DNA from: a bacterium
GTDB taxonomy: Bacteria; Bacillota; Clostridia; Lachnospirales; Lachnospiraceae
Reading direction: 5' to 3'
Length of the DNA stretch: 43,618 bases
Assembly (NCBI GenBank): GCA_050874485.1
Contig: JBNMKT010000001.1
Coordinates: 1-43,618 of the forward strand
Part shown: positions 1 to 43,618 of the stretch, piece after piece
Position numbering within the stretch: the stretch's first letter is position 1
Layout of the letters: each line of letters starts with the position of its first letter
The notes under the pieces: generated by a model
Told to the model about the DNA's origin: nothing
The model's database searches: none
Seen by the model: only the letters and a program-made list of their open reading frames with translations
Program-made: the position numbers and the translations under genes

Positions 1-1558
1 CCTCATAGCACACCTGTAAGATATCGTCGAGCATACGCCTGTATGTATGGACACTGAGCGCACGGCGCACAATCTGTCTGCACAGATCCTCGGTCAGTCT
101 GCGGTGTCTGCCAATCCAATGCAGCACATGCAGTTCAAACGGTCCGAGCTGCAGCAGCAGATACGGTTCACGAATATAGATGTCGGCGGCTGCCGCATAT
201 AAAAACGGGCTGTAAAGTCCGTCTGCAAACCATTGTTCCATCAGCTTTAGCTGTTTGCCCGATACCTCCGGTGAATGATCAGCGATCTGCATGATGATGA
301 ACCGAAGCCATGCATCTGTGTGCTTTTCCCTGTAAATCATACGGATATTCTCATGCAGCTTTTCGAACAGCTTCGGCTCCTTTTCCGTCAATGTGCACAG
401 ATAGAGGAAAAACGCCCACTCCCTGTCTGTACCGGCGCTGCGGCTGTGCCTGTACTCATCCATGATCCAGGCTGCCTCCTGCAGCTGCCTGTTGCATAGA
501 TACGCATAGGCACACCAGAGTGCATCCATATCCGAGTGTTCACCCCGTCCACGTCTGGCACGCAGACATTCCGTCGTCCGCTTTGCCCATTCACCGAGCA
601 CGATACTGCCATCCAGATAACGCTCGTAATCACGGTACAACTGCAGATTTTCCCGTTTGATCCTTCGACGGTCTTCGCGCTCGAGATCCAGGACTGCCTG
701 CTTCACGGCTGTGATCTCATACAGTTCCTGCTGCATCGGATTTTTGAATGTCAGTCTGGCATAATTCTTCCCGGCATGCATCCGCTCCGGATAGATCCGG
801 TAACGGAACTGCATATGATCCCCATTGAAATCATCACTGGTGAGCACCTCTTTTTCCGGTACTACAAAGTCAGCATCACTTGAAACCGACAGTTCGACAT
901 ATCCCCAGTCACTGCGTCGGAGCTCCAGCACTTCTTCTACTGCATCGGACACCTGCAGATGCGTATGTTCATGCTCGGATAATGTGATCCGCACGCGTTC
1001 CTTTTTCCCACATGCCACTAAGAATTCTTCTATATTCATGCGTGTCACCGGCTTCGTGGACAATAGTCTGTCGTAGAGCTGTTCACTCGTACTGCGCAGC
1101 AGCTTGCGGAAACCGGGGGCAGAAAATACATGCGTACTCTCACGCCAGTTTGTCCGGTACAGACGTACAAAATCATCCAGATTCGCGATGCGTCCAATCG
1201 AAGTCTCCGCGTACAGACGTTTCACGGCAACCGACCATGACAGATCATATTCGCCGCCATTGCTGATCACGAAAAACGTACCGGTAGCGACTTCTCCCTC
1301 CTGCATATGCTCTCCGTGAAACTCATATGCAATCTGTACCCGCTCACCCTGAAACTGTGGGTTCTTGATCTCCATACGCAGATCCGTGGAATAGATCACG
1401 CCCTTCATCGGTACATGGCGAATGCTCTCGATCGTAAATGTTCCGCTCGTGCTGACCCCCTCGACCGGTTCGAGACGAATCTGATCCGGCGTGATGGTCA
1501 GAACCGGTACATCGGTATATACTTTTCCCTCTGCCAGTTCTTCAATTCTTCTGTACAC
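1..1558 (-). CDS. DUF5717-like large protein, N-terminal part (runs off the left edge)
   Basis: Not in the ORF track because it has no stop in the window. Hand translation of the 5' part from GTG 1558 reads MYRRIEELAEGKVYTDVPVLTITPDQIRLEPVEGVSTSGTFTIESIRHVPMKGVIYSTDLRMEIKNPQFQGERVQIAYEFHG...SNGGEYDL, resembling Lachnospiraceae DUF5717 proteins. Frame not verified all the way to base 1. Confidence 0.65.
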   Translation of the reverse strand, partial: MYRRIEELAEGKVYTDVPVLTITPDQIRLEPVEGVSTSGTFTIESIRHVPMKGVIYSTDLRMEIKNPQFQGERVQIAYEFHGEHMQEGEVATGTFFVISNGGEYDLSWSVAVKRLYAETSIGRIANLDDFVRLYRTNWRESTHVFSAPGFRKLLRSTSEQLYDRLLSTKPVTRMNIEEFLVACGKKERVRITLSEHEHTHLQVSDAVEEVLELRRSDWGYVELSVSSDADFVVPEKEVLTSDDFNGDHMQFRYRIYPERMHAGKNYARLTFKNPMQQELYEITAVKQAVLDLEREDRRRIKRENLQLYRDYERYLDGSIVLGEWAKRTTECLRARRGRGEHSDMDALWCAYAYLCNRQLQEAAWIMDEYRHSRSAGTDREWAFFLYLCTLTEKEPKLFEKLHENIRMIYREKHTDAWLRFIIMQIADHSPEVSGKQLKLMEQWFADGLYSPFLYAAAADIYIREPYLLLQLGPFELHVLHWIGRHRRLTEDLCRQIVRRALSVHTYRRMLDDILQVCYE

Positions 1559-1675
1559 GTCAACACCTGTTTTTATTAGTTGAATTTATTTATAGTTATG
1601 GTATACTATCAGATAACATTATACAATATTTAGTAGTTGTTAGCAATCATTTTTGGGTTAGGAGGCGCCAAAATC

Positions 1676-2794
1676 GTGGATAGTAAAGTGGATAATCAGA
1701 ATCAAAAAATTAAACCGAAAGAACATTTTCATGGCAGTGATCTGGAAAAAATCGAAAAGATCTATGGCATTCGTAAGGAAGACATCACCAGTTTTTCTGC
1801 CAACGTCAATCCGCTCGGTATCTCACCCAAACTGCGTGAGACGCTGGCATCCCATGTAGATGCGATCACGACCTATCCGGATCGTGAATATACTTCCCTG
1901 CGCAGCTGTATCGCCGATTATGTAGGTGCCGACATGAAAAACATTCTGGTCGGGAATGGCTCCACCGAGCTGATCTCCCTGATCATCCAGATCGAGCATC
2001 CGAAAAAGGCGATGATTATCGGACCGACCTATTCGGAATACGAGCGCGAGGTCAAACTCGGCGGCGGTACAACGATCTACTATCCGCTGCGCGAGAGCGA
2101 CGGTTTCTGCATTCAGCCGGATGACTTTATCTCCAAGCTGAACGAATCGATCGATATGCTCGTCATCTGTAACCCGAACAATCCGACGAGCACCTGTATT
2201 ACGACCAAACAGATGCGTCATATTCTCGATGCCTGCAAGGAGCATGGCATCTTTGTCATGGTCGATGAGACCTATGTAGAATTTGCGACTGATGTGGAAC
2301 GTGTCACAGCCGTTCCGCTCACCAAGTTTTATGACAATCTGATCATTCTCCGTGGCACAAGCAAATTTTTTGCTGCACCCGGACTACGTCTCGGCTATGC
2401 GATCACTGGCAACCGTGACCTGTTAAAGAATTTAAGTACCAGACAAAATCCCTGGAGCATCAGTTCACTGGCAGCGATCGCCGGTGAGATCATGTTCACC
2501 GACCAGGACTACATCGAGCAGACACGTGCGCTGATCTCCTCTGAACGTGAGCGCATGTACAACATGCTCCGCTCACATCCCGACTACCGGGTATATGAGC
2601 CATCTGCGAACTTCCTGCTCGTCAAGCTGCTGCGTGAGGATCAGACGAGTGAGGCATTGTTCGACAAGGCCATCCGGCGCAAAATGATGATCCGTGACTG
2701 TTCGACCTTCCCGTTCCTCGATGACCGCTACATCCGCTTCTGTATCATGTCTCCGGAAATGAATGACCGGTTAATGGAATGTATTCTTGAATAG
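1676..2794 (+). CDS. Class I/II PLP enzyme, threonine-phosphate decarboxylase CobD / histidinol-phosphate transaminase-like
   Basis: HGSD, FSANVNPLG, CNPNNPT, DETY and SKFFAAPGLRLGY motifs. GGAGG precedes GTG 1676 (the track extends the ORF to 1637). Confidence 0.85.
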   Translation: MDSKVDNQNQKIKPKEHFHGSDLEKIEKIYGIRKEDITSFSANVNPLGISPKLRETLASHVDAITTYPDREYTSLRSCIADYVGADMKNILVGNGSTELISLIIQIEHPKKAMIIGPTYSEYEREVKLGGGTTIYYPLRESDGFCIQPDDFISKLNESIDMLVICNPNNPTSTCITTKQMRHILDACKEHGIFVMVDETYVEFATDVERVTAVPLTKFYDNLIILRGTSKFFAAPGLRLGYAITGNRDLLKNLSTRQNPWSISSLAAIAGEIMFTDQDYIEQTRALISSERERMYNMLRSHPDYRVYEPSANFLLVKLLREDQTSEALFDKAIRRKMMIRDCSTFPFLDDRYIRFCIMSPEMNDRLMECILE

Positions 2795-2806
2795 CAAAAG
2801 AATAGC

Positions 2807-2842
2807 AAAAAATGGATTCTGCAAATGCAGAATCCATTTTTT
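2807..2842. terminator. Bidirectional intrinsic terminator
   Basis: AAAAAATGGATTCTGCA-AA-TGCAGAATCCATTTTTT between convergent genes. Confidence 0.9.
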
Positions 2843-2847
2843 ATGTT

Positions 2848-4070
2848 TTAGAATTTAATCTCTTTTCCTTCCAGTCTCCACTGACGCATCTCAGCAGATG
2901 CAGAAAGCAGCAGATCTGATGAAGAGTTCAGTGCTGTCTCCACAGAGTCCTGAATCACGCCTATGATAAATCCTACTCCGACTACCTGATAAGCGACTGT
3001 ATCCGGAATGCCGAACAATGAACATGCAAGCGGAATCAACAATAATGATCCACCGGCTACACCGGATGCACCACATGCCGACAATGCAGCGAGAATACTG
3101 AGGATAATCGCAGAGGGAAGATCCACTCCGATTCCCATCGTATAGGCAGTCGCCATTGTCATGACAGTGATCGTGATCGCTGCACCGTCCATATTGATCG
3201 TCGCACCAAGCGGAATCGTCACAGAATACGTATCCTTATCCAGTCCGAACTCCTCGCATGCCTTCATATTCACCGGAATATTCGCAGCAGAACTACGTGT
3301 AAAGAATGCTGTGATCGCGCTCTTCTTCAAACACTTAAAGATCAGCGGATACGGATTCTTTCTGATACACCAGTACACAAGAATCGGGTTGGTCACAAAG
3401 TAGATAAACAGCATCGATCCAACCAGAAGCGCTAACAGCTTTCCGTATGATGTAAAGATATCCAGACCATTTTCAGATACGGTTGTAAATACAAGACCCA
3501 GAATTCCAAACGGTGCCAGATTGATGATCCATGTCACTACCTGCGATAATCCGTTTGAAATATCACCGAGTACCTTCTTTGTCGCATCATTGGCTGCCTT
3601 AAATGCCAGTCCGATCAATACCGCCCACGCGAGAATGCCGACATAGTTTGCATTTGCCAGTGAGCTGATCGGGTTTGCCACGATATTCATGAGCAGATTT
3701 TTCAACACTTCAAGAATGCCCTGCGGTGCTGTCGTATCCGTCACTGCATCTACTAAAATGAGTTTTACCGGAAACAGTCTGCTCGCAAACACTGCGATGA
3801 CTGCAGCCAGAAATGTACTGAACATATACAGACCGATGACGGTGCGGATCACACCGCCATGGCTGTTTGTCGCGTTGCTGAGCGAACTGATAACCAGGAA
3901 AAATACAAGCAGCGGCGCAATTGCTTTTAACGCACCTACGAAAACATCTCCCAGGATGCCGATTGCGGCTGCCTGCGGAATGACCATACCTAAGATTGCT
4001 CCGATGATCAGACCGAACAGGATACGCACAACCAGACTCACGTTCGTCCATGATTCCCATATTTTTTCAT
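2848..4070 (-). CDS. sstT: Serine/threonine transporter SstT (DAACS family), apparently frameshifted just after the start codon
   Basis: FFTRSSAANIPVN, GATINMDGAA, CGASGVAGGSLLLIP and QDSVETALNSS motifs. The ATG with an RBS at 4070 is out of frame by one base (see findings). Confidence 0.85.
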
Positions 4071-4093
4071 ATACTATGCTCCTTCGCTGCCTC

Positions 4094-5479
4094 TTATTTT
4101 GCAGATAAATATGCGTCAATTCCCTTTGCGGCAGCTTTTCCTGCTCCCATTGCAAGAATAACGGTAGCAGCACCTGTCACAGCATCGCCACCTGCATATA
4201 CACCTTCCTTAGAAGTAGCTCCGGTATCTTCTGTTGCCACGATACATTTTCTGCGGTTGATCTCAAGTCCCTTTGTCGTTGAAGAGATCAGCGGATTCGG
4301 AGAGGTTCCCAGAGACATGATGACTGTATCAGCCTCGATCTCGTACTCTGATCCAGGGATCTCTACCGGGCTTCTTCTGCCTGACTCATCCGGCTCACCG
4401 AGCTCCATCTTGATGATCTTGATTCCTTTTACCCAGCCATTCTCATCGACGAGAATCTCGGTAGGATTCTGCAGAAGGTCGAAAATGATGCCCTCTTCCT
4501 TTGCATGGTGTACTTCCTCCACACGTGCAGGCAGCTCTGCCTCACCACGACGATATACAACGTGTACTTCCGCACCGAGACGAAGTGCTGTTCTGGCAGC
4601 ATCCATCGCTACGTTTCCACCACCGACTACAACTACCTTTTTGCCACGGCTGATCGGTGTATCATAGTCATCCATAAATGCCTTCATCAGGTTATTTCTC
4701 GTCAGGAACTCATTTGCAGAGAACACACCGTTTGCCTGCTCACCGGGGATACCCATAAATCTGGGCAGTCCTGCTCCGGAGCCGATAAATACAGCCTCGA
4801 ATCCCTCTTCTTCAATCAGTTCATCGATCGTTGTAGACTTTCCGATAACAACGTTTGTCTCGATCTTGACACCGAGTGACTTCACATTCTCTACCTCGGC
4901 AGCAACAACCTTCTGCTTCGGCAGACGGAACTCCGGAATACCATAGCTGAGTACTCCGCCAGCCTGGTGCAATGCCTCAAAGATGGTCACTTCGTAACCA
5001 AGCTTTGCCAGATCCCCGGCACAGGTCAGACCCGCAGGGCCGGAACCGATGACAGCCACCTTATGACCATTTAACTTTTCTGCCTTCTTCGGCTTGATAC
5101 CATTCTCACGTGCCCAGTCAGCGACAAAACGCTCCAGCTTTCCGATCGATACCGGCTCGCCCTTGATACCGCGGATACATTTTCCTTCACACTGGCTCTC
5201 CTGGGGACATACACGTCCGCAAACAGCCGGCAGTGCAGATGACTGGCTGATAATCTGATAAGCCTCCTCAAAATTACGCTCTTTTACCTGCTGGATAAAT
5301 GCAGGGATATTGATCGATACAGGACATCCCTGCACACACAGCGGATTCTTACAATTTAAGCAGCGCTTTGCCTCCTCAACTGCTTCTTCCTCATTATATC
5401 CGAGGCACACCTCTTCAAAGTTGGTTGCGCGCACCTTCGGATCCTGCTCACGAACAGGTACTCTTGTCATTCCTTCCAT
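4094..5479 (-). CDS. nfnB: NfnB/SudA-type flavoprotein (GltD-like, glutamate synthase beta-like)
   Basis: RCLNCKNPLC...CP and CGRVCPQE..CE Fe-S motifs, GSGPAG and GGGNVAMD Rossmann motifs, adjacent to an NfnA-like gene. Confidence 0.85.
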   Translation of the reverse strand: MEGMTRVPVREQDPKVRATNFEEVCLGYNEEEAVEEAKRCLNCKNPLCVQGCPVSINIPAFIQQVKERNFEEAYQIISQSSALPAVCGRVCPQESQCEGKCIRGIKGEPVSIGKLERFVADWARENGIKPKKAEKLNGHKVAVIGSGPAGLTCAGDLAKLGYEVTIFEALHQAGGVLSYGIPEFRLPKQKVVAAEVENVKSLGVKIETNVVIGKSTTIDELIEEEGFEAVFIGSGAGLPRFMGIPGEQANGVFSANEFLTRNNLMKAFMDDYDTPISRGKKVVVVGGGNVAMDAARTALRLGAEVHVVYRRGEAELPARVEEVHHAKEEGIIFDLLQNPTEILVDENGWVKGIKIIKMELGEPDESGRRSPVEIPGSEYEIEADTVIMSLGTSPNPLISSTTKGLEINRRKCIVATEDTGATSKEGVYAGGDAVTGAATVILAMGAGKAAAKGIDAYLSAK

Positions 5480-6372
5480 TATTTGTCACCTCCACAATGT
5501 CCGCAGCCGCCGTGATGCGTAGCGCCTTCTTCTAAAGCAAGCTTTGCTCTGCCTTCCTCGGTCTTATACTGCTGCATTCTCTTCATTGCCTGATCGAAAT
5601 CTACCAGATGTCCGTCAAACTCAGGTCCATCTACACATGCGAACTTCACCTGGTCACCGACTACCAGACGACATGCACCACACATACCGGTTCCATCTAC
5701 CATAATCGGGTTCATCGATACGATGGTCGGCAGGTTCAGCTGTTTGGTCAGCAGGCACACAAATTTCATCATGATCATCGGTCCGATCGCTACACACTGG
5801 TCATAGGTGACACCCTCATCATAGAGCGCCTGCAGCTGCGCCGTACCTACACCGTGGAAACCAAAGCTGCCGTCATCCGTACAGATATAGCAGTTCTTTG
5901 CCACAGCCTTCATCTCATCCATATAGAACAGCAGATCCTTGGTTCTTGAACCCATGATCACATCTGCGTCCACACCATGCTCATGCAGCCATTTTACCTG
6001 CGGATACACAGGTGCTGTTCCGAGTCCTCCTGCGATAAACACAATCTTCTTTTTCTTTGTCTCTTCGAGATTTTCCTCCTGACATAACTCAGAAGGACAT
6101 CCAAGCGGTCCTACAAAATCCTCGAATGACTCCATGGTATCAATATTCATTAACATACGCTCGGTAGAAGCGCCGACTGCCTGAACAACAATCGTCACCG
6201 TACCTGCCTCTCTGTCATAATCACAGATCGTCAACGGGATACGCTCACCCTTTTCATCTGTTTTCACAATGACGAACTGACCCGGCAGACAGGACTTTGC
6301 ACAACGCTCTGCCTTCACTTCCATCAGGAAGATCTTATCAGCCAAAATCTCTTTTCTCACGATCGGGTACAT
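5479..6372 (-). CDS. nfnA: NfnA/SudB-type FAD/[2Fe-2S] subunit of electron-bifurcating transhydrogenase
   Basis: PGQFVIV, GERIPLTI, GGLGTAP and MVDGTGMCGACR...CVDGPEFDG. GGAGG precedes ATG 6372. Confidence 0.85.
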   Translation of the reverse strand: MYPIVRKEILADKIFLMEVKAERCAKSCLPGQFVIVKTDEKGERIPLTICDYDREAGTVTIVVQAVGASTERMLMNIDTMESFEDFVGPLGCPSELCQEENLEETKKKKIVFIAGGLGTAPVYPQVKWLHEHGVDADVIMGSRTKDLLFYMDEMKAVAKNCYICTDDGSFGFHGVGTAQLQALYDEGVTYDQCVAIGPMIMMKFVCLLTKQLNLPTIVSMNPIMVDGTGMCGACRLVVGDQVKFACVDGPEFDGHLVDFDQAMKRMQQYKTEEGRAKLALEEGATHHGGCGHCGGDK

Positions 6373-6542
6373 ACTTTTTCCTCCATTCATTCAATCCCCT
6401 CTTCACGAGGCCGTGCAGCTGTGCAGTACCTTCACAGCCACATGCTATTCTTTTTTTGCGCTTGAATACAGCACACTAATACTATAATAAAATAAAGCGA
6501 CCCTTTTTTCAACGAATTTTCTCATTTTCGTCAAAAAAATAA

Positions 6543-6627
6543 GTAACAGTTCAGCCATCACCTGCGAAATATGCTCATTCATGCAAGCATGACTCGCACA
6601 TTTTCTCGGTGATGGCTGAACTGTTAC
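6543..6627. repeat. 85-bp intergenic palindrome (REP/MITE-like)
   Basis: Perfect 20-bp inverted repeat GTAACAGTTCAGCCATCACC (6543-6562) / GGTGATGGCTGAACTGTTAC (6608-6627), with an inner TCATGC-AA-GCATGA hairpin. Confidence 0.75.
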
Positions 6628-7218
6628 CTAATATTCAAATTCATATTTCTCATATGCATTGATAATCGTCGTCGAACCATATGTACGAACCCGCTCCCTG
6701 TTCACACCGTAATTCATATGAACATGACCGTGTATCATATATTTGGGCTGATAATCATCCAGCAGCTTTCTCAGGCACTCGAACCCGGTATGTGTCGGAT
6801 CTATGTCATCTCCCAGTCCCCTGGCCGGCGAATGTGTGAGCAGAATATCAAATCCGCCACTCCGCTTCAACTGACGGCGGAGCTTTCGTATCCGGTGTTC
6901 CATCTCGCCCTCCGTATACTGATCCGGGCCAGGCTTGTAGCGGATGCTGCCACCCAGTCCGAGGATACGAACACCCTTATACTCATAGATACAATCCTCG
7001 ATACAGACGCATCCGGCTGGACTCTGCTTACCGTGCGTATGGTCGTGGTTGCCGAATACATGTAAAATATCCGAAGGTGCATACACACTCAGATACTCCA
7101 GATAGTCCGGCTTCAAATCTCCTGCCGCCAGTATCATATCAAATTTTCTCAGATAGTCCCGATCCAGATGCTCCCACAGAACTTTCGATTCAACATCTGC
7201 CAGTGTTAATATTTTCAT
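6628..7218 (-). CDS. Calcineurin-like metallophosphoesterase
   Basis: D(V)E, AGD, GNHD, TH and HGHVH metal-binding motifs. Confidence 0.9.
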   Translation of the reverse strand: MKILTLADVESKVLWEHLDRDYLRKFDMILAAGDLKPDYLEYLSVYAPSDILHVFGNHDHTHGKQSPAGCVCIEDCIYEYKGVRILGLGGSIRYKPGPDQYTEGEMEHRIRKLRRQLKRSGGFDILLTHSPARGLGDDIDPTHTGFECLRKLLDDYQPKYMIHGHVHMNYGVNRERVRTYGSTTIINAYEKYEFEY

Positions 7219-7240
7219 ACACGGTAGTCTCCCTGTTTAT

Positions 7241-9175
7241 CTATGGTTCGTCCTGCGCAAGATCACCCTGCAGCATCACAAGTGGCAATGCATCATCACG
7301 CAGATCACCAAATGCCGGTATGCTGCCCTCTACATTATCCAGCAGCCAGTCCATCTTCACAATCTGTTCATGACTCATATGTGCTCCTGCCTCCTGGCGG
7401 CGCACACCTTCATTATCCGTCAATTCGGTATCAAATGGGCGGAACTGGCCTTTTTGGATCAATTCCGTCATGATCGACACCAGTCGTCTGGTCTCTGACG
7501 GCAGTTTTCCGGAGCAGATCAGCTCCGTTACCCCTGCCGACATGCCCCACCAGTAGTTGATGGCACGGTTTCTATTGACCGTGAGATCCATCGTCCAGGT
7601 ATCCTTGCGGATTCCCTGTATGATCTGCTCATAAAACTTGCCCCAGTGACATACGGTTGTCGCTACACTGCGCAGTTCTTCACCATCACGCTCATAGAGA
7701 CCGAATCGGCGGTTCGGATGCTCTGGAACAATAAAATCCTTATCGGAAACAAAACGGATATCCGCATCCAGCTGTTCGCCCGGCCGCTCCACGCCTTTGA
7801 CCGATGACCATACCAGCTGTATCTTTGCCTGTGGATTCACCATCTTGGCTCCGAGCGCAAATGCATTAATATTCGATATCGTACTGAAAATCGGATAATC
7901 GGCTATATACCCGATCCGATCTGGCCCGGACAAAGAACCGGCAATCAGTCCCAGCAGGAACTTCGGTTCATACATCCGGCAGTAATAGGTACGGATACTG
8001 TTGTAGGTAGAGTTTGTCGAGCAATTTAAGATCTTGACCTCCGGATGTGCGACAGCCGCCTTGAGGCTGGCTGCACTCAGATAGGGAGTCGTCGTAAAAA
8101 TGATCTCATTCCCATCATCGATCGCACGCTCTACAATATCCATCGGTGAGAATGTATAGTCCGCATGGCAATAGGTCTTCGTCTCTATCTGATCCCCAAA
8201 TACGCTCTCCAGATACAGTCTGCCCAGTTCATGCGCATAGGTCCACGCAGATGTCTGTGGTGCCTTTCCATAGATAAATCCCACATGCAGCTTCCGGTTG
8301 TTTGAGCCTCCGAGAAACGGGATACGCTTTTTGAGCAGTGATGCCGTCGTAGGCGTCTCTGTCGGTTCTAACAGCAGCTTCATGGACTGATCCTGTGCCT
8401 GGGTCAGAAACTCATGCCAGATCCGGTCGATCTCATTGCGCAGGTCGGAATTGGAACGGTACGGCAGTTCCTTTCTGCCATAGACACGCAGATACACCAG
8501 AAACGCATCTGCTGCTGTCACGCGCAGCCGCTCTCCGCCCATACTTAAAAACACCTGTTCAAACCGCTGGAAATCACTGCGCAGCTGCTGTCTTTCTTCC
8601 TCCGACCAGAGCTGTTTCCAGCCTTTCCCATAGAAATTGCACAGTTCCTCATAAGCGCCTAAGGTTGAAAAATCAAGCAGGCACAGCCCGGATGCCTCAT
8701 AGAAGTCGACATATTCATAGTAGATCCGCACCTGCAGATCATCCGTCTTCTTCGGTAACAACCGGATCACATTGGCAGAGATACTTGCAGCTTCCACATA
8801 TTTCAGTACGCTGACACGTTTATTGCCTTCCTGGACATAATAACGCATCATATACTCATATGCCAGAATCGGGTCACGGATGCCTTCTTCCATCTGTGCA
8901 TCATAGAGATTGCTCCATTTGAGTGAAAACTCAGTGCCCTCCTCTAAAAGCGGCATAAAATTGTTGGCAAAAGAATTCTTGCGTCCGCTGGTACGCGTAC
9001 CGGCTACTTTACTCAACGGGATATCGATCACTCCGAGCGGTTCTTCCCCACAGATCATATCTCTGGAGACAAACTCGTCAAGCGCCGGTAAATACGGATA
9101 TTTTCCATTTGATACTGCTGATCTGGCAGCTTTGAGCGCCAGCTTTTTTGCAGCCTGATAATTTTCGTTTGCCAT
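7241..9175 (-). CDS. BMP-family (PnrA-like) binding-domain protein with an N-terminal ParB-like domain
   Basis: C-terminal W..AHELGR, INAFALGAK..NP BMP pattern. N-terminal I.GT...R...F..NFMP...W...PI..YE....YYVQEGNKRVSV pattern. No signal peptide or lipobox. Confidence 0.7.
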   Translation of the reverse strand: MANENYQAAKKLALKAARSAVSNGKYPYLPALDEFVSRDMICGEEPLGVIDIPLSKVAGTRTSGRKNSFANNFMPLLEEGTEFSLKWSNLYDAQMEEGIRDPILAYEYMMRYYVQEGNKRVSVLKYVEAASISANVIRLLPKKTDDLQVRIYYEYVDFYEASGLCLLDFSTLGAYEELCNFYGKGWKQLWSEEERQQLRSDFQRFEQVFLSMGGERLRVTAADAFLVYLRVYGRKELPYRSNSDLRNEIDRIWHEFLTQAQDQSMKLLLEPTETPTTASLLKKRIPFLGGSNNRKLHVGFIYGKAPQTSAWTYAHELGRLYLESVFGDQIETKTYCHADYTFSPMDIVERAIDDGNEIIFTTTPYLSAASLKAAVAHPEVKILNCSTNSTYNSIRTYYCRMYEPKFLLGLIAGSLSGPDRIGYIADYPIFSTISNINAFALGAKMVNPQAKIQLVWSSVKGVERPGEQLDADIRFVSDKDFIVPEHPNRRFGLYERDGEELRSVATTVCHWGKFYEQIIQGIRKDTWTMDLTVNRNRAINYWWGMSAGVTELICSGKLPSETRRLVSIMTELIQKGQFRPFDTELTDNEGVRRQEAGAHMSHEQIVKMDWLLDNVEGSIPAFGDLRDDALPLVMLQGDLAQDEP

Positions 9176-9199
9176 ATATTCTCCTCACAATCCGAAAAA

Positions 9200-10147
9200 C
9201 TACGAAAAGTAAACCAGTTCATCCTCCGGTTTTTCGGCCGGTACGACCTCAATGGCATGGAGCACCGGGCCTTTTCCCTTATACTCCATTGCGAATTCAT
9301 ACGCTACCTCTGCGGTCACCCACACCCAGGAACGGTGTTCAATCGTACTTGCCTTGTCATATTTACATTTGATACCAACAAACTGGATATCCTCTGCACA
9401 ACAGGTCATCGCAAAACGGCCGGGTACAAACACATCGCTTTTCAGCTTTCCCTTGGGTTTATACACAAGTGCAAGATATTTCACTTTCTTTCCGACGTAC
9501 TTCTTGGGATTATCCATAATATCCAGATAGAAAATGCCATAATCCGCATCGGAGATATCCAGAAAATCTGCGTTGATATCGTAAGGCAGCTCGTCGTCAT
9601 AGTTTTCATCCAGTGAGCCGTCTGCACGCTCGTATACAATCTGCGCCTTGCGGTTCTTTGCCTTGACACTGCGGCGGAAACGCGCTTTGGGTGTCTCATC
9701 GTCACAGCGGTTAAATATCACGACATCTGAGATAAAAAACTGCTCCAGCATCATGGTACGCATATTATTCAGATACATCTCATAAGTCGTCGCATCCACG
9801 GTCGTGAGCGTCTGGACGATCGTCCATCCATCGGGCGCATCCAGATCCAGCAGCGGCGCCAATTCCCATGTGCCGTTGTACTCGATAAACACCTGATCCG
9901 GATGATATTGTTCGTGCAGCTCATGAAATTTTTCACGTGTGATCTGTTTTACATCGTCGAGCATGACCAGACTGGCATCGATACCAGCCAGCTTCTGCTC
10001 ATCCAGTTCCACATCACCATCTTCACACAGGATGATGAGCGTCTTTGCATCTTTACCGAATTCATTTTCGAACAAAGTCTCCGAGATAAGCGAAGTCTTT
10101 CCGCTATCCATGAATCCGGTAAACAGATATACAGGTATTTCTTGCAT
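9200..10147 (-). CDS. CobW-like GTPase domain fused to a DUF1980/TIGR03943-type C-terminal domain
   Basis: TGFMDSGKT Walker A, EYNG and NRCD motifs; C-terminal RFAMTCCAED. Confidence 0.75.
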   Translation of the reverse strand: MQEIPVYLFTGFMDSGKTSLISETLFENEFGKDAKTLIILCEDGDVELDEQKLAGIDASLVMLDDVKQITREKFHELHEQYHPDQVFIEYNGTWELAPLLDLDAPDGWTIVQTLTTVDATTYEMYLNNMRTMMLEQFFISDVVIFNRCDDETPKARFRRSVKAKNRKAQIVYERADGSLDENYDDELPYDINADFLDISDADYGIFYLDIMDNPKKYVGKKVKYLALVYKPKGKLKSDVFVPGRFAMTCCAEDIQFVGIKCKYDKASTIEHRSWVWVTAEVAYEFAMEYKGKGPVLHAIEVVPAEKPEDELVYFS

Positions 10148-10199
10148 ATTCGTTCCATCTCCTTATACTGCCGTCTGCCCCGTCAAAAGAACAGACCGC

Positions 10200-11351
10200 C
10201 TATGCGAGCAGGAATAATTTTTCCAGCTCATCCTCTTTCAGATCGCAGCCAATCACGCACAATCTGCCTGTGTAATCAGGCTCACCCTCACGCAGCTCAT
10301 ACTCGCCGGGAACCATGTCAAAATAGATCCAGCCGCCCTCTGCATTCTCGACCATTCCCTTTGCACGCAGGATATTGCCATAGAACTCGTCGTCACTGAG
10401 TGTCTTTAAGATATTCTCGATCTCTGTTCTGGTGTACTTATGAGGAGTCTCTTTACCCCAGCTTGTAAATACATCATCGGCATGGTGATGTCCATGGTCA
10501 TGATCATGATGGTGTCCGCAGGAGCATACACCATTCTCATCATAGTGATGCTCGTGTGCGTGCTCGTGATCATGATCGTGATGATGTTCATGCTCATCGT
10601 GGTCATGGTCGTGATGATGCTCATGTTCATCGTGATCATGGTCGTGATGCTCATGCTCATCATGGTCATGGTCGTGATGATGCTCATGCTCGTGGTCATG
10701 ATCGTGATGCTCATGTTTTGCATGTTCTTCTGCCATCAGCTTCATCTCCAGGGAATCCTGTCCCTCGATGACCTTGAGCATTGCCTCACCGGAGATCTGA
10801 TCCCACGGAGTCGTGATGATCGCAGCCTTTGCATTCAGCTGCTGCATCTGCTTGACACATAACTCCAGCTGCTGCGGTGTCGCATTCTGTGTGCGGCTCA
10901 AAATAATTGTTGTCGCATACTCAATCTGATTATTAAAGAATTCACCGAATGCCTTCATCTGCTTGCTTGCTTTCGTGGCATTGACTACAGTGATCAGCCC
11001 ATTGAGCGCTACATCATGCGTTTTTTCTACATCCATGACTGATTTCATGACGTCTGAAAGTTTGCCGACACCGGACGGCTCGATCAGGATGCGGTCCGGA
11101 TGGAACTTTTCGATTACTTCGTTTAAATTCTTTCCGAAGTCTCCCACCAGTGAACAGCAGATACAACCGGAATTCATCTCGGTAATCTCGATACCCGAAT
11201 CCTTCAGAAATCCGCCATCGATACCGACCTCACCAAATTCATTTTCAATCAGCACGATCTTCTGTCCGGTAAAGACCTCTTCAATCATCTTTTTAATAAA
11301 TGTTGTTTTTCCGGCGCCTAAAAATCCGGATACAATGTCAATCTTTGTCAT
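10200..11351 (-). CDS. COG0523/CobW-family metallochaperone GTPase with a His-rich insert
   Basis: SGFLGAGKTT, ENEFGE, GCICCS, EPSG motifs and LRAKG...IG C-terminus. AAGGA precedes ATG 11351. Confidence 0.9.
   Translation of the reverse strand: MTKIDIVSGFLGAGKTTFIKKMIEEVFTGQKIVLIENEFGEVGIDGGFLKDSGIEITEMNSGCICCSLVGDFGKNLNEVIEKFHPDRILIEPSGVGKLSDVMKSVMDVEKTHDVALNGLITVVNATKASKQMKAFGEFFNNQIEYATTIILSRTQNATPQQLELCVKQMQQLNAKAAIITTPWDQISGEAMLKVIEGQDSLEMKLMAEEHAKHEHHDHDHEHEHHHDHDHDEHEHHDHDHDEHEHHHDHDHDEHEHHHDHDHEHAHEHHYDENGVCSCGHHHDHDHGHHHADDVFTSWGKETPHKYTRTEIENILKTLSDDEFYGNILRAKGMVENAEGGWIYFDMVPGEYELREGEPDYTGRLCVIGCDLKEDELEKLFLLA
10484..10716 (-). repeat. Imperfect tandem repeat encoding a His/Asp/Glu tract (unit approx. 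EHEHHHDHDHD)
   Basis: Repeating TCGTGATGATGCTCATGCTC-like units inside the CobW-type gene. Boundaries approximate. Confidence 0.85.
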
Positions 11352-11417
11352 GTGTGATTCCTTCTTTCTAAAAATAAAATAGATTGTATAATCGTTCGGC
11401 ACCTGATCTCTGAACGA

Positions 11418-13205
11418 TTACATTTTATCGGGTGCAGAGAAACCTAATACATCAATGCAGGTCTCCAGCACACCACGTGTCAGATCAAGCAAGGCGATAT
11501 ATGCCTGCTGCAGAGCCTCATCGGGTTCTGCCAGGATCTTGGTCTCATGATAAAAATGATTCAGTGCATTTGCCAGATCATAAATATACGCACAGACTCT
11601 ATGCGGTGCCAGTTCTGCAAACGCTGATTCGATCACTCCATTGAATTTTGCCAGTTCCAGCTGTAATGCTTTCTCACTCTCAGAATGAGCTTCACCTACG
11701 GAAAGTCCCACTCTGGAATGTCCCGCCTGCACATATTTGTTCAGGATAGACTTGATACGCACAATTGTATAGAGAATATACGGACCCGTATTTCCCTCAA
11801 ATGAAGTAAATCTGTCAATATCAAAAATATAATCCTTGGATGCCTGATTGGAGAGATCACCATATTTGATGGCAGACAATGCGATCTGCGCTGCAATCGT
11901 ATGTGCCTCCTCCTCAGTCATCGTCTGATTTTCACTCTGGTTTGATGCGATCTTCTCGTACATCTTGTTCTCGATATCCGTAAGCAGTGTCTCCAGACGC
12001 ATCACACCACCCTCACGTGTCTTGAACGGCTTTCCGTCCTTTCCGTTCATTGTACCAAATCCGAGGAAATACAGCTTCGTATCATCGTTGACGATACCTG
12101 TCTTTTTCGCGCAACGGAATACCTGTGTAAAATACAGTTCCTGACGCTTGTCCACAACATAGATGATCTCATTCGGATTATAAGATGTCATACGCTGTAC
12201 GATCGTCGCCAGATCCGTCGTATTGTACAGTGATGCTCCGTCTGACTTTAAGATCATGCAGGGAGGGATCTCCTTGGTATCTGTCTCCTCCTTGACATCA
12301 ACGACCAGCGCACCTTCACTGATATAGGCATAACCACCGTCCTTCATCCGGCGCACCATCTCCGGAATATACGGCTGTGCATCACTTTCGCCCTTCCACA
12401 GCTCGAACGAAACATTCAGTCTCCTGTAATTTTTCTTCAGATCAGTCACGGATACTTTTAGAATATGATGCCACAGTGCCTGATATCCACGGTTGCCATG
12501 CTGCAGTTCATAGGTCGCCTGCATCGCACGTTCCTTATATTTCTCGTCCTCTTTGGACTTCTTGCTGGCAGTCGGATAGATCTCTTCCAGTTCTGAAATC
12601 GTAAACGGTGCCTCCTTCGGATATTCTCCCACAAAAGCATTATTAAAATACGGCAGATCCGGTTTGCGTTCACGCAGTTCCGTAATGATCAGACCCATCT
12701 GCAGTCCCCAGTCACCGATATGGACATCTCCGATCATTGTATTTCCGAGAAAAATACCCATACGCTTGATACTCTCACCGATCACCGCCGAACGCAGATG
12801 TCCGACATGCAGCGGCTTTGCCACATTCGGTCCGCCATAGTCGATCATGATCGTCTGCGGTTTTTCCACACGTTCGCAGCCATAATGTCCGTTTGCTGCG
12901 CCCTTTTCCATCTCCTTTAAATAATCAGCCAGATATGTTCTGGCCAGCTTCAGATTCAAGAAACCGGGTTTTACAGCCTGAACCTCCTCAAACAACGTAT
13001 TTCCTGACAACGCTGCCGCAATCTGCTCTGCAATGTCAATCGGCGCTTTCTTCGCCTGCTTTGCAAGTGCCATCGCACCATTACACTGAAATTCGCACAG
13101 ATCCGGTCTGTTTGAAACCGTTACACGCGCATAGCTCTTATCAAAACCAAGTTCATCAAAGGCTGTCTCCATTGTCTGGGTTATCTGGTCTAATAACTTT
13201 TTCAT
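11418..13205 (-). CDS. argS: Arginine--tRNA ligase
   Basis: PNVAKPLHVGHLRS HIGH-type motif, GDWGLQ, KSDG..LY.TTDLA, KPFKTREG and EGNTGPYILY. Confidence 0.95.
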   Translation of the reverse strand: MKKLLDQITQTMETAFDELGFDKSYARVTVSNRPDLCEFQCNGAMALAKQAKKAPIDIAEQIAAALSGNTLFEEVQAVKPGFLNLKLARTYLADYLKEMEKGAANGHYGCERVEKPQTIMIDYGGPNVAKPLHVGHLRSAVIGESIKRMGIFLGNTMIGDVHIGDWGLQMGLIITELRERKPDLPYFNNAFVGEYPKEAPFTISELEEIYPTASKKSKEDEKYKERAMQATYELQHGNRGYQALWHHILKVSVTDLKKNYRRLNVSFELWKGESDAQPYIPEMVRRMKDGGYAYISEGALVVDVKEETDTKEIPPCMILKSDGASLYNTTDLATIVQRMTSYNPNEIIYVVDKRQELYFTQVFRCAKKTGIVNDDTKLYFLGFGTMNGKDGKPFKTREGGVMRLETLLTDIENKMYEKIASNQSENQTMTEEEAHTIAAQIALSAIKYGDLSNQASKDYIFDIDRFTSFEGNTGPYILYTIVRIKSILNKYVQAGHSRVGLSVGEAHSESEKALQLELAKFNGVIESAFAELAPHRVCAYIYDLANALNHFYHETKILAEPDEALQQAYIALLDLTRGVLETCIDVLGFSAPDKM

Positions 13206-13311
13206 ATCCGTTTCCTTTCCTTTGGTATATGTTTCATGGCAAAACAAAAAAACGCATAGCGTTTTTTTGTAATAATTAGTTTCTGCCTATTTTACCACAT
13301 TCGTGTATGTA

Positions 13312-13767
13312 TTACTCTTCCTCGGTTTGCTTGATCAGATCGCGCAGTGCTTCATCCTTTTCCGAGAGAATCGACTGTATCTGTCCATCGTCTTCTTCCG
13401 TCACCTCTGTCTGTCCATAGACGCCGGAATAAGCGCCGGTAGTCGGATTGTAATTAGCCTCTGCTTCACGCTTTACCTGCTCGATCTCCTCGCGTTTGCG
13501 CATTTCGTCCTGCTTTGCCTCGTGCTCCAGCCGCTCGAGTATCTCCTCCGCCGCATGCAGCTCCTCCTCTGCCGTCTGTAGCTGCTGGTATTCATCCGTT
13601 ACACCACCTGGCTGTGTAGACACATCTGCCGCTGAAACAGACTCCTGTTTCTCCGCTTGCTGTGCAGCACGCAATTCTTCCGGTGTCATATAATGCACAT
13701 TCCACCACTTGACGATGCTGTGCTCCATTTTTTCTCTTTCATTGCGTTCTTGGATCAAATCTTTCAT
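13312..13767 (-). CDS. Hypothetical acidic coiled-coil protein, divergent from sigG
   Basis: Clean E/Q-rich ORF filling the argS-sigG gap. Start uncertain (13767 or 13728). Confidence 0.6.
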   Translation of the reverse strand: MKDLIQERNEREKMEHSIVKWWNVHYMTPEELRAAQQAEKQESVSAADVSTQPGGVTDEYQQLQTAEEELHAAEEILERLEHEAKQDEMRKREEIEQVKREAEANYNPTTGAYSGVYGQTEVTEEDDGQIQSILSEKDEALRDLIKQTEEE

Positions 13768-13832
13768 AGCCCCTATTATATATGAAGAGTAAAAATAATT
13801 CAACTGCAAGCTTCGCAAATGATTCATGATGT

Positions 13833-13861
13833 GAATATTTTTCAGTCAGACGTGCACACTG
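13833..13861 (+). promoter_or_regulatory. Possible sigmaF/sigmaG-type promoter of sigG
   Basis: GAATA (13833-13837)-N17-CACACTG resembles GHATA-N17/18-CATAHTA. GGAGG RBS lies before ATG 13901. Weak match. Confidence 0.3.
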
Positions 13862-13900
13862 ATATTAAATAATGATAATTTTGTTTCGGAGGTTTTCCTC

Positions 13901-14187
13901 ATGTCTGCATACAAAGTCGAGATCTGCGGTGTCAACACTGCCAAACTCCCCGTACTCAAAGAAGATGAAAAAGATGCGCTGTTCGCGCGCATCCGCGAAG
14001 GTGATCCGCTTGCCAGAGAAGAATACATCAAAGGGAATCTGCGCCTTGTGCTCTCTATCATCCGGCGCTTTTCCGGCCATACAGACAACATCGATGATCT
14101 GTTTCAGATCGGCTGCATCGGGCTCATGAAATCGATCGATAATTTTGATCCAACACTTGGGGTCAAATTCTCGACCTATGCGGTGCC
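13901..14187 (+). CDS. sigG: RNA polymerase sporulation sigma factor SigG, 5' fragment (codons 1-96), interrupted
   Basis: KVEICGVNTAKLPVL N-terminus diagnostic of SigG; GNLRLVLS, DDLFQIGCIGLMKSIDNFD and KFSTYAVPMI. The reading frame then runs into element DNA and stops at 14218. Confidence 0.95.
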
Positions 14188-14210
14188 GATGATTGTACTT
14201 AGTCGAAACA
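14186..14210. other. attL junction
   Basis: CC-GATGATT followed by arm GTACTTAGTCGAAACA (14195-14210), which is the inverted complement (15/16) of the arm at 32952-32967. Confidence 0.9.
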
Positions 14211-14214
14211 ATGT

Positions 14215-15573
14215 CTAAAACTCCAGTTCAATATTGATACGTTCGTCAGTGATCACCACACGCCGGATGATCAGACGCAGGATCTCCTTCTTCTCATCCA
14301 ATGTCATATACTCCCACATATCCTTCAGATTTTCAAGCTTCTCATAGATAGCAGCCCGTTTGTCAGAAAGTGCCTTTCCGCGAACCTCATTTTCAATCTG
14401 CGCCTTGATACTCTCCAACTCCTTCTGATTTTCCTTGATCGTATCCAGCAGTAGATCATCGGCACTATCCGCGTACAGATCATACAGACGACGGATCTTC
14501 TTTGACACATTCGCGGCTCTGGCTTCCAGCATCTCAAGCGTAGAGGGCGCATTCGTCGAATCACTACTCTTGTTCGATACATCCATTTTCAGATTTAGGA
14601 TATGATCTACCACAATTTCTTCGACATCCTTCGCCCACAGCCTCGTCTGATCACAATCCGGATTTTTCACAAGATACGGCTTCGATGTCTGTTGGGAATA
14701 GCACACGAGCTTATGACCTTTCGTGCTCCACTTCTGATAGCGCATCTTCGCTCCGCATTTTCCACAGTAAACCAGTCCGGTAAGCAAGTTTTCGGTATAG
14801 TTGACCTTCTTCTTGGAGCGTTCCTCCATTTCCTGCATTGCCTTATAATAGGTTGCCTCGTCGATGATCGGCTCGTGCCGCCCCTTATACTCCTCACCAT
14901 TGTACTGAATAATACCAATATTGCTTTTTCTCTGCAAAATCTGCATCACCAGGCGCTCATATTTTAGACCAAGCGTATTCGCGATCTTTTGTGGAGACTG
15001 TCCGTCGATGTATAGCTTGTAGATCATGCGCACCTTCTCCGCGTCCTTATTCGGTACAAGGATACCCTGTTTTGAATCATAGTCATATCCATAGGGAATA
15101 CGACCGCCACCCATCCAATAGCCTTCCTTCACACGCTCTCGCATACCCATACGGGTTCTCATCCGGATGTTTTCTCGTTCCAACTGTGCAAAAGCAGCCA
15201 GTATTCCGATCATTGCGCGTCCCATCGGTGTTCCTGTATCTAACTGTTCTGTCAGAGAAACAAAATCCACACCATAAGGATCAAACAGATCCTCTATGAT
15301 ATATAAGACATCCTTCTGGGATCTCGACAATCGATCCAGCTTGTAAACAACGCACCGTTCCAATTTGCCGCCTTTGATATCGGCTATCATGTGTTGCATT
15401 TCTGGTCGGTCAATATTGCTGCCTGACCAGCCGCCGTCAATATAGAGTTCGTGGTTATCCCAACCATTGATCGTACACGCTGCCAGCAGCTTCTCTTTTT
15501 GCGCATCAATGGAATAGCCTTCCTCTGCCTGTGCATCTGTCGAAACTCGAATATATAATGCAGTTTTCTTCAT
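14215..15573 (-). CDS. Large serine recombinase (SpoIVCA/CisA-like integrase), 452 aa
   Basis: YIRVST catalytic Ser, DRLSR, GR...AQLERE, PYGY recombinase domain, CGKCG..C..C zinc ribbon and coiled coil. GGGAG RBS before ATG 15573. Stop lies 4 nt from the attL arm. Confidence 0.95.
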   Translation of the reverse strand: MKKTALYIRVSTDAQAEEGYSIDAQKEKLLAACTINGWDNHELYIDGGWSGSNIDRPEMQHMIADIKGGKLERCVVYKLDRLSRSQKDVLYIIEDLFDPYGVDFVSLTEQLDTGTPMGRAMIGILAAFAQLERENIRMRTRMGMRERVKEGYWMGGGRIPYGYDYDSKQGILVPNKDAEKVRMIYKLYIDGQSPQKIANTLGLKYERLVMQILQRKSNIGIIQYNGEEYKGRHEPIIDEATYYKAMQEMEERSKKKVNYTENLLTGLVYCGKCGAKMRYQKWSTKGHKLVCYSQQTSKPYLVKNPDCDQTRLWAKDVEEIVVDHILNLKMDVSNKSSDSTNAPSTLEMLEARAANVSKKIRRLYDLYADSADDLLLDTIKENQKELESIKAQIENEVRGKALSDKRAAIYEKLENLKDMWEYMTLDEKKEILRLIIRRVVITDERINIELEF

Positions 15574-15665
15574 TCTATCATATCTCTCCCTCTTATAATA
15601 GGAACTTTCCATCATTGTAGCAGATTCTTCTCCAGATTTCCACCTTCAATATATGGTTATTTTCT

Positions 15666-15674
15666 TTTGTCGAA
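15666..15674 (+). promoter_or_regulatory. Spo0A-box-like site upstream of the recombinase
   Basis: TTTGTCGAA (core TGNCGAA) about 95 nt upstream of the recombinase ATG. Confidence 0.35.
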
Positions 15675-15691
15675 ATTTTCCAAAAAAATGA

Positions 15692-15717
15692 AAAGGATGC
15701 TTGCCTGTGCATCCTTT
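15692..15717 (-). terminator. Intrinsic terminator insulating the recombinase from upstream genes
   Basis: AAAGGATGC-N8-GCATCCTTT stem with a T-rich tail on the minus strand. Confidence 0.7.
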
Positions 15718-15735
15718 CCATTTATACTAACATCT

Positions 15736-15918
15736 TTATGCTGCGTTCTGTGTATCAGCTTCCTCATGTTCCGCTCTCACACTACGCACTTTCCTTGGAG
15801 CTAGGACCGTACGTTTTAAAAATTGCACCGCCCGCTCTCCAAGCTCATATTGACCACTACGAACCAGTTCTGTAACATCCTCTCCACTTGCATTGGTTAT
15901 CGTTCCTATATGTACCAT
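15736..15918 (-). CDS. 60-aa protein, paralogue 1 (candidate recombination directionality factor)
   Basis: MVHIGTITNASGEDVTELVRSGQY is near-identical to the ORF at 30184-30366. Start lies 4 nt after the resolvase stop. Confidence 0.75.
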   Translation of the reverse strand: MVHIGTITNASGEDVTELVRSGQYELGERAVQFLKRTVLAPRKVRSVRAEHEEADTQNAA

Positions 15919-15922
15919 CCGA

Positions 15923-16552
15923 TCACACCCTTTCTTTATCTGACGTTTTCTGCAGTTCCCCTGCCAGCTTATAAAAAGACGATCGTTTTAGTCCCGTCAG
16001 CCGCATCGCCTCTCTTGCCGAAATTTGTCCATTTTTCCACTCATTGAGCACCACATCCAGATTTTCCGGTATGCTGACCCTTGGGCGTCCTAAATGCTTT
16101 CCTTTCTTCTTTGCCGCATCAATACCTTGCCGTTGCCGCTTTCTTATTGTAAGCCGCTCCTGTTCCGCGATGGATGCCAGCACTTCGATCAGGATATTGG
16201 TCACCATCTCCATGATCCACTCCTGTCCCTCCAGGACATCGATCAACGTAGTCGGTAGATCCAGTACCTTCAATCTGATCTTATGATCCCGGAACCACTG
16301 CAGTTCTCCCTTGATGTCCGCTTTGTTTCGACTTAATCTGTCAAGAGACATGACGTATAACGTATCTCCGGCGCGCAGCCCAAACAATCCTTTCAATGCC
16401 TGATAACCCGGACGCTCCAAATCCTTTCCGGAAGCCTTATCTACCACTATACAATCCTCCGGAACAAACTCGCTGAGTGCCAGTATCTGGCGGTCAAGGT
16501 TCTGCTCTGCAGAACTTACCCTTGCATATCCCATGATTCTCCCTGATTCCAA
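15923..16552 (-). CDS. Small serine resolvase/invertase with C-terminal HTH
   Basis: GYARVSS..QNLDRQ, DK.SG, DRLSR, RQRQGI..AK..G..LGRP and HTH tail. GGAGG RBS. Confidence 0.92.
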   Translation of the reverse strand: MESGRIMGYARVSSAEQNLDRQILALSEFVPEDCIVVDKASGKDLERPGYQALKGLFGLRAGDTLYVMSLDRLSRNKADIKGELQWFRDHKIRLKVLDLPTTLIDVLEGQEWIMEMVTNILIEVLASIAEQERLTIRKRQRQGIDAAKKKGKHLGRPRVSIPENLDVVLNEWKNGQISAREAMRLTGLKRSSFYKLAGELQKTSDKERV

Positions 16553-16570
16553 TAAAAATTCCTCCCTTAC

Positions 16571-16696
16571 CGTCCAAAAAGGTTCTGCCGGTTTTCAGTC
16601 ATATCCGAAAACTCAAACAGAACCTTTTCAAACAATTATTTGTGAACTATTTTCCTTTCCAAGAAGGTGTACCTTTACGGACACACGATCTGTGTC
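16571..16696. promoter_or_regulatory. Putative res site / resolvase binding sites
   Basis: Clustered dyads immediately upstream of the resolvase: AAAAGGTTCTG (16577-16587)/CAGAACCTTTT (16618-16628), inner GTTTTC/GAAAAC, AAGGT-GT-ACCTT (16664-16675) and GACACA-N5-TGTGTC (16680-16696). Confidence 0.55.
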
Positions 16697-16709
16697 AGCG
16701 TCTTTAACC

Positions 16710-17630
16710 TTACGCTGCGATCGAAAGTCCATCTTCCTTACTGTAATGGTAGATGTGATTGGAGAGCCTATCTTCCACCGACAACTGTATTTCATTAATG
16801 TCATGTACTACATCACACAGATATGGGAGATTTTTCACCTCTGAAACTGCCACCACCAGCGTCTCGTGAATTGATGAAGGGATAATATAGATATCTTCTC
16901 CTTTTCGATCCACGATCTGATCCATAACATCAGCAAATAACATGTACACAGCTCCAAAATGACACGCCTCATTCGTCAGCACATACAAAGGGTTGTTTAA
17001 CACCATCCGCTCATTACAAAGAAGCAGTTCCCGATCCCTTTCACTCAACATGCTGCTGATTGCATTTGTAATGCTCACAAAAGAGATATTCTCCTGTCTG
17101 GTATTCTGCAATGCAATCTCATAGACCGTCTCCTCGTCCTGTTCCCAGATTGCAAGATGCTCTTTTCTCACAATGACATAAGCTACTCCATCTCCGGAAG
17201 GGTGATCCATCTTCACATACACAACTGCCGACAGATCCAGATAGTCCCTATGGATTGCCGTATCCAGTGTTTCCCGGTTCATGTCCGCTGAGATCACCCG
17301 GAGATATAACCGGCTCTTTACGCGTTCCCAGTCCAGAAAATCATGGACTTCAATCTTTTTGATATTCTCATCCTCTGCATAATACAGCCAAATTGCCTGC
17401 ACAATTTCATCCAGCGTCATGTCATCCAGATATTCCTCATACAAAAGGTCTAAATAGAATACCGGTGATACCTTGCTGTCTGCCGACCGTATCACAATTC
17501 CTCTGCGCTTCAGACCGTTATTCTTATTCACCGTCTCTATACAGACATCGTCACCGTCACTCGCTGTCTGTCGCAGTCGTTTCAAAAGTTCCTCTTCAAA
17601 TGCCTCTCCTACTAATCGTGTTTCTTCCAT
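16710..17630 (-). CDS. DUF5688-family protein
   Basis: KNNG...GI, SP.FYL, LYVLTN...GA, YIIPSSIHE and ED.LSN.IY pattern. Confidence 0.75.
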   Translation of the reverse strand: MEETRLVGEAFEEELLKRLRQTASDGDDVCIETVNKNNGLKRRGIVIRSADSKVSPVFYLDLLYEEYLDDMTLDEIVQAIWLYYAEDENIKKIEVHDFLDWERVKSRLYLRVISADMNRETLDTAIHRDYLDLSAVVYVKMDHPSGDGVAYVIVRKEHLAIWEQDEETVYEIALQNTRQENISFVSITNAISSMLSERDRELLLCNERMVLNNPLYVLTNEACHFGAVYMLFADVMDQIVDRKGEDIYIIPSSIHETLVVAVSEVKNLPYLCDVVHDINEIQLSVEDRLSNHIYHYSKEDGLSIAA

Positions 17631-17642
17631 TGCCTTATCCTC

Positions 17643-18449
17643 CTATGCTGCCTGATTCTCATATACGATTTCATTTGCGATCTCGCTCATGTCTGCGCTG
17701 ATATTGGTCTTGATCGTCTCATCCGTGGATAATACACGCTGAAAGTCCGTTTTCAGCGGCGCGTACTTCAAAGCCTGCTTGATGACCGTTTTCTTTGCCA
17801 TCTCCTCATAGCAGGATTTCCACGGTGAGTAACTGCTCCCGAATGCCTTTGAATAGTTCGATGCATACAGATCCATCTCCTGTTTGCTCATGACACTAAA
17901 GCCGTAACCGCCATTCGATGTCTTGAACAGCCCATAGAAAAAAACCGACTCGCCACGATCAGCGATTTCCGGTCTGTGTATCAGCTTCGGGTTTAACCCG
18001 TATTCATATTCAAAATAGTCATTCTCATAAACAGTCTGTGCCTGTATCGTCTGCATCTGTCCATTACGGTATGCCAGTTCGATCAGCCCCTTGTAACCAA
18101 TCTGAAACTGACACTCCAGGACACCCTTATTCTTGTAAGGGATCAGATATGCCTGACCCAGCGGTGTGTTGGGTTCCAAACCAAGCTGCGCTGCATTTAA
18201 TAGGGCAGCAATAAAACTCATTGGCGTGCACTTCTGCAGTTCCGGTGTGTTGTTCAGCGCAGACAACGCAATCCTTGTAAAGCGCTCCGGTGTCATGACG
18301 CTAGGCAGGGCTTTCTTTAATTCCGGTCCAAGTGCTTTCACGATGTCCGGTATGGACGAGTTCTTTTTCAGCTTCACGCTGCTGTTTTCTGTCTTTGTAA
18401 CGGCAGCTGCCTGTGCCGCCAGTTCTTCCTTAATATCCTTCTGCTCCAT
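17643..18449 (-). CDS. recT: RecT-family single-strand annealing recombinase
   Basis: ERFTRIAL, CTP.SF..ALL.AAQLGLEPNTPLGQAYLIPY, FQIGYKGLI.LA.R and W...YEEMAKKTV. Confidence 0.93.
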   Translation of the reverse strand: MEQKDIKEELAAQAAAVTKTENSSVKLKKNSSIPDIVKALGPELKKALPSVMTPERFTRIALSALNNTPELQKCTPMSFIAALLNAAQLGLEPNTPLGQAYLIPYKNKGVLECQFQIGYKGLIELAYRNGQMQTIQAQTVYENDYFEYEYGLNPKLIHRPEIADRGESVFFYGLFKTSNGGYGFSVMSKQEMDLYASNYSKAFGSSYSPWKSCYEEMAKKTVIKQALKYAPLKTDFQRVLSTDETIKTNISADMSEIANEIVYENQAA

Positions 18450-18460
18450 GATAATCCTCC

Positions 18461-19396
18461 TTATGCTGCCGGTGCATACTTCACATTGAAGCGCCGGCTG
18501 GTAACTTCCTTTATATACTGGTCATAGATCTCTGGTTGCTCCTCTTTTAACCGCTTTGCATCAATACGGTTCTGATTTGCCTGTACCCATGAGATCCGGT
18601 AATCTTCTGCAACTGCATAACTCGCGTCCTGCATCTGCAGTTTAATCTTCTGATCGATCTGCTCTTTCTCCATTTCCAGCTTCTTCACAAGCTGTTCGAT
18701 CTCTGCCCTGCGTGACAGCTGCTCCTTCATGCCAAACAACTGGATCTCCTTTTTCTCGTCTCCGTGATAAAGTTGCAGTAGCATTTCAGAATATGCCTTG
18801 CTTCCGTCCGGATCAGGTGCAATGCCTTTCAACACATGATCTTCCCAGAACTGCTTTTCAATAATGATAAGGTTCTGTATCAGTTCCTCGTCACGCTCAA
18901 TCTTTCTTATGACAAATTCCCTGCCCATGATGAGCGCAGCCACATACCATGTCTTATAACCGGAAACCGCCAGATAATGCTGCACCTGCATTTGGTAATG
19001 AAGCGGCGTCTTTCCGTCGCTCCACTTATCAGCGGAATAAGCACTGACTGTCTTGCATTCCAGTCCGGCTTCTTCCCCTACGATCAGACGGTCAAAATCC
19101 GCTAACATGAACGGATGATCTTCATTCTGATAGACAGCGTTTGCCCTCCGTACCTTGAGTCCCGTTTCCTCTGTAAACCGCTTCGCTACATATTCTTCCA
19201 GATCGCGCCCCTGACGCATCGCCTCATTGTCAAAATTCTCCGTCTCCGCTGACAGCTTGTCATGGTAGACCTGAAAAGCGCTGCTATAGGGATTCATTCC
19301 GGTAATTGCACCGATGTCTGTGCCTGTCAGCCCCGTCTTTCGGATGCGGAGCCATTCTTCTTTTGGCAGATCCACGGTTGAAACTAGTCTTTTCAT
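18461..19396 (-). CDS. YqaJ-like (lambda exonuclease family) viral recombinase/exonuclease
   Basis: EWL..RK.GL.GTD, G..LE..VA..F, A.FDR, LECKT and Y..QVQHY.AV. Confidence 0.93.
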   Translation of the reverse strand: MKRLVSTVDLPKEEWLRIRKTGLTGTDIGAITGMNPYSSAFQVYHDKLSAETENFDNEAMRQGRDLEEYVAKRFTEETGLKVRRANAVYQNEDHPFMLADFDRLIVGEEAGLECKTVSAYSADKWSDGKTPLHYQMQVQHYLAVSGYKTWYVAALIMGREFVIRKIERDEELIQNLIIIEKQFWEDHVLKGIAPDPDGSKAYSEMLLQLYHGDEKKEIQLFGMKEQLSRRAEIEQLVKKLEMEKEQIDQKIKLQMQDASYAVAEDYRISWVQANQNRIDAKRLKEEQPEIYDQYIKEVTSRRFNVKYAPAA

Positions 19397-19397
19397 G

Positions 19398-19535
19398 TCA
19401 GATCATCCCTCCTTTTACGCATGGAATCATATCCGATATGAAGCGTGCCAAATCCTGTCTGAATATGGATACCAAGACGATAAGCACAGTCAATATCAAT
19501 ATAATCTCCACAGTTCCCAAGCCTCTGTTTTTCAT
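19398..19535 (-). CDS. 45-aa Flp1-like type IVb prepilin (not in ORF track)
   Basis: Hand translation MKNRG|LGTVEIILILTVLIVLVSIFRQDLARFISDMIPCVKGGMI. AGGAGG RBS, Gly(-1)/Glu(+5) and a hydrophobic helix. TGA lies 1 nt before the yqaJ ATG. Confidence 0.8.
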   Translation of the reverse strand: MKNRGLGTVEIILILTVLIVLVSIFRQDLARFISDMIPCVKGGMI

Positions 19536-19592
19536 TGTCTGTTTCCTCCTGCGGTACATTTGCCCCGCTTATAATGATCTCTGTTTTCATAG

Positions 19593-20519
19593 CTACGCCA
19601 CCATCTGATACGCACGGGCGATCATAGGATTCCCTTCCACCGTCTTGATGAACAGGTTTTCACTGTAATTCTTGGTGCGTCTGATCGGTTCTGCATGGGT
19701 AGCGAAATCAGATACTGCATTGATAAAACGGTACGCATTATTTCCTACGTGCTGCAGATCTGGAGCATCAAAGTAACGGCGCTTTAAGTCCTCCAAAAGC
19801 CTTCCGTTATTCTTCCGCTGGATGTCAGACTGCTCCACACTAAGCGGAAAGAAGGTCTGCATGTACTCGATCACCTTTTTGTCCGAGAGCTTCGTCTGAT
19901 TCAGTCGGTCGATCGTCCTTCCCAGCTCACTCATGTAACCATGTGCAAATAACAGCGTTTCCTTTGCGTCATCCATACGATCCATGATGTTTTCCGTATG
20001 CTTCGTCTGCCAAATCCGCTTTGCTGTCGATAAAGCAAGATTCAAAGTGTTGGAGCATACCACGCGTACCGGCGTCATACATACCTTAATAGAAGATGTA
20101 CCGTCATGTGAGTTCATGACCAGCAGATAGGGCGTGATCTTATCCCCTGCGATAATGTACTGTTCCGGTAGCTTGGCTAAAATCCATGTCCGCCTGCCGC
20201 CCTGCAGCGATCCAGCCGTCTCATACTTCACGCCAGCTCCCAGCAATTCATCCGTGAAGCGGAACGCATCGACATTCTGTACGACCTTGTAACGATCTGT
20301 CACAATGCCAAGCTGCTGAAAGTCTGAATCACGGTAGTTGAGCTTGTAACCCGGAATATAGAAACCTTCCTTTGTGTAGACATCCTTCTGTCTTACCTCC
20401 CAGTCCAGGCCTGCCACCTGCAGCGCAGTCTTTGAATCCGGTGCCTCACTCACCACGTTCCCCAGCCCATGCCAAGGTGTTGTTCTTGTCGAAAACATTG
20501 TCTCTACTTCATGTGCCAT
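19593..20519 (-). CDS. DUF932/DUF945-family phage/plasmid protein
   Basis: MAHEVETM..R..PWHGLG, AGLDW.V, Y..VQN, ETAGSL.GG, NSHDG, TPVRVVC.NTL and H. Confidence 0.88.
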   Translation of the reverse strand: MAHEVETMFSTRTTPWHGLGNVVSEAPDSKTALQVAGLDWEVRQKDVYTKEGFYIPGYKLNYRDSDFQQLGIVTDRYKVVQNVDAFRFTDELLGAGVKYETAGSLQGGRRTWILAKLPEQYIIAGDKITPYLLVMNSHDGTSSIKVCMTPVRVVCSNTLNLALSTAKRIWQTKHTENIMDRMDDAKETLLFAHGYMSELGRTIDRLNQTKLSDKKVIEYMQTFFPLSVEQSDIQRKNNGRLLEDLKRRYFDAPDLQHVGNNAYRFINAVSDFATHAEPIRRTKNYSENLFIKTVEGNPMIARAYQMVA

Positions 20520-20543
20520 AATAAGTTATCCTCCTTTTGACAG

Positions 20544-20571
20544 AAAAAGCCCCCGGCGCTGTGCCGGGGGC
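20544..20571 (-). terminator. Strong intrinsic terminator-like hairpin just upstream of the DUF932 RBS
   Basis: GCCCCCGGC-N5-GCCGGGGGC followed by TTTTT on the minus strand. Confidence 0.75.
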
Positions 20572-20642
20572 AATTGATTATTACTACTGCAATGATATGT
20601 AATTCAAAAAGAATACTTTATCAGCACAATCCTGTGATCGCA

Positions 20643-20789
20643 CTATTTCTTTCGAATATGGTTCAAAATCTTTTTTGCTGCCTGTTCCTTTGCCCTGCAG
20701 CTCGGACAGATATGCGTCACAGATGTCAGATCCTTCATATAGATCCGCCCACATCTTTGGCATCTTTCCGTTCCTGATACAAAAGTCAT
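20643..20789 (-). CDS. 48-aa zinc-ribbon protein (not in ORF track)
   Basis: Hand translation MTFVSGTERCQRCGRIYMKDLTSVTHICPSCRAKEQAAKKILNHIRKK, with CxxC-x14-CxxC. AAGGGGTG RBS. Lies directly after the box promoter. Confidence 0.7.
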   Translation of the reverse strand: MTFVSGTERCQRCGRIYMKDLTSVTHICPSCRAKEQAAKKILNHIRKK

Positions 20790-20824
20790 CCCGGTTCACC
20801 CCTTTCTTTGATTCCCTTACACGC

Positions 20825-20856
20825 AGTATAGCAAATTCCAGTGACACAGTTTGTCA
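20825..20856 (-). promoter_or_regulatory. Box promoter 1 (TGACA-N5-TGTCA, 11 nt, TATACT)
   Basis: TGACACAGTTTGTCA at 20842-20856; -10 TATACT on the minus strand at 20825-20830. Confidence 0.8.
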
Positions 20857-20906
20857 CCGACAGAGAAAAAATCTTTTTTCTATTTCACAATCTTTTTCAC
20901 TCCACA

Positions 20907-20938
20907 TGACATGGTCTGTCATCCCCCAAATGTATGAT
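20907..20938 (+). promoter_or_regulatory. Box promoter 2 (TGACA-N5-TGTCA, 11 nt, TATGAT)
   Basis: TGACATGGTCTGTCA at 20907-20921; -10 TATGAT at 20933-20938. Confidence 0.8.
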
Positions 20939-21005
20939 AAATACAGCAAGAGCCACTTCAAGTGACTACAAAAACAAGCAAAACACCAAGAAAGGACAGA
21001 AACAT

Positions 21006-21800
21006 ATGGAAGAGACAAAAAACACTGAAATTCAAGCAGAAGAAGCCTATTCGTATCATTACGAAGATTATCACACACCACTGGCATGCGCTTTTCATTC
21101 CAGACTGGAAGCATTCAAGTATACAGATTATTACAGCCTGTCGTTTGACAGCCGGATCGGTTCCGAGTTCTATAACAGCAAATCTGCATGTGAAAAAGCA
21201 CGCAAGCAGTGCATCGAAACAGCCTATTACGCTGCAAAACAGCACTTCACGCCCTCATCTTCTCTGTGTATCGCTGATGACGCAGTAAAATTTTACTCCA
21301 AGCGCGTAGAAAGTGTTTTCTTCCCGGTCATTGACCGCATGGAAATGCTCTGTAAATCCACCAATCAGCCGACTGCTTTCACCAAGTTAAAAGAGCTTGT
21401 AGATGGATGCAAAGCAGAACTGACCAAGCGCTTCGAGAATGAGTTACGTAAAAATGCAAGCTACTACGCCCTGTACGATGTCAGCTACTTCATTGAAAAA
21501 GTTCCGATTGAAAAGCACGATTTCCGCGTTTCGGAAGATGTCGTATTCAAGCTGCTGGAAACACTGATCGCTGACAATGTCCAGTACACGATCACCGACA
21601 TCTATACCTCTATCGGAGAGATGGAACACGATCTGAACAACCACGCCGGCACTTTTTTCAACACCGCGTACAGCGAATACACGAGCTATGTATCCGAGAT
21701 TGAATCACTCTTAGACGGCATCGGTAACGGCTTCCCTCCTCTGCAGGAGGGCGAAAATGCCAATGATTATGTTCATCGGATTTGTTCTTCACAATATTAG
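21006..21800 (+). CDS. Hypothetical helical protein (264 aa)
   Basis: Long clean ORF. AAGGA precedes ATG 21006. Preceded by box promoter 2 and followed by terminators. Confidence 0.7.
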   Translation: MEETKNTEIQAEEAYSYHYEDYHTPLACAFHSRLEAFKYTDYYSLSFDSRIGSEFYNSKSACEKARKQCIETAYYAAKQHFTPSSSLCIADDAVKFYSKRVESVFFPVIDRMEMLCKSTNQPTAFTKLKELVDGCKAELTKRFENELRKNASYYALYDVSYFIEKVPIEKHDFRVSEDVVFKLLETLIADNVQYTITDIYTSIGEMEHDLNNHAGTFFNTAYSEYTSYVSEIESLLDGIGNGFPPLQEGENANDYVHRICSSQY

Positions 21801-21824
21801 TTTTATATCTTTCCGCAAAAAAGA

Positions 21825-21905
21825 ACCGTTCATGCCGCATTAGAGCATGAACGGTGACTTTTTATTGTATACCTATACAATAAAACCACCAGCTAAGCTG
21901 GTGGT
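21825..21905. terminator. Three consecutive hairpins between convergent genes
   Basis: ACCGTTCATGC/GCATGAACGGT (21825-21855), TTTTATTGTATA-CC-TATACAATAAAA (21860-21885) and ACCACCAGCT-A-AGCTGGTGGT (21885-21905). Confidence 0.8.
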
Positions 21906-21912
21906 GCTAATT

Positions 21913-22824
21913 TTAGTATAAGGATGTAAGAAAATCCTGCAAATTTTTATCCGTAGATGTCACAGATCCAGTTTCATGATCCCAGAACACAACATTCTTA
22001 TTTGCTAAAGAATAACAAATATAATTGCCAAACACAACCGTTTTAGAAGACTCCGACAACATTCTGTATGTAGCTGCTTTATGCTCCGGGTCGCGTGAAT
22101 TATTTGGTCCTGGAGTATCCACAAGCACTAACGAAACATCATCTGCCGTAACAAAAGGAATATTTCCTTCTACATGAACTCGAGACACCTCTGGATTACT
22201 ATTCAAACTATTCATTATATCAAAGGTCAGTTCCGGATGTGTCTGTATCAGATTTCCATCTGAATCGTACACCTTTGCTGTGAAATAGTCAGCATCATTA
22301 TCTTTGATTTCTGTAATGGTTGCAGTACATGCTTCTTGTTTTGCAGGCATTAACCGCTGTCTGAGAAGTGCATTGATTAATGTCGATTTTCCAGCACTCA
22401 TGGTAGCTACTACATTTACCTCGAAATCACTACTCTTTGCCAAATTAAATGCCTTAATAACATCCGGCTGTTTCAATTCTTCGAATGGTCCCGCCTGAAT
22501 TTCATCAAAGATCTCACTAATAGCAGCTTCCTTATCTGCAACTTCCTTTGCCGGAATATGTTCAAGCTCGATGTTTATATTTTTCTTTTTTGCATCCCGC
22601 GCCATTGCCTCGACATCTTCGTAATCTAGCGTGGTTCCCTGAAAGATAATTTTAAAATCGCGAACACTACATTCCTCAAATAGAATATCGGGCAAGTCTT
22701 CGATCCATTCCTGCAATCTTCGATCATAAAAATTCAACTGGCTGTTCTGCTTTGGAGCTACGCCATCAACTAAAACTTCTGTTTCCAAACGATACGGATT
22801 GTACTTAATTGAAATCTCTGTCAT
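21913..22824 (-). pseudogene. Truncated dynamin-like GTPase fused to a SMI1/KNR4-like C-terminal fragment
   Basis: ATMSAGKST (G1), ACTA (G2) and DTPG (G3) present; G4 NKxD and helical stalk absent. Tail FGNYICY...VVFWDHE...LQDFLTSLY. Confidence 0.7.
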
Positions 22825-22830
22825 TATTCA

Positions 22831-24153
22831 TCACCTCATATTGTAAATTATATTTTCCAGTTGCAATAAACCCGAATGTTTCAGCACCTGGTAACTTTTT
22901 TCTTCGTTATCAACTTGAACTGCTTTTTGAATATCTTCTGGATAATAACTATCAAACTGATATTCATTTTTCCTCATTTTCCTTGCCATTCTATCTAGTT
23001 CATCCAACTCATCTTCATTTAACTTTTCTCCAAAAATAGACATTTTGGCAAGATACGCCGCATATGCAGAAACAGGAGCTATATTCAATTCATCAAATCC
23101 TATTTCATGCAAATCAGCTACAATCTGTTTTAAACTGTCAGGAACAGAGTCATCTTTTCCGAACGTATCTAATTTATTTACTACAAAAATAATTTTACCA
23201 TGAAAGTTTTTCTGTACAAATAAAAGATGCTGCCTATCGTCTTCTGTTCCAAGACTTTCACCATTCATCAGATATATCAGTGCGTCCGCATCTGATGTAC
23301 TCAATGCATTCTCTGTGAGTTTTCTGTGATCCTTATTCTGTGCTGAATTAACCCCCGGTGTATCTATAAGCCACATTCTCTTCGGGGTTGTGCCAATTGT
23401 CCTAAATGAAACACCCACTTCTATCTCTGAACTATTATTGTCAACATTGTCATCCATTAAGGTATCATAATCAGCGTCCAATTCTAGAAGGTAATCATAC
23501 TCATAATATAAATTGTCTTCAAATGCCTTATTTTCAATATAATGCAACTTTGAAGTACAAGCAGCATGCTGTGTTTTGCTCACTTTTTTCCCAACTAACG
23601 CGTTTAACAGAGTCGACTTTCCGGCACTCATATTAGCAGTCACAATCACTTTTATAGGTTTTTCCTGCAAGAAATCTCGATTCTTATCCCAGCACTCTCT
23701 CATATAATCAATTTTATCAATGTTCTCTACCGATACTGAAGCATCGTATAAATACTCAAAAACCTGACGGATTTTCTTCTGATACCGCTTATGATAGATG
23801 ACTGAAAGTTCTTCATATATTTTTTCTCCTTTGTCCTGATCCATATAAGCATTCATAAAGATGCAATCAAAAACCAAACAGTATCTATATGAAAAAAATT
23901 TAAATGGTTTAAACTTTGTTGCAACCACACGTTTGGATTTCTTTTGTATATTATATGCTGTTGGAAGATCGACAGGTTCGCTTCCAACTAACTTTTGGTA
24001 ATACAAAAGCAATGTTTGCTTCGCCCACAAATCATCTTTTGAATACTTCTGAACAAAGTAGTTCAAAACATTTACATACCTCAGCCTATATTTTTCTTCC
24101 AATATAGGATGTTTTTCTAACATCTGCGATACTTCCAAATGCAAGTCATTCAT
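22831..24153 (-). CDS. Dynamin-like GTPase (440 aa)
   Basis: ANMSAGKST, ACTS, DTPG, NKLD and PVSA motifs. Confidence 0.85.
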   Translation of the reverse strand: MNDLHLEVSQMLEKHPILEEKYRLRYVNVLNYFVQKYSKDDLWAKQTLLLYYQKLVGSEPVDLPTAYNIQKKSKRVVATKFKPFKFFSYRYCLVFDCIFMNAYMDQDKGEKIYEELSVIYHKRYQKKIRQVFEYLYDASVSVENIDKIDYMRECWDKNRDFLQEKPIKVIVTANMSAGKSTLLNALVGKKVSKTQHAACTSKLHYIENKAFEDNLYYEYDYLLELDADYDTLMDDNVDNNSSEIEVGVSFRTIGTTPKRMWLIDTPGVNSAQNKDHRKLTENALSTSDADALIYLMNGESLGTEDDRQHLLFVQKNFHGKIIFVVNKLDTFGKDDSVPDSLKQIVADLHEIGFDELNIAPVSAYAAYLAKMSIFGEKLNEDELDELDRMARKMRKNEYQFDSYYPEDIQKAVQVDNEEKSYQVLKHSGLLQLENIIYNMR

Positions 24154-24250
24154 AAAATCCTTCCTCCATACAAGTCATTCTCATATTTTTTCATATGCCG
24201 GAGCCCTCATCATACATATATGTCATTTATACATCAGGCTTTGACTTCTT

Positions 24251-25210
24251 TTAGTTTATAAACTCAACATTATTTCCCTGACTTCTAAACCACATATCTA
24301 TTCCGTCTCCAAACACCTCCGCTCTTATAATATAAGCACCATTATCTTCTTCAACAATCTCTGCTGTAGGCAGTTTATCCAAAACAGCTTCCACCGATAA
24401 GCCGGTATAGCGAAATTTCACTTTCCGTAGCTTACCACCATACATAAACTGTATCCGTTTTCTAAATTCTCCCTCTTCAAAACGATTCGCATAAGGCACT
24501 CGATAGTGTTCATCGGTCACCTTTACATCTATTATCCGATCAATCCGATAAATTGTAGGAAAGGAATCGTTTAAAACATCAAAGTCTGCCCTTGTTGCTT
24601 CATCGTCAATAAATGCCGTCATGTAGAAATAAAACTCAGAAAACATGATTGCAGCAGGCATAACTTTACGATTCACAACCTTTTTGTCCTTCAAGCGCAT
24701 ATATGAAATCTCAATGTACTGATGTTGCTGAATTGCTTGACCGATCAACCACATCTTGTTAATAAACACCGATTTGTGTCTTGGCTCTACATAATGGTAC
24801 TCTTCATTGCAGATCAAGTCTTTCACTAATTTTTGATTTTCTTTCGGCACACAACAATCAAGTAACTTGTCCAACATAGCGACCATTTCTTTTTTGGTAA
24901 ACGCTCTGCTATCCAAAAGGATTTTACAAATAGCAAGAATTTCTGCATTACTAAATTTCAATTGATACAGCTGTCCTAACCGGAAACCTTTTTTTGCACG
25001 ATCATAGACCACAGAATTTACAATGCCACTGTCCACCACCGCTTTATCTAAAAACTTACGAATATCATCAATATCTCTCTGAATCGTCCGTTCATTCACG
25101 CCATAGTTATTGGCTTCCTCTGCTTTTTGGATAACAGCTCCATTCAAAAGTTTCGTGTATAGATCAAGCACTCGTTCTGTTTTATCTGATGTACCCTGCT
25201 CAACTGCCAT
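24251..25210 (-). CDS. WYL-domain transcriptional regulator (wHTH-WYL-WCX)
   Basis: N-terminal HTH GVNERTIQRDIDDIR, FSEFYFYM (WYL-equivalent), YRIDRI and C-terminal W..SQG. Confidence 0.92.
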   Translation of the reverse strand: MAVEQGTSDKTERVLDLYTKLLNGAVIQKAEEANNYGVNERTIQRDIDDIRKFLDKAVVDSGIVNSVVYDRAKKGFRLGQLYQLKFSNAEILAICKILLDSRAFTKKEMVAMLDKLLDCCVPKENQKLVKDLICNEEYHYVEPRHKSVFINKMWLIGQAIQQHQYIEISYMRLKDKKVVNRKVMPAAIMFSEFYFYMTAFIDDEATRADFDVLNDSFPTIYRIDRIIDVKVTDEHYRVPYANRFEEGEFRKRIQFMYGGKLRKVKFRYTGLSVEAVLDKLPTAEIVEEDNGAYIIRAEVFGDGIDMWFRSQGNNVEFIN

Positions 25211-25241
25211 TTAATCACTCCTGTCTTTAAAAATTTATCCT

Positions 25242-25273
25242 ATTTTACCAAACAGCAATGACACATCCTGTCA
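25242..25273 (-). promoter_or_regulatory. Box promoter 3, upstream of the WYL gene
   Basis: TGACACATCCTGTCA at 25259-25273; 11 nt; TGG-TAAAAT extended -10 at 25242-25247. Confidence 0.8.
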
Positions 25274-25621
25274 CACATCAAAATTTTCTTCATTTACTTT
25301 ACTTAGATAAAGCAATTATACTCTTTAAACAATTCTATATCAATATTTTTGTGCATAATATTCATTTTTCTTCATTATTTCCTATCTTTTTAACAATTTC
25401 CTTTTCGTCCAGTGCTTTAGAACAATTATAAGTATCCACGCATACACATAGACAGCTCGAATCTTTCTCTTGTCCCCATTTCTCATATTTTCTATTTTAC
25501 AACAAATTTTCGTTGCCGCAACTATTAGCATAAGCAAATACTGCTTTCCGCTTATTATTCTCTTTTGATAACTCTTGTATTATTTTCATATACTATGAGT
25601 TGTATTTGGAGGTTACCGACT

Positions 25622-25954
25622 ATGGACTATGTCTTTCTTGGGAAACGTATCCGCGAGGAGCGCTTACGGTTAAATCTAACGCAGGAAAAGCTGGCAGAAG
25701 CCTGTGGCATTTCCACCGCATATCTGGGACAGATTGAACGCGGCGAGCGTTGCATCACCCTTGATAAGCTGATCCCACTGGCAAACTGTTTGGGAACTAC
25801 GATTGATTTTCTTCTCTCAGATTACATCAACCCCCAGAACGACACTAACTTTAATATTCTCTTTCAGCTATTTCAAGGTAAGAGCGATCAGGAAAAGGAG
25901 CTTGCCATTCAACTGCTCAAACTTCTCTTTTCATATACAGATGGACGTCTCTAA
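25622..25954 (+). CDS. XRE-family HTH transcriptional regulator
   Basis: LGKRIREER...LTQEKLAE.CGIS..YLGQIERGER. GGAGG precedes ATG 25622. Confidence 0.9.
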   Translation: MDYVFLGKRIREERLRLNLTQEKLAEACGISTAYLGQIERGERCITLDKLIPLANCLGTTIDFLLSDYINPQNDTNFNILFQLFQGKSDQEKELAIQLLKLLFSYTDGRL

Positions 25955-25962
25955 GCGCCAAT

Positions 25963-25992
25963 TGTCCGGTATGCGTAACTGCATACCGGACA
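25963..25992. terminator. Intrinsic terminator between convergent genes
   Basis: TGTCCGGTATGC-N6-GCATACCGGACA followed by TTGTTTTT. Confidence 0.8.
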
Positions 25993-26003
25993 TTGTTTTT
26001 ATT

Positions 26004-26911
26004 CTATAACATTCCAAATCCCAGTGTTCCACACTCATTGACCAGATCAAAGACCACAACCGTCTTGTTATCCCAGCTGATCAGCTTCTGCTCGCCTTTT
26101 CCATATCCATCGCCATCATTCAATAGATAATTGTCAACCTTAACAACATTCCAGTCAGAATCGTATGTCAGCACAGAATATGCACCGTAGATCTTCTCAT
26201 CACTATTATTGTTCAGCAATGCCACCGTACGGTTATCTTCATAACTCATGCTCACATCAGCCTTGGCTTTCCCATTCTTTTTTCCGATCAACTTAATCGA
26301 AGTCATTTCAGGAGAGGAAAATTCAACATGCTCCACAGCCTAAAGTACACACGCTGCTCTCCTTTGCCGTTTACACTGACATAACAGTTGCCAACACCGT
26401 CATAGACCTTCTTCCAGTTCTTGTCATAGCCTACCAGATCCACAGAAACCACTAACGGACGATCTGTTTTGTTCTTGACAACAACACTGGCACAGCTATC
26501 ACTTTCTCTCTGGAAGTCTTTGAGACTCATAATTGATTTGTCACTCTTGTAACTCTTTACGACTACATTACGCGTCACCTTACCTTTGCCGGATTTAATC
26601 GTGATCTTTGCCTTTCCTGCCTTTTCAGCAGTAAGAACACTGCCTGCAACTGATACTACCTTAGAATTGCTTGTGGTACACTTTATCGGTCCGGCGGCTC
26701 CTGCAGTAACACGAACTCCCACACGTTCGCCCTCTCCATTCACCAACCACATCTCCTGATTGTTGCTCAGATTGACTTTCAGCGCACTTGCTGCCTCTGC
26801 CTCCACGCAAGCAAAACTCATATTCTGCCCACCGATCAGCCCCGTCATGGTCAATGACAGTGCCAGTACAAGTCCTAATCCTTTTCTTTTCATCCATTGC
26901 GTTCTCTTCAT
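26004..26911 (-). pseudogene. Secreted Ig-like (Big_2-type) protein, split by a frameshift near 26340
   Basis: Signal peptide MKRTQWMKRKGLGLVLALSL..., TSNSKVVSV..G.LTA.K.GKA.IT motif. The two overlapping ORFs share a repeated YD..W..V...GKGEQ domain. Confidence 0.6.
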
Positions 26912-26939
26912 AGCGCACGCCTCCTTTTTTTATAAAAAG

Positions 26940-26971
26940 AGCTTACCATAGCACTATGACATACCGTGTCA
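26940..26971 (-). promoter_or_regulatory. Box promoter 4, upstream of the secreted protein gene
   Basis: TGACATACCGTGTCA at 26957-26971; 11 nt; TGG-TAAGCT at 26940-26945. Confidence 0.75.
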
Positions 26972-27195
26972 CTTACAAAAAAATTTTCTACGATCCAGCA
27001 GGTGCCGTGCCAGCCGGGACTAGCCCGGGTTCGACCACTATTATAATATCTAATCTCACTAGGAGCAGTTACCATATCTGCCCATAGATCCAGTGACTGG
27101 CAGCTTCCTACAGATTAAGCCAACAAAAAAGCCCCTGTTTGATTCTTCATCATAACAAGAGCTTTCGCTATACGATCCATCTGTAGCAAATCAAC

Positions 27196-27420
27196 TTATG
27201 CAGCATATTCTACAATTGCAACTTCTGTCAGGGCTTCTTTTAACTTTTTTACAATCTCCTCAATTCGTGCGACAACCTCTCCACTATAAGAGACTTCTCC
27301 GCACTGGCTACATTTATGGCATGGCACATGCTTAATAATAATAAAATGTCCATCCAAGTCCACCATGTAATTGCAGAAATCATCTTTCATTTCACCTTTA
27401 CAATAAAAACATTTATCCAT
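27196..27420 (-). CDS. YgiT/MqsA-type zinc-finger protein (putative antitoxin)
   Basis: C..CKG...IIIK.VPC.KC.QCGE pattern, directly downstream of a DUF4258-like gene. Confidence 0.85.
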   Translation of the reverse strand: MDKCFYCKGEMKDDFCNYMVDLDGHFIIIKHVPCHKCSQCGEVSYSGEVVARIEEIVKKLKEALTEVAIVEYAA

Positions 27421-27424
27421 GCAA

Positions 27425-27733
27425 TCATTCCTTCCTCTTTTTTAATTCTTCATCCCATTGAGATGGATCCGGTTCATACGCTGTAATTAGCCATAGCTTA
27501 TGTTCTCCAATACCTACAACTACATGCAGTTTTCGTTCGTGAATCGTCATCCCCAAGATCAAACAGCTTGGATATGGATAATCATCGGGATATTCCTCAA
27601 TAATTTCCCCGTTTTTTATTACTTCCTTAATTTCCTCATACGAAATATTCCGCTGCTGACATCTCATCAGAATATGCTGTGTTACCTCGATCGTTGCATC
27701 TCTGCACAATAATTTAATCTGATCTATGTCCAT
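27425..27733 (-). CDS. DUF4258-family protein (putative RelE-like toxin)
   Basis: T.H...R...R.I, GEIIEEYPDDYPYPSCLILG, LHVV and ITAYEP...W. Confidence 0.85.
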   Translation of the reverse strand: MDIDQIKLLCRDATIEVTQHILMRCQQRNISYEEIKEVIKNGEIIEEYPDDYPYPSCLILGMTIHERKLHVVVGIGEHKLWLITAYEPDPSQWDEELKKRKE

Positions 27734-27922
27734 GTAGTACCATCTCCCCTCGCAGCTTATATTTTCTCCATTAATATTATACCCTCTCCGTCCAAATTTG
27801 TACACACCTTTTGCTCCTGATCCGAATATCGCAATACATATGTTTCATTGCCCCTTATTTAACGTGGTCGACATTTCTAAACATTCATTTAAATAAACCA
27901 AAATCCAAGGGGGGGATTTATA

Positions 27923-28108
27923 ATGTACGATAATGAAATCAGCGATCTGATCAGTATAGAGGATCTATGCGACATGCTAGCCATCGGAAAAAACACTGCG
28001 TATCATCTGTTGAACACTAATGAAATCCAAGCCTTTCGTATCGGGCGTAGTTGGAAGATTCCTCGCCAGAGCGTCATCAACTATATCAAAAACAAAAGTG
28101 GACTCTGA
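27923..28108 (+). CDS. Excisionase-like HTH_17 DNA-binding protein
   Basis: L.IGKNTAY.L.....I.AFRIGRSWKIP. GGGGG RBS. Confidence 0.85.
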   Translation: MYDNEISDLISIEDLCDMLAIGKNTAYHLLNTNEIQAFRIGRSWKIPRQSVINYIKNKSGL

Positions 28109-28139
28109 TCCTTTTCTATGGGTAGGCAGTGTTAGCTGC

Positions 28140-28763
28140 CTACTCTCCCTTCTTTCCCTGTTCAAGTAATGCCTGGTATTGAGGATCTGTTTTTCTGAAA
28201 CAGTTCGCATTCTTAAATGTCACAGGAGACCTTTGTGCATAATTTCCCAAAATCTGATCAAACTGGTTATTCCTTGCCACTCGTTCTTCGTTTGTTTGAT
28301 GAAATTTCTTACCATCAACATAACTAACGCTGTTTCCAGCAAAATGTACATGCATAAATGAACTATCCGTTTTTTCCTTAGGTCTTGTCAAATGTGTTGC
28401 CGCAATAACTTGATATCCCATATCATAAAATTCTCGTCCCATTTCTTCAAATGCCATTACTACTAAACTTGGATTGCAGCCAACCTGACAAAATGCTTCT
28501 TCTTTAATCGAATACTGCATATGGAAAGCTCTCCTTCCACCTCTGGAATCTATATTATATACTCTCTGAATTTGATTCACCAGTTCAATCTGTTTAGCAA
28601 GGCTGTCATCATTATCTATACCATAACTTCTATAACTTACTAAATCAGTAGCATCTCTCTTATCTCTACAACAATACTTTGCGACTTTTTCAAAAGCATC
28701 TTTATTTCCATAGGCGCCTTTCTTATGATTCGAAATATTTATAAGCATTCCTTCAATTGACAT
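28140..28763 (-). CDS. Short relaxase/mobilization nuclease (HUH)
   Basis: N-terminal Tyr helix, AFH...S, YQVIAATH......HVHFAGNSVS..DGKK. Confidence 0.8.
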   Translation of the reverse strand: MSIEGMLINISNHKKGAYGNKDAFEKVAKYCCRDKRDATDLVSYRSYGIDNDDSLAKQIELVNQIQRVYNIDSRGGRRAFHMQYSIKEEAFCQVGCNPSLVVMAFEEMGREFYDMGYQVIAATHLTRPKEKTDSSFMHVHFAGNSVSYVDGKKFHQTNEERVARNNQFDQILGNYAQRSPVTFKNANCFRKTDPQYQALLEQGKKGE

Positions 28764-28993
28764 ACAATCCCTCCAATCTGTTGTTTTAATTCCGGTAAAT
28801 CATTGCACATCTGCGTAAGCTGCACGCAAAGCCGCGCTGTCATCTGTTGCTTACGCTTGTTTGTTATCCTTTTAGGAATACAGCAAGTCTCTATGTAATC
28901 TCCAACAGACATGCCATTCTCTTTTGCATGATCACTAATCGCTTGCTTTGTGATCTGTGAACATCGAAACTCTACCTTACTGTCTTTTGACAT
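28739..28993 (-). CDS. MobC-like ribbon-helix-helix accessory protein
   Basis: KVEFRCS...K..I...A...GMSV.DYI pattern. Overlaps the relaxase start. AGGAGG RBS. Confidence 0.65.
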   Translation of the reverse strand: MSKDSKVEFRCSQITKQAISDHAKENGMSVGDYIETCCIPKRITNKRKQQMTARLCVQLTQMCNDLPELKQQIGGIVCQLKECL

Positions 28994-29356
28994 CCATTTG
29001 ACCCTCCTTGTCATTTTGGGGATTCTATGAGAAGTTTGAATATATGTATAAATATAATTTCTTTATCATAATATACTTTCTATTTGTCATATTTCTTTAT
29101 TTCTGTATATTCTCTATTTTCAAGAATACCTTTTTCAGAATTACATATCTTTGATTTATATATATAACAAGTATACCTTTTGTCGGACATTTCTTCTTTC
29201 CCGATCAAAGCATCCCTCATTACAGAAGCCCTCCTTTGCATTTTTACTTATAGTATTGTTTATTCTATCCCTTCACGCTTTGTATTTGCCCACTTCTTAT
29301 CGTATAATACCGAAAAAGAAAGGTGTGCATCTCTGCCCACCTTCTCGCGGCCTGTT

Positions 29357-29761
29357 TTACACAGACATCACACATTTTTCGTTATAATACGGTATCAGTG
29401 AATCATGTGTCACAAATACCATTCCTTCTACCTTTGCCTGGGCTATAAGCAGCCGATCAAAAGGATCATTATGTCGCGGAGCATCTTCCGGTCTCACCAA
29501 AGTTTTGATCTTGTAGATATGCTCTGCAGCAATAGGCAACTGATGCAAGCCTGCTTCCACACATAATTCCACAAACGCTTCCTCTGATACAGGCATTTCC
29601 TCCGGTCGGATCTTATGCTTAATTGCGATCTCCCAAACCGAAGCCATGCTATAATACACCGTATTCCCGGATGATTTCAATGCTGCCACAACCTTATCCG
29701 GTAATTTTTCCGGAGCTGTGAATGCCCACAAGGCAATATGCGTATCTAATAACAGCTTCAT
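29357..29761 (-). CDS. PIN-domain (VapC-type) toxin
   Basis: LLDTH..LW, S.ASVWEIAIK, H.DPFDRLLIAQA and T.D. Confidence 0.92.
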   Translation of the reverse strand: MKLLLDTHIALWAFTAPEKLPDKVVAALKSSGNTVYYSMASVWEIAIKHKIRPEEMPVSEEAFVELCVEAGLHQLPIAAEHIYKIKTLVRPEDAPRHNDPFDRLLIAQAKVEGMVFVTHDSLIPYYNEKCVMSV

Positions 29762-30033
29762 CCTTCACTTGCCCCAAACATTTCTGCAATTTCATCATTA
29801 GCGCCATCAATATCGTCCGGTAACTGATACTTCCCTTTTGCAAGCCCCAGCTTAACGCCCGTATCCGGTACGGTCAGATGTATGGTAAACGGCATAGCTT
29901 TGTCCTGTACGCTCTGCTTTGCGAAGATACGCACCGCCTCTGCAAAAGATGTCCCCATGTTCTTATAAAGGCTCTCCACCTGTTCTTTGAGATCAGCGTC
30001 CATTCTCACTTGTAACGTAGCTTCTTTTGCCAT
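29758..30033 (-). CDS. RelB/DinJ-type antitoxin
   Basis: LQVRMD..LK......Y..MG....EAVRIF..Q.V....MPF. ATGA overlap with the toxin start. Confidence 0.85.
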   Translation of the reverse strand: MAKEATLQVRMDADLKEQVESLYKNMGTSFAEAVRIFAKQSVQDKAMPFTIHLTVPDTGVKLGLAKGKYQLPDDIDGANDEIAEMFGASEG

Positions 30034-30051
30034 GAGATCCCCTCCTTTTTT

Positions 30052-30069
30052 GTAATACAATTGTACTAC
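30052..30069. promoter_or_regulatory. Putative TA operator palindrome
   Basis: GTAATACAATTGTACTAC (perfect core TACAATTGTA) just upstream of the antitoxin RBS, overlapping a TACAAT -10. Confidence 0.6.
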
Positions 30070-30144
30070 GTTATTTTATCTTACGCAACCCTTTCTTATG
30101 CAGTCCCCCTCTCTCCCGGCAAGCGACATTTTTTGACAAAGACA

Positions 30145-30172
30145 CGGCACCTTGGATTTCTCCAAGATGCCG
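30145..30172 (-). terminator. Hairpin downstream of paralogue 2
   Basis: CGGCACCTTGGA-TTTC-TCCAAGATGCCG (one mismatch). Confidence 0.6.
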
Positions 30173-30183
30173 CCATGCTTGTC

Positions 30184-30366
30184 TTATGCACTTACCTTTG
30201 TATCCGTCCCTAAATGATCGCCGTTGGCAGCCTGCTCCTTACGACTTGCCTGTAGCACACGGTTCAAATAGTCGTTTGCCCTGTCACTCAAAGCATACTG
30301 CCCGCTCTTGACTAATTCCGTGACATCTTCTCCTGCTGCATTCGTAATCATACCAAGATGTACCAT
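30184..30366 (-). CDS. 60-aa protein, paralogue 2 (candidate recombination directionality factor)
   Basis: MVHLGMITNAAGEDVTELVKSGQY. GGAG RBS. Preceded by a perfect dyad AATCATGTA-GTTA-TACATGATT (30379-30400). Confidence 0.75.
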   Translation of the reverse strand: MVHLGMITNAAGEDVTELVKSGQYALSDRANDYLNRVLQASRKEQAANGDHLGTDTKVSA

Positions 30367-30419
30367 CAATATCACTCCAATCATGTAGTTATACATGATT
30401 GTTGCCGGAATGATATTTT

Positions 30420-32219
30420 TTAATCATCATCTCGATATATGTATACTGTTCCCCCGTATTTCTTTTTCATTTTATACGGAATACCCAAATGTTTCATAAG
30501 CCCATTAAACATTTCCGCTCCATATATCTGACCTTCCTTGGCCTTGGCTTTTTTATACAAACGAGATCTTGCAGATTCTATAGTAATATCTTTCCCTCTC
30601 GCTTTTCCTAGAAAAAGATCTCCATCATCATTTTCAATCAAATCAAATAATGCAGTCCTTATCAAATTAAAACCTTCAATAGCTTCTTCTTTTGATACCC
30701 CTTCTTTCGGGAACTGACATAAATATGATTCTATAATATTTCTGCATTCCTTATAATGATCCTCCAAATATTCATTTACAATTTTGTTCGTTTCATCTTC
30801 TCGGTTCAACCACGACAACTGAATACGAACAAAAGCCCATTTATCTTTTTCCAACTCAGCATCTAATTTTTCATAAAGTGCTTTCAAATAATCAAGTTGA
30901 GCAATACTCAGGTCACTTTTCACAACATTTAAAGCATCATCAATATAGCAAACACTTTTTACAGTTTTATACACCTGATTCGATTTAAGCATCATTTCTA
31001 TTAATTTGCATTGCATTTGCTGAGGAACTTTTTTATTAAACGTAGCAACAACACCAAAGTCGTTATCAAAAAATTGGAGTGCCTTATTCACCTTTTTCAA
31101 TTTTTTTGAAAAAGAATTATGTTCTCCAATCGGTATATACAAATGTACATTCTCATAACTCTCTGTCCTAATTCTGCCTAAACACTGTAAAAATTCTATT
31201 TTATTATCAGCAAATATAACAATATTGTTTCTATCCTCTACCACCGACACGCCACAATCTAATACGTATGTCAAAATACATACCTTATATGAACCTTTTC
31301 GTTGTTCCACAAAACGATCAACTTCTTTATGTGCTTCCGGATCATGTCTGTACTGCGCATCAATAAAAATACTTTTTATCTGTTTCTTTTTCAAAGCCCT
31401 ATCAAGTGCACTTCCCTTTTTCTTGTCATCAACAAAAACCATCCATTTTTTTGACTTTTGCATTAAAATCATATCTTGTAAGTCTTGATAAGTTTTAAAC
31501 AGATGGATATTTAAACCCATATATTTATTCTTTATATCCAACGTATACGTATGTGGCTTAACAAATGTATTTCGTTCCATGCACATACGTTTCAAATTAT
31601 TAGCACAATACTGCTCTATATTCTCCATCGTGGCAGACATGAATATCATTGTATATCCGCAATGAATCGGGAATGCCTTCAACTTATTGTGAAACAACAA
31701 ATTTACAAATGACAATTCTGTAGATGGGTTAAAAAGCGAGTCAGACATAAAGTAATGAGCCTCATCCATCACAATATAGGAGCAAGAATTATATATATTT
31801 AACAGTCTCTGATAAGTAGCAGGACTTGAAACAACCGATTGGCATATCTGTTCAAAGCGTTGATATGTCACTACTATAAGATTGTCTTTTATATTTTGGT
31901 CTAAAGCCCCCCCTCTTCGCAACTTTGATTCCACTCCACATATATCCGCATCTAGTTGCATCTTCAATATTTTTCTATTAACGAGATACAATATCTTCTG
32001 ACCACGTGAAATAGCCCAAGGCAACAATTGATTAAGGACAAATGTTGTTTTCCCAGACCCAGTCGGAGCTGAAATAAAAATAGCATCATTTTCTTTCCAT
32101 TTTTTATAATCATCCCCTATTTGTTCAGTAACTGTCATGATTTTATTATCAGCTTTCTTCTGATCAATTTCGTATTCTTGAATACAGCCAATGGCTTTTT
32201 CATTTTGTACATACATCAC
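30420..32219 (-). CDS. Superfamily 2 DEAD/DEAH-box helicase-like protein
   Basis: APTGSGKT (motif I), DEAH (II), MSAT (III), T.VLD.GV (V) and Q.LGRIR (VI). Confidence 0.88.
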   Translation of the reverse strand: MMYVQNEKAIGCIQEYEIDQKKADNKIMTVTEQIGDDYKKWKENDAIFISAPTGSGKTTFVLNQLLPWAISRGQKILYLVNRKILKMQLDADICGVESKLRRGGALDQNIKDNLIVVTYQRFEQICQSVVSSPATYQRLLNIYNSCSYIVMDEAHYFMSDSLFNPSTELSFVNLLFHNKLKAFPIHCGYTMIFMSATMENIEQYCANNLKRMCMERNTFVKPHTYTLDIKNKYMGLNIHLFKTYQDLQDMILMQKSKKWMVFVDDKKKGSALDRALKKKQIKSIFIDAQYRHDPEAHKEVDRFVEQRKGSYKVCILTYVLDCGVSVVEDRNNIVIFADNKIEFLQCLGRIRTESYENVHLYIPIGEHNSFSKKLKKVNKALQFFDNDFGVVATFNKKVPQQMQCKLIEMMLKSNQVYKTVKSVCYIDDALNVVKSDLSIAQLDYLKALYEKLDAELEKDKWAFVRIQLSWLNREDETNKIVNEYLEDHYKECRNIIESYLCQFPKEGVSKEEAIEGFNLIRTALFDLIENDDGDLFLGKARGKDITIESARSRLYKKAKAKEGQIYGAEMFNGLMKHLGIPYKMKKKYGGTVYIYRDDD

Positions 32220-32303
32220 TCACGCATCTCCAATATAAGAAAAATAATAATTATATATATTTTCCTATTTTCTATTTTATCAGAAGCTTTTTATAATGCC
32301 AAC

Positions 32304-32930
32304 CTATTTTTTTATTATACGTTCAAATATCTCTGCAAATCCTTTATTCAAGCCATTTAAGTGGCTTTCGTCAATCTTCTTACAAGTATCTATCGATACC
32401 TTCAATTTATGCTTCATATCTAATCCAGCAAGTTTTTGCATTTCAATATAGGAAAAAACTTTAAGTATATTTCCTAAAGTTTTCGTACTCGGACTGCCCT
32501 CTCTCCGCATCTTATTATACTCTTCCTCAGTCACATAGGCTCCGCCCTTCATCGCCAGATACTGCTCTTTGAAGTCTGCCAGCCATTCAAAGGGACTCTT
32601 ACCGTTATATCTGCCCCGGTAGATGTATTCTCGATCAGGATAGTGTTCATCCATCCACTGATTAACCGAAGTGACCTTGAATCGGTTTTTAATCGTTGAC
32701 AGTGAGGGCAACTCCCTGTACTTATTAAAGTCATTCAGATTCGGCAGCCGACCATTGTGATCAATCCGGAACTGCTCAATCGCATCGAAGATGGCAGCCT
32801 CTGTCCATAAAACACCGGGCGTTTCCTGTTTCATATCCTCCAGCAGCTGCATCAGCTCCTCTTGGTATTCAAATTCCGGCAGTTGTGCTATAATCTCCTT
32901 AGCAATTATCAATGCTTGTCTTCTAGTCAT
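32304..32930 (-). CDS. Putative DNA-binding protein with two homing-endonuclease-associated-repeat-like units
   Basis: WTEAAIFDAIEQF...GRLP...DF.....LPS..TIKNRF and a second ...EEEYNK.R..GSPS..T unit. GGAGGT RBS before ATG 32930. Confidence 0.55.
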   Translation of the reverse strand: MTRRQALIIAKEIIAQLPEFEYQEELMQLLEDMKQETPGVLWTEAAIFDAIEQFRIDHNGRLPNLNDFNKYRELPSLSTIKNRFKVTSVNQWMDEHYPDREYIYRGRYNGKSPFEWLADFKEQYLAMKGGAYVTEEEYNKMRREGSPSTKTLGNILKVFSYIEMQKLAGLDMKHKLKVSIDTCKKIDESHLNGLNKGFAEIFERIIKK

Positions 32931-32951
32931 GTCAAAACCTCCATATTTGGC

Positions 32952-32983
32952 TGTTTCGACCAAGTACGTTCATTCCAATGATT
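32952..32983. other. attR junction
   Basis: Arm TGTTTCGACCAAGTAC (32952-32967), 7 nt, CC (32975-32976), then AATGATT continuing into sigG. Confidence 0.9.
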
Positions 32984-33466
32984 ATCGGTGAAGTGCGCCG
33001 CTATCTGCGCGACAACAGCAGTATCCGCGTCTCCAGATCACTGCGGGATACCGCCTACAAAGCGATCCACGCCAAGGAGCAGCTCATGAACCGCACGCAG
33101 GAGGAGCCGACCATTGAGGAAATTGCTGCTGAATCCGGCCTGACCAAGGAGGAGATCGTCTATGCCCTCGATGCGATCCAGAGCCCGGTCAGCCTCTATG
33201 GTCCGGTCTACACAGACGGCGGCGATACGCTCTATGTCATGGATCAGATCGCAGACAAGAAAAACAAAGAATCCCGCTGGATCGAGTCGCTCTCTCTATC
33301 TGATGCGATGGAGCGGCTCGGTGAGCGGGAGAATTATATCATAAAATTACGTTTCTTTGAGGGCAAGACACAGATGGAAGTGGCCCAGGAGATCCACATC
33401 TCACAGGCGCAGGTATCCAGACTCGAAAAATCCGCCCTGAATCATATGAAAAATTATCTGAAATAG
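32977..33466 (+). CDS. sigG: RNA polymerase sporulation sigma factor SigG, 3' fragment (codons 97-258)
   Basis: MIIGEVRRYLRDN..IRVSRSLRD, ALDAIQ.PVSL, DGGD..YVMDQI and GKTQMEVA.EI.ISQAQVSRLEK. Continues exactly from ...STYAVP. Confidence 0.95.
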
Positions 33467-33484
33467 TGTTCTGTGGCAACCCGT

Positions 33485-35092
33485 TTAACGATCCCATTTG
33501 TCACAAAGTGAATTGATCTGGTCTGCAAAACGTGCCAATTCCTTGTTGGGCAGACCCTCACTCTTATTGATGACAGCCAGCAGCCTCTGTCCGGCAGCCA
33601 GCAGTCTCGCAAATACATTGCTGGACGCTTTGCTGGAGTTTTTCGTTTTCTTCGGCAGCATCGTCCGGCTGCCCTGCTTGATGCAGGCGTTTGTAAACAA
33701 ATCGTAAATATCGCCACTATAAGGTGCGACCGCTTCGTAACCAAGCTCATTGTGCAGATGCATCGCAAATTCGTCCGTCACTTTATCCTCACCATGAACG
33801 ACAAACACCCGCTTCGGCGGATGCTTCCGGAACGCCGCAGCCCACTCCGTCAGCTTTGTGCGGTCTGCATGGCCACTGATACCAGGCAGATTGACAATCT
33901 CTGCACGCACTTCAATCTGTTCGCCAAACAGCTTGACTTCCTTCGCACCGTTTAACAGTGCATGACCAAGCGTGCCCGGCACCTGATAACCTACAAACAG
34001 AATCGTCGAATCATCACGCCACAGATTGTGCTTCAAATGATGGCGGATACGTCCTGCCTCACACATACCGGATGCAGATATGATGACAACCGGTTTTTTG
34101 AGGAAGTTGATCTGCTTGCTGGCATTGCTGTCTACTGCTGTTTTCAATCCCGGAAACTGAATCGGGTTAATACCATTTTCCACCAGCTCGAGTGCTTCCT
34201 CGCTAAAGCATTCCCGCACATTTTTATGAAATACATTCGTTGCCTCGATCGCTAACGGACTATCAATATATACTTCAAAATCTTCAAATTCCGGCAGCAG
34301 ATGCTCCGTCTTGATCCGCCGCAGGAAATACAGCATCTCCTGTGTACGTCCGACAGAGAATGCCGGGATGACCAGATTACCGCCCCGGATAAATGTCCGT
34401 TTGATAACCTCTGCCAGTTCCGTCGCATAATCTACCGGAAGATTGTGCTCCCGGTCTCCATAAGTAGACTCCATGATGACATAATCTGCTTCTTCCAGAA
34501 ATGTCGGAGACTTGATGAGCGGCTTGTTGCCCTGTCCGATATCCCCGGAAAATACGAGTTTGACCTCTTTTTCTTTTTCCGTTACCCACAATTCAATCGA
34601 AGAAGAACCGAGCAGATGTCCGGCATCCACAAAACGGATCTTCAGCGCATCATCGACCTGTACCGTCTCACCGTAGATGCACGGTGTGAACAGGTTTAAT
34701 ACACCCTGCACATCCTCCATCGTATATAACGGCTCAATCTGCGCACCACCGGACCGTTTTGCCTTACGGTTGCGCCATTCTGCCTCAAACTCCTGAATGT
34801 GTGCAGAGTCCTTGAGCATGATCACACACAGCTCATAGGTCGCCTGTGTACAGTAGATCCGTCCCCGGAATCCATGTGCATATAATAACGGCAGCAGACC
34901 GGAATGATCGATATGCGCATGTGTCACGAGCACGGTATCGATCGCCGCCGCGTTGACCGGGATCTCCTGATTCACATACAGATCCGGTCCCTGCTCCATA
35001 CCACAATCTACGAGCAGATGCTTATCCTCATACTGTAAAAAATGACAACTGCCTGTCACCTCATGTGCTGCACCCAAAAATTCAAGTAACAT
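33485..35092 (-). CDS. MBL-fold beta-CASP metallo-hydrolase (RNase, YSH1-like)
   Basis: GAAHEVTGSC, THAHIDHSG, AGHLLGS, FSGD, ESTYG, SASGMC..GRI.HH, SGHAD and VHGE. Confidence 0.92.
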   Translation of the reverse strand: MLLEFLGAAHEVTGSCHFLQYEDKHLLVDCGMEQGPDLYVNQEIPVNAAAIDTVLVTHAHIDHSGLLPLLYAHGFRGRIYCTQATYELCVIMLKDSAHIQEFEAEWRNRKAKRSGGAQIEPLYTMEDVQGVLNLFTPCIYGETVQVDDALKIRFVDAGHLLGSSSIELWVTEKEKEVKLVFSGDIGQGNKPLIKSPTFLEEADYVIMESTYGDREHNLPVDYATELAEVIKRTFIRGGNLVIPAFSVGRTQEMLYFLRRIKTEHLLPEFEDFEVYIDSPLAIEATNVFHKNVRECFSEEALELVENGINPIQFPGLKTAVDSNASKQINFLKKPVVIISASGMCEAGRIRHHLKHNLWRDDSTILFVGYQVPGTLGHALLNGAKEVKLFGEQIEVRAEIVNLPGISGHADRTKLTEWAAAFRKHPPKRVFVVHGEDKVTDEFAMHLHNELGYEAVAPYSGDIYDLFTNACIKQGSRTMLPKKTKNSSKASSNVFARLLAAGQRLLAVINKSEGLPNKELARFADQINSLCDKWDR

Positions 35093-35179
35093 AACCCCAT
35101 CTCCTTTACGCTTTTTTGCCAAGTTCTTTTGTTAACCCCCAAAAACTCTCTTTTTTATTATTTTATCACTTTTTTCTGA

Positions 35180-35917
35180 TTATTCAAAGCGAATTATCTC
35201 TTTTTTCAGTCGTTTCATGATCTTTTTTTCCAATCGTGAAATATAGGACTGGGAGATTCCCAGTGTATCAGCGACTTCCTTTTGTGTCAGTTCTTTTCCG
35301 TCCGGCTGATGCAGTCCAAACCGCAGCTCCACGATCTGGCGTTCTCTGTCGGACAGATGCTCGATCGCATTTCCGAGCAGCTTTTTTTCGACCTCGCTCT
35401 CGATATCCTTTGAGATCACATCCTCATCCGTTCCCAATATATCTGATAATAACAGTTCATTGCCATCCCAGTCTACGTTTAACGGTTCATCGATGGATAC
35501 CTCCATGCGTGTTTTACTGTTGCGCCGCAGATACATGAGTATCTCGTTTTCAATACAACGGGAGGCATAGGTCGCAAGCTTGATCTTTTTAGCCGGATCA
35601 AACGTGTTGATTGCCTTGATCAGTCCGATCGTCCCGATGGAGATCAGATCCTCCACACCGACGCCGGTATTGTCGAATTTTTTAGCAATATAGACAACCA
35701 GCCGCAGATTATGCTCTATGAGCTCTTTGCGCGCCTCCGCACAGTTATCCCCCATGAGCAGGATGCACTCCCGCTCACGCTCTGCTGCAAGTGGCGGTGG
35801 CAGCACCTCTGCACCACCGATATAGTGTATCTCCCGCTCCTTGCGAAACAGCATTGTATATAATGTCGGTATCATCTTTAGTTGAAAACGATTCGGTACG
35901 TTGATTTTTATGTACAT
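35180..35917 (-). CDS. sigE: Sporulation sigma factor pro-SigE
   Basis: [57 protein letters not shown] and [18 protein letters not shown]. Follows spoIIGA. Confidence 0.96.
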
Positions 35918-36699
35918 CCATGATCTCCCTTCCAATGATAATCAAACGCTGCCGGCAGGATCATCCGGTAATCTTTCCCTGCAAAGACCGCATCATCTGC
36001 CCTGCCGACCACGGCTCCCGTCTGCCTGCCACCCTGCCATTCCAGTGCGTCAATCGTTGTGACCTCCATCAACTGGCCAGCTGCCCCAACTGTAGAAAAA
36101 GGAATCAACCGCGTAGCCGCAGTCCCACCGGTCAACTGTGTATACTCCGTTTCTGCCACTATACAGACTGGCATATGCACATACGGATCGTTCAACCGGT
36201 TTCCCGTATCATAGAGCCCCACGACTTCCACCGCAGCCTCTCCCTGATGCAGAGTGACCTGACAGAGTCTCTCATCATGCAGCATACGCCGTTCCTCTAA
36301 CAGCAAGGAAACCAGCATACTACAGGCACATATCACACATCCAAGGGCAAACCAGCAGCCACTCGGCAGATATGCCTGCGCAATCCCTAAAATCCCTCCA
36401 GCTGCAACTGTTGCCACCATTCCCCATGAAAAAAGACGTAAAAATACACCTGCTGTCTGCGGACGAAACAAAAGCCAGATCACAGCTGCACGCAACAGCA
36501 CGCCTCCTGCCATGACAGCTGCTCCGTATCCTGCCAGCACAAATATGAGAATCTGCAGCGCTGCCGCCACCGCATTGACCCACAAAATATGTATCACCGG
36601 GCATTCCCGTTTCATCCACAGATTTATAAACAGACACACCTGCAGCTCTACAAAAAAAGTACGCAGCCACAGCACATCTATGTATATCGTCAGCTCCAC
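35908..36699 (-). CDS. spoIIGA: Sigma-E processing peptidase SpoIIGA
   Basis: IYIDV N-terminus, multiple TM helices, DTGN.L.DP aspartic-protease motif and R.IPF.TVG. Confidence 0.9.
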
Positions 36700-36734
36700 A
36701 TATGCATTCCCTCCCTGCCACCTTGATAAAAAAG

Positions 36735-36767
36735 ATTATACTGCTGACATCATGCAGATTTTGTCAC
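36735..36767 (-). promoter_or_regulatory. Probable Spo0A/sigmaA-dependent spoIIG promoter
   Basis: GTGACA-N21-TATAAT with a 0A-like TGACAAA over the -35. The over-long spacer is characteristic of spoIIG/spoIIE promoters. Confidence 0.55.
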
Positions 36768-36783
36768 TTTGGATCTATCACAT

Positions 36784-36824
36784 AAAAAAAGATAGACAAT
36801 CCACTAAGAGAATTGTCTATCTTT
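36784..36824 (-). terminator. ftsZ terminator
   Basis: AAAGATAGACAAT-N11-ATTGTCTATCTTT with a T-run on the minus strand. Confidence 0.8.
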
Positions 36825-36861
36825 GCATTCATCAAAATTAACGATCCAATATTTGTAATTT

Positions 36862-38112
36862 TTATCTTCTTGTATTCTTTAAGAAAGTCGGAATCTGGAT
36901 GTCCTTCTCCGGTACACTGCTCTCCGGTCTCTTCGGCTTCTGGATACCTGTAAATGTCGGATTCACCGGTGTCACAGGAGTCGTACCTGCTACTGTTCCC
37001 GCTGCGCCCAGTCCGCGTGAATATGTACCGCCTGTCGCACCGGACAAACCGCTGCGACTCGTCAGTCCACTGTTCATCGGTCTCGTTGCACCTGCTGTAG
37101 CTGCTGTCGTTCCGGTTGAATATTTCATGCCACTCATCAGAGGTGTCACAGAAGGCTTTTTGTTTGCCTCGAGTCCGGTTGCAATCACTGTAATCTTGGC
37201 TGTATCCGTCATGGACTCATCATACTTGGCACCAAAGATAATATTTGCATCATCACCGGCCAGATCCTGTACATAACCGGCTGCATCACTGGCATCGATC
37301 AAAGAGATATCTCCGGAAATGTTGATAATCACGTGTGATGCACCGTTGATCGTTGTCTCCAGCAACGGGCTTGCAACTGCCAGCTTGACAGCTTCGAGTG
37401 CTTTGTCATCGCCATGCGCTTCACCGATTCCGATATGTGCCAGACCTTTGTCCTTCATGACGGTCTGTACATCCGCAAAATCCAGATTAATCAGAGCCGG
37501 CAGATTGATCAGGTCTGTGATACCCTGTACAGACTGCTGGAGCACTTCGTCTGCCTTCTTGAGTGCATCCGGCATCGTTGTACGGCGGTCTACAATCTCT
37601 AACAGCTTATCATTGGGAATCACAATCAGTGTATCCACACTGTCATTGAGACGCTCAATACCTGAAACTGCATTGACCATACGCTGTTTTGCCTCAAACT
37701 TAAACGGTTTCGTCACAACACCGACTGTCAGGATACCCATATTCTTAGCAATCTTGGCTACTACGGGAGCTGCACCGGTTCCGGTTCCGCCGCCCATACC
37801 ACAGGTTACGAACACCATGTCTGCGCCCTCTATTGCATGGGACAGATCATCCGCACTCTCCTCTGCAGCTTTCATTCCGATCTCCGGCTGGGCACCCGCA
37901 CCCAGACCTTTGGTGAGTTTCTCTCCGATCTGGATCAACGTGGGAGCTTTACAAAGCGCTAATGCCTGTTTATCCGTATTCACACCTACGAACTCGACAC
38001 CGCCGATATTCTCATCAATCATTCTATTTACCGCATTGTTTCCAGCGCCTCCGACACCGATCACAATGATTTTCGCATTATTGTCTGCACCTGTGGTTGT
38101 AATCTCTAACAA
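36862..38112 (-). CDS. ftsZ: Cell division protein FtsZ
   Basis: [23 protein letters not shown] tubulin signature, NLDFADV and C-terminal IPTFL. GAGGAGG precedes TTG 38112. Confidence 0.98.
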
Positions 38113-38257
38113 GAGCTTGTCCTCCTCTATCCTCAAATATGCGCACGAACTTAGCGCCTTATCCAAATATTCTCCATCCTATATGATAGGTACACATTAC
38201 CGCGTACAAATCCTAATCATATTTATAATAGTATTTCTTCAAAAATTTATCAACCAT

Positions 38258-39043
38258 TTATTTTGTTTTTTTACTTTTTTTAGGAGCAAATATAATATCG
38301 GTCGTTTCACTCGTCCAGTTTTCTAAATGCAGTGTACCCCGCTTGCCTTCCAACTGCGGTAAAATGTACTGCAGGCGCAATATTTTCTGTGCCAGATTAT
38401 CTGCATTTCCGACATTTATGGTGATCTTTCCGCTATACACGGTCATCGCCCCGGATGCCTCATCATAACTGATGCGTTTGGCAGGAATCTCATATTTTTG
38501 CAACAGCTGCGTCAGTGATAACAGATTCTTGAGAGATGTGTCATTTTCTAACGGCAGTTTCTCATACAAGACAACGGAATCACAGGTCAGCCCCTCTATC
38601 TTTGGTATATCAGGAATGACCTCCTGCGAAGTCTCTACCACGAATCCATCTTTATCAAAATAGGCATTCTGATCGATCGAAGTAATGTAGAGATATCCGA
38701 GAATTCCCTTCTCGTACACCTCCACCGTCAGTTCATGCGGATGTTCGGGGTTCAGCCCCACCGTCATCTCGTCTACAAACGGTAATTTTTCGGTGCGCAG
38801 AAATCGGTACTTCAGATATACATAGAGTGAACTCCACGAATAGTCATCATCGAGCACCAGCTCCCGGATCTGGTCATCGGTATAGAACTCATTGCCGACG
38901 ACTGTGACCTTTTTTACCGTGAACACCTGTGTCACGAGCACGGCACAGATCCCGGCAAGCAGCACGATCAGCCCTAAAATCATCAATATATTTCGTTTTC
39001 TTTTTCGTCTGCGCTCATTTTCCCTGCGCTGTTCTCTAATCAT
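38258..39043 (-). CDS. ftsQ: FtsQ/DivIB-family cell division protein
   Basis: Basic N-terminus, single TM, F.VK.V.V.GN POTRA-like start; located between ftsW and ftsZ. Confidence 0.8.
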   Translation of the reverse strand: MIREQRRENERRRKRKRNILMILGLIVLLAGICAVLVTQVFTVKKVTVVGNEFYTDDQIRELVLDDDYSWSSLYVYLKYRFLRTEKLPFVDEMTVGLNPEHPHELTVEVYEKGILGYLYITSIDQNAYFDKDGFVVETSQEVIPDIPKIEGLTCDSVVLYEKLPLENDTSLKNLLSLTQLLQKYEIPAKRISYDEASGAMTVYSGKITINVGNADNLAQKILRLQYILPQLEGKRGTLHLENWTSETTDIIFAPKKSKKTK

Positions 39044-40184
39044 AAGCGATCTCCGATGCGTCCGGCTCAAACTGGATTCCACGGGACACTGACAATGCCA
39101 GCCCCATCTCTGCCAAGAGGAATACCACCGATGTGCCTCCGTAGCTGATAAACGGCAGCGTGACACCGGTATTCGGAATCGAATTCGTCACGACCGCGAT
39201 ATTTAATACAACCTGTATAGCGATATGTGCCAGAATACCCGTCATGAGTAATGCCCCGTACAGATCCCTGGCATTGTTTGCGATGACCATAAAGCGCCAC
39301 ATCAACAGCAAAAACAGTAAAATCACACAGATCGCACCAAACAGTCCAAGTTCCTCACAGATGATCGAAAAGATCATATCATTGGGCGCTTCCGGCACGA
39401 ATCCGAGCTTTTGCATACTGTTACCCAGTCCTTTTCCAAACAGTCCGCCTGATCCGATCGCATACAATCCCTGCAGCGTCTGGAAACCTTTTTCAAAATT
39501 CTCCGGATGCTGCCACATTGCGATACGGTCACCGCGGTATCCTGCCGATGGCAGCAGTAAAAACAGCGCAATCGCTCCGACTCCTACGCCACCAACTGCA
39601 AAAAACTGTAAATATTTCGGACTGGATACAAATACCATCGCCACACCGATACCCAGTACGATGATCGCCGTACTCAGGTTATTATAAGCGATCAGGCCAA
39701 AGAGCGGTATGATCACGAGCATCACACGGATCACCATGGAAAACTTCGCCATCTTTTTTGGCATCCGGCTGATCAGACTCGCTAAAAACATGATCACCGC
39801 CAGCTTGGCAAACTCTGACGGCTGAAACTCCATGCTGGAATTGGGGATACCCAGCCATCTTCTCGAACCGTTATGATCGATTCCAATCCCAGGAATCAGA
39901 ACGAGTGAACAGAGCACCAGTGCAATCAGATATGCAAGTGTTCCCATATTTCTCCATCTGCGGTAATCGATTTTCGATATCACAAACATACCAAACAGTC
40001 CCAGTCCGAATGCCATCGCCTGACGCTTCAGATAATGCGCCGGATCCTTGAATGTATTCTGCGCATCATAAGCACTCGTGCTGTAGAGCATCACGAGACC
40101 GAAACAGATCAAAAATATGATGATAAAGAGCAGACTGTAGTCGAAATATTTGACTTGCCGCTTTTTCTTCTGACGTCGTGCCAT
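39036..40184 (-). CDS. ftsW: SEDS-family protein FtsW/SpoVE
   Basis: GLVMLYS, GSRRW, QPSEFAK, GSGG.FGKG.GNS.QK, PEA.ND and TG.TLPFISYGG. Confidence 0.92.
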   Translation of the reverse strand: MARRQKKKRQVKYFDYSLLFIIIFLICFGLVMLYSTSAYDAQNTFKDPAHYLKRQAMAFGLGLFGMFVISKIDYRRWRNMGTLAYLIALVLCSLVLIPGIGIDHNGSRRWLGIPNSSMEFQPSEFAKLAVIMFLASLISRMPKKMAKFSMVIRVMLVIIPLFGLIAYNNLSTAIIVLGIGVAMVFVSSPKYLQFFAVGGVGVGAIALFLLLPSAGYRGDRIAMWQHPENFEKGFQTLQGLYAIGSGGLFGKGLGNSMQKLGFVPEAPNDMIFSIICEELGLFGAICVILLFLLLMWRFMVIANNARDLYGALLMTGILAHIAIQVVLNIAVVTNSIPNTGVTLPFISYGGTSVVFLLAEMGLALSVSRGIQFEPDASEIAYD

Positions 40185-40223
40185 ATGCTCACTCCCTCAT
40201 ATTGTTTCCATTACTTACAACCA

Positions 40224-41603
40224 CTATTTTTTTAATGCCCTGACCATATCCTTGAACATGCGTCCGCGCTGTTCATAATTGTCAAACATGCCCCAGCTCG
40301 CACATGCCGGTGACAATAGCACGGCATCTCCGCTGACTGCTGTCGCGTGGCAGATATCTACCGCCTCCTGCAGCGAATCCGCGAACACATAATCATGGAA
40401 TCCCATGCGCTCACACGTATCCGCAATCTTTTGTGCAGTCGCACCGATCAGAACCAGTTTTTTCACTTTTCCGTCAAATGCACCGATCCACTCGTCATAC
40501 TCAGACTGCTTATCATAACCTCCACCGATCAGACACGTCGGACGATCCATCGCACGGATACCCTGAATCGCAGCATCTGGATTCGTGCCCTTGGAATCAT
40601 TATAATATCTGACTCCGTCTACCTCCGTGACATACTCTATTCTATGCTCCACTGCCGTAAATCTGACTAAAACCTCCCGGATCTTATCGAGCGGCACTCC
40701 ATAGCTGTACGCGATCGCAGTCGCCGCCATGACATTTTCATAATTATGCCTGCCGAGCAGATTCAGATCCTTCACATTGCAGACGCGTTCTTTTTCACCG
40801 CCTTTTGCCAGCCAGATCTCATCGCCGGACAGATACAGTCCGTCATCCAGTGCTCTCGCACTGCTGAAATATACGACATGCATCCGCTGTTTCAGTTGTT
40901 CTCCAAATGCGCGCAGCACATCATCCTCGTAGTTGAGTACACACACATCATCTGCAGACTGGCCTTCGGTGATGCGCTCCTTTGCTGCAATATAATTTTC
41001 CATCGTATGATGACGGTTCAGATGATCCGGTGTAATATTCAAAATAGCTGACACCTTCGGTGCAAAATGCTCGACGGTCTCCAGCTGGAAGCTCGAGATC
41101 TCTGCGACTGTCACAGTCTCCGGTGTCATATCCGGTGCCATCCGTGTATACGGAATACCGATATTTCCGACCACCTGCACATCAGACACATAATTTTTCA
41201 TGATCTCTCCGGTCAGCGCGGTCGTTGTCGTCTTACCGTTTGTTCCGGTGATTGCCAGCACATCGCCCTCCGAAAATGCATATGCCAGTTCGATCTCTCC
41301 CCAGATATGCACGCCGTGTGCACGCAAGCGCTCAATCATCGGCAGATCAGTCGGCACACCGGGGCTGAGCACTGCATAGGAATAGTTGTCCATATTTGTC
41401 TCAGGCAATGTACCGATCAGCACGCCGCACGCCGACAGAGCCTGTGACTTTTCACGGATCGCCGCTTCCGTCAGCGATGCATTGCCATCGAAAATGTCAA
41501 ATCCGATCTGATGTGCTGCCAGCAGCTCAGCTGCAGCGATGCCGCTGATGCCGGTTCCTACTACAAGTACTTTCTTATTTTCCAGATTCATCTGTATTCT
41601 CAT
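40224..41603 (-). CDS. murD: UDP-N-acetylmuramoyl-L-alanine--D-glutamate ligase
   Basis: SPGVP, ITGTNGKTTT, E.SSFQLE, NDSKGTN and LLSPACASW. Confidence 0.97.
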   Translation of the reverse strand: MRIQMNLENKKVLVVGTGISGIAAAELLAAHQIGFDIFDGNASLTEAAIREKSQALSACGVLIGTLPETNMDNYSYAVLSPGVPTDLPMIERLRAHGVHIWGEIELAYAFSEGDVLAITGTNGKTTTTALTGEIMKNYVSDVQVVGNIGIPYTRMAPDMTPETVTVAEISSFQLETVEHFAPKVSAILNITPDHLNRHHTMENYIAAKERITEGQSADDVCVLNYEDDVLRAFGEQLKQRMHVVYFSSARALDDGLYLSGDEIWLAKGGEKERVCNVKDLNLLGRHNYENVMAATAIAYSYGVPLDKIREVLVRFTAVEHRIEYVTEVDGVRYYNDSKGTNPDAAIQGIRAMDRPTCLIGGGYDKQSEYDEWIGAFDGKVKKLVLIGATAQKIADTCERMGFHDYVFADSLQEAVDICHATAVSGDAVLLSPACASWGMFDNYEQRGRMFKDMVRALKK

Positions 41604-41617
41604 GTCCTACACACTCC

Positions 41618-42577
41618 TTACAATGCCATATATGCAACGAGACACAACAACGTGGTCACGATCGAAAATACTGCCACGACCTTTGTCTCTGACCAGCCGC
41701 CCAGCTCAAAATGATGATGGATCGGCGCCATACGGAAGATCCGCTTGCCATGCGTCAGTTTGAAATATCCGACCTGCAGCATGACTGATAAAATCTCGAT
41801 CCAATAGATCAATCCGACGATCAGTATAAAGATCGGCATCTGCATCATGTACGCCGTCGCCGCGACGAAGCCGCCGAGCGCCAGTGAGCCGGTGTCACCC
41901 ATAAATACACGCGCCGGATAGACATTAAACAGCAGAAATCCCAGCAGCGCCCCAACGACTGCGCAGGTAATCGGTGCAACCTGGCTGTCTGTGCCGATCG
42001 CTACGACAGCAAAGAACGTCGCCACCAGAATCGTCACACTGCTCGCCAGTCCGTCCAGACCATCTGTAAAATTCACACCGTTGACCGTTCCGATCACTGC
42101 CAGAAACATAACCGGAAATGCCAGCCAGCCGAGATTCAGATATTTGCCACCGCTAAACGGAATGAGCATTGTCATCGGAATATCTGCGCGCACCAGATAA
42201 AATGCAAACACGCCAGTCACAACGATCTCACAGAGCATCTTCTGCCATGCCAGAAGGCCATCCGAACGCTTGAGCACGACTTTCAGGTAATCATCCAGAA
42301 ATCCGATGATACCGTAACCGAGCGTCACGAACAGGATCGGCATGATCTTCGGATAAGATCTCATAAAAACAAGACTCGTCACCGTGATCGCAATCAGAAT
42401 CATCAGGCCTCCCATCGTCGGTGTTCCATTTTTCACCTGATGGGATGCCAGCTCCTCCCGCTCCGTATTACCGATCTTCAGTTTCCGCAAAAACGGTATA
42501 AGCACCGGTCCTAATACTGCACTGATCGCAAATGAGATCAGTACGGCAAAAATGCATACATTTGTCATATCTTCCAC
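41618..42577 (-). CDS. mraY: Phospho-N-acetylmuramoyl-pentapeptide transferase
   Basis: K.GTPTMGG, GFLDD, N.TDGLDGL, FMGDTGSL and MAPIHHHFE. Confidence 0.97.
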   Translation of the reverse strand: MEDMTNVCIFAVLISFAISAVLGPVLIPFLRKLKIGNTEREELASHQVKNGTPTMGGLMILIAITVTSLVFMRSYPKIMPILFVTLGYGIIGFLDDYLKVVLKRSDGLLAWQKMLCEIVVTGVFAFYLVRADIPMTMLIPFSGGKYLNLGWLAFPVMFLAVIGTVNGVNFTDGLDGLASSVTILVATFFAVVAIGTDSQVAPITCAVVGALLGFLLFNVYPARVFMGDTGSLALGGFVAATAYMMQMPIFILIVGLIYWIEILSVMLQVGYFKLTHGKRIFRMAPIHHHFELGGWSETKVVAVFSIVTTLLCLVAYMAL

Positions 42578-42628
42578 CTTTGATATCCCTCTTTCTTTTG
42601 TTCTGATACAGTTTTCATTTCAACTTAT

Positions 42629-43618
42629 CTAGTATACGTTATTTTCAGTCTCAGTGCAAGGCGCGATCTCCAAATAGGGAAGAATATCCGCAAAAATATC
42701 ATGTGCGACCGGAGCAGCGATCGTACCACCATAATAGACACCCTGCGGATCGTGGATCACGACCAACACGAGTACCTGTGGATCATCTGCCGGCGCAAAT
42801 CCGAGAAATGAGGAAATATAACGGTGCGCGCTTCGCGGCAGCGTCTGCGAGGTTGCTGTCTTGCCACCGATCTTATAGCCATCAATATAGGCACGTTTTC
42901 CACCGCCCTCACTCACGACACTCTCGAGCAGCTGCGCCATCAGCCGGGACGTATCTGCCGATACGATGCGGTCATGCTCCGTTGTCTCATAATCTGCGCG
43001 AAAATTTCTCACGAGATCACCATCTGTATTCCGTGCCTCCAGCGCCAGATGTGGTGTGATAAGCAGTCCTCCATTCACGAGCGAGCCTGCCGTCGCCGCC
43101 AGCTTGATCGGAGTGATCTGAAAGCTCTGTCCAAATGAGATCGTCGCCAGCTCGACCGGTCCGACATTCTCCTTGGCATGCATGATCGTCCCCGCCTCGC
43201 CCGGCAGGTCAATACCGGTCAGCCGGTTCAGCCCAAACTGATTAAAATATTTGAAATAGTCATCCACGCCAACACGCTGGCCGATCGTGATAAACACCGG
43301 ATTACACGAGTTTTGCAGTCCCTGCGCAAACGTTTCACTGCCGTGCCCGGTCACCTTATGGCATCGGATTCTCCGATCCTCCACAGTAATATAACCCGGA
43401 CAGAAAAAATGATCTTCCACGGACACCACGCCCTTCTCAAGTGCCGCGGATGCCGTGATGATCTTGAAGATACTACCCGGCTCATAAGTGTCATTCAAGC
43501 ACTTATTCCGCCACATCTGGTTCAATGCATCATTTTCACTCACACCAGGCTGTGGCTCATAGTCTTCCGGGAGTGTAAACGGATGATTCGAATCAAACTC
43601 CGGCAGATCCACCATCGC
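42629..43618 (-). CDS. Class B penicillin-binding protein SpoVD/FtsI, C-terminal part (runs off the right edge)
   Basis: EPGSIFK (SxxK), SCN (SxN) and GKTAT (KTG-like) transpeptidase motifs; located upstream of mraY. Confidence 0.9.
   Translation of the reverse strand, partial: AMVDLPEFDSNHPFTLPEDYEPQPGVSENDALNQMWRNKCLNDTYEPGSIFKIITASAALEKGVVSVEDHFFCPGYITVEDRRIRCHKVTGHGSETFAQGLQNSCNPVFITIGQRVGVDDYFKYFNQFGLNRLTGIDLPGEAGTIMHAKENVGPVELATISFGQSFQITPIKLAATAGSLVNGGLLITPHLALEARNTDGDLVRNFRADYETTEHDRIVSADTSRLMAQLLESVVSEGGGKRAYIDGYKIGGKTATSQTLPRSAHRYISSFLGFAPADDPQVLVLVVIHDPQGVYYGGTIAAPVAHDIFADILPYLEIAPCTETENNVY

Follow-up and report, generated by a model that had tools for sequence, protein, structure and literature searches.

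Developmentally excised elements of spore-forming bacteria lie, in the available text of three sporulation papers (PMC5025042, PMC4191935, PMC5595907), in genes that the mother cell uses, and the death of that cell is given there as the reason why such elements survive. The skin element of C. difficile, in sigK, carries the large serine recombinase CD1231 and the directionality factor CD1234 (PMC5025042, in its available part). SPbeta, in spsM, is moved by SprA and SprB, and the accessible portion of PMC4191935 describes its excision as confined to the mother cell, with the element kept in the spore genome. The gin element (GirC/GirX), which is also without phage genes, interrupts gerE, a mother-cell regulator (PMC5595907, excerpted text). 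Reversible active lysogeny is described for Listeria phi10403S in comK and for S. pyogenes SpyCIM1 in PMC13492144, the available sections of which class sporulation examples as irreversible events of the mother cell.

Here, we describe an 18,789-bp element that breaks this mother-cell rule: in a window of 43,618 nucleotides (the whole stretch of DNA that was analysed), it interrupts the forespore gene sigG. As in the skin elements of C. difficile and B. subtilis (SpoIVCA), a recombinase gene lies at the edge and a sporulation sigma-factor gene is split precisely and in frame; on the available descriptions of skin, the two also share a vegetative-type recombinase promoter and a small gene under its own control, which is the likely timer. 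We draw a distinction from skin in three respects: what is split here encodes the forespore factor SigG (or SigF in relatives) rather than a mother-cell factor; a sigma-F-type site precedes the small gene, as against the sigma-E/SpoIIID control given in the skin text available; and relatives show inversion and megabase layouts. Because the rearranged chromosome would here be inherited, loss of the element is not free, unlike in skin. As far as the accessible texts go, SPbeta and gin are alike in that a serine recombinase reconstitutes a developmental gene, but the gene split here is needed in the spore compartment. The predicted excision, episomal persistence and re-integration resemble reversible active lysogeny as a gene switch, as that is set out in the available part of its source, although the present element lacks phage structural genes and would be triggered by a sigma factor specific to one compartment.

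We propose that this mobilisable element, integrated by way of its serine recombinase at the conserved proline codon of the only sigG that was found in this gut bacterium, is probably excised in the forespore, which would rebuild sigG, and probably re-integrates at outgrowth. A first, sequence-only reading had pointed to the germ-line paradox that this creates and knew of no characterised sigG-intervening element; the paradox holds, and the literature searched contains no split sigG.

The split sigG gene

The 5' half of sigG (codons 1-96; 13901-14188, forward strand) is free of stops and ends in STYAVP, read-through stopping after 105 amino acids at 14218, and the 3' half (codons 97-258; 32978-33466, forward strand) has 162 stop-free codons starting MIIGEVRR. 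The element enters at the CC of the proline codon between YAVP and MIIGE, and its precise removal restores the frame of this sporulation gene, as in a skin-type element. Both halves belong to SigG: the NCBIfam profiles NF006071 and TIGR02850 are top for each, NF006071 as the top match, its positions 1-96 and 97-257 being covered with neither gap nor overlap. Translation and profile coverage thus bear out the in-frame split that had been noticed from the letters. The two halves show 98% and 99% identity with the intact sigG of genome G013. The break lies inside sigma region 2 (the Sigma70_r2 profile match ends at 54 of 71), no Shine-Dalgarno sequence precedes the 3' half at 32978, and the GC content is 41.2% in the element vs 48.1% and 49.1% in its flanks.

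Misassembly, which had been named as a possible refutation, is very unlikely: contigs of run X1 (a possible source of the window DNA) span both junctions, at 14092-16629 and 26926-33007, and homologous att junctions are present in two congeneric genomes. A fork in X1 at 32978 was considered as attB and rejected, because it represents a related element's attR, with 19 differences. Near-full-length sigG occurs in 14 of 22 congeners, and the same genes flank intact sigG in all 8 that were inspected. Genome G020, considered as split, was rejected, its junction being intact across two contigs. The sequence-only reading had also called for a search for a second sigG, and none was found in the G000 assembly (93.02% complete, 257 contigs), in which the other sigma-factor matches are sigF, sigE, sigK and sigA, besides a single additional sigma factor; the sigK frame is intact.

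Attachment sites, recombinase and cargo

The two junctions, attL (14161-14212, forward strand; crossover CC at 14186-14187, element arm 14188-14212) and attR (32950-33000, forward strand; CC at 32975-32976, element arm 32950-32974), have element-side arms that form an inverted repeat about CC, the attP dyad, with 19/25 matches; the maximum among 200,000 random CC pairs drawn from the element was 17/25. Such dyads are kept in 30/30 scorable pairs (11-21 of 25). The rejoined junction predicted earlier fits a CC crossover, CC being the only core common to phage attR/attP pairs.

The recombinase (14215-15573, reverse strand) is of 452 amino acids from an ATG preceded by a Shine-Dalgarno sequence, its frame is open to 15615, and its 3' end faces attL. 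The earlier description of it as an intact large serine recombinase was upheld by Resolvase, Recombinase and Zn-ribbon domains and a catalytic RVST motif; intact domains and frame, together with a dyad about the dinucleotide common to attL and attR, are as in a large serine integrase system. It has no forespore promoter site and is preceded by a sigma-70-type site with TG at 15642-15614, the one site for which the generic sigma-70 scan was informative.

The cargo, on the reverse strand unless its strand is left unstated, begins with a small serine resolvase (PF00239; 15923-16552) and a recombination or leading-region group of DUF5688, RecT, YqaJ exonuclease, a 65-aa ORF and DUF932 (16710-20519). 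There follow a defence-like group of two dynamin-like GTPases (one LeoA-like), a WYL protein and an HTH regulator (21913-25954, strand unstated); a DUF4258 toxin paired with an MqsA/YgiT-type antitoxin-like protein that is below the Pfam cut-off (27196-27805); a relaxase (PF03432, 34.2 bits vs a cut-off of 24.6, but only 207 aa) with a NikA/MobC-like mobilisation protein (28140-29014); a PIN toxin and RelB antitoxin pair (29357-30060); and a DEAD/ResIII-type helicase-like protein (30420-32219), a homolog of which lies at the same place in G005. Adjacent to attR is a 208-aa ORF of no known family (32304-32930); in 6 bacterial loci its homologs flank the att site across from the recombinase, and in 5 viral loci they follow attP.

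The element has no match to conjugation machinery or a T4SS, and Pfam and PHROGs scans of its submitted ORFs found no phage structural genes. With an integrase and a relaxase and without conjugation genes, it appears to be a phage-gene-free integrative mobilisable element and not a prophage of the kind seen in reversible active lysogeny; its IMG/VR relatives are phages. Integrative mobilisable elements of Firmicutes combine a serine integrase, a relaxase with a MobC-like gene, toxin-antitoxin pairs and defence cargo without conjugation machinery. The window element shares that gene set and differs in its docking site, a developmental regulator, and in its forespore promoter site.

A forespore-type promoter and a candidate directionality factor

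The candidate recombination directionality factor is a 60-aa ORF (30184-30366, reverse strand), 3' of which lies a terminator-like hairpin (30173-30144). Its sigma-F-type promoter-like site (30398-30427, reverse strand) overlaps the helicase stop and scores 17.4 bits (16.3 after retraining); sigG itself has a site of this type at 13831-13860 on the forward strand (12.9 bits). The motif was found de novo from 56 loci of the clade small-ORF family, all from other genomes; this family adjoins the recombinase in 66/93 loci. Among 3,206 ORFs of G000 the element ORF ranks 1, spoIIR 2, sigG 13 and spoVAD 22, and with the matrix retrained without 11 Lachnospiraceae rows the ranks are 1, 2, 7 and 41. 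Of held-out sigG-type small ORFs, 12/15 score at least 10 bits, vs 2.1% of genome ORFs; three sigF-splitting small ORFs reach only 3.6-9.8 bits, and the inversion-type genomes G363 and G024 are low at 4.9 and 6.9 bits. The motif thus groups with spoIIR and sigG as forespore type, on the forespore-type matrix scanned, and its high ranks for these genes and for the element ORF suggest sigma-F-timed excision in the forespore. Counting against sigma-F timing are the low scores of G363 and G024 and the overlap of sigma-F and sigma-G promoters in C. difficile, as given in the accessible part of PMC7438776.

The first candidate for the directionality factor, another 60-aa ORF (15736-15918, reverse strand), lies immediately upstream of the recombinase and is a paralog (53%) of the present one; it was rejected because it has no forespore promoter site (rank 2790). 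The present candidate shows no detectable homology to the clade small ORF (hhalign gave a probability of 0.13-0.17%, inside the range of shuffles); the predicted hairpin-helix-helix layouts of the two are similar (pLDDT 68 vs 84). The window small ORFs have no match to the clade HMM or by hhalign, are absent from 22 congeners and have only 5 outside homologs, one further match being a repeat artefact, and the clade small ORF gave no PHROG, PDB-sequence or Foldseek match.

In light of this arrangement, how might the element work? The recombinase would be made from its vegetative-type promoter and alone would favour attB x attP integration. After asymmetric division, sigma-F would be active at the sigG promoter and would also transcribe the small ORF, whose product would serve as directionality factor, upon which the 18,789-bp circle would leave and sigG would be rejoined solely in the forespore. 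Since the forespore does not divide, the circle would be kept in the spore, and at outgrowth, without the directionality factor, the recombinase would re-insert it; progeny that had lost it would be put at a disadvantage by the two toxin-antitoxin pairs. Among domesticated relatives, att sites inverted or far apart around essential genes would instead give a reversible inversion or a chromosome split.

Split sigma-factor genes among relatives and competing readings

The recombinase is one of a large clade that extends across the Clostridia, and the genome survey proposed in the sequence-only reading found a split gene in 28/28 carriers checked (sigG 24, sigF 4). At E<=1e-90 it occurs in 13/400 family genomes, all 13 split (sigG 9, sigF 4), while 15 further carriers, picked from 80 loci for long contigs, have both halves of sigG in 13, one half in 2 and a full sigG in none. 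Across the 80 loci a half is present in 53 and an intact junction in 0. These loci were retrieved with an alignment query, a single recombinase sequence having given nothing; two of them duplicate other genomes, one being dropped from the trees and both staying in the 80- and 93-locus counts. Two genomes considered as split were set aside, G200 because its sigG is intact and G320, left uncounted, because the break falls at a contig end. Of 79 viral loci examined, 6 from two phage groups have attR with a sigG 3' half and 12 from the same groups have free attP.

In four relatives the sigG halves are in inverted orientation, each on a single contig and one closed. Three of these layouts (G363, G351, G417), with the recombinase elsewhere, enclose ftsZ, the dcw cluster, spoIIGA-sigE and gltX, and the 2.55-kb segment of L051 contains the only tRNA-Trp found in that MAG; in G441, a closed genome, ~1.03 Mb separates the halves, which are in direct orientation. 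With essential genes between the att sites, rearrangement in these relatives would have to be reversible, and some are predicted to rejoin sigG by flipping a chromosome segment that is rich in essential genes. Programmed, reversible genome restructuring in a heritable cell would be implied by the inverted and megabase layouts. We give an even chance to a broader proposal, in which many gut Clostridia gate sigma-G by such a germ-line rearrangement: sigma-F would turn on a directionality factor, with which a phage-derived serine integrase would rejoin sigG, to be undone at outgrowth. The routes would be excision, inversion of 2-50 kb of essential DNA with the enzyme elsewhere, and a split at ~1 Mb sites, the window representing a still-mobile stage in a series from phage to domesticated inversion switch. 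If true, between sigma-F and sigma-G a DNA-level checkpoint is added, and some gut Clostridia annotated without sigG can sporulate. The loci also provide a large natural collection of triples, each of an integrase, its att sites and a putative directionality factor, and a simple PCR would serve as a test in the isolates Flavonifractor porci P01024 (in which the segment is of 6.4 kb and direct), Butyricicoccus sp. Marseille-Q5471 and Agathobaculum spp.

One alternative is one-way excision, with the element lost in the forespore or before division, spores founding element-free lineages and persistence only by horizontal re-entry into empty sigG. The distribution within the genus is consistent with it, being patchy and non-monophyletic: att junctions occur in only 3/19 sigG-bearing genomes, these three are not sisters, and G000 is sister to the intact G018 (one-clade test, p-AU 0.0495). 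This patchiness also means that selection on this strain's halves after insertion is not demonstrable. Intact and attR forms occur together in G005, where they are identical over 117 nt, and in run X4; no recombinase turned up in G005 or in G016, the contigs of which stop at the element or within it. The relaxase and the near-identity of sigF-group recombinases across four genera also favour one-way loss. Against it, such loss is inapplicable where ftsZ, gltX or the only detected tRNA-Trp lies in the intervening DNA, inversion-type genomes were assembled in the split state in 4/4 cases, and serine integrases integrate without a directionality factor (PMC5025042, available text). We thus regard one-way excision as unlikely, and reversible excision as the better account.

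It is also improbable, and slightly more so, that the element is a parasite docked in sigG, its carriers effectively asporogenous, excision a rare or damage-induced mobility step and the promoter match incidental. In its favour, no attP junction or other excision product of the window element was seen in the assembled contigs of any run (X5 and X6, in which the pieces were all short or divergent, were left out). A rejoined sigG occurs on a single contig, in X4 (depth 3.9), with CCG ATG at the join; the product expected from CC-core excision of the window allele is CCA ATG, and the contig may therefore come from an element-free strain. SigG codon 171 is a private Gly in the window and D/E in 65/65 other loci, although the X1 and X2 contigs have Asp there; spoVT is in pieces in G439 (Agathobaculum hominis M2); and most family members keep sigG intact (at least 9/269 split). 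Set against this are four (G000, G363, G024, G441) of 5 genomes tested, with the sigma-G targets SASP, spoIVA and spoVT intact, and the promoter motif, kept across families with the element ORF ranked first. The split halves also have low dN/dS (<=0.13 where computable and 0.006-0.072 among 7 Butyricicoccaceae, saturated pairs at 0.000 being left out), which points to retained function in those lineages. In 9 Butyricicoccaceae and in the inversion group, sigG and the recombinase group congruently, with recombinase supports taken from a quick tree, which likewise counts against a parasite.

That the halves work without DNA rearrangement, as separate polypeptides or by RNA joining, or that the split is an assembly artefact, is hardly credible: in its favour are the initial ATG of the 3' half and the open frame of 105 aa in the 5' half, but the missing Shine-Dalgarno sequence, the break in sigma region 2, the conserved att dyads, the X1 contigs and the single-contig inverted layouts speak against it.

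Interruption of sigG in the window

The split of sigG by the element is real. Both gene pieces lie where the sequence-only reading had placed them, matching the NF006071 SigG profile at 1-96 and 97-257 and separated by 18,789 bp. The element-side arms form an inverted repeat about the CC of a proline codon (14186-87 and 32975-76), with 19/25 matches against a maximum of 17 in 200,000 null draws, and the flanking genes are those found around intact sigG in all 8 congeners fetched. Contigs of sequencing run X1, which may be where this DNA comes from, bridge both junctions, and the element also occurs in runs X2-X4 of the same study. The second intact sigG for which that reading had advised a check was not found in the window's genome (G000; assembly 93% complete), where sigF, sigE, sigK and sigA are present. 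Run X1 also holds a second, related element at the same attR (32782-33007; 19 differences over 226 nt, depth 3.2).

The spoIIGA-sigE-metallo-hydrolase genes (33485-36699) converge on sigG, 18 bp from its stop. No terminator-like site was seen between that stop and these genes, and read-through from their side could run antisense over the sigG 3' half into the right-end genes of the element.

By gene content, the element reads as an integrative mobilisable element. Its genes, in order from attL, begin with the minus-strand recombinase and an ORF of 60 aa, followed by a small resolvase, DUF5688, RecT, YqaJ, and DUF932. Next come two GTPases of the dynamin type, one WYL and one HTH protein, and two toxin-antitoxin pairs. 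A relaxase and a NikA-like gene precede a further 60-aa ORF, which shares 53% identity with the first, and a helicase, and at attR lies a 208-aa ORF; no phage structural genes were found among the ORFs scanned. The 208-aa ORF (32304-32930; of no known family) adjoins att in bacterial elements and follows attP in phages, and on the excised circle would come directly after the recombinase. One dynamin-like ORF (21913-22824) has a short SUKH-like stretch at its end and appears to be a truncated or fused gene, and the ORF next to it is similar to LeoA.

Targets of the recombinase clade

A survey for split sigG beside a serine recombinase had also been advised by that reading. In the 400 genomes of the family with completeness of 90% or more, the recombinase is present in 13 (E<=1e-90), and in all 13 a forespore sigma gene is broken at the same codon (sigG in 9, sigF in 4, the latter with sigG intact). 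Split sigG is uncommon: of 269 genomes of the family that have sigG, at least 9 have it split, as do 3 of 19 in the genus. The four sigF cases (L135/L136 = G263:C23:78666-162834, L034, L035 and L037), split at the homologous codon, come from four genera and have near-identical recombinases. Three congeners (G007, G012 and G022; 97-99% complete) gave a sigA-type match only, with sigF and sigG not found at E<=1e-25; they likely represent sporulation loss within the genus.

A GTDB alignment search with the recombinase returned more than 565 candidates, the best 80 of which span Lachnospiraceae, Oscillospiraceae, Butyricicoccaceae, Peptococcaceae, and Defluviitaleaceae; a sigG half lies at 53 of these 80 loci, no half at 27, and an intact junction at 0. 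Whole genomes of 15 of these carriers, chosen for long contigs, contained both halves (13) or one half (2), and a full sigG in none. All breaks examined fall at the same CC, with arm pairing of 11-21 of 25 (30 pairs). Among 79 loci from IMG/VR, members of two phage groups show attR with the sigG 3' half (6 loci) and free attP (12 loci), forms that have the CC alone in common. These integrated and free forms show that the clade includes active integrases with attB inside sigG. Two further records are MT839977.1 (L259), filed as phage, with recombinase and sigG 3' half, and Dulem virus 39 (PP511791.1; L260), which has an attP-like site together with a small ORF and a recombinase of the clade.

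Precedents, layouts and timing

As the sequence-only reading had stated for skin and SPbeta, the elements skin, SPbeta, vfbin, vrin, and gin sit in mother-cell genes, and confinement to that cell is described as the reason the element persists in the spore (PMC4191935, PMC5595907, PMC5025042). The window element works as skin does in chemistry, but by target and compartment it is not a member of the skin class. For 180 Firmicute genomes surveyed in one study, the main-text passages describe interruptions of sigK, cotJC, and spoIIID and none of sigG; sigG goes unmentioned in text passages of Durrant et al. and in a term search of 8 supplements, and PMC5812530 holds nothing relevant. We found no paper on split sigG in the open-access literature searched. 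We think it most likely that the split reflects a reversible rearrangement that sigma-F times in the germ-line cell.

The halves lie in direct (excision-type) orientation in sigG of G000 (18.8 kb), G178 (2.5 kb), and G315 (45 kb), in sigF of G263 (84 kb), and at loci L051 (2.55 kb), L054 (14.7 kb), L071 and L073 (6.4 kb). They are inverted in G024 (2.4 kb, recombinase just beyond the segment), closed genome G363 (49.6 kb, recombinase ~0.86 Mb distant), G351 (26 kb), and G417 (41 kb); in both G351 and G417 a different contig carries the recombinase, amid host genes. The G363, G351, and G417 segments have one boundary gene in common and contain ftsZ, the dcw cluster, spoIIGA-sigE, and gltX; in a quick tree their recombinases and that of G087 form one clade (SH-aLRT 99), and the G024 enzyme clusters with sigF-targeting ones. 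The L051 segment (L051:8836-11388) bears tRNA-Thr(GGT) and tRNA-Trp(CCA) beside the recombinase module, this tRNA-Trp being the only one found in that MAG. Because a spore cannot lose DNA holding ftsZ, gltX, or the only tRNA-Trp found, the rearrangement would have to be reversible in such relatives if their genes are rejoined. One-way loss of the element, which cannot hold for relatives with such segments, is unlikely. A 2026 review classes the sporulation cases as irreversible. In closed G441 the sigG halves are direct and ~1.03 Mb apart round the circle (L157/L158, G441:C1:2248855 and 29551; arms 15/25), and recombination there would yield two circles from one chromosome.

As to timing, a conserved ~50-aa ORF lies beside the recombinase in 66/93 loci. 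Gibbs sampling of 56 non-redundant regions upstream of these ORFs gave the motif G-x-x-T, 15 nt, GG[C/T]xAxA[A/C]T (median 13.8 bits vs 1.4 for shuffles, scored on its own training set); in an independent test, sigG upstream regions had a median of 9.3 (at least 10 bits in 13/34) and G000 ORFs 2.1. Passages of PMC3789822 describe sigma-F promoters as marked by an upstream G within the -10 and place spoIIR expression in the forespore. Among 3,206 G000 ORFs, element ORF 30184-30366 ranks 1st, spoIIR 2nd, sigG 13th, and spoVAD 22nd, and with a matrix retrained on 45 rows, identifiable Lachnospiraceae left out, 1, 2, 7, and 41, respectively. Held-out small ORFs at sigG-type loci reach at least 10 bits in 12/15 (lower in L112, G363, and G024). 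Those of three sigF-splitting elements score 3.6-9.8 bits, as expected if a split sigF is not repairable under sigma-F; lacking a good sigma-F site, they would have to use a timer different from the sigG type. Since neither HMM nor hhalign detected homology between ORF 30184-30366 and the clade ORF, its candidate role as directionality factor draws on promoter and size only. Predicted models of the two are alike (hairpin, short helix, long helix), and directionality factors are described in PMC12286644 as having no sequence motifs in common.

Possible traces of excision, and selection

There is little direct evidence of excision. In run X4, which contains the element too, one contig joins 14188 to 32978 (211 nt, depth 3.9) without mismatch on the 3' side, but its third proline position is G, not A, so an element-free strain would explain it equally well. 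In the G005 assembly an intact sigG occurs together with attR, with 117 nt of identity between them, which may be either excision or a strain mix. The attP junction of the window element was not seen in the run contigs examined.

Parasitic docking in sigG, an unlikely account, sits poorly with dN/dS of at most 0.13 in split halves where computable (0.006-0.072 among 7 Butyricicoccaceae), similar to intact pairs. For G000 itself this argument is weak: the closest branch to its sigG is an uninterrupted allele, and it has Gly at codon 171, which is D/E in 65/65 other loci. At that codon the window has G at 33201 (Gly171), and runs X1 and X2 have A (Asp). Nine sampled Butyricicoccaceae cluster in both sigG and recombinase trees, the sampling having been via the recombinase. 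Intact copies of SASP, spoIVA, and spoVT are present in G000, G363, G024, and G441; spoVT is fragmented in G439. In this last genome, also split in sigG, spoVT (like sigG, a gene of the forespore) appears to lie in two pieces ~32 kb apart, and a 755-aa serine-recombinase-like ORF, called from its N-terminal motif, adjoins the 3' piece (pieces and ORF at L263:2289-4553, L263:2298-2747, and L264 (G439:C6:4797-5246, 37538-37639)).

Follow-up and report, generated by a model that had tools for sequence, protein, structure and literature searches.

Published elements that interrupt sporulation genes target sigK, spsM, kamA, gerE, spoVFB, spoVR or yabG, and in the available portions of these reports the restriction of the rearrangement to the mother cell is explicit (PMC4191935, PMC5595907, PMC10747680, PMC8270828, PMC5499854, PMC5025042, bioRxiv 10.1101/2022.02.25.481979). 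For the C. difficile skin element it is described that a small factor driven by sigma-E confines excision to the mother cell, and that the integrase alone integrates (PMC5025042, available part). Integration by the integrase alone and RDF-dependent excision have likewise been shown for SPbeta (PMC5499854, available part). SigG, the product of the gene considered here, is the late forespore sigma factor (PMC4191935, available part). A full-text literature search, with subscription papers and bioRxiv supplements mostly outside it, found no paper on the splitting of sigG or sigF by an element of this kind. Sigma70_r2 is found in 12 of 1069 LSR target clusters in the accessible part of the supplements of Durrant et al., which leave the genes unnamed (PMC10083194). 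The word "sporulation" is absent from the main text of PMC13626063 and PMC12823448, and the accessible part of PMC12286644 holds nothing on a sigG target.

The window, by which we mean the whole stretch of 43,618 nucleotides that was analysed, contains a mobile element of 18,789 bp inserted inside sigG at the codon for Pro96. The 5' part of the gene (13901 to 14187, plus strand) comprises codons 1-95 and the CC of Pro96 and matches positions 1-96 of the SigG model NF006071 (E 8e-45); the 3' part (32977 to 33466, plus strand) starts with the host A which completes Pro96, continues with codons 97-258 and matches positions 97-257 of the same model (E 1e-78). Translated across attL, the 5' part gives a truncated product of 105 amino acids with its stop at 14218 in the list of open reading frames. 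As in the skin class, a sporulation gene is interrupted precisely in frame and a recombinase lies at one end of the element; the mother-cell-specific target of that class is not found, the target being SigG.

At attL the host (B) arm (14170 to 14185, plus strand) is followed by the predicted crossover dinucleotide CC (14186 to 14187, plus strand), which is the dyad centre and is common to all 53 pairs of junctions described below, and by the element (P') arm (14188 to 14210, plus strand) consisting of a G, an ATGA block and a 16-nt arm (14195 to 14210). At attR the element (P) arm (32952 to 32974, plus strand) contains a 16-nt arm (32952 to 32967) and a TCAT block mirroring ATGA, and leads into the central CC (32975 to 32976, plus strand), again the dyad centre and shared by the pairs. 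A motif YTCnMC, made of Phe-Ser-Thr codons, lies at 14170-14175 in the host arm of attL and ends 10 nt from the CC, and the host B' motif (32987-32992, Gly-Glu codons) is at the same distance of 10 nt; the motif ends 14 nt from the CC in the P' arm of attL and in the P arm of attR (32955-32960). The original prediction described each junction as CC, 7 nt and a 16-nt arm, with the arms inverted-identical at 15 of 16 positions. This layout is borne out at all its positions, the chance of such an agreement in register being ~1e-8, and the 16-nt arms have two matches only in the window and likewise two only in the genome. In the reconstructed attP the dyad is best centred on C|C, with 19 of 25 pairs, the next-best centre giving 12. 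A shift by 4 nt of the TCGACC in the host arm had also been noted; it is found as described (9 nt from the CC, versus 13 nt in the element arm) and extends to both attB halves (10 nt versus 14 nt). The same SigG of 258 amino acids is restored by any crossover from 14183 to 14194, so that the window alone cannot separate a crossover at CC from one within ATGATT, and the choice between CCA and CCG is silent at the protein level. A third copy of the distal att motif is present at 15660-15680 (minus strand), upstream of the integrase gene and just past a terminator-like hairpin, and is possibly an autoregulatory binding site.

The integrase gene (14215 to 15573, minus strand) is intact and has PF00239, PF07508 and PF13408 above cut-off. 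The enzyme of 452 amino acids which had been predicted is present when read from the ATG at 15573 (466 amino acids if from an upstream ATG), and the stop codon is 4 nt from the P' arm, at the margin of the element. The protein has Ser11 and Cys270/273/291/307; Y7-R9-V10-S11 together with C270/C291/C307 are invariant in the alignment of homologues (A1), and the nearest solved relatives include the TP901-1 and A118 integrases. With a resolvase domain carrying the Ser nucleophile, a recombinase domain and a zinc ribbon all found, it has the make-up of a large serine recombinase. The attP, of about 48-50 bp and symmetric, with a central dinucleotide common to attL and attR, is that of a serine integrase.

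The cargo, all of it on the minus strand, begins with a small serine resolvase (15923 to 16552, PF00239). Domain searches place DUF5688, RecT, a YqaJ exonuclease and DUF932/TIGR03299 at 16710 to 20519, and a MqsA-like/DUF4258 pair, a relaxase with a NikA/MobC-like gene and a PIN/RelB pair at 27196 to 30060. The MqsA-like/DUF4258 and PIN/RelB pairs resemble toxin-antitoxin systems. The relaxase is short (207 amino acids, PF03432, 28140-28763), and the NikA/MobC-like gene is at 28739-29014 (PF21983). Between these blocks lie two dynamin-like GTPases, one of them weakly LeoA/LeoBC-like, and a WYL protein (21913 to 25210); the first GTPase looks truncated, and other contigs of sequencing run X1 skip parts of the block. 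A DEAD/ResIII-type helicase, also recognised by domain search, is encoded at 30420 to 32219. The GC content is 0.41 in the element versus 0.48-0.49 in the flanks. No head, tail or packaging genes were found among the 25 element ORFs scanned with Pfam and the five scanned with PHROGs, and the gene content does not appear to be that of a prophage. An integrase and a relaxase, with no type IV secretion matches among the ORFs scanned, give the element the make-up of an integrative mobilizable element. The claim that the integrase and its sites form a complete set goes too far for excision, as no directionality factor was identified in the element.

The last gene of the element (32304 to 32930, minus strand) encodes a protein of 208 amino acids with weak HNH_repeat similarity. 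A search for its homologues gave 12 loci, and in 11 of these the gene starts at a distance of ~45-60 nt from the att core; the homologues include one in phage L211 (11394-11999) and one in the 2.5-kb mini-element L064 (8880-9437). An excised circle would place the window gene after the integrase, in the same direction. Where the gene is in direct orientation to the 5' half (L064, L313, L322) it stands behind the sigG promoter.

The position of the crossover was tested on relatives. An alignment of 62 integrase homologues led to 240 loci from genomes, metagenomes and viral contigs, and 15 more were added to give 255; in the genome contigs a search with the single integrase protein gave no matches and the search with the alignment did. 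Of the 255 loci, 125 have a junction where sigG or sigF is broken off at this codon. The carriers number dozens of gut Clostridia, with isolates of Flavonifractor, Agathobaculum and Hominifimenecus among them, besides phages of these bacteria. The CC is kept at the Pro position in 87 of 87 3' junctions, for which CC was not a search requirement, and in 49 of 51 5' hits, the remaining two being intact rpoD. Paired junctions were obtained for 53 non-duplicate elements including the window, after one duplicate and one unparsed pair had been left out; it should be noted that the pair finder demanded CC at the 5' junction, and that many halves lie on separate contigs of metagenome-assembled genomes. 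Of the in-register dinucleotides, CC alone is shared between attL and attR throughout the 53 pairs, compared to 49 pairs for AT, 45 for TG and 44 for GA, and the two steps which overlap CC by one base are common to 31 and 38 pairs. In seven pairs the contiguous block that attL and attR have in common consists of nothing but CC. The dyad is best centred on C|C in 51 of the 53 elements, and the median symmetry of the att sites is 17/24 in true pairs versus 13/24 in mismatched pairs. CC is also shared by all of 23 further pairs, from genomes where the integrase is away from the junction; the spurious pair G508b was left out of these.

Phage relatives of the element, among which L211, L225 and L235 carry terminase and portal genes, provide free attP sites, and both free attP and integrated forms of related phages are present in public contigs. 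In the free sites the first base after CC differs from the matching attR. The attP of the L235 group and the attR of L236, L256 and L266 are identical at 20-22 of 22 arm bases and at the CC, and the next base is different; the attP of L211 equals the attL of L210 from the CC outward. ATGA is missing altogether from the L235-group attP, and the ATGATT repeat is missing from the phage attP of both the L235 and L279 groups. In phage integrases which group near that of the window (L207, L211; the tree is a quick one, used for grouping only) the G after CC is element-derived. The viral contigs searched contain no exact relative of the window attR arm, and the stretch of Dulem virus 39 that was examined contains no attP. 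MT839977 was considered as a circular form and rejected, as it carries an attR.

Since CC is common to all pairs and the phage attP sites diverge from attR right after it, the crossover of the family is at CC, and we regard this as almost certain. A crossover within the longer ATGATT repeat, which would leave CCG as the restored codon, is very improbable. It is true that no in-register identity between the junctions of the window is longer than ATGATT, that an A after the CC would make the reconstructed attP one base more symmetric, and that attL and attR agree at the base after CC in 38 of 53 pairs, where 26 would be expected. This last excess may reflect shared base composition or a recognised position, and symmetry at the base next to CC (12 versus 14 of 54) does not discriminate between crossovers. 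The repeat is, however, off the dyad centre and not universal in the pairs (AT in 49 of 53, TG in 45 of 53), it is missing from the L235 and L279 phage attP, and its ATGA is mirrored by TCAT on the opposite arm and so seems to behave as a binding motif. Serine integrases moreover cut at the symmetry centre and leave a 2-nt overhang (PMC5499854, PMC3783163, available parts of both). The paired relatives (53 of 53, and the further 23) and the comparison of phage attP with attR thus uphold the original prediction of CC rather than ATGATT. Given a CC crossover throughout the family, the G after CC in the window attL would be element-derived and the host codon CCA. The wording of a CCG-to-CCA "codon change" was loose, since with this crossover the host allele was CCA all along and the CCG of attL combines the host CC with a base from the element. 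Strand exchange at a central dinucleotide is established for serine integrases, and CCA restoration is what this chemistry leads one to expect. As the two codons are also synonymous, the CCG/CCA point taken alone is a minor one; what matters more, and was overlooked in the original prediction, is that the target is a gene of the forespore and so of the germ line.

The pairs also suggest why the integrase uses this site. YTCnMC lies 14 nt from the centre in P (35 of 53) and P' (40 of 53), and 10 nt from it in B (51 of 53) and B' (53 of 53). An inner mirror of TCAT and ATGA is found in the consensus half-sites of both element arms and of the right host arm. The ATGA of the right host arm derives from Met-Ile codons, and the distal host motifs derive from Phe-Ser-Thr (B) and Gly-Glu (B') codons. 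The ATGA block, judged from its conservation, would be a mirrored integrase-binding motif and not an overlap. The host site would be given by the codons for FSTYAVPMIxGE, with a YTCnMC motif 10 nt from the centre on either side; together with the inner mirror this explains why the ATGA repeat exists. The sigF gene shares these codons and is therefore occasionally targeted: four 3' junctions are in sigF-like genes. Such genes are split at the equivalent Pro codon by the same integrase family in L038, L039 and L040 (position 1343) and in L284 (position 11378), and in L038-L040 one and the same element arm is joined to three different host sequences. The model for the Listeria LI/A118 integrase is similar in that attP is symmetric, the distal motif for the zinc domain is shifted towards the centre in attB, and crossover is at the central dinucleotide; the shift is 5 bp for the LI integrase versus 4 nt on both halves here, where the motif is deduced from conservation (PMC3783163, available part). 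The CC core, the 14- and 10-nt offsets and the FSTYAVPMIxGE codons give exact PCR targets and an integrase/att set that can be tested directly.

The host has one sigG, and its sigF, sigE and sigK-like frames are uninterrupted; spo0A, spoIVA, spoVT, spoVAD and two SASP genes are above cut-offs. Of 53 split alleles, 50 keep both sigG halves open; among the other three, one contains Ns, one has stops located 5' of the portion that was matched, and one goes back to an indexing slip in the script. The median dN/dS values of the 5' and 3' halves are 0.073 and 0.058 for split alleles and 0.035 and 0.014 for intact genes, which are different sets; for the window against intact sigG they are 0.05 and 0.027. 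Both halves of split sigG thus appear to be under purifying selection, and much of the divergence may predate insertion. Two genomes of the host's family, G207 and G413, have loci identical to ones named as Lachnospiraceae (L078 and L073, respectively), and this assigns the host to the Lachnospiraceae. A sigG locus was obtained from 18 of 22 congeners, and it is intact in 16, split in one (G016) and cut by a contig end in one. The Pro codon of the 16 intact genes is CCG in eight, CCC in four, CCA in two and CCT in two. In G016 the gene is split at the same codon with similar arms, and both junctions are present. No close integrase was found among the 22 congeners, and no conspecific empty allele among the congeners searched. 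The closest congener (G018) has an empty site (CCC) beside the same neighbouring gene as the window. In the window sigG is convergent to spoIIGA-sigE, with a beta-CASP hydrolase gene in between (33485-35935), instead of being placed downstream of sigE and co-oriented with it; this convergent neighbour is also present in the closest congener. An ORF at 10200-11402 resembles a CobW-type GTPase and has, by eye, a long His/Asp/Glu repeat, the source of the largest repeat families in the window.

No excised attB or attP junction of the window strain was found in the assembled contigs of eight runs (X1-X8), contigs being a form of data in which rare variants are dropped. The integrated element is near-identical in runs from two studies. 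Skips of ~19 kb in contigs of X5-X8 were considered as excision and rejected; they have short sides and ends off the att sites, and are read as intact sigG of other organisms. One X1 contig breaks at 32978-33007, with no break at attL, and was not counted as excision.

Relatives of 2.5-2.7 kb keep both att sites and, as genes, only the integrase, a small gene and one cargo gene. Three small sigG elements (L059, L078, L122) have, by eye from their translations, host-type metabolic cargo and no mobility genes; the products look like a flavoprotein reductase with regulators, a microcompartment shell-type protein and a sugar phosphorylase. A stand-alone 3' sigG half is present in 71 of the 80 genomes with the integrase clade, and a full-length SigG in no more than two; 50 of the 80 were chosen because the junction had already been seen, and two entries are one genome.

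The element of the window is of the direct-repeat, excision type. Other relatives have the two sigG halves inverted. In the complete genome G425 (C1:1953954-2004017; L395, L401, L396) the halves are opposed at a distance of 49.6 kb, the inverted att sites flank mraZ, rsmH, mraY, ftsW and ftsZ, and the integrase is 860 kb away among housekeeping genes. G413 (C150:59110-85858; L398, L399) has the same layout over 26 kb, with the integrase on another contig, also among housekeeping genes. Inverted halves over 2.4 and 2.9 kb are found in G024 (C2:93044-97115; L400) and L162 (2751-5635), where the integrase is adjacent or inside. When the att sites are inverted the reaction can only be inversion, without loss of DNA, and this fits a germ-line switch. 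Inverted att sites around essential genes would imply a reversible reaction kept by the host, and the occurrence of the layout in two genera (G425, G413) points to a domesticated inversion switch.

A small ORF of 40-65 amino acids stands directly before the integrase in 180 of the 242 loci with room for it. The family protein could be assigned to no family of Pfam or PHROGs, Foldseek gave no match for it in the PDB, and its predicted fold is a hairpin, a short helix and a long helix. Promoters before the small gene were compared to a sigma-F consensus in 96 de-duplicated loci, which are related to each other. A match with at most one mismatch is present in 23 of the 96, compared to 0.9-1.5% of shuffles and 0.7% of 300 control genes; with at most two mismatches the number is 56 of 96 versus a background of 10-12%. 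The sigma-E and sigma-A consensus sequences match in 0 of 96 each, sigma-K in six of 96, which is the background level, and sigma-G, whose consensus overlaps that of sigma-F, in 17 of 96. In clostridia the promoters of sigma-F and of sigma-G are similar to one another and to their B. subtilis counterparts (PMC3789822, available part). We infer that the family small gene probably encodes a directionality factor under a sigma-F-type promoter.

In the window this slot is occupied by a 60-aa ORF (15736 to 15918, minus strand), a candidate directionality factor with three relatives at 75-77%. No HMM match between it and the family small protein was obtained after four iterations, and the hhalign probability is 0.1%; its structural model has the same order of elements as the family protein, with low confidence. 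Directly upstream of it there is no sigma-F-type promoter (the best site has four mismatches), and between the ORF and the integrase there is a hairpin with a run of T after it. Sequence comparison reveals a second copy, 53% identical, at 30184 to 30366 (minus strand). Before this copy there is a sigma-F-type match with two mismatches at 30425, a weak one among 32 such matches in the element.

A split gene which is needed in the forespore brings the rearrangement into the chromosome that is inherited, and the rearrangement must then be reversible, or the element would be lost. The explanation which we favour is that sigG was interrupted at the CC of Pro96 by an element of the mobilizable type whose large serine recombinase is intact, and that excision of this element would rejoin the gene with CCA. 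Excision would likely occur inside the forespore and supply sigma-G, and the excised circle, which could not be diluted in a dormant spore, would likely re-integrate after germination. Re-integration by the integrase alone would follow established serine-integrase behaviour, and the small gene before the integrase, under its sigma-F-type promoter, would provide the directionality factor, as suggested by the family. Taken as a whole we hold this to be probable. For the window element by itself the chances of forespore-timed, reversible excision are slightly better than even; such excision is the most likely mechanism, with its support coming from the family, and is presumptive for this element. 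That many gut Clostridia assemble sigG by reversible, sigma-F-triggered germ-line recombination, with an origin in a phage integrase acting at the Pro96 CC, with elements that excise and re-integrate, and with domestication in some lineages into host-owned chromosomal inversion switches of 2-50 kb whose integrase is hundreds of kb away, is a generalization to which we give an even chance.

Against the favoured explanation it can be said that 16 of 18 intact congener loci and the relaxase and toxin-antitoxin genes make the element look recently acquired, and with recent acquisition dN/dS mostly reflects the time before insertion; dN/dS is also higher among split than among intact pairs, in sets that differ. 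One may then suppose that the crossover is the same CC but that the element is a recent, selfish integrative mobilizable element that lands in the conserved sigG codons and is excised only sporadically or for transfer, whose carriers are impaired in sporulation while spores come from cured cells. Several observations agree with this: the integrase-proximal ORF lacks both a sigma-F-type promoter and homology to the family small protein, the cargo includes the relaxase, MobC-like and toxin-antitoxin genes at a lower GC, the excised junction was not found in contigs of the eight runs, and the same integrase family occurs in tailed phages. Site-specific LSRs also commonly target conserved genes (PMC10083194, available part). 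We nevertheless think it rather unlikely, because the sigma-G regulon genes of the host and both sigG halves are undamaged, near-identical copies occur in runs of two studies, and pure parasitism hardly accounts for the enriched promoter, the minimal elements or the inverted forms of the family. Excision could also be tied to sporulation and yet not be reversed: it would take place no later than septation, or else in the forespore with no re-integration following, and the element would persist as a circle, through transfer or in siblings that do not sporulate. The free attP forms in viral contigs are compatible with this, as is the circle itself, which would let the integrase gene read across attP into the 208-aa gene and the helicase, in the order found in phage L211. 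This we consider improbable, as elements of ~2.5 kb without mobility genes persist and inverted arrangements lose no DNA, both of which fit better with re-integration or re-inversion.

If the favoured explanation of forespore excision and re-integration is true, it describes a developmental DNA switch in the bacterial germ line, widespread in gut anaerobes with spore-driven transmission. The site rules (CC core, motif offsets and codons) are also a caution to annotators, for whom a "broken" sigG is no evidence of lost sporulation.

The closest described system is skin in sigK (SpoIVCA in B. subtilis; CD1231 with the directionality factor CD1234 in C. difficile), in which a serine recombinase at one border of the element precisely splits a sporulation sigma gene, as it does here (PMC5025042, bioRxiv 10.1101/2022.02.25.481979, available parts). 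In the same sources the likeness extends to sizes from ~2.5 kb upward, unrelated cargo and a small partner gene controlled by a sporulation sigma factor, the latter proposed here for the family. Unlike skin, the target is sigG, and sometimes sigF, which is needed in the forespore and lies on the inherited chromosome; the family promoter is of the sigma-F and not the sigma-E type, and some hosts have inverted att sites and a distant integrase. SPbeta in spsM (SprA/SprB), vfbin, vrin, gin in gerE and yin in yabG are, like the present family, serine-integrase elements or live phages which interrupt sporulation genes (PMC4191935, PMC5499854, PMC5595907, PMC10747680, available parts). SPbeta has a central AA within a 16-bp core, and here there is a CC within a longer shared core (PMC5499854, available part). 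As far as these sources go, SPbeta, vfbin, vrin, gin and yin target mother-cell genes, whereas the present family targets a forespore gene, and excision of SPbeta is specific to the mother cell, so that the spore keeps the prophage. [quoted passage not shown]

Follow-up and report, generated by a model that had tools for sequence, protein, structure and literature searches.

A sigG-splitting mobile element with two paralogous candidate directionality factors, one of them behind a predicted sigma-F-type promoter

The split sigG gene and the element within it

The window analysed herein (43,618 nucleotides of contig JBNMKT010000001.1, assembly GCA_050874485.1, from a member of the Lachnospiraceae) holds a sigG gene that is split in two by an 18,789-bp mobile element (~18.8 kb; length measured between the CC cores), the features of which are collected in Table 1. 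Removing the element in silico gives an open sigG of 258 codons with its frame restored. The element arms at attL and attR match at 19 of 23 positions, and the insertion codon is identical in the seven other elements having both ends. The split copy is the sole sigG detected in the source genome (93% complete), the other sigma factor matches being sigF, sigA-like and sigE, and it was likewise the only sigG found in five of the five other carriers checked. Both halves are intact, with 95–98% identity to the unsplit protein of G370, a genome of the same genus in which sigG is intact (98% identical); sigG is unsplit in most family genomes among the matches listed (150 of 270), G370 included. The element thus has the features of a sporulation gene-intervening element: it is flanked by att sites, it splits a sporulation gene, its precise removal mends the frame, and no second intact copy of the host gene was found. 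It departs from the skin/gin/SPbeta type in its target, which is not a mother-cell gene, sigG encoding a forespore sigma factor. The attL–attR joint was absent from the contigs of four DNA runs of one study, contigs being prone to drop rare variants. A search of the open-access literature turned up no paper describing an element that intervenes in sigG, and the accessible part of the Galperin preprint describes split sigK only.

Table 1 Features of the sigG locus and of the element that splits it (window coordinates; a dot marks features without strand).
Feature	Position	Strand	Basis
sigG 5' half, codons 1–96, stops at crossover dinucleotide	13901..14187	+	NF006071 SigG positions 1–99, E 3e-47
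attL; predicted crossover CC at 14186–14187, element arm 14188–14210	14163..14210	.	Inverted repeat I7 with other end
Large serine recombinase (LSR), 452–466 aa, catalytic serine motif intact, nothing C-terminal beyond DBD2	14215..15615	-	Pfam Resolvase + Recombinase + Zn ribbon
Sigma-A-like promoter candidate for LSR, extended -10	15614..15642	-	Consensus scan, 9/12 with TG
Terminator-like hairpin after copy 1, U-rich tail	15686..15723	-	-20.1 kcal/mol, z -4.2
Copy 1, 60 aa, candidate RDF in LSR-adjacent slot; no sigma-F-type site	15736..15918	-	ORF call, paralogy
Cargo, ~14.1 kb	15923..30060	.	Pfam scan + small ORF list
Terminator-like hairpin after copy 2	30137..30183	-	-30.9 kcal/mol, z -3.6
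Copy 2, paralogue of 60 aa, candidate RDF with sporulation timing	30184..30366	-	ORF call, paralogy
Perfect 10-bp dyad, arms 30378–30387 and 30392–30401, 4-nt loop; overlaps -10 box and predicted transcript start of copy 2	30378..30401	.	
Sigma-F-type promoter candidate of copy 2: -35 at 30425–30421, 14-nt spacer, -10 at 30406–30398	30398..30425	-	Rank 1 of 1,972
SF2 (DEAD/ResIII) helicase-like gene	30420..32219	-	Pfam scan
orf219, junction gene, probable start 32930	32304..32963	-	Homologues in L065, L070, L131, L136
attR; element arm 32952–32974, predicted crossover CC at 32975–32976	32952..32999	.	Inverted repeat with other end
sigG 3' half, codons 97–258	32977..33466	+	NF006071 positions 97–257, E 1e-78

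The LSR has an intact catalytic domain and both DNA-binding domains, and residues 139–449 of its 452 align with residues 3–318 (of 328) of the A118 integrase CTD. Since it ends at DBD2, as A118 integrase does, the site for a directionality factor (RDF) is not blocked; with the C-terminus of DBD2 free and the two 60-aa proteins described below encoded within its element, it has the properties looked for in an RDF partner. Its sigma-A-like promoter candidate is a weak one, four such sites being found against 1.9 expected. The cargo encodes a small serine resolvase (15923–16552), which lies beside copy 1 and was missed in the preliminary description, as well as DUF5688, RecT, YqaJ, DUF932, two dynamin-like GTPases, WYL, XRE, a DUF4258/MqsA-like pair, an HTH protein (27923–28108), a relaxase, NikA and a PIN/RelB pair.

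Two 60-aa paralogues with different control regions

Two 60-aa ORFs (copies 1 and 2), about 14.4–14.6 kb apart, lie where the preliminary description had placed them, in the same orientation, with copy 1 as the gene nearest the recombinase. They are identical at 32 of 60 residues (53%; pairwise BLASTP E 6e-23), with identity concentrated N-terminally (23 of the first 30 residues). Over codons 2–30, pS is 0.89 against a pN of 0.18 and synonymous sites are saturated, which indicates that both copies code for protein and are kept by purifying selection. Recent duplication of the 60-aa gene is thus ruled out, and the saturation favours the recombination of two related elements, an origin offered previously, over simple duplication. 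The copy 2 frame is open up to 30396 (70 aa), with the RBS favouring the ATG at 30366, and the start of copy 1 is 5 nt behind the stop of the resolvase gene. The hairpins claimed 3' of each ORF were both recovered, although the one at 15686–15723 is missing from the output of a strict scan for terminators. The dyad of copy 2 also proved real, and is one base longer per arm than claimed (10 bp vs 9); its position makes it a candidate operator. Perfect 9-bp inverted repeats give 11 matches in the element, spread over seven distinct sites, where shuffled sequence would give 0.43, and such dyads are therefore not due to chance, though that of copy 2 is not unique.

Neither copy matched anything in Pfam, NCBIfam, PHROGs, PDB or BFVD, and fold searches with both predicted models found nothing, the ESM Atlas returning one weak unnamed cluster at 0.75. 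No homologues were found in 380 genomes of the order, three viral scans or GenBank phages. Several candidates were discarded: 57 weak matches in 400 family genomes were treated as chance because they sit in ORFs of ~530 aa, one of which, in the source genome, is presumably a glucose-6-phosphate isomerase; the single metagenome match, L031, falls within a longer ORF that is unrelated; and three long repeat proteins were dropped. The protein P0009 is a distant homologue of both copies (E 1e-4). By indirect matching of assembly records, the 75–77% homologues of copy 1 are linked to an 85% LSR cluster (five of the 77% cluster exactly) and P0009 to LSR P0023 (one match), and no new LSR link was obtained for P0131, P0166 or P0167. 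The LSR-linked lineage is that of copy 1, not of copy 2, and thus copy 2 may not recognise the LSR.

The two genes also differ in their upstream regions. Using promoter models trained on other elements only, the copy 2 site ranked first in the source genome with both the seeded and the unseeded model and was the best in the element, followed in the genome by spoIIR in second place and sigG in fifth or sixth (the site upstream of the sigG 5' half ranking fifth of 1,972 upstream regions); other top matches include genes without a known forespore role (dus, mazF-like, ACT, larC). The copy 2 -10 agrees with the published SigF consensus GGnnAnAHTR save for the last base, and the -35, which overlaps the last codon and stop of the helicase gene, departs from the B. 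subtilis consensus at two of five bases. With scores of -3.0 and 2.4 bits, copy 1 has no sigma-F-type site, so that the predicted promoter belongs to copy 2 only. Neither this asymmetry nor the overlap of dyad and promoter had been picked up in the preliminary description.

Relatives of the recombinase and the small gene beside it

Relatives of the LSR lie next to half a sigG gene at 55 of 94 loci in genomes and at 13 of 80 viral loci, large viral contigs using the same site, and 16 viral loci have a palindrome resembling attP, its core being CC or GG. Cultured carriers of sigG elements include Flavonifractor sp. An82 and Agathobaculum desmolans. Upstream of the LSR lies a slot that, in 131 of the 159 relatives where it holds a small ORF with an RBS, is taken by one family of 35–65-aa proteins; its HMM matches 138 of 174 LSR loci, never two in one locus. 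The sigma-F-type motif was detected in 53 of 61 non-redundant slot-gene upstream regions (a training set scored on itself) vs 7 of 59 control windows, and in 32 of 32 sigG-adjacent genome loci. None of the 47,046 ORFs of the source genome gave a match to this family (best E 1.5). Here the slot, directly upstream of the LSR and on the same strand, is occupied by copy 1 and not by copy 2.

Against the slot-family profile, both copies score as noise (HMMER E 0.46 and 0.66; HHalign probability 0.7–4.6%; glocal profile scores 1.0 and 2.0). P0009 scores 17.6, compared with a maximum of 14.0 for 1,500 control N-termini and 15.5 for the lowest leave-one-out member, a weak bridge given by one of seven proteins tested. 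For copy 1, AlphaFold predicts a hairpin, then a short and a long helix (bridge 8/14, H16–21, H28–37), and the order of elements is the same in the slot family (E9–11, E14–16, H18–23, H29–48), the shared order being a simple one and the copy 1 model modest (pLDDT 69.8, pTM 0.43, seven sequences). The previous assignment of the 60-aa family as the RDF is indirectly supported by the slot position, the predicted shape and the copy 2 promoter motif, and finds no echo in the profile scores.

The preliminary description had further proposed that a minimal core, including the helicase, was expanded by cargo. At 2.55 kb, the sigG element L065 consists solely of an orf219 homologue, a single small gene and the LSR. 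This layout and the resolvase–RecT–DUF5688 block, which is found in other genomes without the small gene, support such an expansion, but the helicase does not belong to the core, a search of 177 loci having returned no homologue of it. Homologues of orf219 occur in four of these loci only; against HNH_repeat (PF18780) the E-value is 0.39 for orf219 itself and 1.7e-4 for the L065 homologue. Membership of copy 1 in a resolvase module was considered and rejected, the gene being present in none of six resolvase loci, two of which have the RecT–DUF5688–resolvase block; one locus of the six stops at the resolvase.

Proposed forespore excision, its alternatives and known systems

We consider it moderately probable that this is a chimeric, sigG-splitting element in which both 60-aa proteins are RDFs and copy 2, via its predicted sigma-F promoter, times excision in the forespore. 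The LSR would be made from its sigma-A-like promoter and, lacking a cofactor, stay locked on attL x attR until asymmetric division, after which sigma-F is predicted to transcribe copy 2 along with the sigG promoter; the small protein would bind the DBD2/coiled-coil junction and permit excision, rejoining sigG in the forespore. The chimera may have formed through a 14-kb cargo block or through a crossover of two related elements, leaving the family promoter with copy 2 and the family place beside the LSR with copy 1, which would now be read only through the resolvase gene of the cargo. The forespore being the germ line, persistence of the circle and its re-integration after germination would be required, which is speculative, as is the idea that in the circular form transcription of the LSR would cross attP into orf219.

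The proteins could be RDFs and the LSR still fit copy 1 only, copy 2 being left over from another element that has lost its recombinase, with excision depending on cargo read-through and sporulation timing gone. Such a history would suit the LSR link of the copy 1 homologues, the synonymous saturation, by which the copies come from different elements, and the variation of RDF orthogonality within one integrase family reported in the abstract of PMC11530663. It is nonetheless unlikely in our view: copy 2 retains an intact ORF, RBS, hairpin and genome-best sigma-F-type site, features that one would not expect of a dead passenger, the N-terminal residues are largely shared, and two similar RDFs both work in Int30 (PMC12286644, accessible part). 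We find it more doubtful that the 60-aa proteins are a sporulation-timed accessory (regulators or host modulators) and that excision is driven by the HTH protein, by orf219 or by no factor, as in some LSRs, e.g. those of SCCmec, which need no RDF. The proteins do lack a significant match to the slot family, whose own RDF role is a candidate one, or to any library family; however, no sigma-F-type site accompanies the HTH gene (0.2 bits), which belongs to the cargo and for which the gene lists of L065 and L080, both small and complete, leave no room, orf219 homologues are rare among the loci, and the LSR is without the C-terminal extension that RDF-less enzymes show. Least probable is an ordinary parasite that landed in conserved sigma-factor sequence and comes out under stress or randomly, or else is stuck in a non-sporulating carrier with an inherited, unused promoter match, a view that accords with the viral use of the site and with the unsplit sigG of most listed family genomes (G370 among them) but not with two intact, conserved halves, a split copy as the only sigG in every other carrier checked and a motif kept in all 32 sigG-adjacent genome elements.

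The preferred reading, forespore excision timed by copy 2, can be set against known systems, here as given in the accessible portions of the sources. C. difficile's skin element (LSR CD1231, RDF CD1234, in sigK; PMC5025042) is also an LSR element splitting a sporulation sigma-factor gene, in which the LSR is expressed from a sigma-A promoter, and where and when excision happens is set by a separate small protein that a sporulation sigma factor controls, as is predicted here; it differs in that the promoter there is of the mother-cell sigma-E/SpoIIID type, whereas here the target is sigG, the predicted promoter is of the forespore sigma-F type and there are two paralogues. The gin element of Bacillus cereus ATCC 10987 (GirC LSR, 42-aa RDF GirX, in gerE; PMC5595907) shares a non-phage, composite make-up with an extra, dispensable serine recombinase and a small RDF without known motif (RDFs of large serine integrases having no common motif), but gerE is a mother-cell gene, the RDF is single and girC itself is sporulation-induced. 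The SPbeta prophage (SprA integrase, SprB RDF, in spsM) likewise combines a constitutive integrase with a small, sporulation-controlled RDF and is still mobile; unlike the present element, it is a full prophage with a mother-cell target and is lost with the mother cell, and our models gave no structural match to it. In the sources consulted, sporulation gene-intervening elements excise in the mother cell, which dies, and the spore keeps the element.

Two similar small proteins in one element are known from Int30 (PMC12286644), both acting as RDFs, but that pair was tested and has locus tags close together in a phage, whereas ours is 14.4 kb apart under different promoters; the Nm60 RDF of the same source resembles the slot family, as judged by eye. 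In reversible active lysogeny (Listeria comK prophage, SpyCIM1; PMC13492144), excision rebuilds a host gene in the lineage that keeps the element, and re-integration is needed, as would be the case here; that system has no tie to sporulation, and for our element re-integration is a proposal.

Tentatively, we suggest as a possibility that a widespread serine-integrase clade rebuilds sigG by sigma-F-timed forespore excision, a programmed and reversible change to the inherited genome, and that in the present element the switch has been split, with the developmental promoter on one RDF paralogue and the integrase-side place and control by the mobilisation cargo on the other, giving separate triggers for sporulation and transfer. 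The arrangement would constitute a natural experiment, since a promoter on one paralogue and the position on the other may make cognate specificity separable from timing, and the relatives provide a large set of candidate integrase–RDF pairs, such pairs being scarce tools for genome engineering. If true, excision would occur in the germ line, with the element then kept or re-inserted, which would be a new developmental logic and one that the cultured carriers make directly testable.

The element and its two small genes

The element divides sigG, and both halves and its large serine recombinase (LSR) were located by Pfam and NCBIfam scans of the window (see table). Its ends are linked by an inverted repeat with 19 of 23 arm positions matching around a CC dinucleotide, the two cores lie 18,789 bp apart, and taking the element out yields an open sigG frame of 258 codons. 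No second sigG was found in the genome (93% complete), and in a genome of the same genus (G370) sigG is unsplit in the same neighbourhood. There, as here, an MBL-fold RNase-like gene lies between sigE and sigG, which is on the opposite strand and faces it, an order that differs from the usual spoIIGA-sigE-sigG run. A low-GC stretch of the window holds a WYL gene and then two dynamin-like GTPase genes, possibly a defence module, the second of which (303 aa) is apparently truncated by a plus-strand ORF.

Features of the window and of related loci
Feature	Coordinates	Strand
sigG halves	13901-14187; 32977-33466	
LSR	14215-15615	
Copy 1	15736-15918	-
Resolvase gene end	15940-15965	
ORF truncating second GTPase gene	20934-21800	+
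WYL and dynamin-like GTPase genes	21913-25210	
Stretch resembling resolvase gene end	30090-30112	
Copy 2	30184-30366	-
orf219 start, inside attR	32930-32976	
MBL-fold RNase-like gene region	33485-35122	
Slot region of a relative	L042:399-569; L042:1310-1498	
orf219 homologues after LSR	L131:11340-12000; L136:3420-4080	
Short open frames with a sigG 3′ half	G380:C1:2003535; G450:C35:146075; G334:C111:6374	

The two 60-aa ORFs of the preliminary description were recovered where it had placed them, as were a stable hairpin 3′ of each and a dyad 5′ of copy 2, whose arms are perfect and 10 bp each. The copies share 53% identity, with conservation densest in residues 1-43, and over codons 2-30 synonymous differences are saturated (pS 0.89) and non-synonymous ones low (pN 0.18), the pattern of two genuine genes that diverged long ago from a common ancestor. 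Their family is very small (three close clusters, P0006 and the distant P0009 group), and genome, viral and phage scans yielded no genomic context for its homologues. Indirect evidence of linkage is that five members of its 77% cluster have longest contigs exactly as long as those of members of the 85% LSR cluster (5618, 2581, 7322, 2033 and 7099), and P0009 shares the size 4635 with the LSR P0023; a further look-up of such sizes between the family and LSRs gave no additional match.

Predicted promoter motif upstream of copy 2

A strict two-box pattern matched upstream regions in 11 of 61 cases, where shuffles gave 0.93 (maximum 5 of 200), and was present at 13 of 1,402 genes in this genome. 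Since it had been drawn up with the copy 2 upstream sequence already known, the search was redone unseeded (Gibbs sampling, 10 restarts); the best solution was the same motif and the second best a shifted version, while the other eight missed it. Both promoter models, seeded and unseeded, were trained on other elements only, and among 1,972 upstream regions both rank copy 2 first, spoIIR second and sigG fifth or sixth, with a specificity that is not full, as several top-ranked genes have no known forespore role. For the region upstream of copy 1 the two models give −3.0 and 2.4 bits, and they score low at the LSR, at the adjacent resolvase and at the HTH gene as well. According to PMC3789822, C. 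difficile spoIIR is a sigma-F gene and sigma-F promoters are distinguished by a G before the −10 box; PMC11599450 gives the B. subtilis sigma-F consensus as GYATA and GGnnAnAHTR. As sigG is split, sigma-G would be unable to start the process, which would make sigma-F the logical reader of the motif. The dyad upstream of copy 2 spans the −10 end and the predicted transcript start, from which a transcript would carry one arm only; the dyad is thus more likely an operator than an RNA hairpin.

Relatives and history of the element

Relatives of the LSR were gathered at 174 loci: 14 came from a scan of 400 family genomes, and to these were added the best 80 of 469 GTDB contig loci and the best 80 of 365 IMG/VR loci. 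The genome loci include at least two duplicates (L034/L080 and L035/L075). In the 94 genome loci, the LSR adjoins a sigG half in 55, a sigF-like half in 3 and neither in 32, the flank being missing in 4, and in the 80 viral loci it adjoins a sigG half in 13 and a sigF-like half in 1. The cut falls at the same Pro-Met codons in seven elements having both ends. Sixteen viral loci carry an attP-like palindrome 3′ of the LSR (GG core in 6, CC in 10), and across L033-L126 the LSR of 24 genome loci points to the 5′ half of sigG and that of 31 to the 3′ half; directions and cores are consistent with two orientation classes. The sigF-like 3′ halves (L039, L040 and L041, about 150 nt past the LSR stop, and L204) belong to a gene cut at the equivalent codon, and the clade may split sigF as well. 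Among L070, L089 and about 30 loci with neither half, many retain the small gene and LSR as a unit, often with a sigma-F-type motif and with no att site beside the LSR; in L070 this unit occupies the middle of a 14.7-kb element. Three other genomes have sigG 3′ halves within short open frames; in G380 the LSR relative is at a distance of 0.9 Mb, and a search of 19.5 kb upstream in G380 and G450 revealed no 5′ half in either.

A minimal core enlarged by cargo had been proposed, and a 2.55-kb element (L065) does contain, beside its LSR, one small gene and a homologue of orf219, while the helicase assigned to that core has no homologue in 177 loci searched. The orf219 homologue marks an element end in L070 also, and other genomes carry a RecT-DUF5688-resolvase block that lacks the small gene. 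The simplest history starts from an ancestor with one copy, made up of promoter, small gene, terminator and LSR; recombination with a relative, or the gain of a 14-kb mobilisable block, then left copy 2 with the promoter and copy 1 with the position. A short stretch past the copy 2 hairpin resembles the resolvase gene end before copy 1, which could be a cargo-insertion scar or chance. Here orf219 starts just inside attR with a ribosome-binding site and no promoter match, and in attP forms (L131, L136) its homologue directly follows the LSR, after the attP-like palindrome; orf219 may thus be expressed only after excision.

Candidate directionality factors and proposed timing of excision

In relatives, the slot just upstream of the LSR holds a conserved 35-65-aa hairpin-helix protein (131 of 159 seeds in one cluster), whose HMM matches 138 of 174 loci, never twice per locus, in flanks of up to 10 kb (1.5 kb for 14 loci). 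At L042 the slot gene is one that we take to be AbrB-like, the usual family member lying 0.9 kb farther upstream. A profile search detected no member of the slot family in this genome; the slot is occupied by copy 1, whose predicted secondary-structure elements follow the identical order, and the 60-aa copies appear to resemble the slot protein in position and predicted shape. In sequence, however, both fail profile and HMM comparisons with the slot family, where P0009 alone outscores all 1,500 controls.

On balance, we favour the reading that the copies are paralogous recombination directionality factors (RDFs) and that copy 2 triggers excision in the forespore, where sigma-F would switch it on and the LSR would then excise the element. 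The proposed timing is like that of C. difficile CD1231/CD1234, in which a sigma-A LSR is held until a compartment-specific RDF appears (PMC5025042). That only copy 1, the occupant of the slot, is cognate to the LSR seems unlikely; Int30, with two working RDFs in one element, is a precedent for paired candidates (PMC12286644). Less probable again is that neither copy is an RDF; the LSR aligns with the A118 integrase to its last residues and so lacks the C-terminal extension tied to RDF-less enzymes by Shin et al. (PMC12286644). A parasite without developmental timing is the most improbable reading; the split gene is the sole sigG found in 5 of 5 carriers examined, and 32 of 32 sigG-adjacent genome loci carry a sigma-F-type motif, versus 7 of 59 control windows.

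No published report of a sigG-splitting element was found in the literature searched. The parts of RDF-timed excision by copy 2 are of a known kind (an LSR, a small RDF and a split sporulation gene), and it departs from the mother-cell cases, as described in PMC5595907, PMC5025042, PMC10747680, PMC13492144, bioRxiv 2022.02.25.481979 and PMC5942855, in its sigG target and its predicted forespore-type timing.

Follow-up and report, generated by a model that had tools for sequence, protein, structure and literature searches.

The closest described counterparts of the element reported here are mobile elements inserted in sporulation genes. The skin elements lie in sigK, where the recombinase is SpoIVCA in Bacillus subtilis and CD1231, together with the recombination directionality factor (RDF) CD1234, in Clostridioides difficile (PMC5025042, bioRxiv 2022.02.25.481979). 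SPβ in spsM uses SprA and SprB (PMC4191935; structure in 10.1101/2025.01.03.631226), and gin in gerE uses GirC and GirX (PMC5595907). In SPβ and gin, the recombinase alone integrates and together with a small RDF excises; the RDF gene is monocistronic and has its own sporulation promoter. Both take place in the mother cell and do not alter the genome of the spore. The sporulation rearrangements of the cited literature occur in the mother cell, which is discarded, so that the element survives in the spore.

In active lysogeny, a host gene is restored by excision of an element that later integrates again. The comK prophage of Listeria behaves in this reversible way. SpyCIM1 in mutS-mutL is also a case of reversible active lysogeny, and the sporulation cases have been classed as non-reversible (review PMC13492144). 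Integrative mobilisable elements (IMEs) of Firmicutes carry a relaxase and MobC without a type IV secretion system (T4SS), toxin–antitoxin (TA) cargo and a target-disrupting serine recombinase; a review describes the targets as dispensable and knew of no RDF for IMEs with serine recombinases (PMC5704250). The small clostridial element pCD630, which has no known Rep, encodes an SF2 helicase with a CHC2 zinc finger that has been proposed as a replication protein (10.1101/198473).

Here we analysed a stretch of 43,618 nucleotides from a member of the Lachnospiraceae (contig JBNMKT010000001.1; the window), in which an element splits sigG. As with skin, a sporulation sigma gene is interrupted by means of a large serine recombinase, and element sizes vary with only the recombinase in common; a small candidate RDF may stand under a sporulation promoter. 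Unlike skin, which is excised in the mother cell only and then lost, the target here is the forespore gene sigG (and sigF in a subclade) and the promoter motif is of forespore type, so that any rearrangement has to be undone. Some relatives also differ from skin in that they would use inversion, with the recombinase supplied in trans. As with SPβ and gin, the recombinase alone would integrate and an RDF would be added for excision; as with SpyCIM1, excision would restore the host gene before later re-integration, although active lysogeny has neither the developmental compartment nor the inversion form of the sigG family. The element shares with Firmicutes IMEs the relaxase and MobC without a T4SS, the TA cargo and the target-disrupting serine recombinase, but it sits in a gene essential for sporulation, and its backbone has exchanged a tyrosine integrase at tRNA-Leu for the sigG recombinase.

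An 18.8-kb element splits sigG

The element is 18,789 bp long and interrupts sigG, a single-copy gene, within a Pro codon. The 5′ half (13901..14187, + strand; SigG model positions 1–97) ends at the CC of this codon, and the 3′ half (32977..33466, + strand) was recognized by its profile match to positions 97–257. Joining the halves by coordinate gave a stop-free frame of 258 codons; precise removal would thus restore the sigG frame, as expected of an element that intervenes in a sporulation gene. The genome, which is 93% complete, yielded no further copy of sigG. The attL site (14162..14212, + strand) consists of a host arm, the CC crossover (14186–14187) and an element arm, and attR (32950..33000, + strand) of an element arm, CC (32975–32976) and a host arm. 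We placed the crossover at CC because this is the only core shared in one relative (G373). The attP that attL and attR would form is symmetric at 19 of 30 positions. The large serine recombinase (14215..15615, − strand, likely start 15573), with resolvase, recombinase and Zn-ribbon domains, has an intact reading frame.

In C. difficile, heat-resistant spores require sigG. The spo0A, sigF, sigE, sigK, spoIVA, spoVT and SASP genes are intact in the genome studied here, and spo0A, spoIVA, spoVT and SASP genes were found in all five genomes queried, including this one.

Split sigG is fixed or inverted in relatives

Both junctions were read in 26 genome/contig pairs, and in every pair the arms co-vary and the split falls at one codon; in this and the following counts, related genomes are kin and not independent cases. 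Arm symmetry was 14–23 of 30 positions across the pairs, against 7 of 30 in the empty control. An intact sigG was missing from 22 of 25 recombinase-bearing genomes (four of which show one half only), and the other three have an intact sigG and a split sigF-like gene. None of the eight queried genomes with an intact or empty sigG had the recombinase. It was also not found in two assemblies with junctions (G005 and G016), where contigs break at the element.

The split is fixed in all eight genomes (at least 90% complete) of one family/order (f32) and in 10 of 18 genomes of the group f36, as two whole genera; in f32 and f36 the sigG halves lie on separate contigs. A quick tree of the recombinases was used only for grouping the fixed ones by host, not for direction. 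In four genomes, the halves lie inverted on one contig. The inverted segment measures 2.4 kb in G024, 26 kb in G413 (with ftsZ, murD, mraY and ftsW; attR arm unread), 30 kb in G849 (with ftsZ and sigE) and 49.6 kb in the closed genome G425 (with ftsZ, murD, mraY, ftsW and gltX). Because the halves are inverted, in three of the four genomes around ftsZ/mur genes, sigG can be rebuilt only by inversion, which must be switched back. A one-way excision with a mother-cell target does not describe this family, since the target is sigG and the inverted relatives cannot be one-way excisions.

In G425, the recombinase gene lies ~860 kb from the split sigG, and in some relatives the enzyme would act in trans and from afar. 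Sequence comparison indicates that the split sigG of relatives is under purifying selection (pN/pS of 0.12–0.21 for the sigG halves and 0.18–0.23 for the recombinase; sigE, 0.19). Relatives keep att sites, recombinase and a small ORF without cargo, some of them in the inverted layout. Moreover, attP-type dyads follow the recombinase in 16 viral contigs.

A candidate directionality factor under a forespore-type motif

Adjoining the recombinase is orf60 (15736..15918, − strand), a candidate RDF, before which promoter scans found no forespore-type promoter. A second small ORF, orf70 (30184–30366, − strand), is 53% identical to orf60 and lies in a segment (30144..30425) with a forespore-type promoter motif, as known from the clade, from 30425 and a terminator at 30173–30144. 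With a motif learned from 27 relatives, the site before orf70 ranked first among the 75,050 positions scored in this element. By an independent matrix, built from host sigG promoters, the region upstream of orf70 reached only the 78th percentile and the sigG promoter of the window itself the 38th; with this matrix, 18 of 32 small-ORF upstream regions exceeded the 90th percentile of 837 controls. The motif is indistinct before the small ORF of G425. High scorers before relB and the DUF4258 gene were set aside, since both fit housekeeping −35/−10 spacing (judged by eye for relB).

At 52 of 101 loci, the recombinase is preceded by a small ORF of a family found in the clade. Neither profile nor profile-profile comparison matched orf60 or orf70 to this family. 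A homologue search with orf60 returned three close relatives without names, and orf70 had no usable match in the ESM Atlas. The predicted complex of recombinase and orf60 scored 0.75 (best of three controls, 0.00), the mark for such scores being one reached by 116 of 157 solved pairs and 2 of 215 mismatched pairs; contacts agreed to at least 58% and partner pLDDT was at least 71. In this model, orf60 would contact the Zn-ribbon domain, the base of the coiled coil and the C-terminal strand, as described for the SPβ RDF, and the score may reflect likeness to solved integrase–RDF structures. The folded copy is orf60, whereas the promoter motif precedes orf70. We regard orf70 as the best candidate for a developmentally expressed directionality factor; the cargo now places it 14.5 kb from the recombinase.

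Empty sites and the fate of this copy

In 16 of 22 congeners sigG is intact or empty, so that within the genus the element has inserted recently and can be lost; how this copy behaves is extrapolated from the clade. The assembly G005 holds both an element-bearing attR and an empty site with an identical host arm. The congeners with an intact or empty sigG, this co-occurrence of empty alleles with the element, and the carriage of relaxase and MobC would agree with an element that rebuilds sigG, is then often not re-integrated and leaves cured progeny, persisting through vegetative growth and mobilization. Such a cycle is inapplicable to the fixed and inverted forms, in which the host needs the DNA between the halves and assemblies from vegetative cells are always split, and no coupling protein (TraG/VirD4 C-domain) was found in the 93%-complete genome of the host. 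We consider it unlikely.

No attP or circle joint was found in four contig sets (X1–X4, from one study of bulk gut-type metagenomes, with X1 perhaps the source), which drop rare forms and may therefore miss such joints. A single empty-site contig (X4, depth 3.9) joins 14188 to 32978. We rejected it as an excision product, as its left-hand base after the CC is unlike that of a CC crossover product; it more likely stems from an element-free strain.

The missing circle and the distance between orf70 and the recombinase might also mean that this copy never rebuilds sigG and that its host is asporogenous. Three congeners (G007, G012 and G022) have neither sigF nor sigG, so the genus tolerates the loss of sporulation. 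However, both sigG halves, the att arms and the recombinase are intact, as are the sporulation genes named above; the clade's promoter motif is retained before orf70, and relatives show purifying selection. The pure parasite, which the initial annotation offered as its alternative, is thereby weakened for the family; for this copy it is a quite improbable reading.

Cargo and the plasmid-style genes

The small serine resolvase/invertase (15923..16552, − strand; PF00239, E=9e-28) is ~50% identical to plasmid recombinases of Bacillales. The initial annotation gave it a clustered dyad site. An 11-bp perfect inverted repeat upstream (16577..16628), a possible res/operator site, was matched by 1 of 300 shuffles; the number of dyads (74 of 300) and a repeated 5-mer (63 of 300) were ordinary, and the distal dyad near 16658–16700 is common to the congener G020, which has no resolvase there. 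The site was thus upheld in part, by the single repeat; as a sign of a three-site res we set the cluster aside because it does not exceed shuffles.

Genes for DUF5688, RecT, YqaJ exonuclease, DUF932 and orf288 (16710..21800) form a backbone that agrees to 91–97% with a tRNA-Leu element in G020. Two dynamin-like GTPases (the second LeoA-like, the first apparently truncated), a WYL regulator and an Xre protein (21913..25954) are likely defence cargo. A lipoprotein-like gene also lies within 15923–30069. These genes and the excisionase-like gene described below, half of that interval, went unnamed in the initial annotation. Two type II TA systems are predicted, each with adjoining toxin-family and antitoxin-family genes: DUF4258 (27425–27805) with a YgiT finger (27196–27420; pair 27196..27805, − strand), and a RelB/DinJ-type antitoxin (29758–30060) with a PIN toxin (29357–29761; pair 29357..30060, − strand). 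The former pair recurs in the G020 tRNA-Leu element (87/97%), and the assignment of DUF4258 as its toxin comes from a weak BrnT match below the cut-off. An excisionase-like HTH protein (27923..28108, + strand; TIGR01764) is likely a remnant of the tyrosine-integrase form of the backbone.

The mobilization genes (28140..29014, − strand) encode a short MobA/VirD2-type relaxase (28140–28763; PF03432, E=3.5e-8, His motif at residue 124) and a MobC/NikA-like protein (28739–29014; PF21983). The relaxase had no plasmid match and no homologues in 300 family genomes at E≤1e-20. The SF2 DEAH helicase (30420..32219, − strand) shares 24–28% identity with helicases encoded on 10 small clostridial plasmids; unlike that of pCD630, it had no CHC2 finger that we could find. 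orf219 (32304..32963, − strand) gives a weak lead to HNH_repeat and, in the ESM Atlas, only leads below 0.9; several viral contigs have a homologue of it on the far side of attP, after the recombinase. For an ORF after attL in G845, orf219-like by eye, homology was dropped as tblastn gave no match.

Searches against Pfam (30 proteins), NCBIfam (28) and PHROGs (25) found no capsid, terminase, VirB/VirD4, Rep or ParA/B families; the YqaJ exonuclease gave a weak, partial PHROG match to 'virion structural protein', which reflects a shared domain. The initial annotation was right in placing a resolvase, relaxase/MobC, two TA-like pairs and, just beyond its interval, an SF2 helicase here (Pfam/NCBIfam matches), and in reporting no capsid or T4SS genes. 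In these searches, the element showed no prophage set of capsid, portal, terminase and tail genes and no plasmid set of replication initiator and partition genes, the helicase being a distant lead at most. Its own integrase and att ends, with relaxase/MobC but no T4SS, are those of an IME.

In two congeners, a backbone with relaxase, DUF4258–YgiT and a helicase occupies a tRNA-Leu site and carries a tyrosine integrase. This backbone is a generic IME whose tRNA-Leu site is unrelated to sporulation. The resolvase and the RelB–PIN pair were not seen in the tRNA-Leu form (for RelB–PIN, in G020/G001). None of the 27 other sigG/sigF-splitting loci had homologues of the resolvase, the relaxase, MobC or either TA pair, a count that is firm only for six complete elements or segments and that covers homologues of these proteins only. 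The kit genes are missing from two complete sigG elements, of 2.5 and 7.6 kb, and from fixed chromosomal forms. Because sigG stays split in the same way in relatives that lack these genes, we regard the kit as ordinary cargo. Until the first division after dormancy, neither multimer resolution nor post-segregational killing would find much to work on, as spores do not divide. At most, the TA pairs may punish rare failures of re-integration, as on other IMEs.

The least probable reading builds on the initial annotation and has the kit solve the germ-line problem through forespore excision, helicase-based replication of the circle, multimer resolution and toxins that kill cured germlings: every part is present and looks intact, the helicase has its distant plasmid relatives, a TA pair stabilizes excised SGI1 (PMC5704250) and the resolvase and RelB–PIN pair are additions to the tRNA-Leu form, but the tRNA-Leu backbone, the kit-free loci, the lack of Rep/Par matches and of a CHC2 finger, and an element depth not above that of the flanks in the contig sets speak against it. 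The excision and re-integration that the initial annotation proposed find indirect support in the promoter motif before an RDF-like ORF, the intact att arms and the necessarily reversible fixed and inverted relatives.

A proposed reversible switch in the forespore

We consider it fairly probable that a forespore promoter drives a small RDF with which the recombinase excises the element and rebuilds sigG, and that the recombinase alone re-integrates the circle at germination, the kit being unneeded. Sigma-F would read the motif before orf70 in the forespore, and orf70/orf60 would serve as RDF for the large serine recombinase, which would then cut out the element and restore sigG. As a dormant spore undergoes no division, the circle could not be lost at that stage. 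At outgrowth, with the RDF gone, the recombinase alone would reverse the recombination, as in standard serine-integrase chemistry, and the trapped circle would return to the chromosome without resolvase, relaxase or TA cargo.

On balance, we also lean towards the broader view that a serine recombinase of phage type has been domesticated by whole lineages of gut Clostridia as a reversible germ-line switch. In these lineages, sigG would be kept in two pieces up to tens of kb apart, joined by a sigma-F-triggered inversion in the forespore and flipped back after germination, and the window would hold a mobile precursor. What appears to be new here is the inverted, fixed layout of split sigG in relatives. 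Any rearrangement of the forespore's own genome has to be reversed, and in relatives with the inverted layout and no cargo the arrangement itself forces such a reversal. If this is true, sporulation would include a reversible F-to-G checkpoint at the DNA level, and there would be a route from a mobile element to a fixed developmental part. It would also account for the 'broken' sigG annotations in spore-forming gut Clostridia and would provide natural recombinase–RDF pairs of which both directions are used within one life cycle.

Interruption of sigG

The window's contig (C1) comes from a 2.5-Mb, 93%-complete clostridial assembly carrying spore genes. Its sigG is in two parts, a 5' half (13901-14191; SigG model positions 1-97) and a 3' half (32978-33466; model positions 97-257), separated by an island of 18,789 bp whose GC content is 41%, compared with 48-49% in the flanks. 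Joined by coordinate, the halves gave a 258-codon frame without a stop, and no second sigG was found in this 93%-complete assembly. sigF, sigE and sigK were all whole, and spo0A, spoIVA, spoVT and SASP genes scored above cut-offs. In C. difficile, heat-resistant spores are reported to need sigG (PMC3789829).

A large serine recombinase gene (14215-15615) adjoins the left junction. The attP site (circle joint) rebuilt from the junction arms was symmetric at 19 of 30 positions and centred on the CC of a Pro codon, where we placed the crossover because the arms in a relative (G373) have CC alone in common.

Among 22 congeners, sigG was intact or empty in 16 genomes, split in 2 genomes and without a match in 4. 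Three near-complete congeners (G007, G012, G022) gave no sigF/sigG-type match; sporulation was likely lost within the genus. In this genus sigG does not follow sigE directly but stands opposite to it, and a gene for a metallo-beta-lactamase-fold nuclease separates the two (13901-35935; loci L016-L021). Two other sporulation genes also drew attention: spoIVA of G632 is in two pieces on one strand 35 kb apart (C1:161095-161379, 196162-197361), possibly around another intervening element, and a spoVT match (G557:C6:3750-4205) begins only at model position 27 and is possibly split.

Recombinase clade and att sites

Of 400 genomes searched in the family, 15 carried the recombinase clade (E<=1e-60), five of them with a more distant enzyme (36-39% identical) and no sigma half seen nearby; in the class, 18 of 398 carried it. 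Intact sigG was lacking in 22 of the 25 carriers examined (four of these had one half only); in the other three, sigG was intact and the sigF-like gene before spoVA was split instead. The recombinase was absent from all eight examined genomes with intact or empty sigG. Every junction pair read (26/26) yielded a symmetric attP, with 14-23 of 30 positions against 7 in the empty control. Direct-repeat forms comprised the window, G207, L075 and a 45-kb prophage of G372, and an attP-type dyad lay downstream of the recombinase in 16 viral contigs. Two more dyads, in loci of family f32, are likely terminators. Locus L304 (MT839977.1; GenBank label 'Bacteriophage sp.') runs from the recombinase across attR into a sigma 3' half and on into host-like genes.

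The subclade splitting the sigF-like gene (G082, G073, G311; L046-L048, L276, L277) does so at the same Pro codon, with the intact sigG elsewhere in the genome; G311 keeps the direct order, with 83 kb between the halves. Since sigma-F would be unable to trigger repair of its own gene, timing must differ in this subclade.

Fixed and inverted layouts

sigG was split in 8/8 genomes of >=90% completeness in f32 (the whole order in this data) and in 10 of 18 in family f36, as two whole genera; it was intact in none of the five genomes of genus g404 with a match. In these fixed forms the halves lie amid housekeeping genes and the recombinase elsewhere; spoIIAA-AB-sigF immediately follows attL in G492 and G553. 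With synonymous sites near saturation, pN/pS was 0.12-0.23 for both halves and the recombinase, similar to sigE (0.19). Recombinases clustered by host family in a quick tree.

Where such genomes had both halves on one contig, these stood on opposite strands, 2.4 kb (G024), 26 kb (G413), 30 kb (G849) or 49.6 kb (G425) apart. In the closed genome G425 the recombinase is ~860 kb from the split. The G425 and G413 segments hold ftsZ, murD, mraY, ftsW and sigE, and that of G425 also gltX. Recombination of attL with attR would flip such a segment and assemble sigG with no DNA lost; as the assemblies are in the split state, a forespore change would need undoing. The layout of G845, a congener of G024, is compatible with an element in direct orientation, and sigG is intact in G844; together they suggest a route from excision element to inversion switch.

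Candidate directionality factors

In 52 of 101 loci (the window's own and duplicate loci excluded), a member of an ORF family of 40-60 residues lies upstream of the recombinase. A promoter matrix trained on ten host sigG promoters only gave a median score of 6.8 upstream of these ORFs, against 2.1 in 837 control genes; 18 of 32 upstream regions exceeded the 90th percentile of controls and 10 of 32 the 95th percentile of shuffles. sigG promoters are described as sigma-F-type, with a 14-15 nt spacing (PMC5942855, PMC3789822). A motif learned from 27 relatives stood 44-59 bases upstream of the start in 22 of them. Run on the window's element, it ranked a site upstream of orf70 (30184-30366, minus strand) first of 75,050; the independent matrix puts this region at the 78th percentile only. 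A terminator lies 3' of orf70. The ORF is 53% identical to orf60 (15736-15918, minus strand), and neither matched the small-ORF family profile.

The predicted complex of orf60 with the C-terminal part of the recombinase scored 0.75 (best of three controls, 0.00), with contact agreement of at least 58% and partner pLDDT of at least 71; the mark used was reached by 116/157 solved and 2/215 mismatched pairs. The predicted site is in the same recombinase region that the SPbeta recombination directionality factor (RDF) is reported to bind (10.1101/2025.01.03.631226). The score may reflect likeness to solved complexes.

Metagenomic contigs

No circle joint was found in four contig sets of one study, where element depth was equal to or below that of the flanks. 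A contig joining 14188 to 32978 was rejected as an excision product; because it retained the left-hand base after CC, it more likely represents an element-free strain. G005 has both an element-bearing attR and an empty site, their host arms identical, which is compatible with excision or with strain mixture. One contig from run X1 had 40 differences over the end of backbone gene orf288 (21155-21782), pointing to a second allele, or else a related element, within that sample.

Origin of the cargo

orf60 and orf70 together flank exactly 15923-30069, read in the initial annotation as a maintenance kit that might sustain a circle through the spore. Its resolvase, relaxase, MobC, RelB-like/PIN and DUF4258/YgiT-finger pairs and, just beyond, the SF2 helicase were all recovered in place, and capsid, T4SS, Rep and Par families were without a match among the proteins scanned (30 with Pfam, 28 with NCBIfam, 25 with PHROGs). 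The clustered dyad site survived in part: one 11-bp perfect repeat stood out (1/300 shuffles), but dyad number (equalled in 74/300) and a repeated 5-mer (63/300) were at chance level. The distal dyad also occurs in an element without a resolvase at that spot. The interval additionally carries RecT, YqaJ, DUF932, DUF5688, WYL, Xre and two dynamin-like GTPases. The first dynamin-like gene (21913-22824) stops after the first GTPase motifs, followed by a short SUKH-like tail, and looks truncated; G020 has another GTPase trio there.

In G020, a congener with empty sigG, a related backbone spans tRNA-Leu to a tyrosine integrase. It matches the window at 91-97% (DUF5688, RecT, YqaJ, DUF932, orf288), 75-97% (Xre, DUF4258/YgiT, excisionase-like HTH), 43-49% (relaxase, MobC, WYL) and 27% (helicase). 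G001 has both of these ends on two contigs; resolvase and RelB-PIN are absent from both backbone copies. Homologues of resolvase, relaxase, MobC, either TA pair or the HTH occurred in 0/27 other sigG/sigF-splitting loci or segments, a count firm for six complete cases (G207, L075, G024 and the G425, G413 and G849 segments), the rest being partial, and one that unrelated TA families would escape. A helicase homologue occurred once (G005) and one of orf219 (32304-32963) twice. The 2.5-kb G207 element holds the recombinase, a small ORF and, as sole cargo, a bacterial microcompartment shell gene (L040:11147-11860); the 7.6-kb L075 element holds MMPL, DUF308 and TetR. IMEs are reported commonly to carry TA systems and relaxases (PMC5704250). 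Judged by these comparisons, the kit is ordinary cargo, and its proposed role in resolving the germ-line problem is not upheld, given the backbone at tRNA-Leu and the 0/27 loci.

Proposed mechanism

We think it probable, and the likeliest reading, that the element excises in the forespore and re-integrates at outgrowth. Sigma-F would drive RDF expression, recombinase and RDF would rebuild sigG, the circle would remain trapped in the non-dividing spore, and recombinase without RDF would re-integrate it; CD1231 and GirC are likewise reported to integrate without their RDFs (PMC5025042, PMC5595907). Excision followed by loss of the element is unlikely. A simple block of sporulation we regard as rather improbable. 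Least probable is a kit-dependent circle. In its favour, the helicase is 24-28% identical to counterparts on 10 small clostridial plasmids, a kind proposed as the pCD630 replicon (10.1101/198473), though the CHC2 finger described for pCD630 found no match on it.

Described sporulation rearrangements are one-way, in the mother cell (PMC4191935, PMC13492144, bioRxiv 2022.02.25.481979). Forespore excision with re-integration would differ from these cases, and searches of the openly accessible literature found no report of sigG/sigF interruption or inversion. The interest of the system lies in the proposed reversible, domesticated switch rather than in the kit.

Follow-up and report, generated by a model that had tools for sequence, protein, structure and literature searches.

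We found that an 18,789-bp (18.8 kb) serine-integrase element, at positions 14188-32976 of the 43,618-nucleotide stretch of bacterial DNA analysed here (the window), interrupts the sporulation sigma gene sigG, and that excision would bring its integrase gene (int) and a far-end gene, orf208, together across attP. The core of our finding is a conserved int-attP-orf208 state switch in widespread elements that split sigG or sigF, coupled to a predicted RNA switch formed by the attachment-site arms, for which we see somewhat better than even odds. Our main reading, with a probability of about 0.6, is that excision rebuilds an ancestral unit of int promoter, int, attP and orf208, in which orf208 would be switched on both by gaining a promoter and by release from a hairpin. 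The split of sigG, the attachment sites, the 73-nt spacing and the gene order shared by sigG elements and phage-like free forms are facts of the sequence itself. The features are collected in Table 1.

Table 1. Features of the sigG-splitting element and its flanks (window coordinates).
Feature	Coordinates	Strand	Evidence or remark
sigG 5' half, codons 1-96, ends at CC of Pro codon	13901..14187	+	NCBIfam SigG models, residues 1-96
attL: CC crossover 14186-14187 and element arm 14195-14210	14186..14210	.	inverted repeat with attR arm
Large serine integrase (int), 452 aa	14215..15573	-	Resolvase, Recombinase and Zn_ribbon_recom; PHROG 95
Predicted sigA-type int promoter, TG-extended -10	15614..15642	-	sequence scan
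TGTCGAA box upstream of int promoter, also att-arm-like	15668..15674	+	motif scan
Terminator-like hairpin between paralogue 1 and int promoter	15688..15721	-	z -4.6, U run after
Paralogue 1, 60 aa, predicted recombination directionality factor	15736..15918	-	slot of the family's small pre-int gene
Terminator after paralogue 2	30144..30173	-	z -7.1
Paralogue 2, 60 aa, 53% identical to paralogue 1	30184..30366	-	alignment
SF2 DEAH helicase, 33% GC, clade-specific orf208 neighbour	30420..32216	-	domain search
Predicted own helicase promoter, 10/12, TG-extended	32274..32302	-	sequence scan
orf208, att-adjacent helical protein, HNH_repeat-like modules	32304..32930	-	450 family representatives; PF18780 in relatives
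Predicted RNA hairpin: attR arm pairs around orf208 RBS	32931..32960	-	z -2.6, 5/200 shuffles
attR: element arm 32952-32967 and CC core 32975-32976	32952..32976	.	inverted repeat with attL arm
sigG 3' half	32977..33466	+	SigG models, residues 97-257
Host beta-CASP/MBL gene converging on sigG 3'	33485..35092	-	promoter-like site 35187-35160

Joining the two ends in silico at the CC (14186-87 / 32975-76) gives a sigG of 258 aa with 0 internal stops, and no second or intact sigG was found elsewhere in the genome. The att arms form a 16-bp inverted repeat with one mismatch, symmetric around the CC, which provides bases 1-2 of the Pro codon; in the relatives, a CC core was present at both ends of 52/52 two-ended elements. 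Base 32977 varies synonymously in one sequencing run, which is consistent with host-side DNA. No attB or attP joint was present in contigs of four DNA runs of the element, and contigs lose rare forms, so that this absence speaks neither for nor against excision. T4SS genes are absent from the element, which carries a short relaxase and NikA in its middle.

Relatives of the integrase were found by an alignment-based scan of genome contigs, a single-sequence scan having given none. Among the matches listed in the relative search, at least 8 of 151 genomes had sigG interrupted at the codon that is split here, and none of 48 genomes picked by integrase match had a full-length sigG above cut-off. 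Three integrase relatives lie in a sigF-like gene (G265, G036 and G027). By record title, the closest integrases are from Lachnospiraceae, and others are from Oscillospiraceae and further Clostridia. A search of 22 same-genus genomes, whose element contigs break near att, did not find the integrase. For comparison we used the 49 sigG-splitting elements with both ends and an integrase, leaving out L069, G061 and G415, which have no int less than 6 kb from the junction, and G405, which lacks attL.

An earlier note on this DNA had proposed that a new operon is assembled across attP, and the geometry on which it drew holds. The int stop (14215) lies 4 nt from the attL arm on the strand that also carries orf208, orf208 starts at ATG 32930 (minus strand) and encodes 208 aa, and its RBS (GGAGG, 32942-32938) ends 9 nt from the attR arm, where about 10 had been given. 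With crossover at the central CC, the distance from int stop to orf208 ATG on the circle is 73 nt. The absence of a terminator that it had noted was also borne out: none was found between int and attL, a segment that folds at z +0.56. In addition, no sigA-like site was found in the 200 nt of host DNA upstream of attR. A possible hybrid promoter spanning attP was considered and rejected, with only 9/12 matches here and no conservation, and a scan with consensus patterns gave nothing convincing for sporulation-sigma sites near orf208. As int stops 15-30 nt from the core in 40/49 elements, its position beside an att arm is the family norm, and this geometry alone is no evidence for a joint unit.

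At the far end, 11/49 sigG elements begin with an orf208 homologue (10 intact, 1 remnant), whose ATG lies 25-44 nt past the core in 10 of them; among the remaining 38, the nearest ORF with an RBS on that strand is 65-518 nt away (22 elements) or none is called (16). All 11 carriers have orf208 on the int strand, 7 antisense and 4 sense to sigG; read from gene order, its orientation tracks the integrase strand and not sigG. Presence of orf208 is scattered over the integrase tree (a quick maximum-likelihood version), with 7 changes of which at least 5 are forced, and this fits an old gene lost repeatedly. Since orf208 is absent from 38/49 elements, it is not needed for sigG rescue. Across the order, 10/401 genomes carry orf208: 8 beside a split sigG or sigF half, 1 at attP and 1 broken. 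Metagenomes supplied 19 loci: in 12, orf208 follows the sigG 5' half; in 1 it is found at an antisense attR, in 1 it comes after int and attP, and the other 5 are arranged differently.

The order int-attP-orf208 is also found intact in three viral contigs (L123/L202, L189 and L243). L123 (= L202, 115 kb) reads small gene, int, intact attP, orf208 and terminator, and in L189 and L243 the same int-attP-orf208 order adjoins phage lysis genes. A 9.6-kb contig of G447, in which sigG is intact, runs off at one end in the last int codons and begins at the other inside the attP core, 51 nt before orf208; we infer that this contig, which has no terminal overlap, is circular. G405 carries an attR copy, identical over 114 nt, alongside an intact sigG, two forms that reflect excision or mixed strains. 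Among the 80 loci, 14 are viral with orf208 after int, and in 11/14 a terminator-like GC hairpin with a T run separates int from attP, which argues against read-through there.

In the integrated state, the integrase has its own predicted promoter, which sequence features suggest is insulated from upstream genes by the terminator-like hairpin. Of the elements with orf208, 8/11 have a strong sigA-like site (score at least 11) no more than 150 nt from the int start, versus 0/37 of those without it, and one scoring at least 10 precedes int in 10/11 versus 8/37, although these counts include kin and are not independent. Most elements without orf208 have a small 40-60 aa gene abutting int, so that the contrast partly restates the coupling and spacing of int and its recombination directionality factor (RDF). 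Far-side promoters were found in 0/11 orf208 elements versus 5/38 others, and TGNCGAA within 450 nt in 7/11 versus 4/38. The TGTCGAA box here is Spo0A-box-like. Hairpins lie between int stop and core in G491 and G506; in L069, 7 kb separate int from the core and an outward promoter is found instead.

Folding predictions add a second, translational layer. In the RNA of the integrated attR, the att arm is predicted to fold back over the orf208 RBS, and in the RNA of the circle the upstream arm is predicted to capture the att arm next to orf208. The computed cost of opening the stretch from RBS to ATG is 10.1 kcal/mol integrated versus 5.2 kcal/mol on the circle for the present element (G000), and that of opening the RBS is 10.3 versus 3.6 kcal/mol for G415; across three window sizes, circularisation reduced the computed cost by 2 kcal/mol or more in 7-9 of 10 elements. 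The difference was reversed in G514 and also opposite in L189. When arms were swapped among 19 non-redundant starts, cognate arm/RBS duplexes had a mean of -8.3 versus -6.1 for swapped ones (0/20000 permutations, p<1/20000; 3 near-duplicates and 2 starts less than 36 nt from the core left out), and four coding-window controls gave p values of 0.12-0.88. Arm and post-RBS letters co-vary in several elements. The hairpin is strong (z<-1) in only 10/21 starts, with a median of -0.84. Part of the gap between integrated and circular forms is also seen with shuffled flanks, which reached the observed value in 1/60 cases here and in 1-20/60 for six other elements (3-20/60 in five).

The orf208 product is all-helical (AlphaFold pLDDT 88). 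Its N-terminal helix pair is invariant in the family, and it has two modules that, in relatives, show a relationship to PF18780. Although orf208 itself has no Pfam match, its relatives match PF18780 (HNH_repeat), above cut-off in 4/24 scanned, and PF18780 occurs in 10% of members of the Atlas rank 3 cluster, whose score is below 0.9. No significant fold match was found in PDB, VIA or BFVD, and no match to orf208 in GenBank phages. The protein is likely DNA-binding. A role in re-integration or circle maintenance is our leading but tentative suggestion for it, ahead of sporulation manipulation or excision activation. We set orf208 aside as a candidate for the RDF: a separate small gene precedes int in 47/49 elements, including 10/11 with orf208.

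The position and size of this small gene fit those of an RDF. The present element lacks it and has paralogue 1 in its slot. A complex model of paralogue 1 with int 250-452 scored 0.74 versus 0.00 for the best control, with contact agreement of at least 78% and partner pLDDT of at least 65, a mark reached by 116/157 solved and 2/215 mismatched pairs. In the model, paralogue 1 adds a strand at the zinc-domain end of the integrase and touches its coiled-coil base, the region that most RDFs bind, as described in the accessible part of one report (PMC12286644). The model thus points to paralogue 1 as a likely directionality factor, and its pass may owe something to solved integrase-RDF complexes. 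A hand alignment had hinted that paralogues 1 and 2 belong to the small-gene family; this was rejected (E 0.2-0.9, hhalign probability 0.3) with a profile of 52 genes chosen by hand among 70 candidates at 80 loci, the paralogues left out. An RDF profile had 0 matches among PDB sequences.

We weighed three other explanations against the main reading. The earlier note had included the helicase and paralogue 2 in the new unit, proposing that all four genes are co-transcribed only after excision; the fuller form of this idea is an excision-made operon for autonomous replication, with orf208 as origin-binder for the helicase. A long transcript is possible, as no terminator interrupts the predicted transcript of the circle between int and 30173; the pairing of orf208 with the helicase recurs in G405 and probably in other close kin, and orf208 precedes ParA/ParB in some ICE-like elements. 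However, the helicase follows orf208 only in G000 and G405, and probably in three short contigs, where close homologues of the two genes were matched on contigs of identical length, and was absent there in the other elements examined, where ParA/ParB, two tRNAs (and int), convergent lysis genes or cargo come next. In the minimal element L030, orf208 is retained beside just two tRNAs, a small gene and int, and phages with their own replication genes also keep it. Moreover, the helicase has its own promoter-like site, an extended -10 found at the same place in G405 and missing from the earlier note. Read-through into the helicase and paralogue 2 may occur, but they likely have a promoter of their own, so that exclusive expression after excision is unlikely for them. 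What survives of the proposed unit is the conserved int-attP-orf208 segment; a four-gene replication operon, its genes after orf208 being variable and its helicase confined to close kin, is decidedly improbable.

It could also be that orf208 is expressed in the integrated state, from PsigG or by antisense read-through from spoIIG/beta-CASP, and acts as a sporulation-timed excision activator. Sense elements have orf208 immediately after the sigG 5' half, and of 15 longer family members that were read, 4 are fused in frame to SigG-N. The earlier note had named antisense transcription through sigG, or a start site within attR, as the case that would speak against it. The antisense part is plausible here, where 18 nt without a terminator lie between the end of the convergent beta-CASP gene and the sigG stop, a layout shared by intact-sigG relatives; a sigA-like promoter was not found within 200 nt upstream of attR. 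Convergent host genes without terminator occur in G000, G405 and G415, but a convergent gene is missing from G491, G494 and G497, and a terminator-like hairpin is present in G487. The orientation of orf208 with int rather than with the host and the predicted occlusion of its RBS in the integrated state also argue against such expression, which we judge quite unlikely. The predicted hairpin would still limit translation of an antisense RNA; the switch would account for a quiet orf208 both behind PsigG in sense elements and here, despite possible antisense transcription into attR. Another explanation is that the gene order is an ancestral phage leftover with no current role here, the hairpin being a DNA-level extra half-site or chance. 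The loss of orf208 from most elements, its broken copies in G512, G458 and L120, and the weakness of the hairpin in about half of the starts would fit. Nonetheless, orf208 is intact and 68-77% conserved in close kin versus 38-48% for the helicase, an int promoter is kept exactly where orf208 is present, and 28/182 arm/RBS pairs are G-U; a mere leftover seems unlikely.

In the main reading, any RNA that reaches orf208 in the integrated state, from PsigG in sense elements or by antisense read-through here, would contain a single att arm, which would pair with the RBS and start region of orf208 and shut translation. Upon excision, orf208 would gain the integrase promoter, 73 nt behind the int stop, and as both arms would now be transcribed, they would pair with each other and free the RBS. 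Against read-through, elongation could be blocked by Int sitting on attP. Because sigma-G acts in the forespore, which passes on its chromosome, re-integration or persistence of the circle matters; Orf208 would be a probable DNA-binding regulator of the free state, and our best guess is that it aids one of these. The broadest version, in which clostridial phages, ICE-like and minimal elements in sigG or sigF all use the att RNA switch to make a circle-only protein that drives re-integration in the spore germ line, is more doubtful.

Among known systems, skin (sigK), SPbeta (spsM) and gin (gerE) are described, in the accessible portions of the reports, as carrying an edge serine recombinase that is sigA-driven or constitutive and a small RDF; their precise excision restores a sporulation gene, and their targets act in the mother cell, a terminal cell (PMC5025042, PMC5499854, PMC5595907, bioRxiv 2022.02.25.481979). 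The present element shares with them a sporulation gene restored in frame, an edge large serine recombinase and att inverted repeats, and its predicted sigA-type int promoter agrees with the sigA-driven or constitutive expression described for the skinCd and SPbeta integrases (PMC5025042, PMC5499854). Those portions mention no att-adjacent partner gene for skin, SPbeta or gin (PMC5025042, PMC5499854, PMC5595907, bioRxiv 2022.02.25.481979). In contrast to their mother-cell genes, sigG, described as the forespore sigma factor (PMC5499854), and sigF, split in G265, G036 and G027, act in the forespore, which is inherited, so that the element must re-integrate or persist. Whereas the gene-intervening elements in the literature that we found, as far as its accessible parts describe them, excise in a doomed mother cell, the present ones split a forespore sigma factor, and in dozens of Clostridia from the gut and the environment sigG is broken at one and the same codon. 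Excision in an inherited genome requires a way back, for which int-attP-orf208 is a concrete candidate programme. In that literature we found no sigG-splitting elements and no att-arm RBS switch; Mageeney 2020, Abe 2013 or supplements may list sigG targets. An att site doubling as a translational switch, if true, would be a new regulatory principle and a ready-made part for recombination-coupled expression, and the survey yields about 50 integrase/small-gene pairs targeting a conserved sigG site.

Joined ends also alter transcription across attP in ICEclc (Pcirc) and ICEKp1, as outlined in the accessible text of two reports (PMC5812530, PMC13023037), and RNA stem-loops near the junction tune output in ICEKp1 (PMC13023037). 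There, the integrase is regulated and stem-loops attenuate transcription; here, regulation would act on the gene after int, through att arms that are themselves predicted to exchange pairing partners at an RBS. In ICEBs1, DevI (86 aa) is described as expressed under Pxis on activation and as manipulating host sporulation (PMC8032392, accessible part); orf208 might likewise manipulate sporulation, one possible role for it, and unlike att-adjacent orf208, DevI is under Pxis and not att-adjacent. A close parallel in operation is Tn916, in which genes at one end that lack a promoter are reached by the xis-int transcript only once the element is circular (Celli and Trieu-Cuot 1998, as summarized in the accessible part of PMC5812530). 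Like these, orf208 lacks a promoter of its own and lies downstream of int on the circle with no terminator between. Tn916 uses a tyrosine integrase with Xis and joins a conjugation operon, whereas the present element has a serine integrase and one conserved regulator-like gene 73 nt away, targets a sporulation sigma gene and has a predicted translational att-arm hairpin. The element thus works like Tn916 read-through, yet is not a member of the Tn916 family.

Small genes of 40-60 aa form a family upstream of the integrase gene at loci L033-L112, often overlapping the integrase start. Their products share an architecture in which an N-terminal strand with ING or VNG is followed by a helix, and the family has no match in the PDB. 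We regard them as candidate recombination directionality factors (RDFs) for ~50 integrases. In the window, a TGTCGAA box that may serve either as a binding site for Spo0A or as a half-site for the integrase lies upstream of the integrase promoter, and a box of this type precedes that promoter in 7/11 sigG elements with orf208 (the 208-aa att-adjacent gene) as first far-end gene versus 4/38 of the others. At locus L069, a perfect sigA consensus at attL is directed outward from the element; on the circle it would replace the integrase promoter as driver of orf208.

Positions of the features in the window unless a locus is named
Feature	Coordinates	Remark
CobW-like GTPase with long His-rich repeat	10200-11402	ordinary
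sigG, convergent with sigE-beta-CASP unit	13901-14187, 32977-35935	host genes
TGTCGAA box	15668-15674	
DUF932-YqaJ-RecT-DUF5688-resolvase module	15923-20519	immediately upstream of paralogue 1 (predicted RDF)
WYL regulator, two dynamin-like GTPases	21913-25210	36% GC
Two toxin-antitoxin-like pairs (DUF4258/YokU-like; RelB/PIN), short relaxase, NikA, HTH_17 gene	27196-30060	
Outward sigA consensus	L069:18140-18230	
Minimal sigG element	L030:2470-3570	genome G480; 2.5 kb

Within the element, the resolvase module and paralogue 1 are probably a single transcript. The WYL regulator and GTPase genes are likely a defence cassette, whose second GTPase ends in a SUKH-like tail and is possibly truncated, and the genes from the toxin-antitoxin-like pairs to HTH_17 are a mobilisable-element core. 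In the host genus sigG does not lie behind sigE, and its convergent layout recurs in intact relatives (G402, G410). The sigG halves are oppositely oriented, or separated by host-like blocks, in G509 C2, L092 and L094, which suggests inversions or captured chromosome.

Other arrangements of orf208 were also seen. The N-terminal half of SigG (region 2) is fused to it in frame across attL in four proteins (P0098, P0101, P0125, P0056). At L117, L118 and L120-L122, homologues lie convergent with the sigG 3' end, with no att core adjacent to them; at L120 sigG is intact, with a divergent integrase 770 nt off. The minimal element carries an orf208 homologue, tRNA-Thr, tRNA-Trp, a small gene and the integrase, with the sigG promoter ahead of all. 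Related integrases interrupt a sigF-like gene at L015, L016, L017, L114, L115 and L274. In these elements, of which the one in G265 is 83 kb long, the orf208 homologue lies ~200 nt inside, with ParA next.
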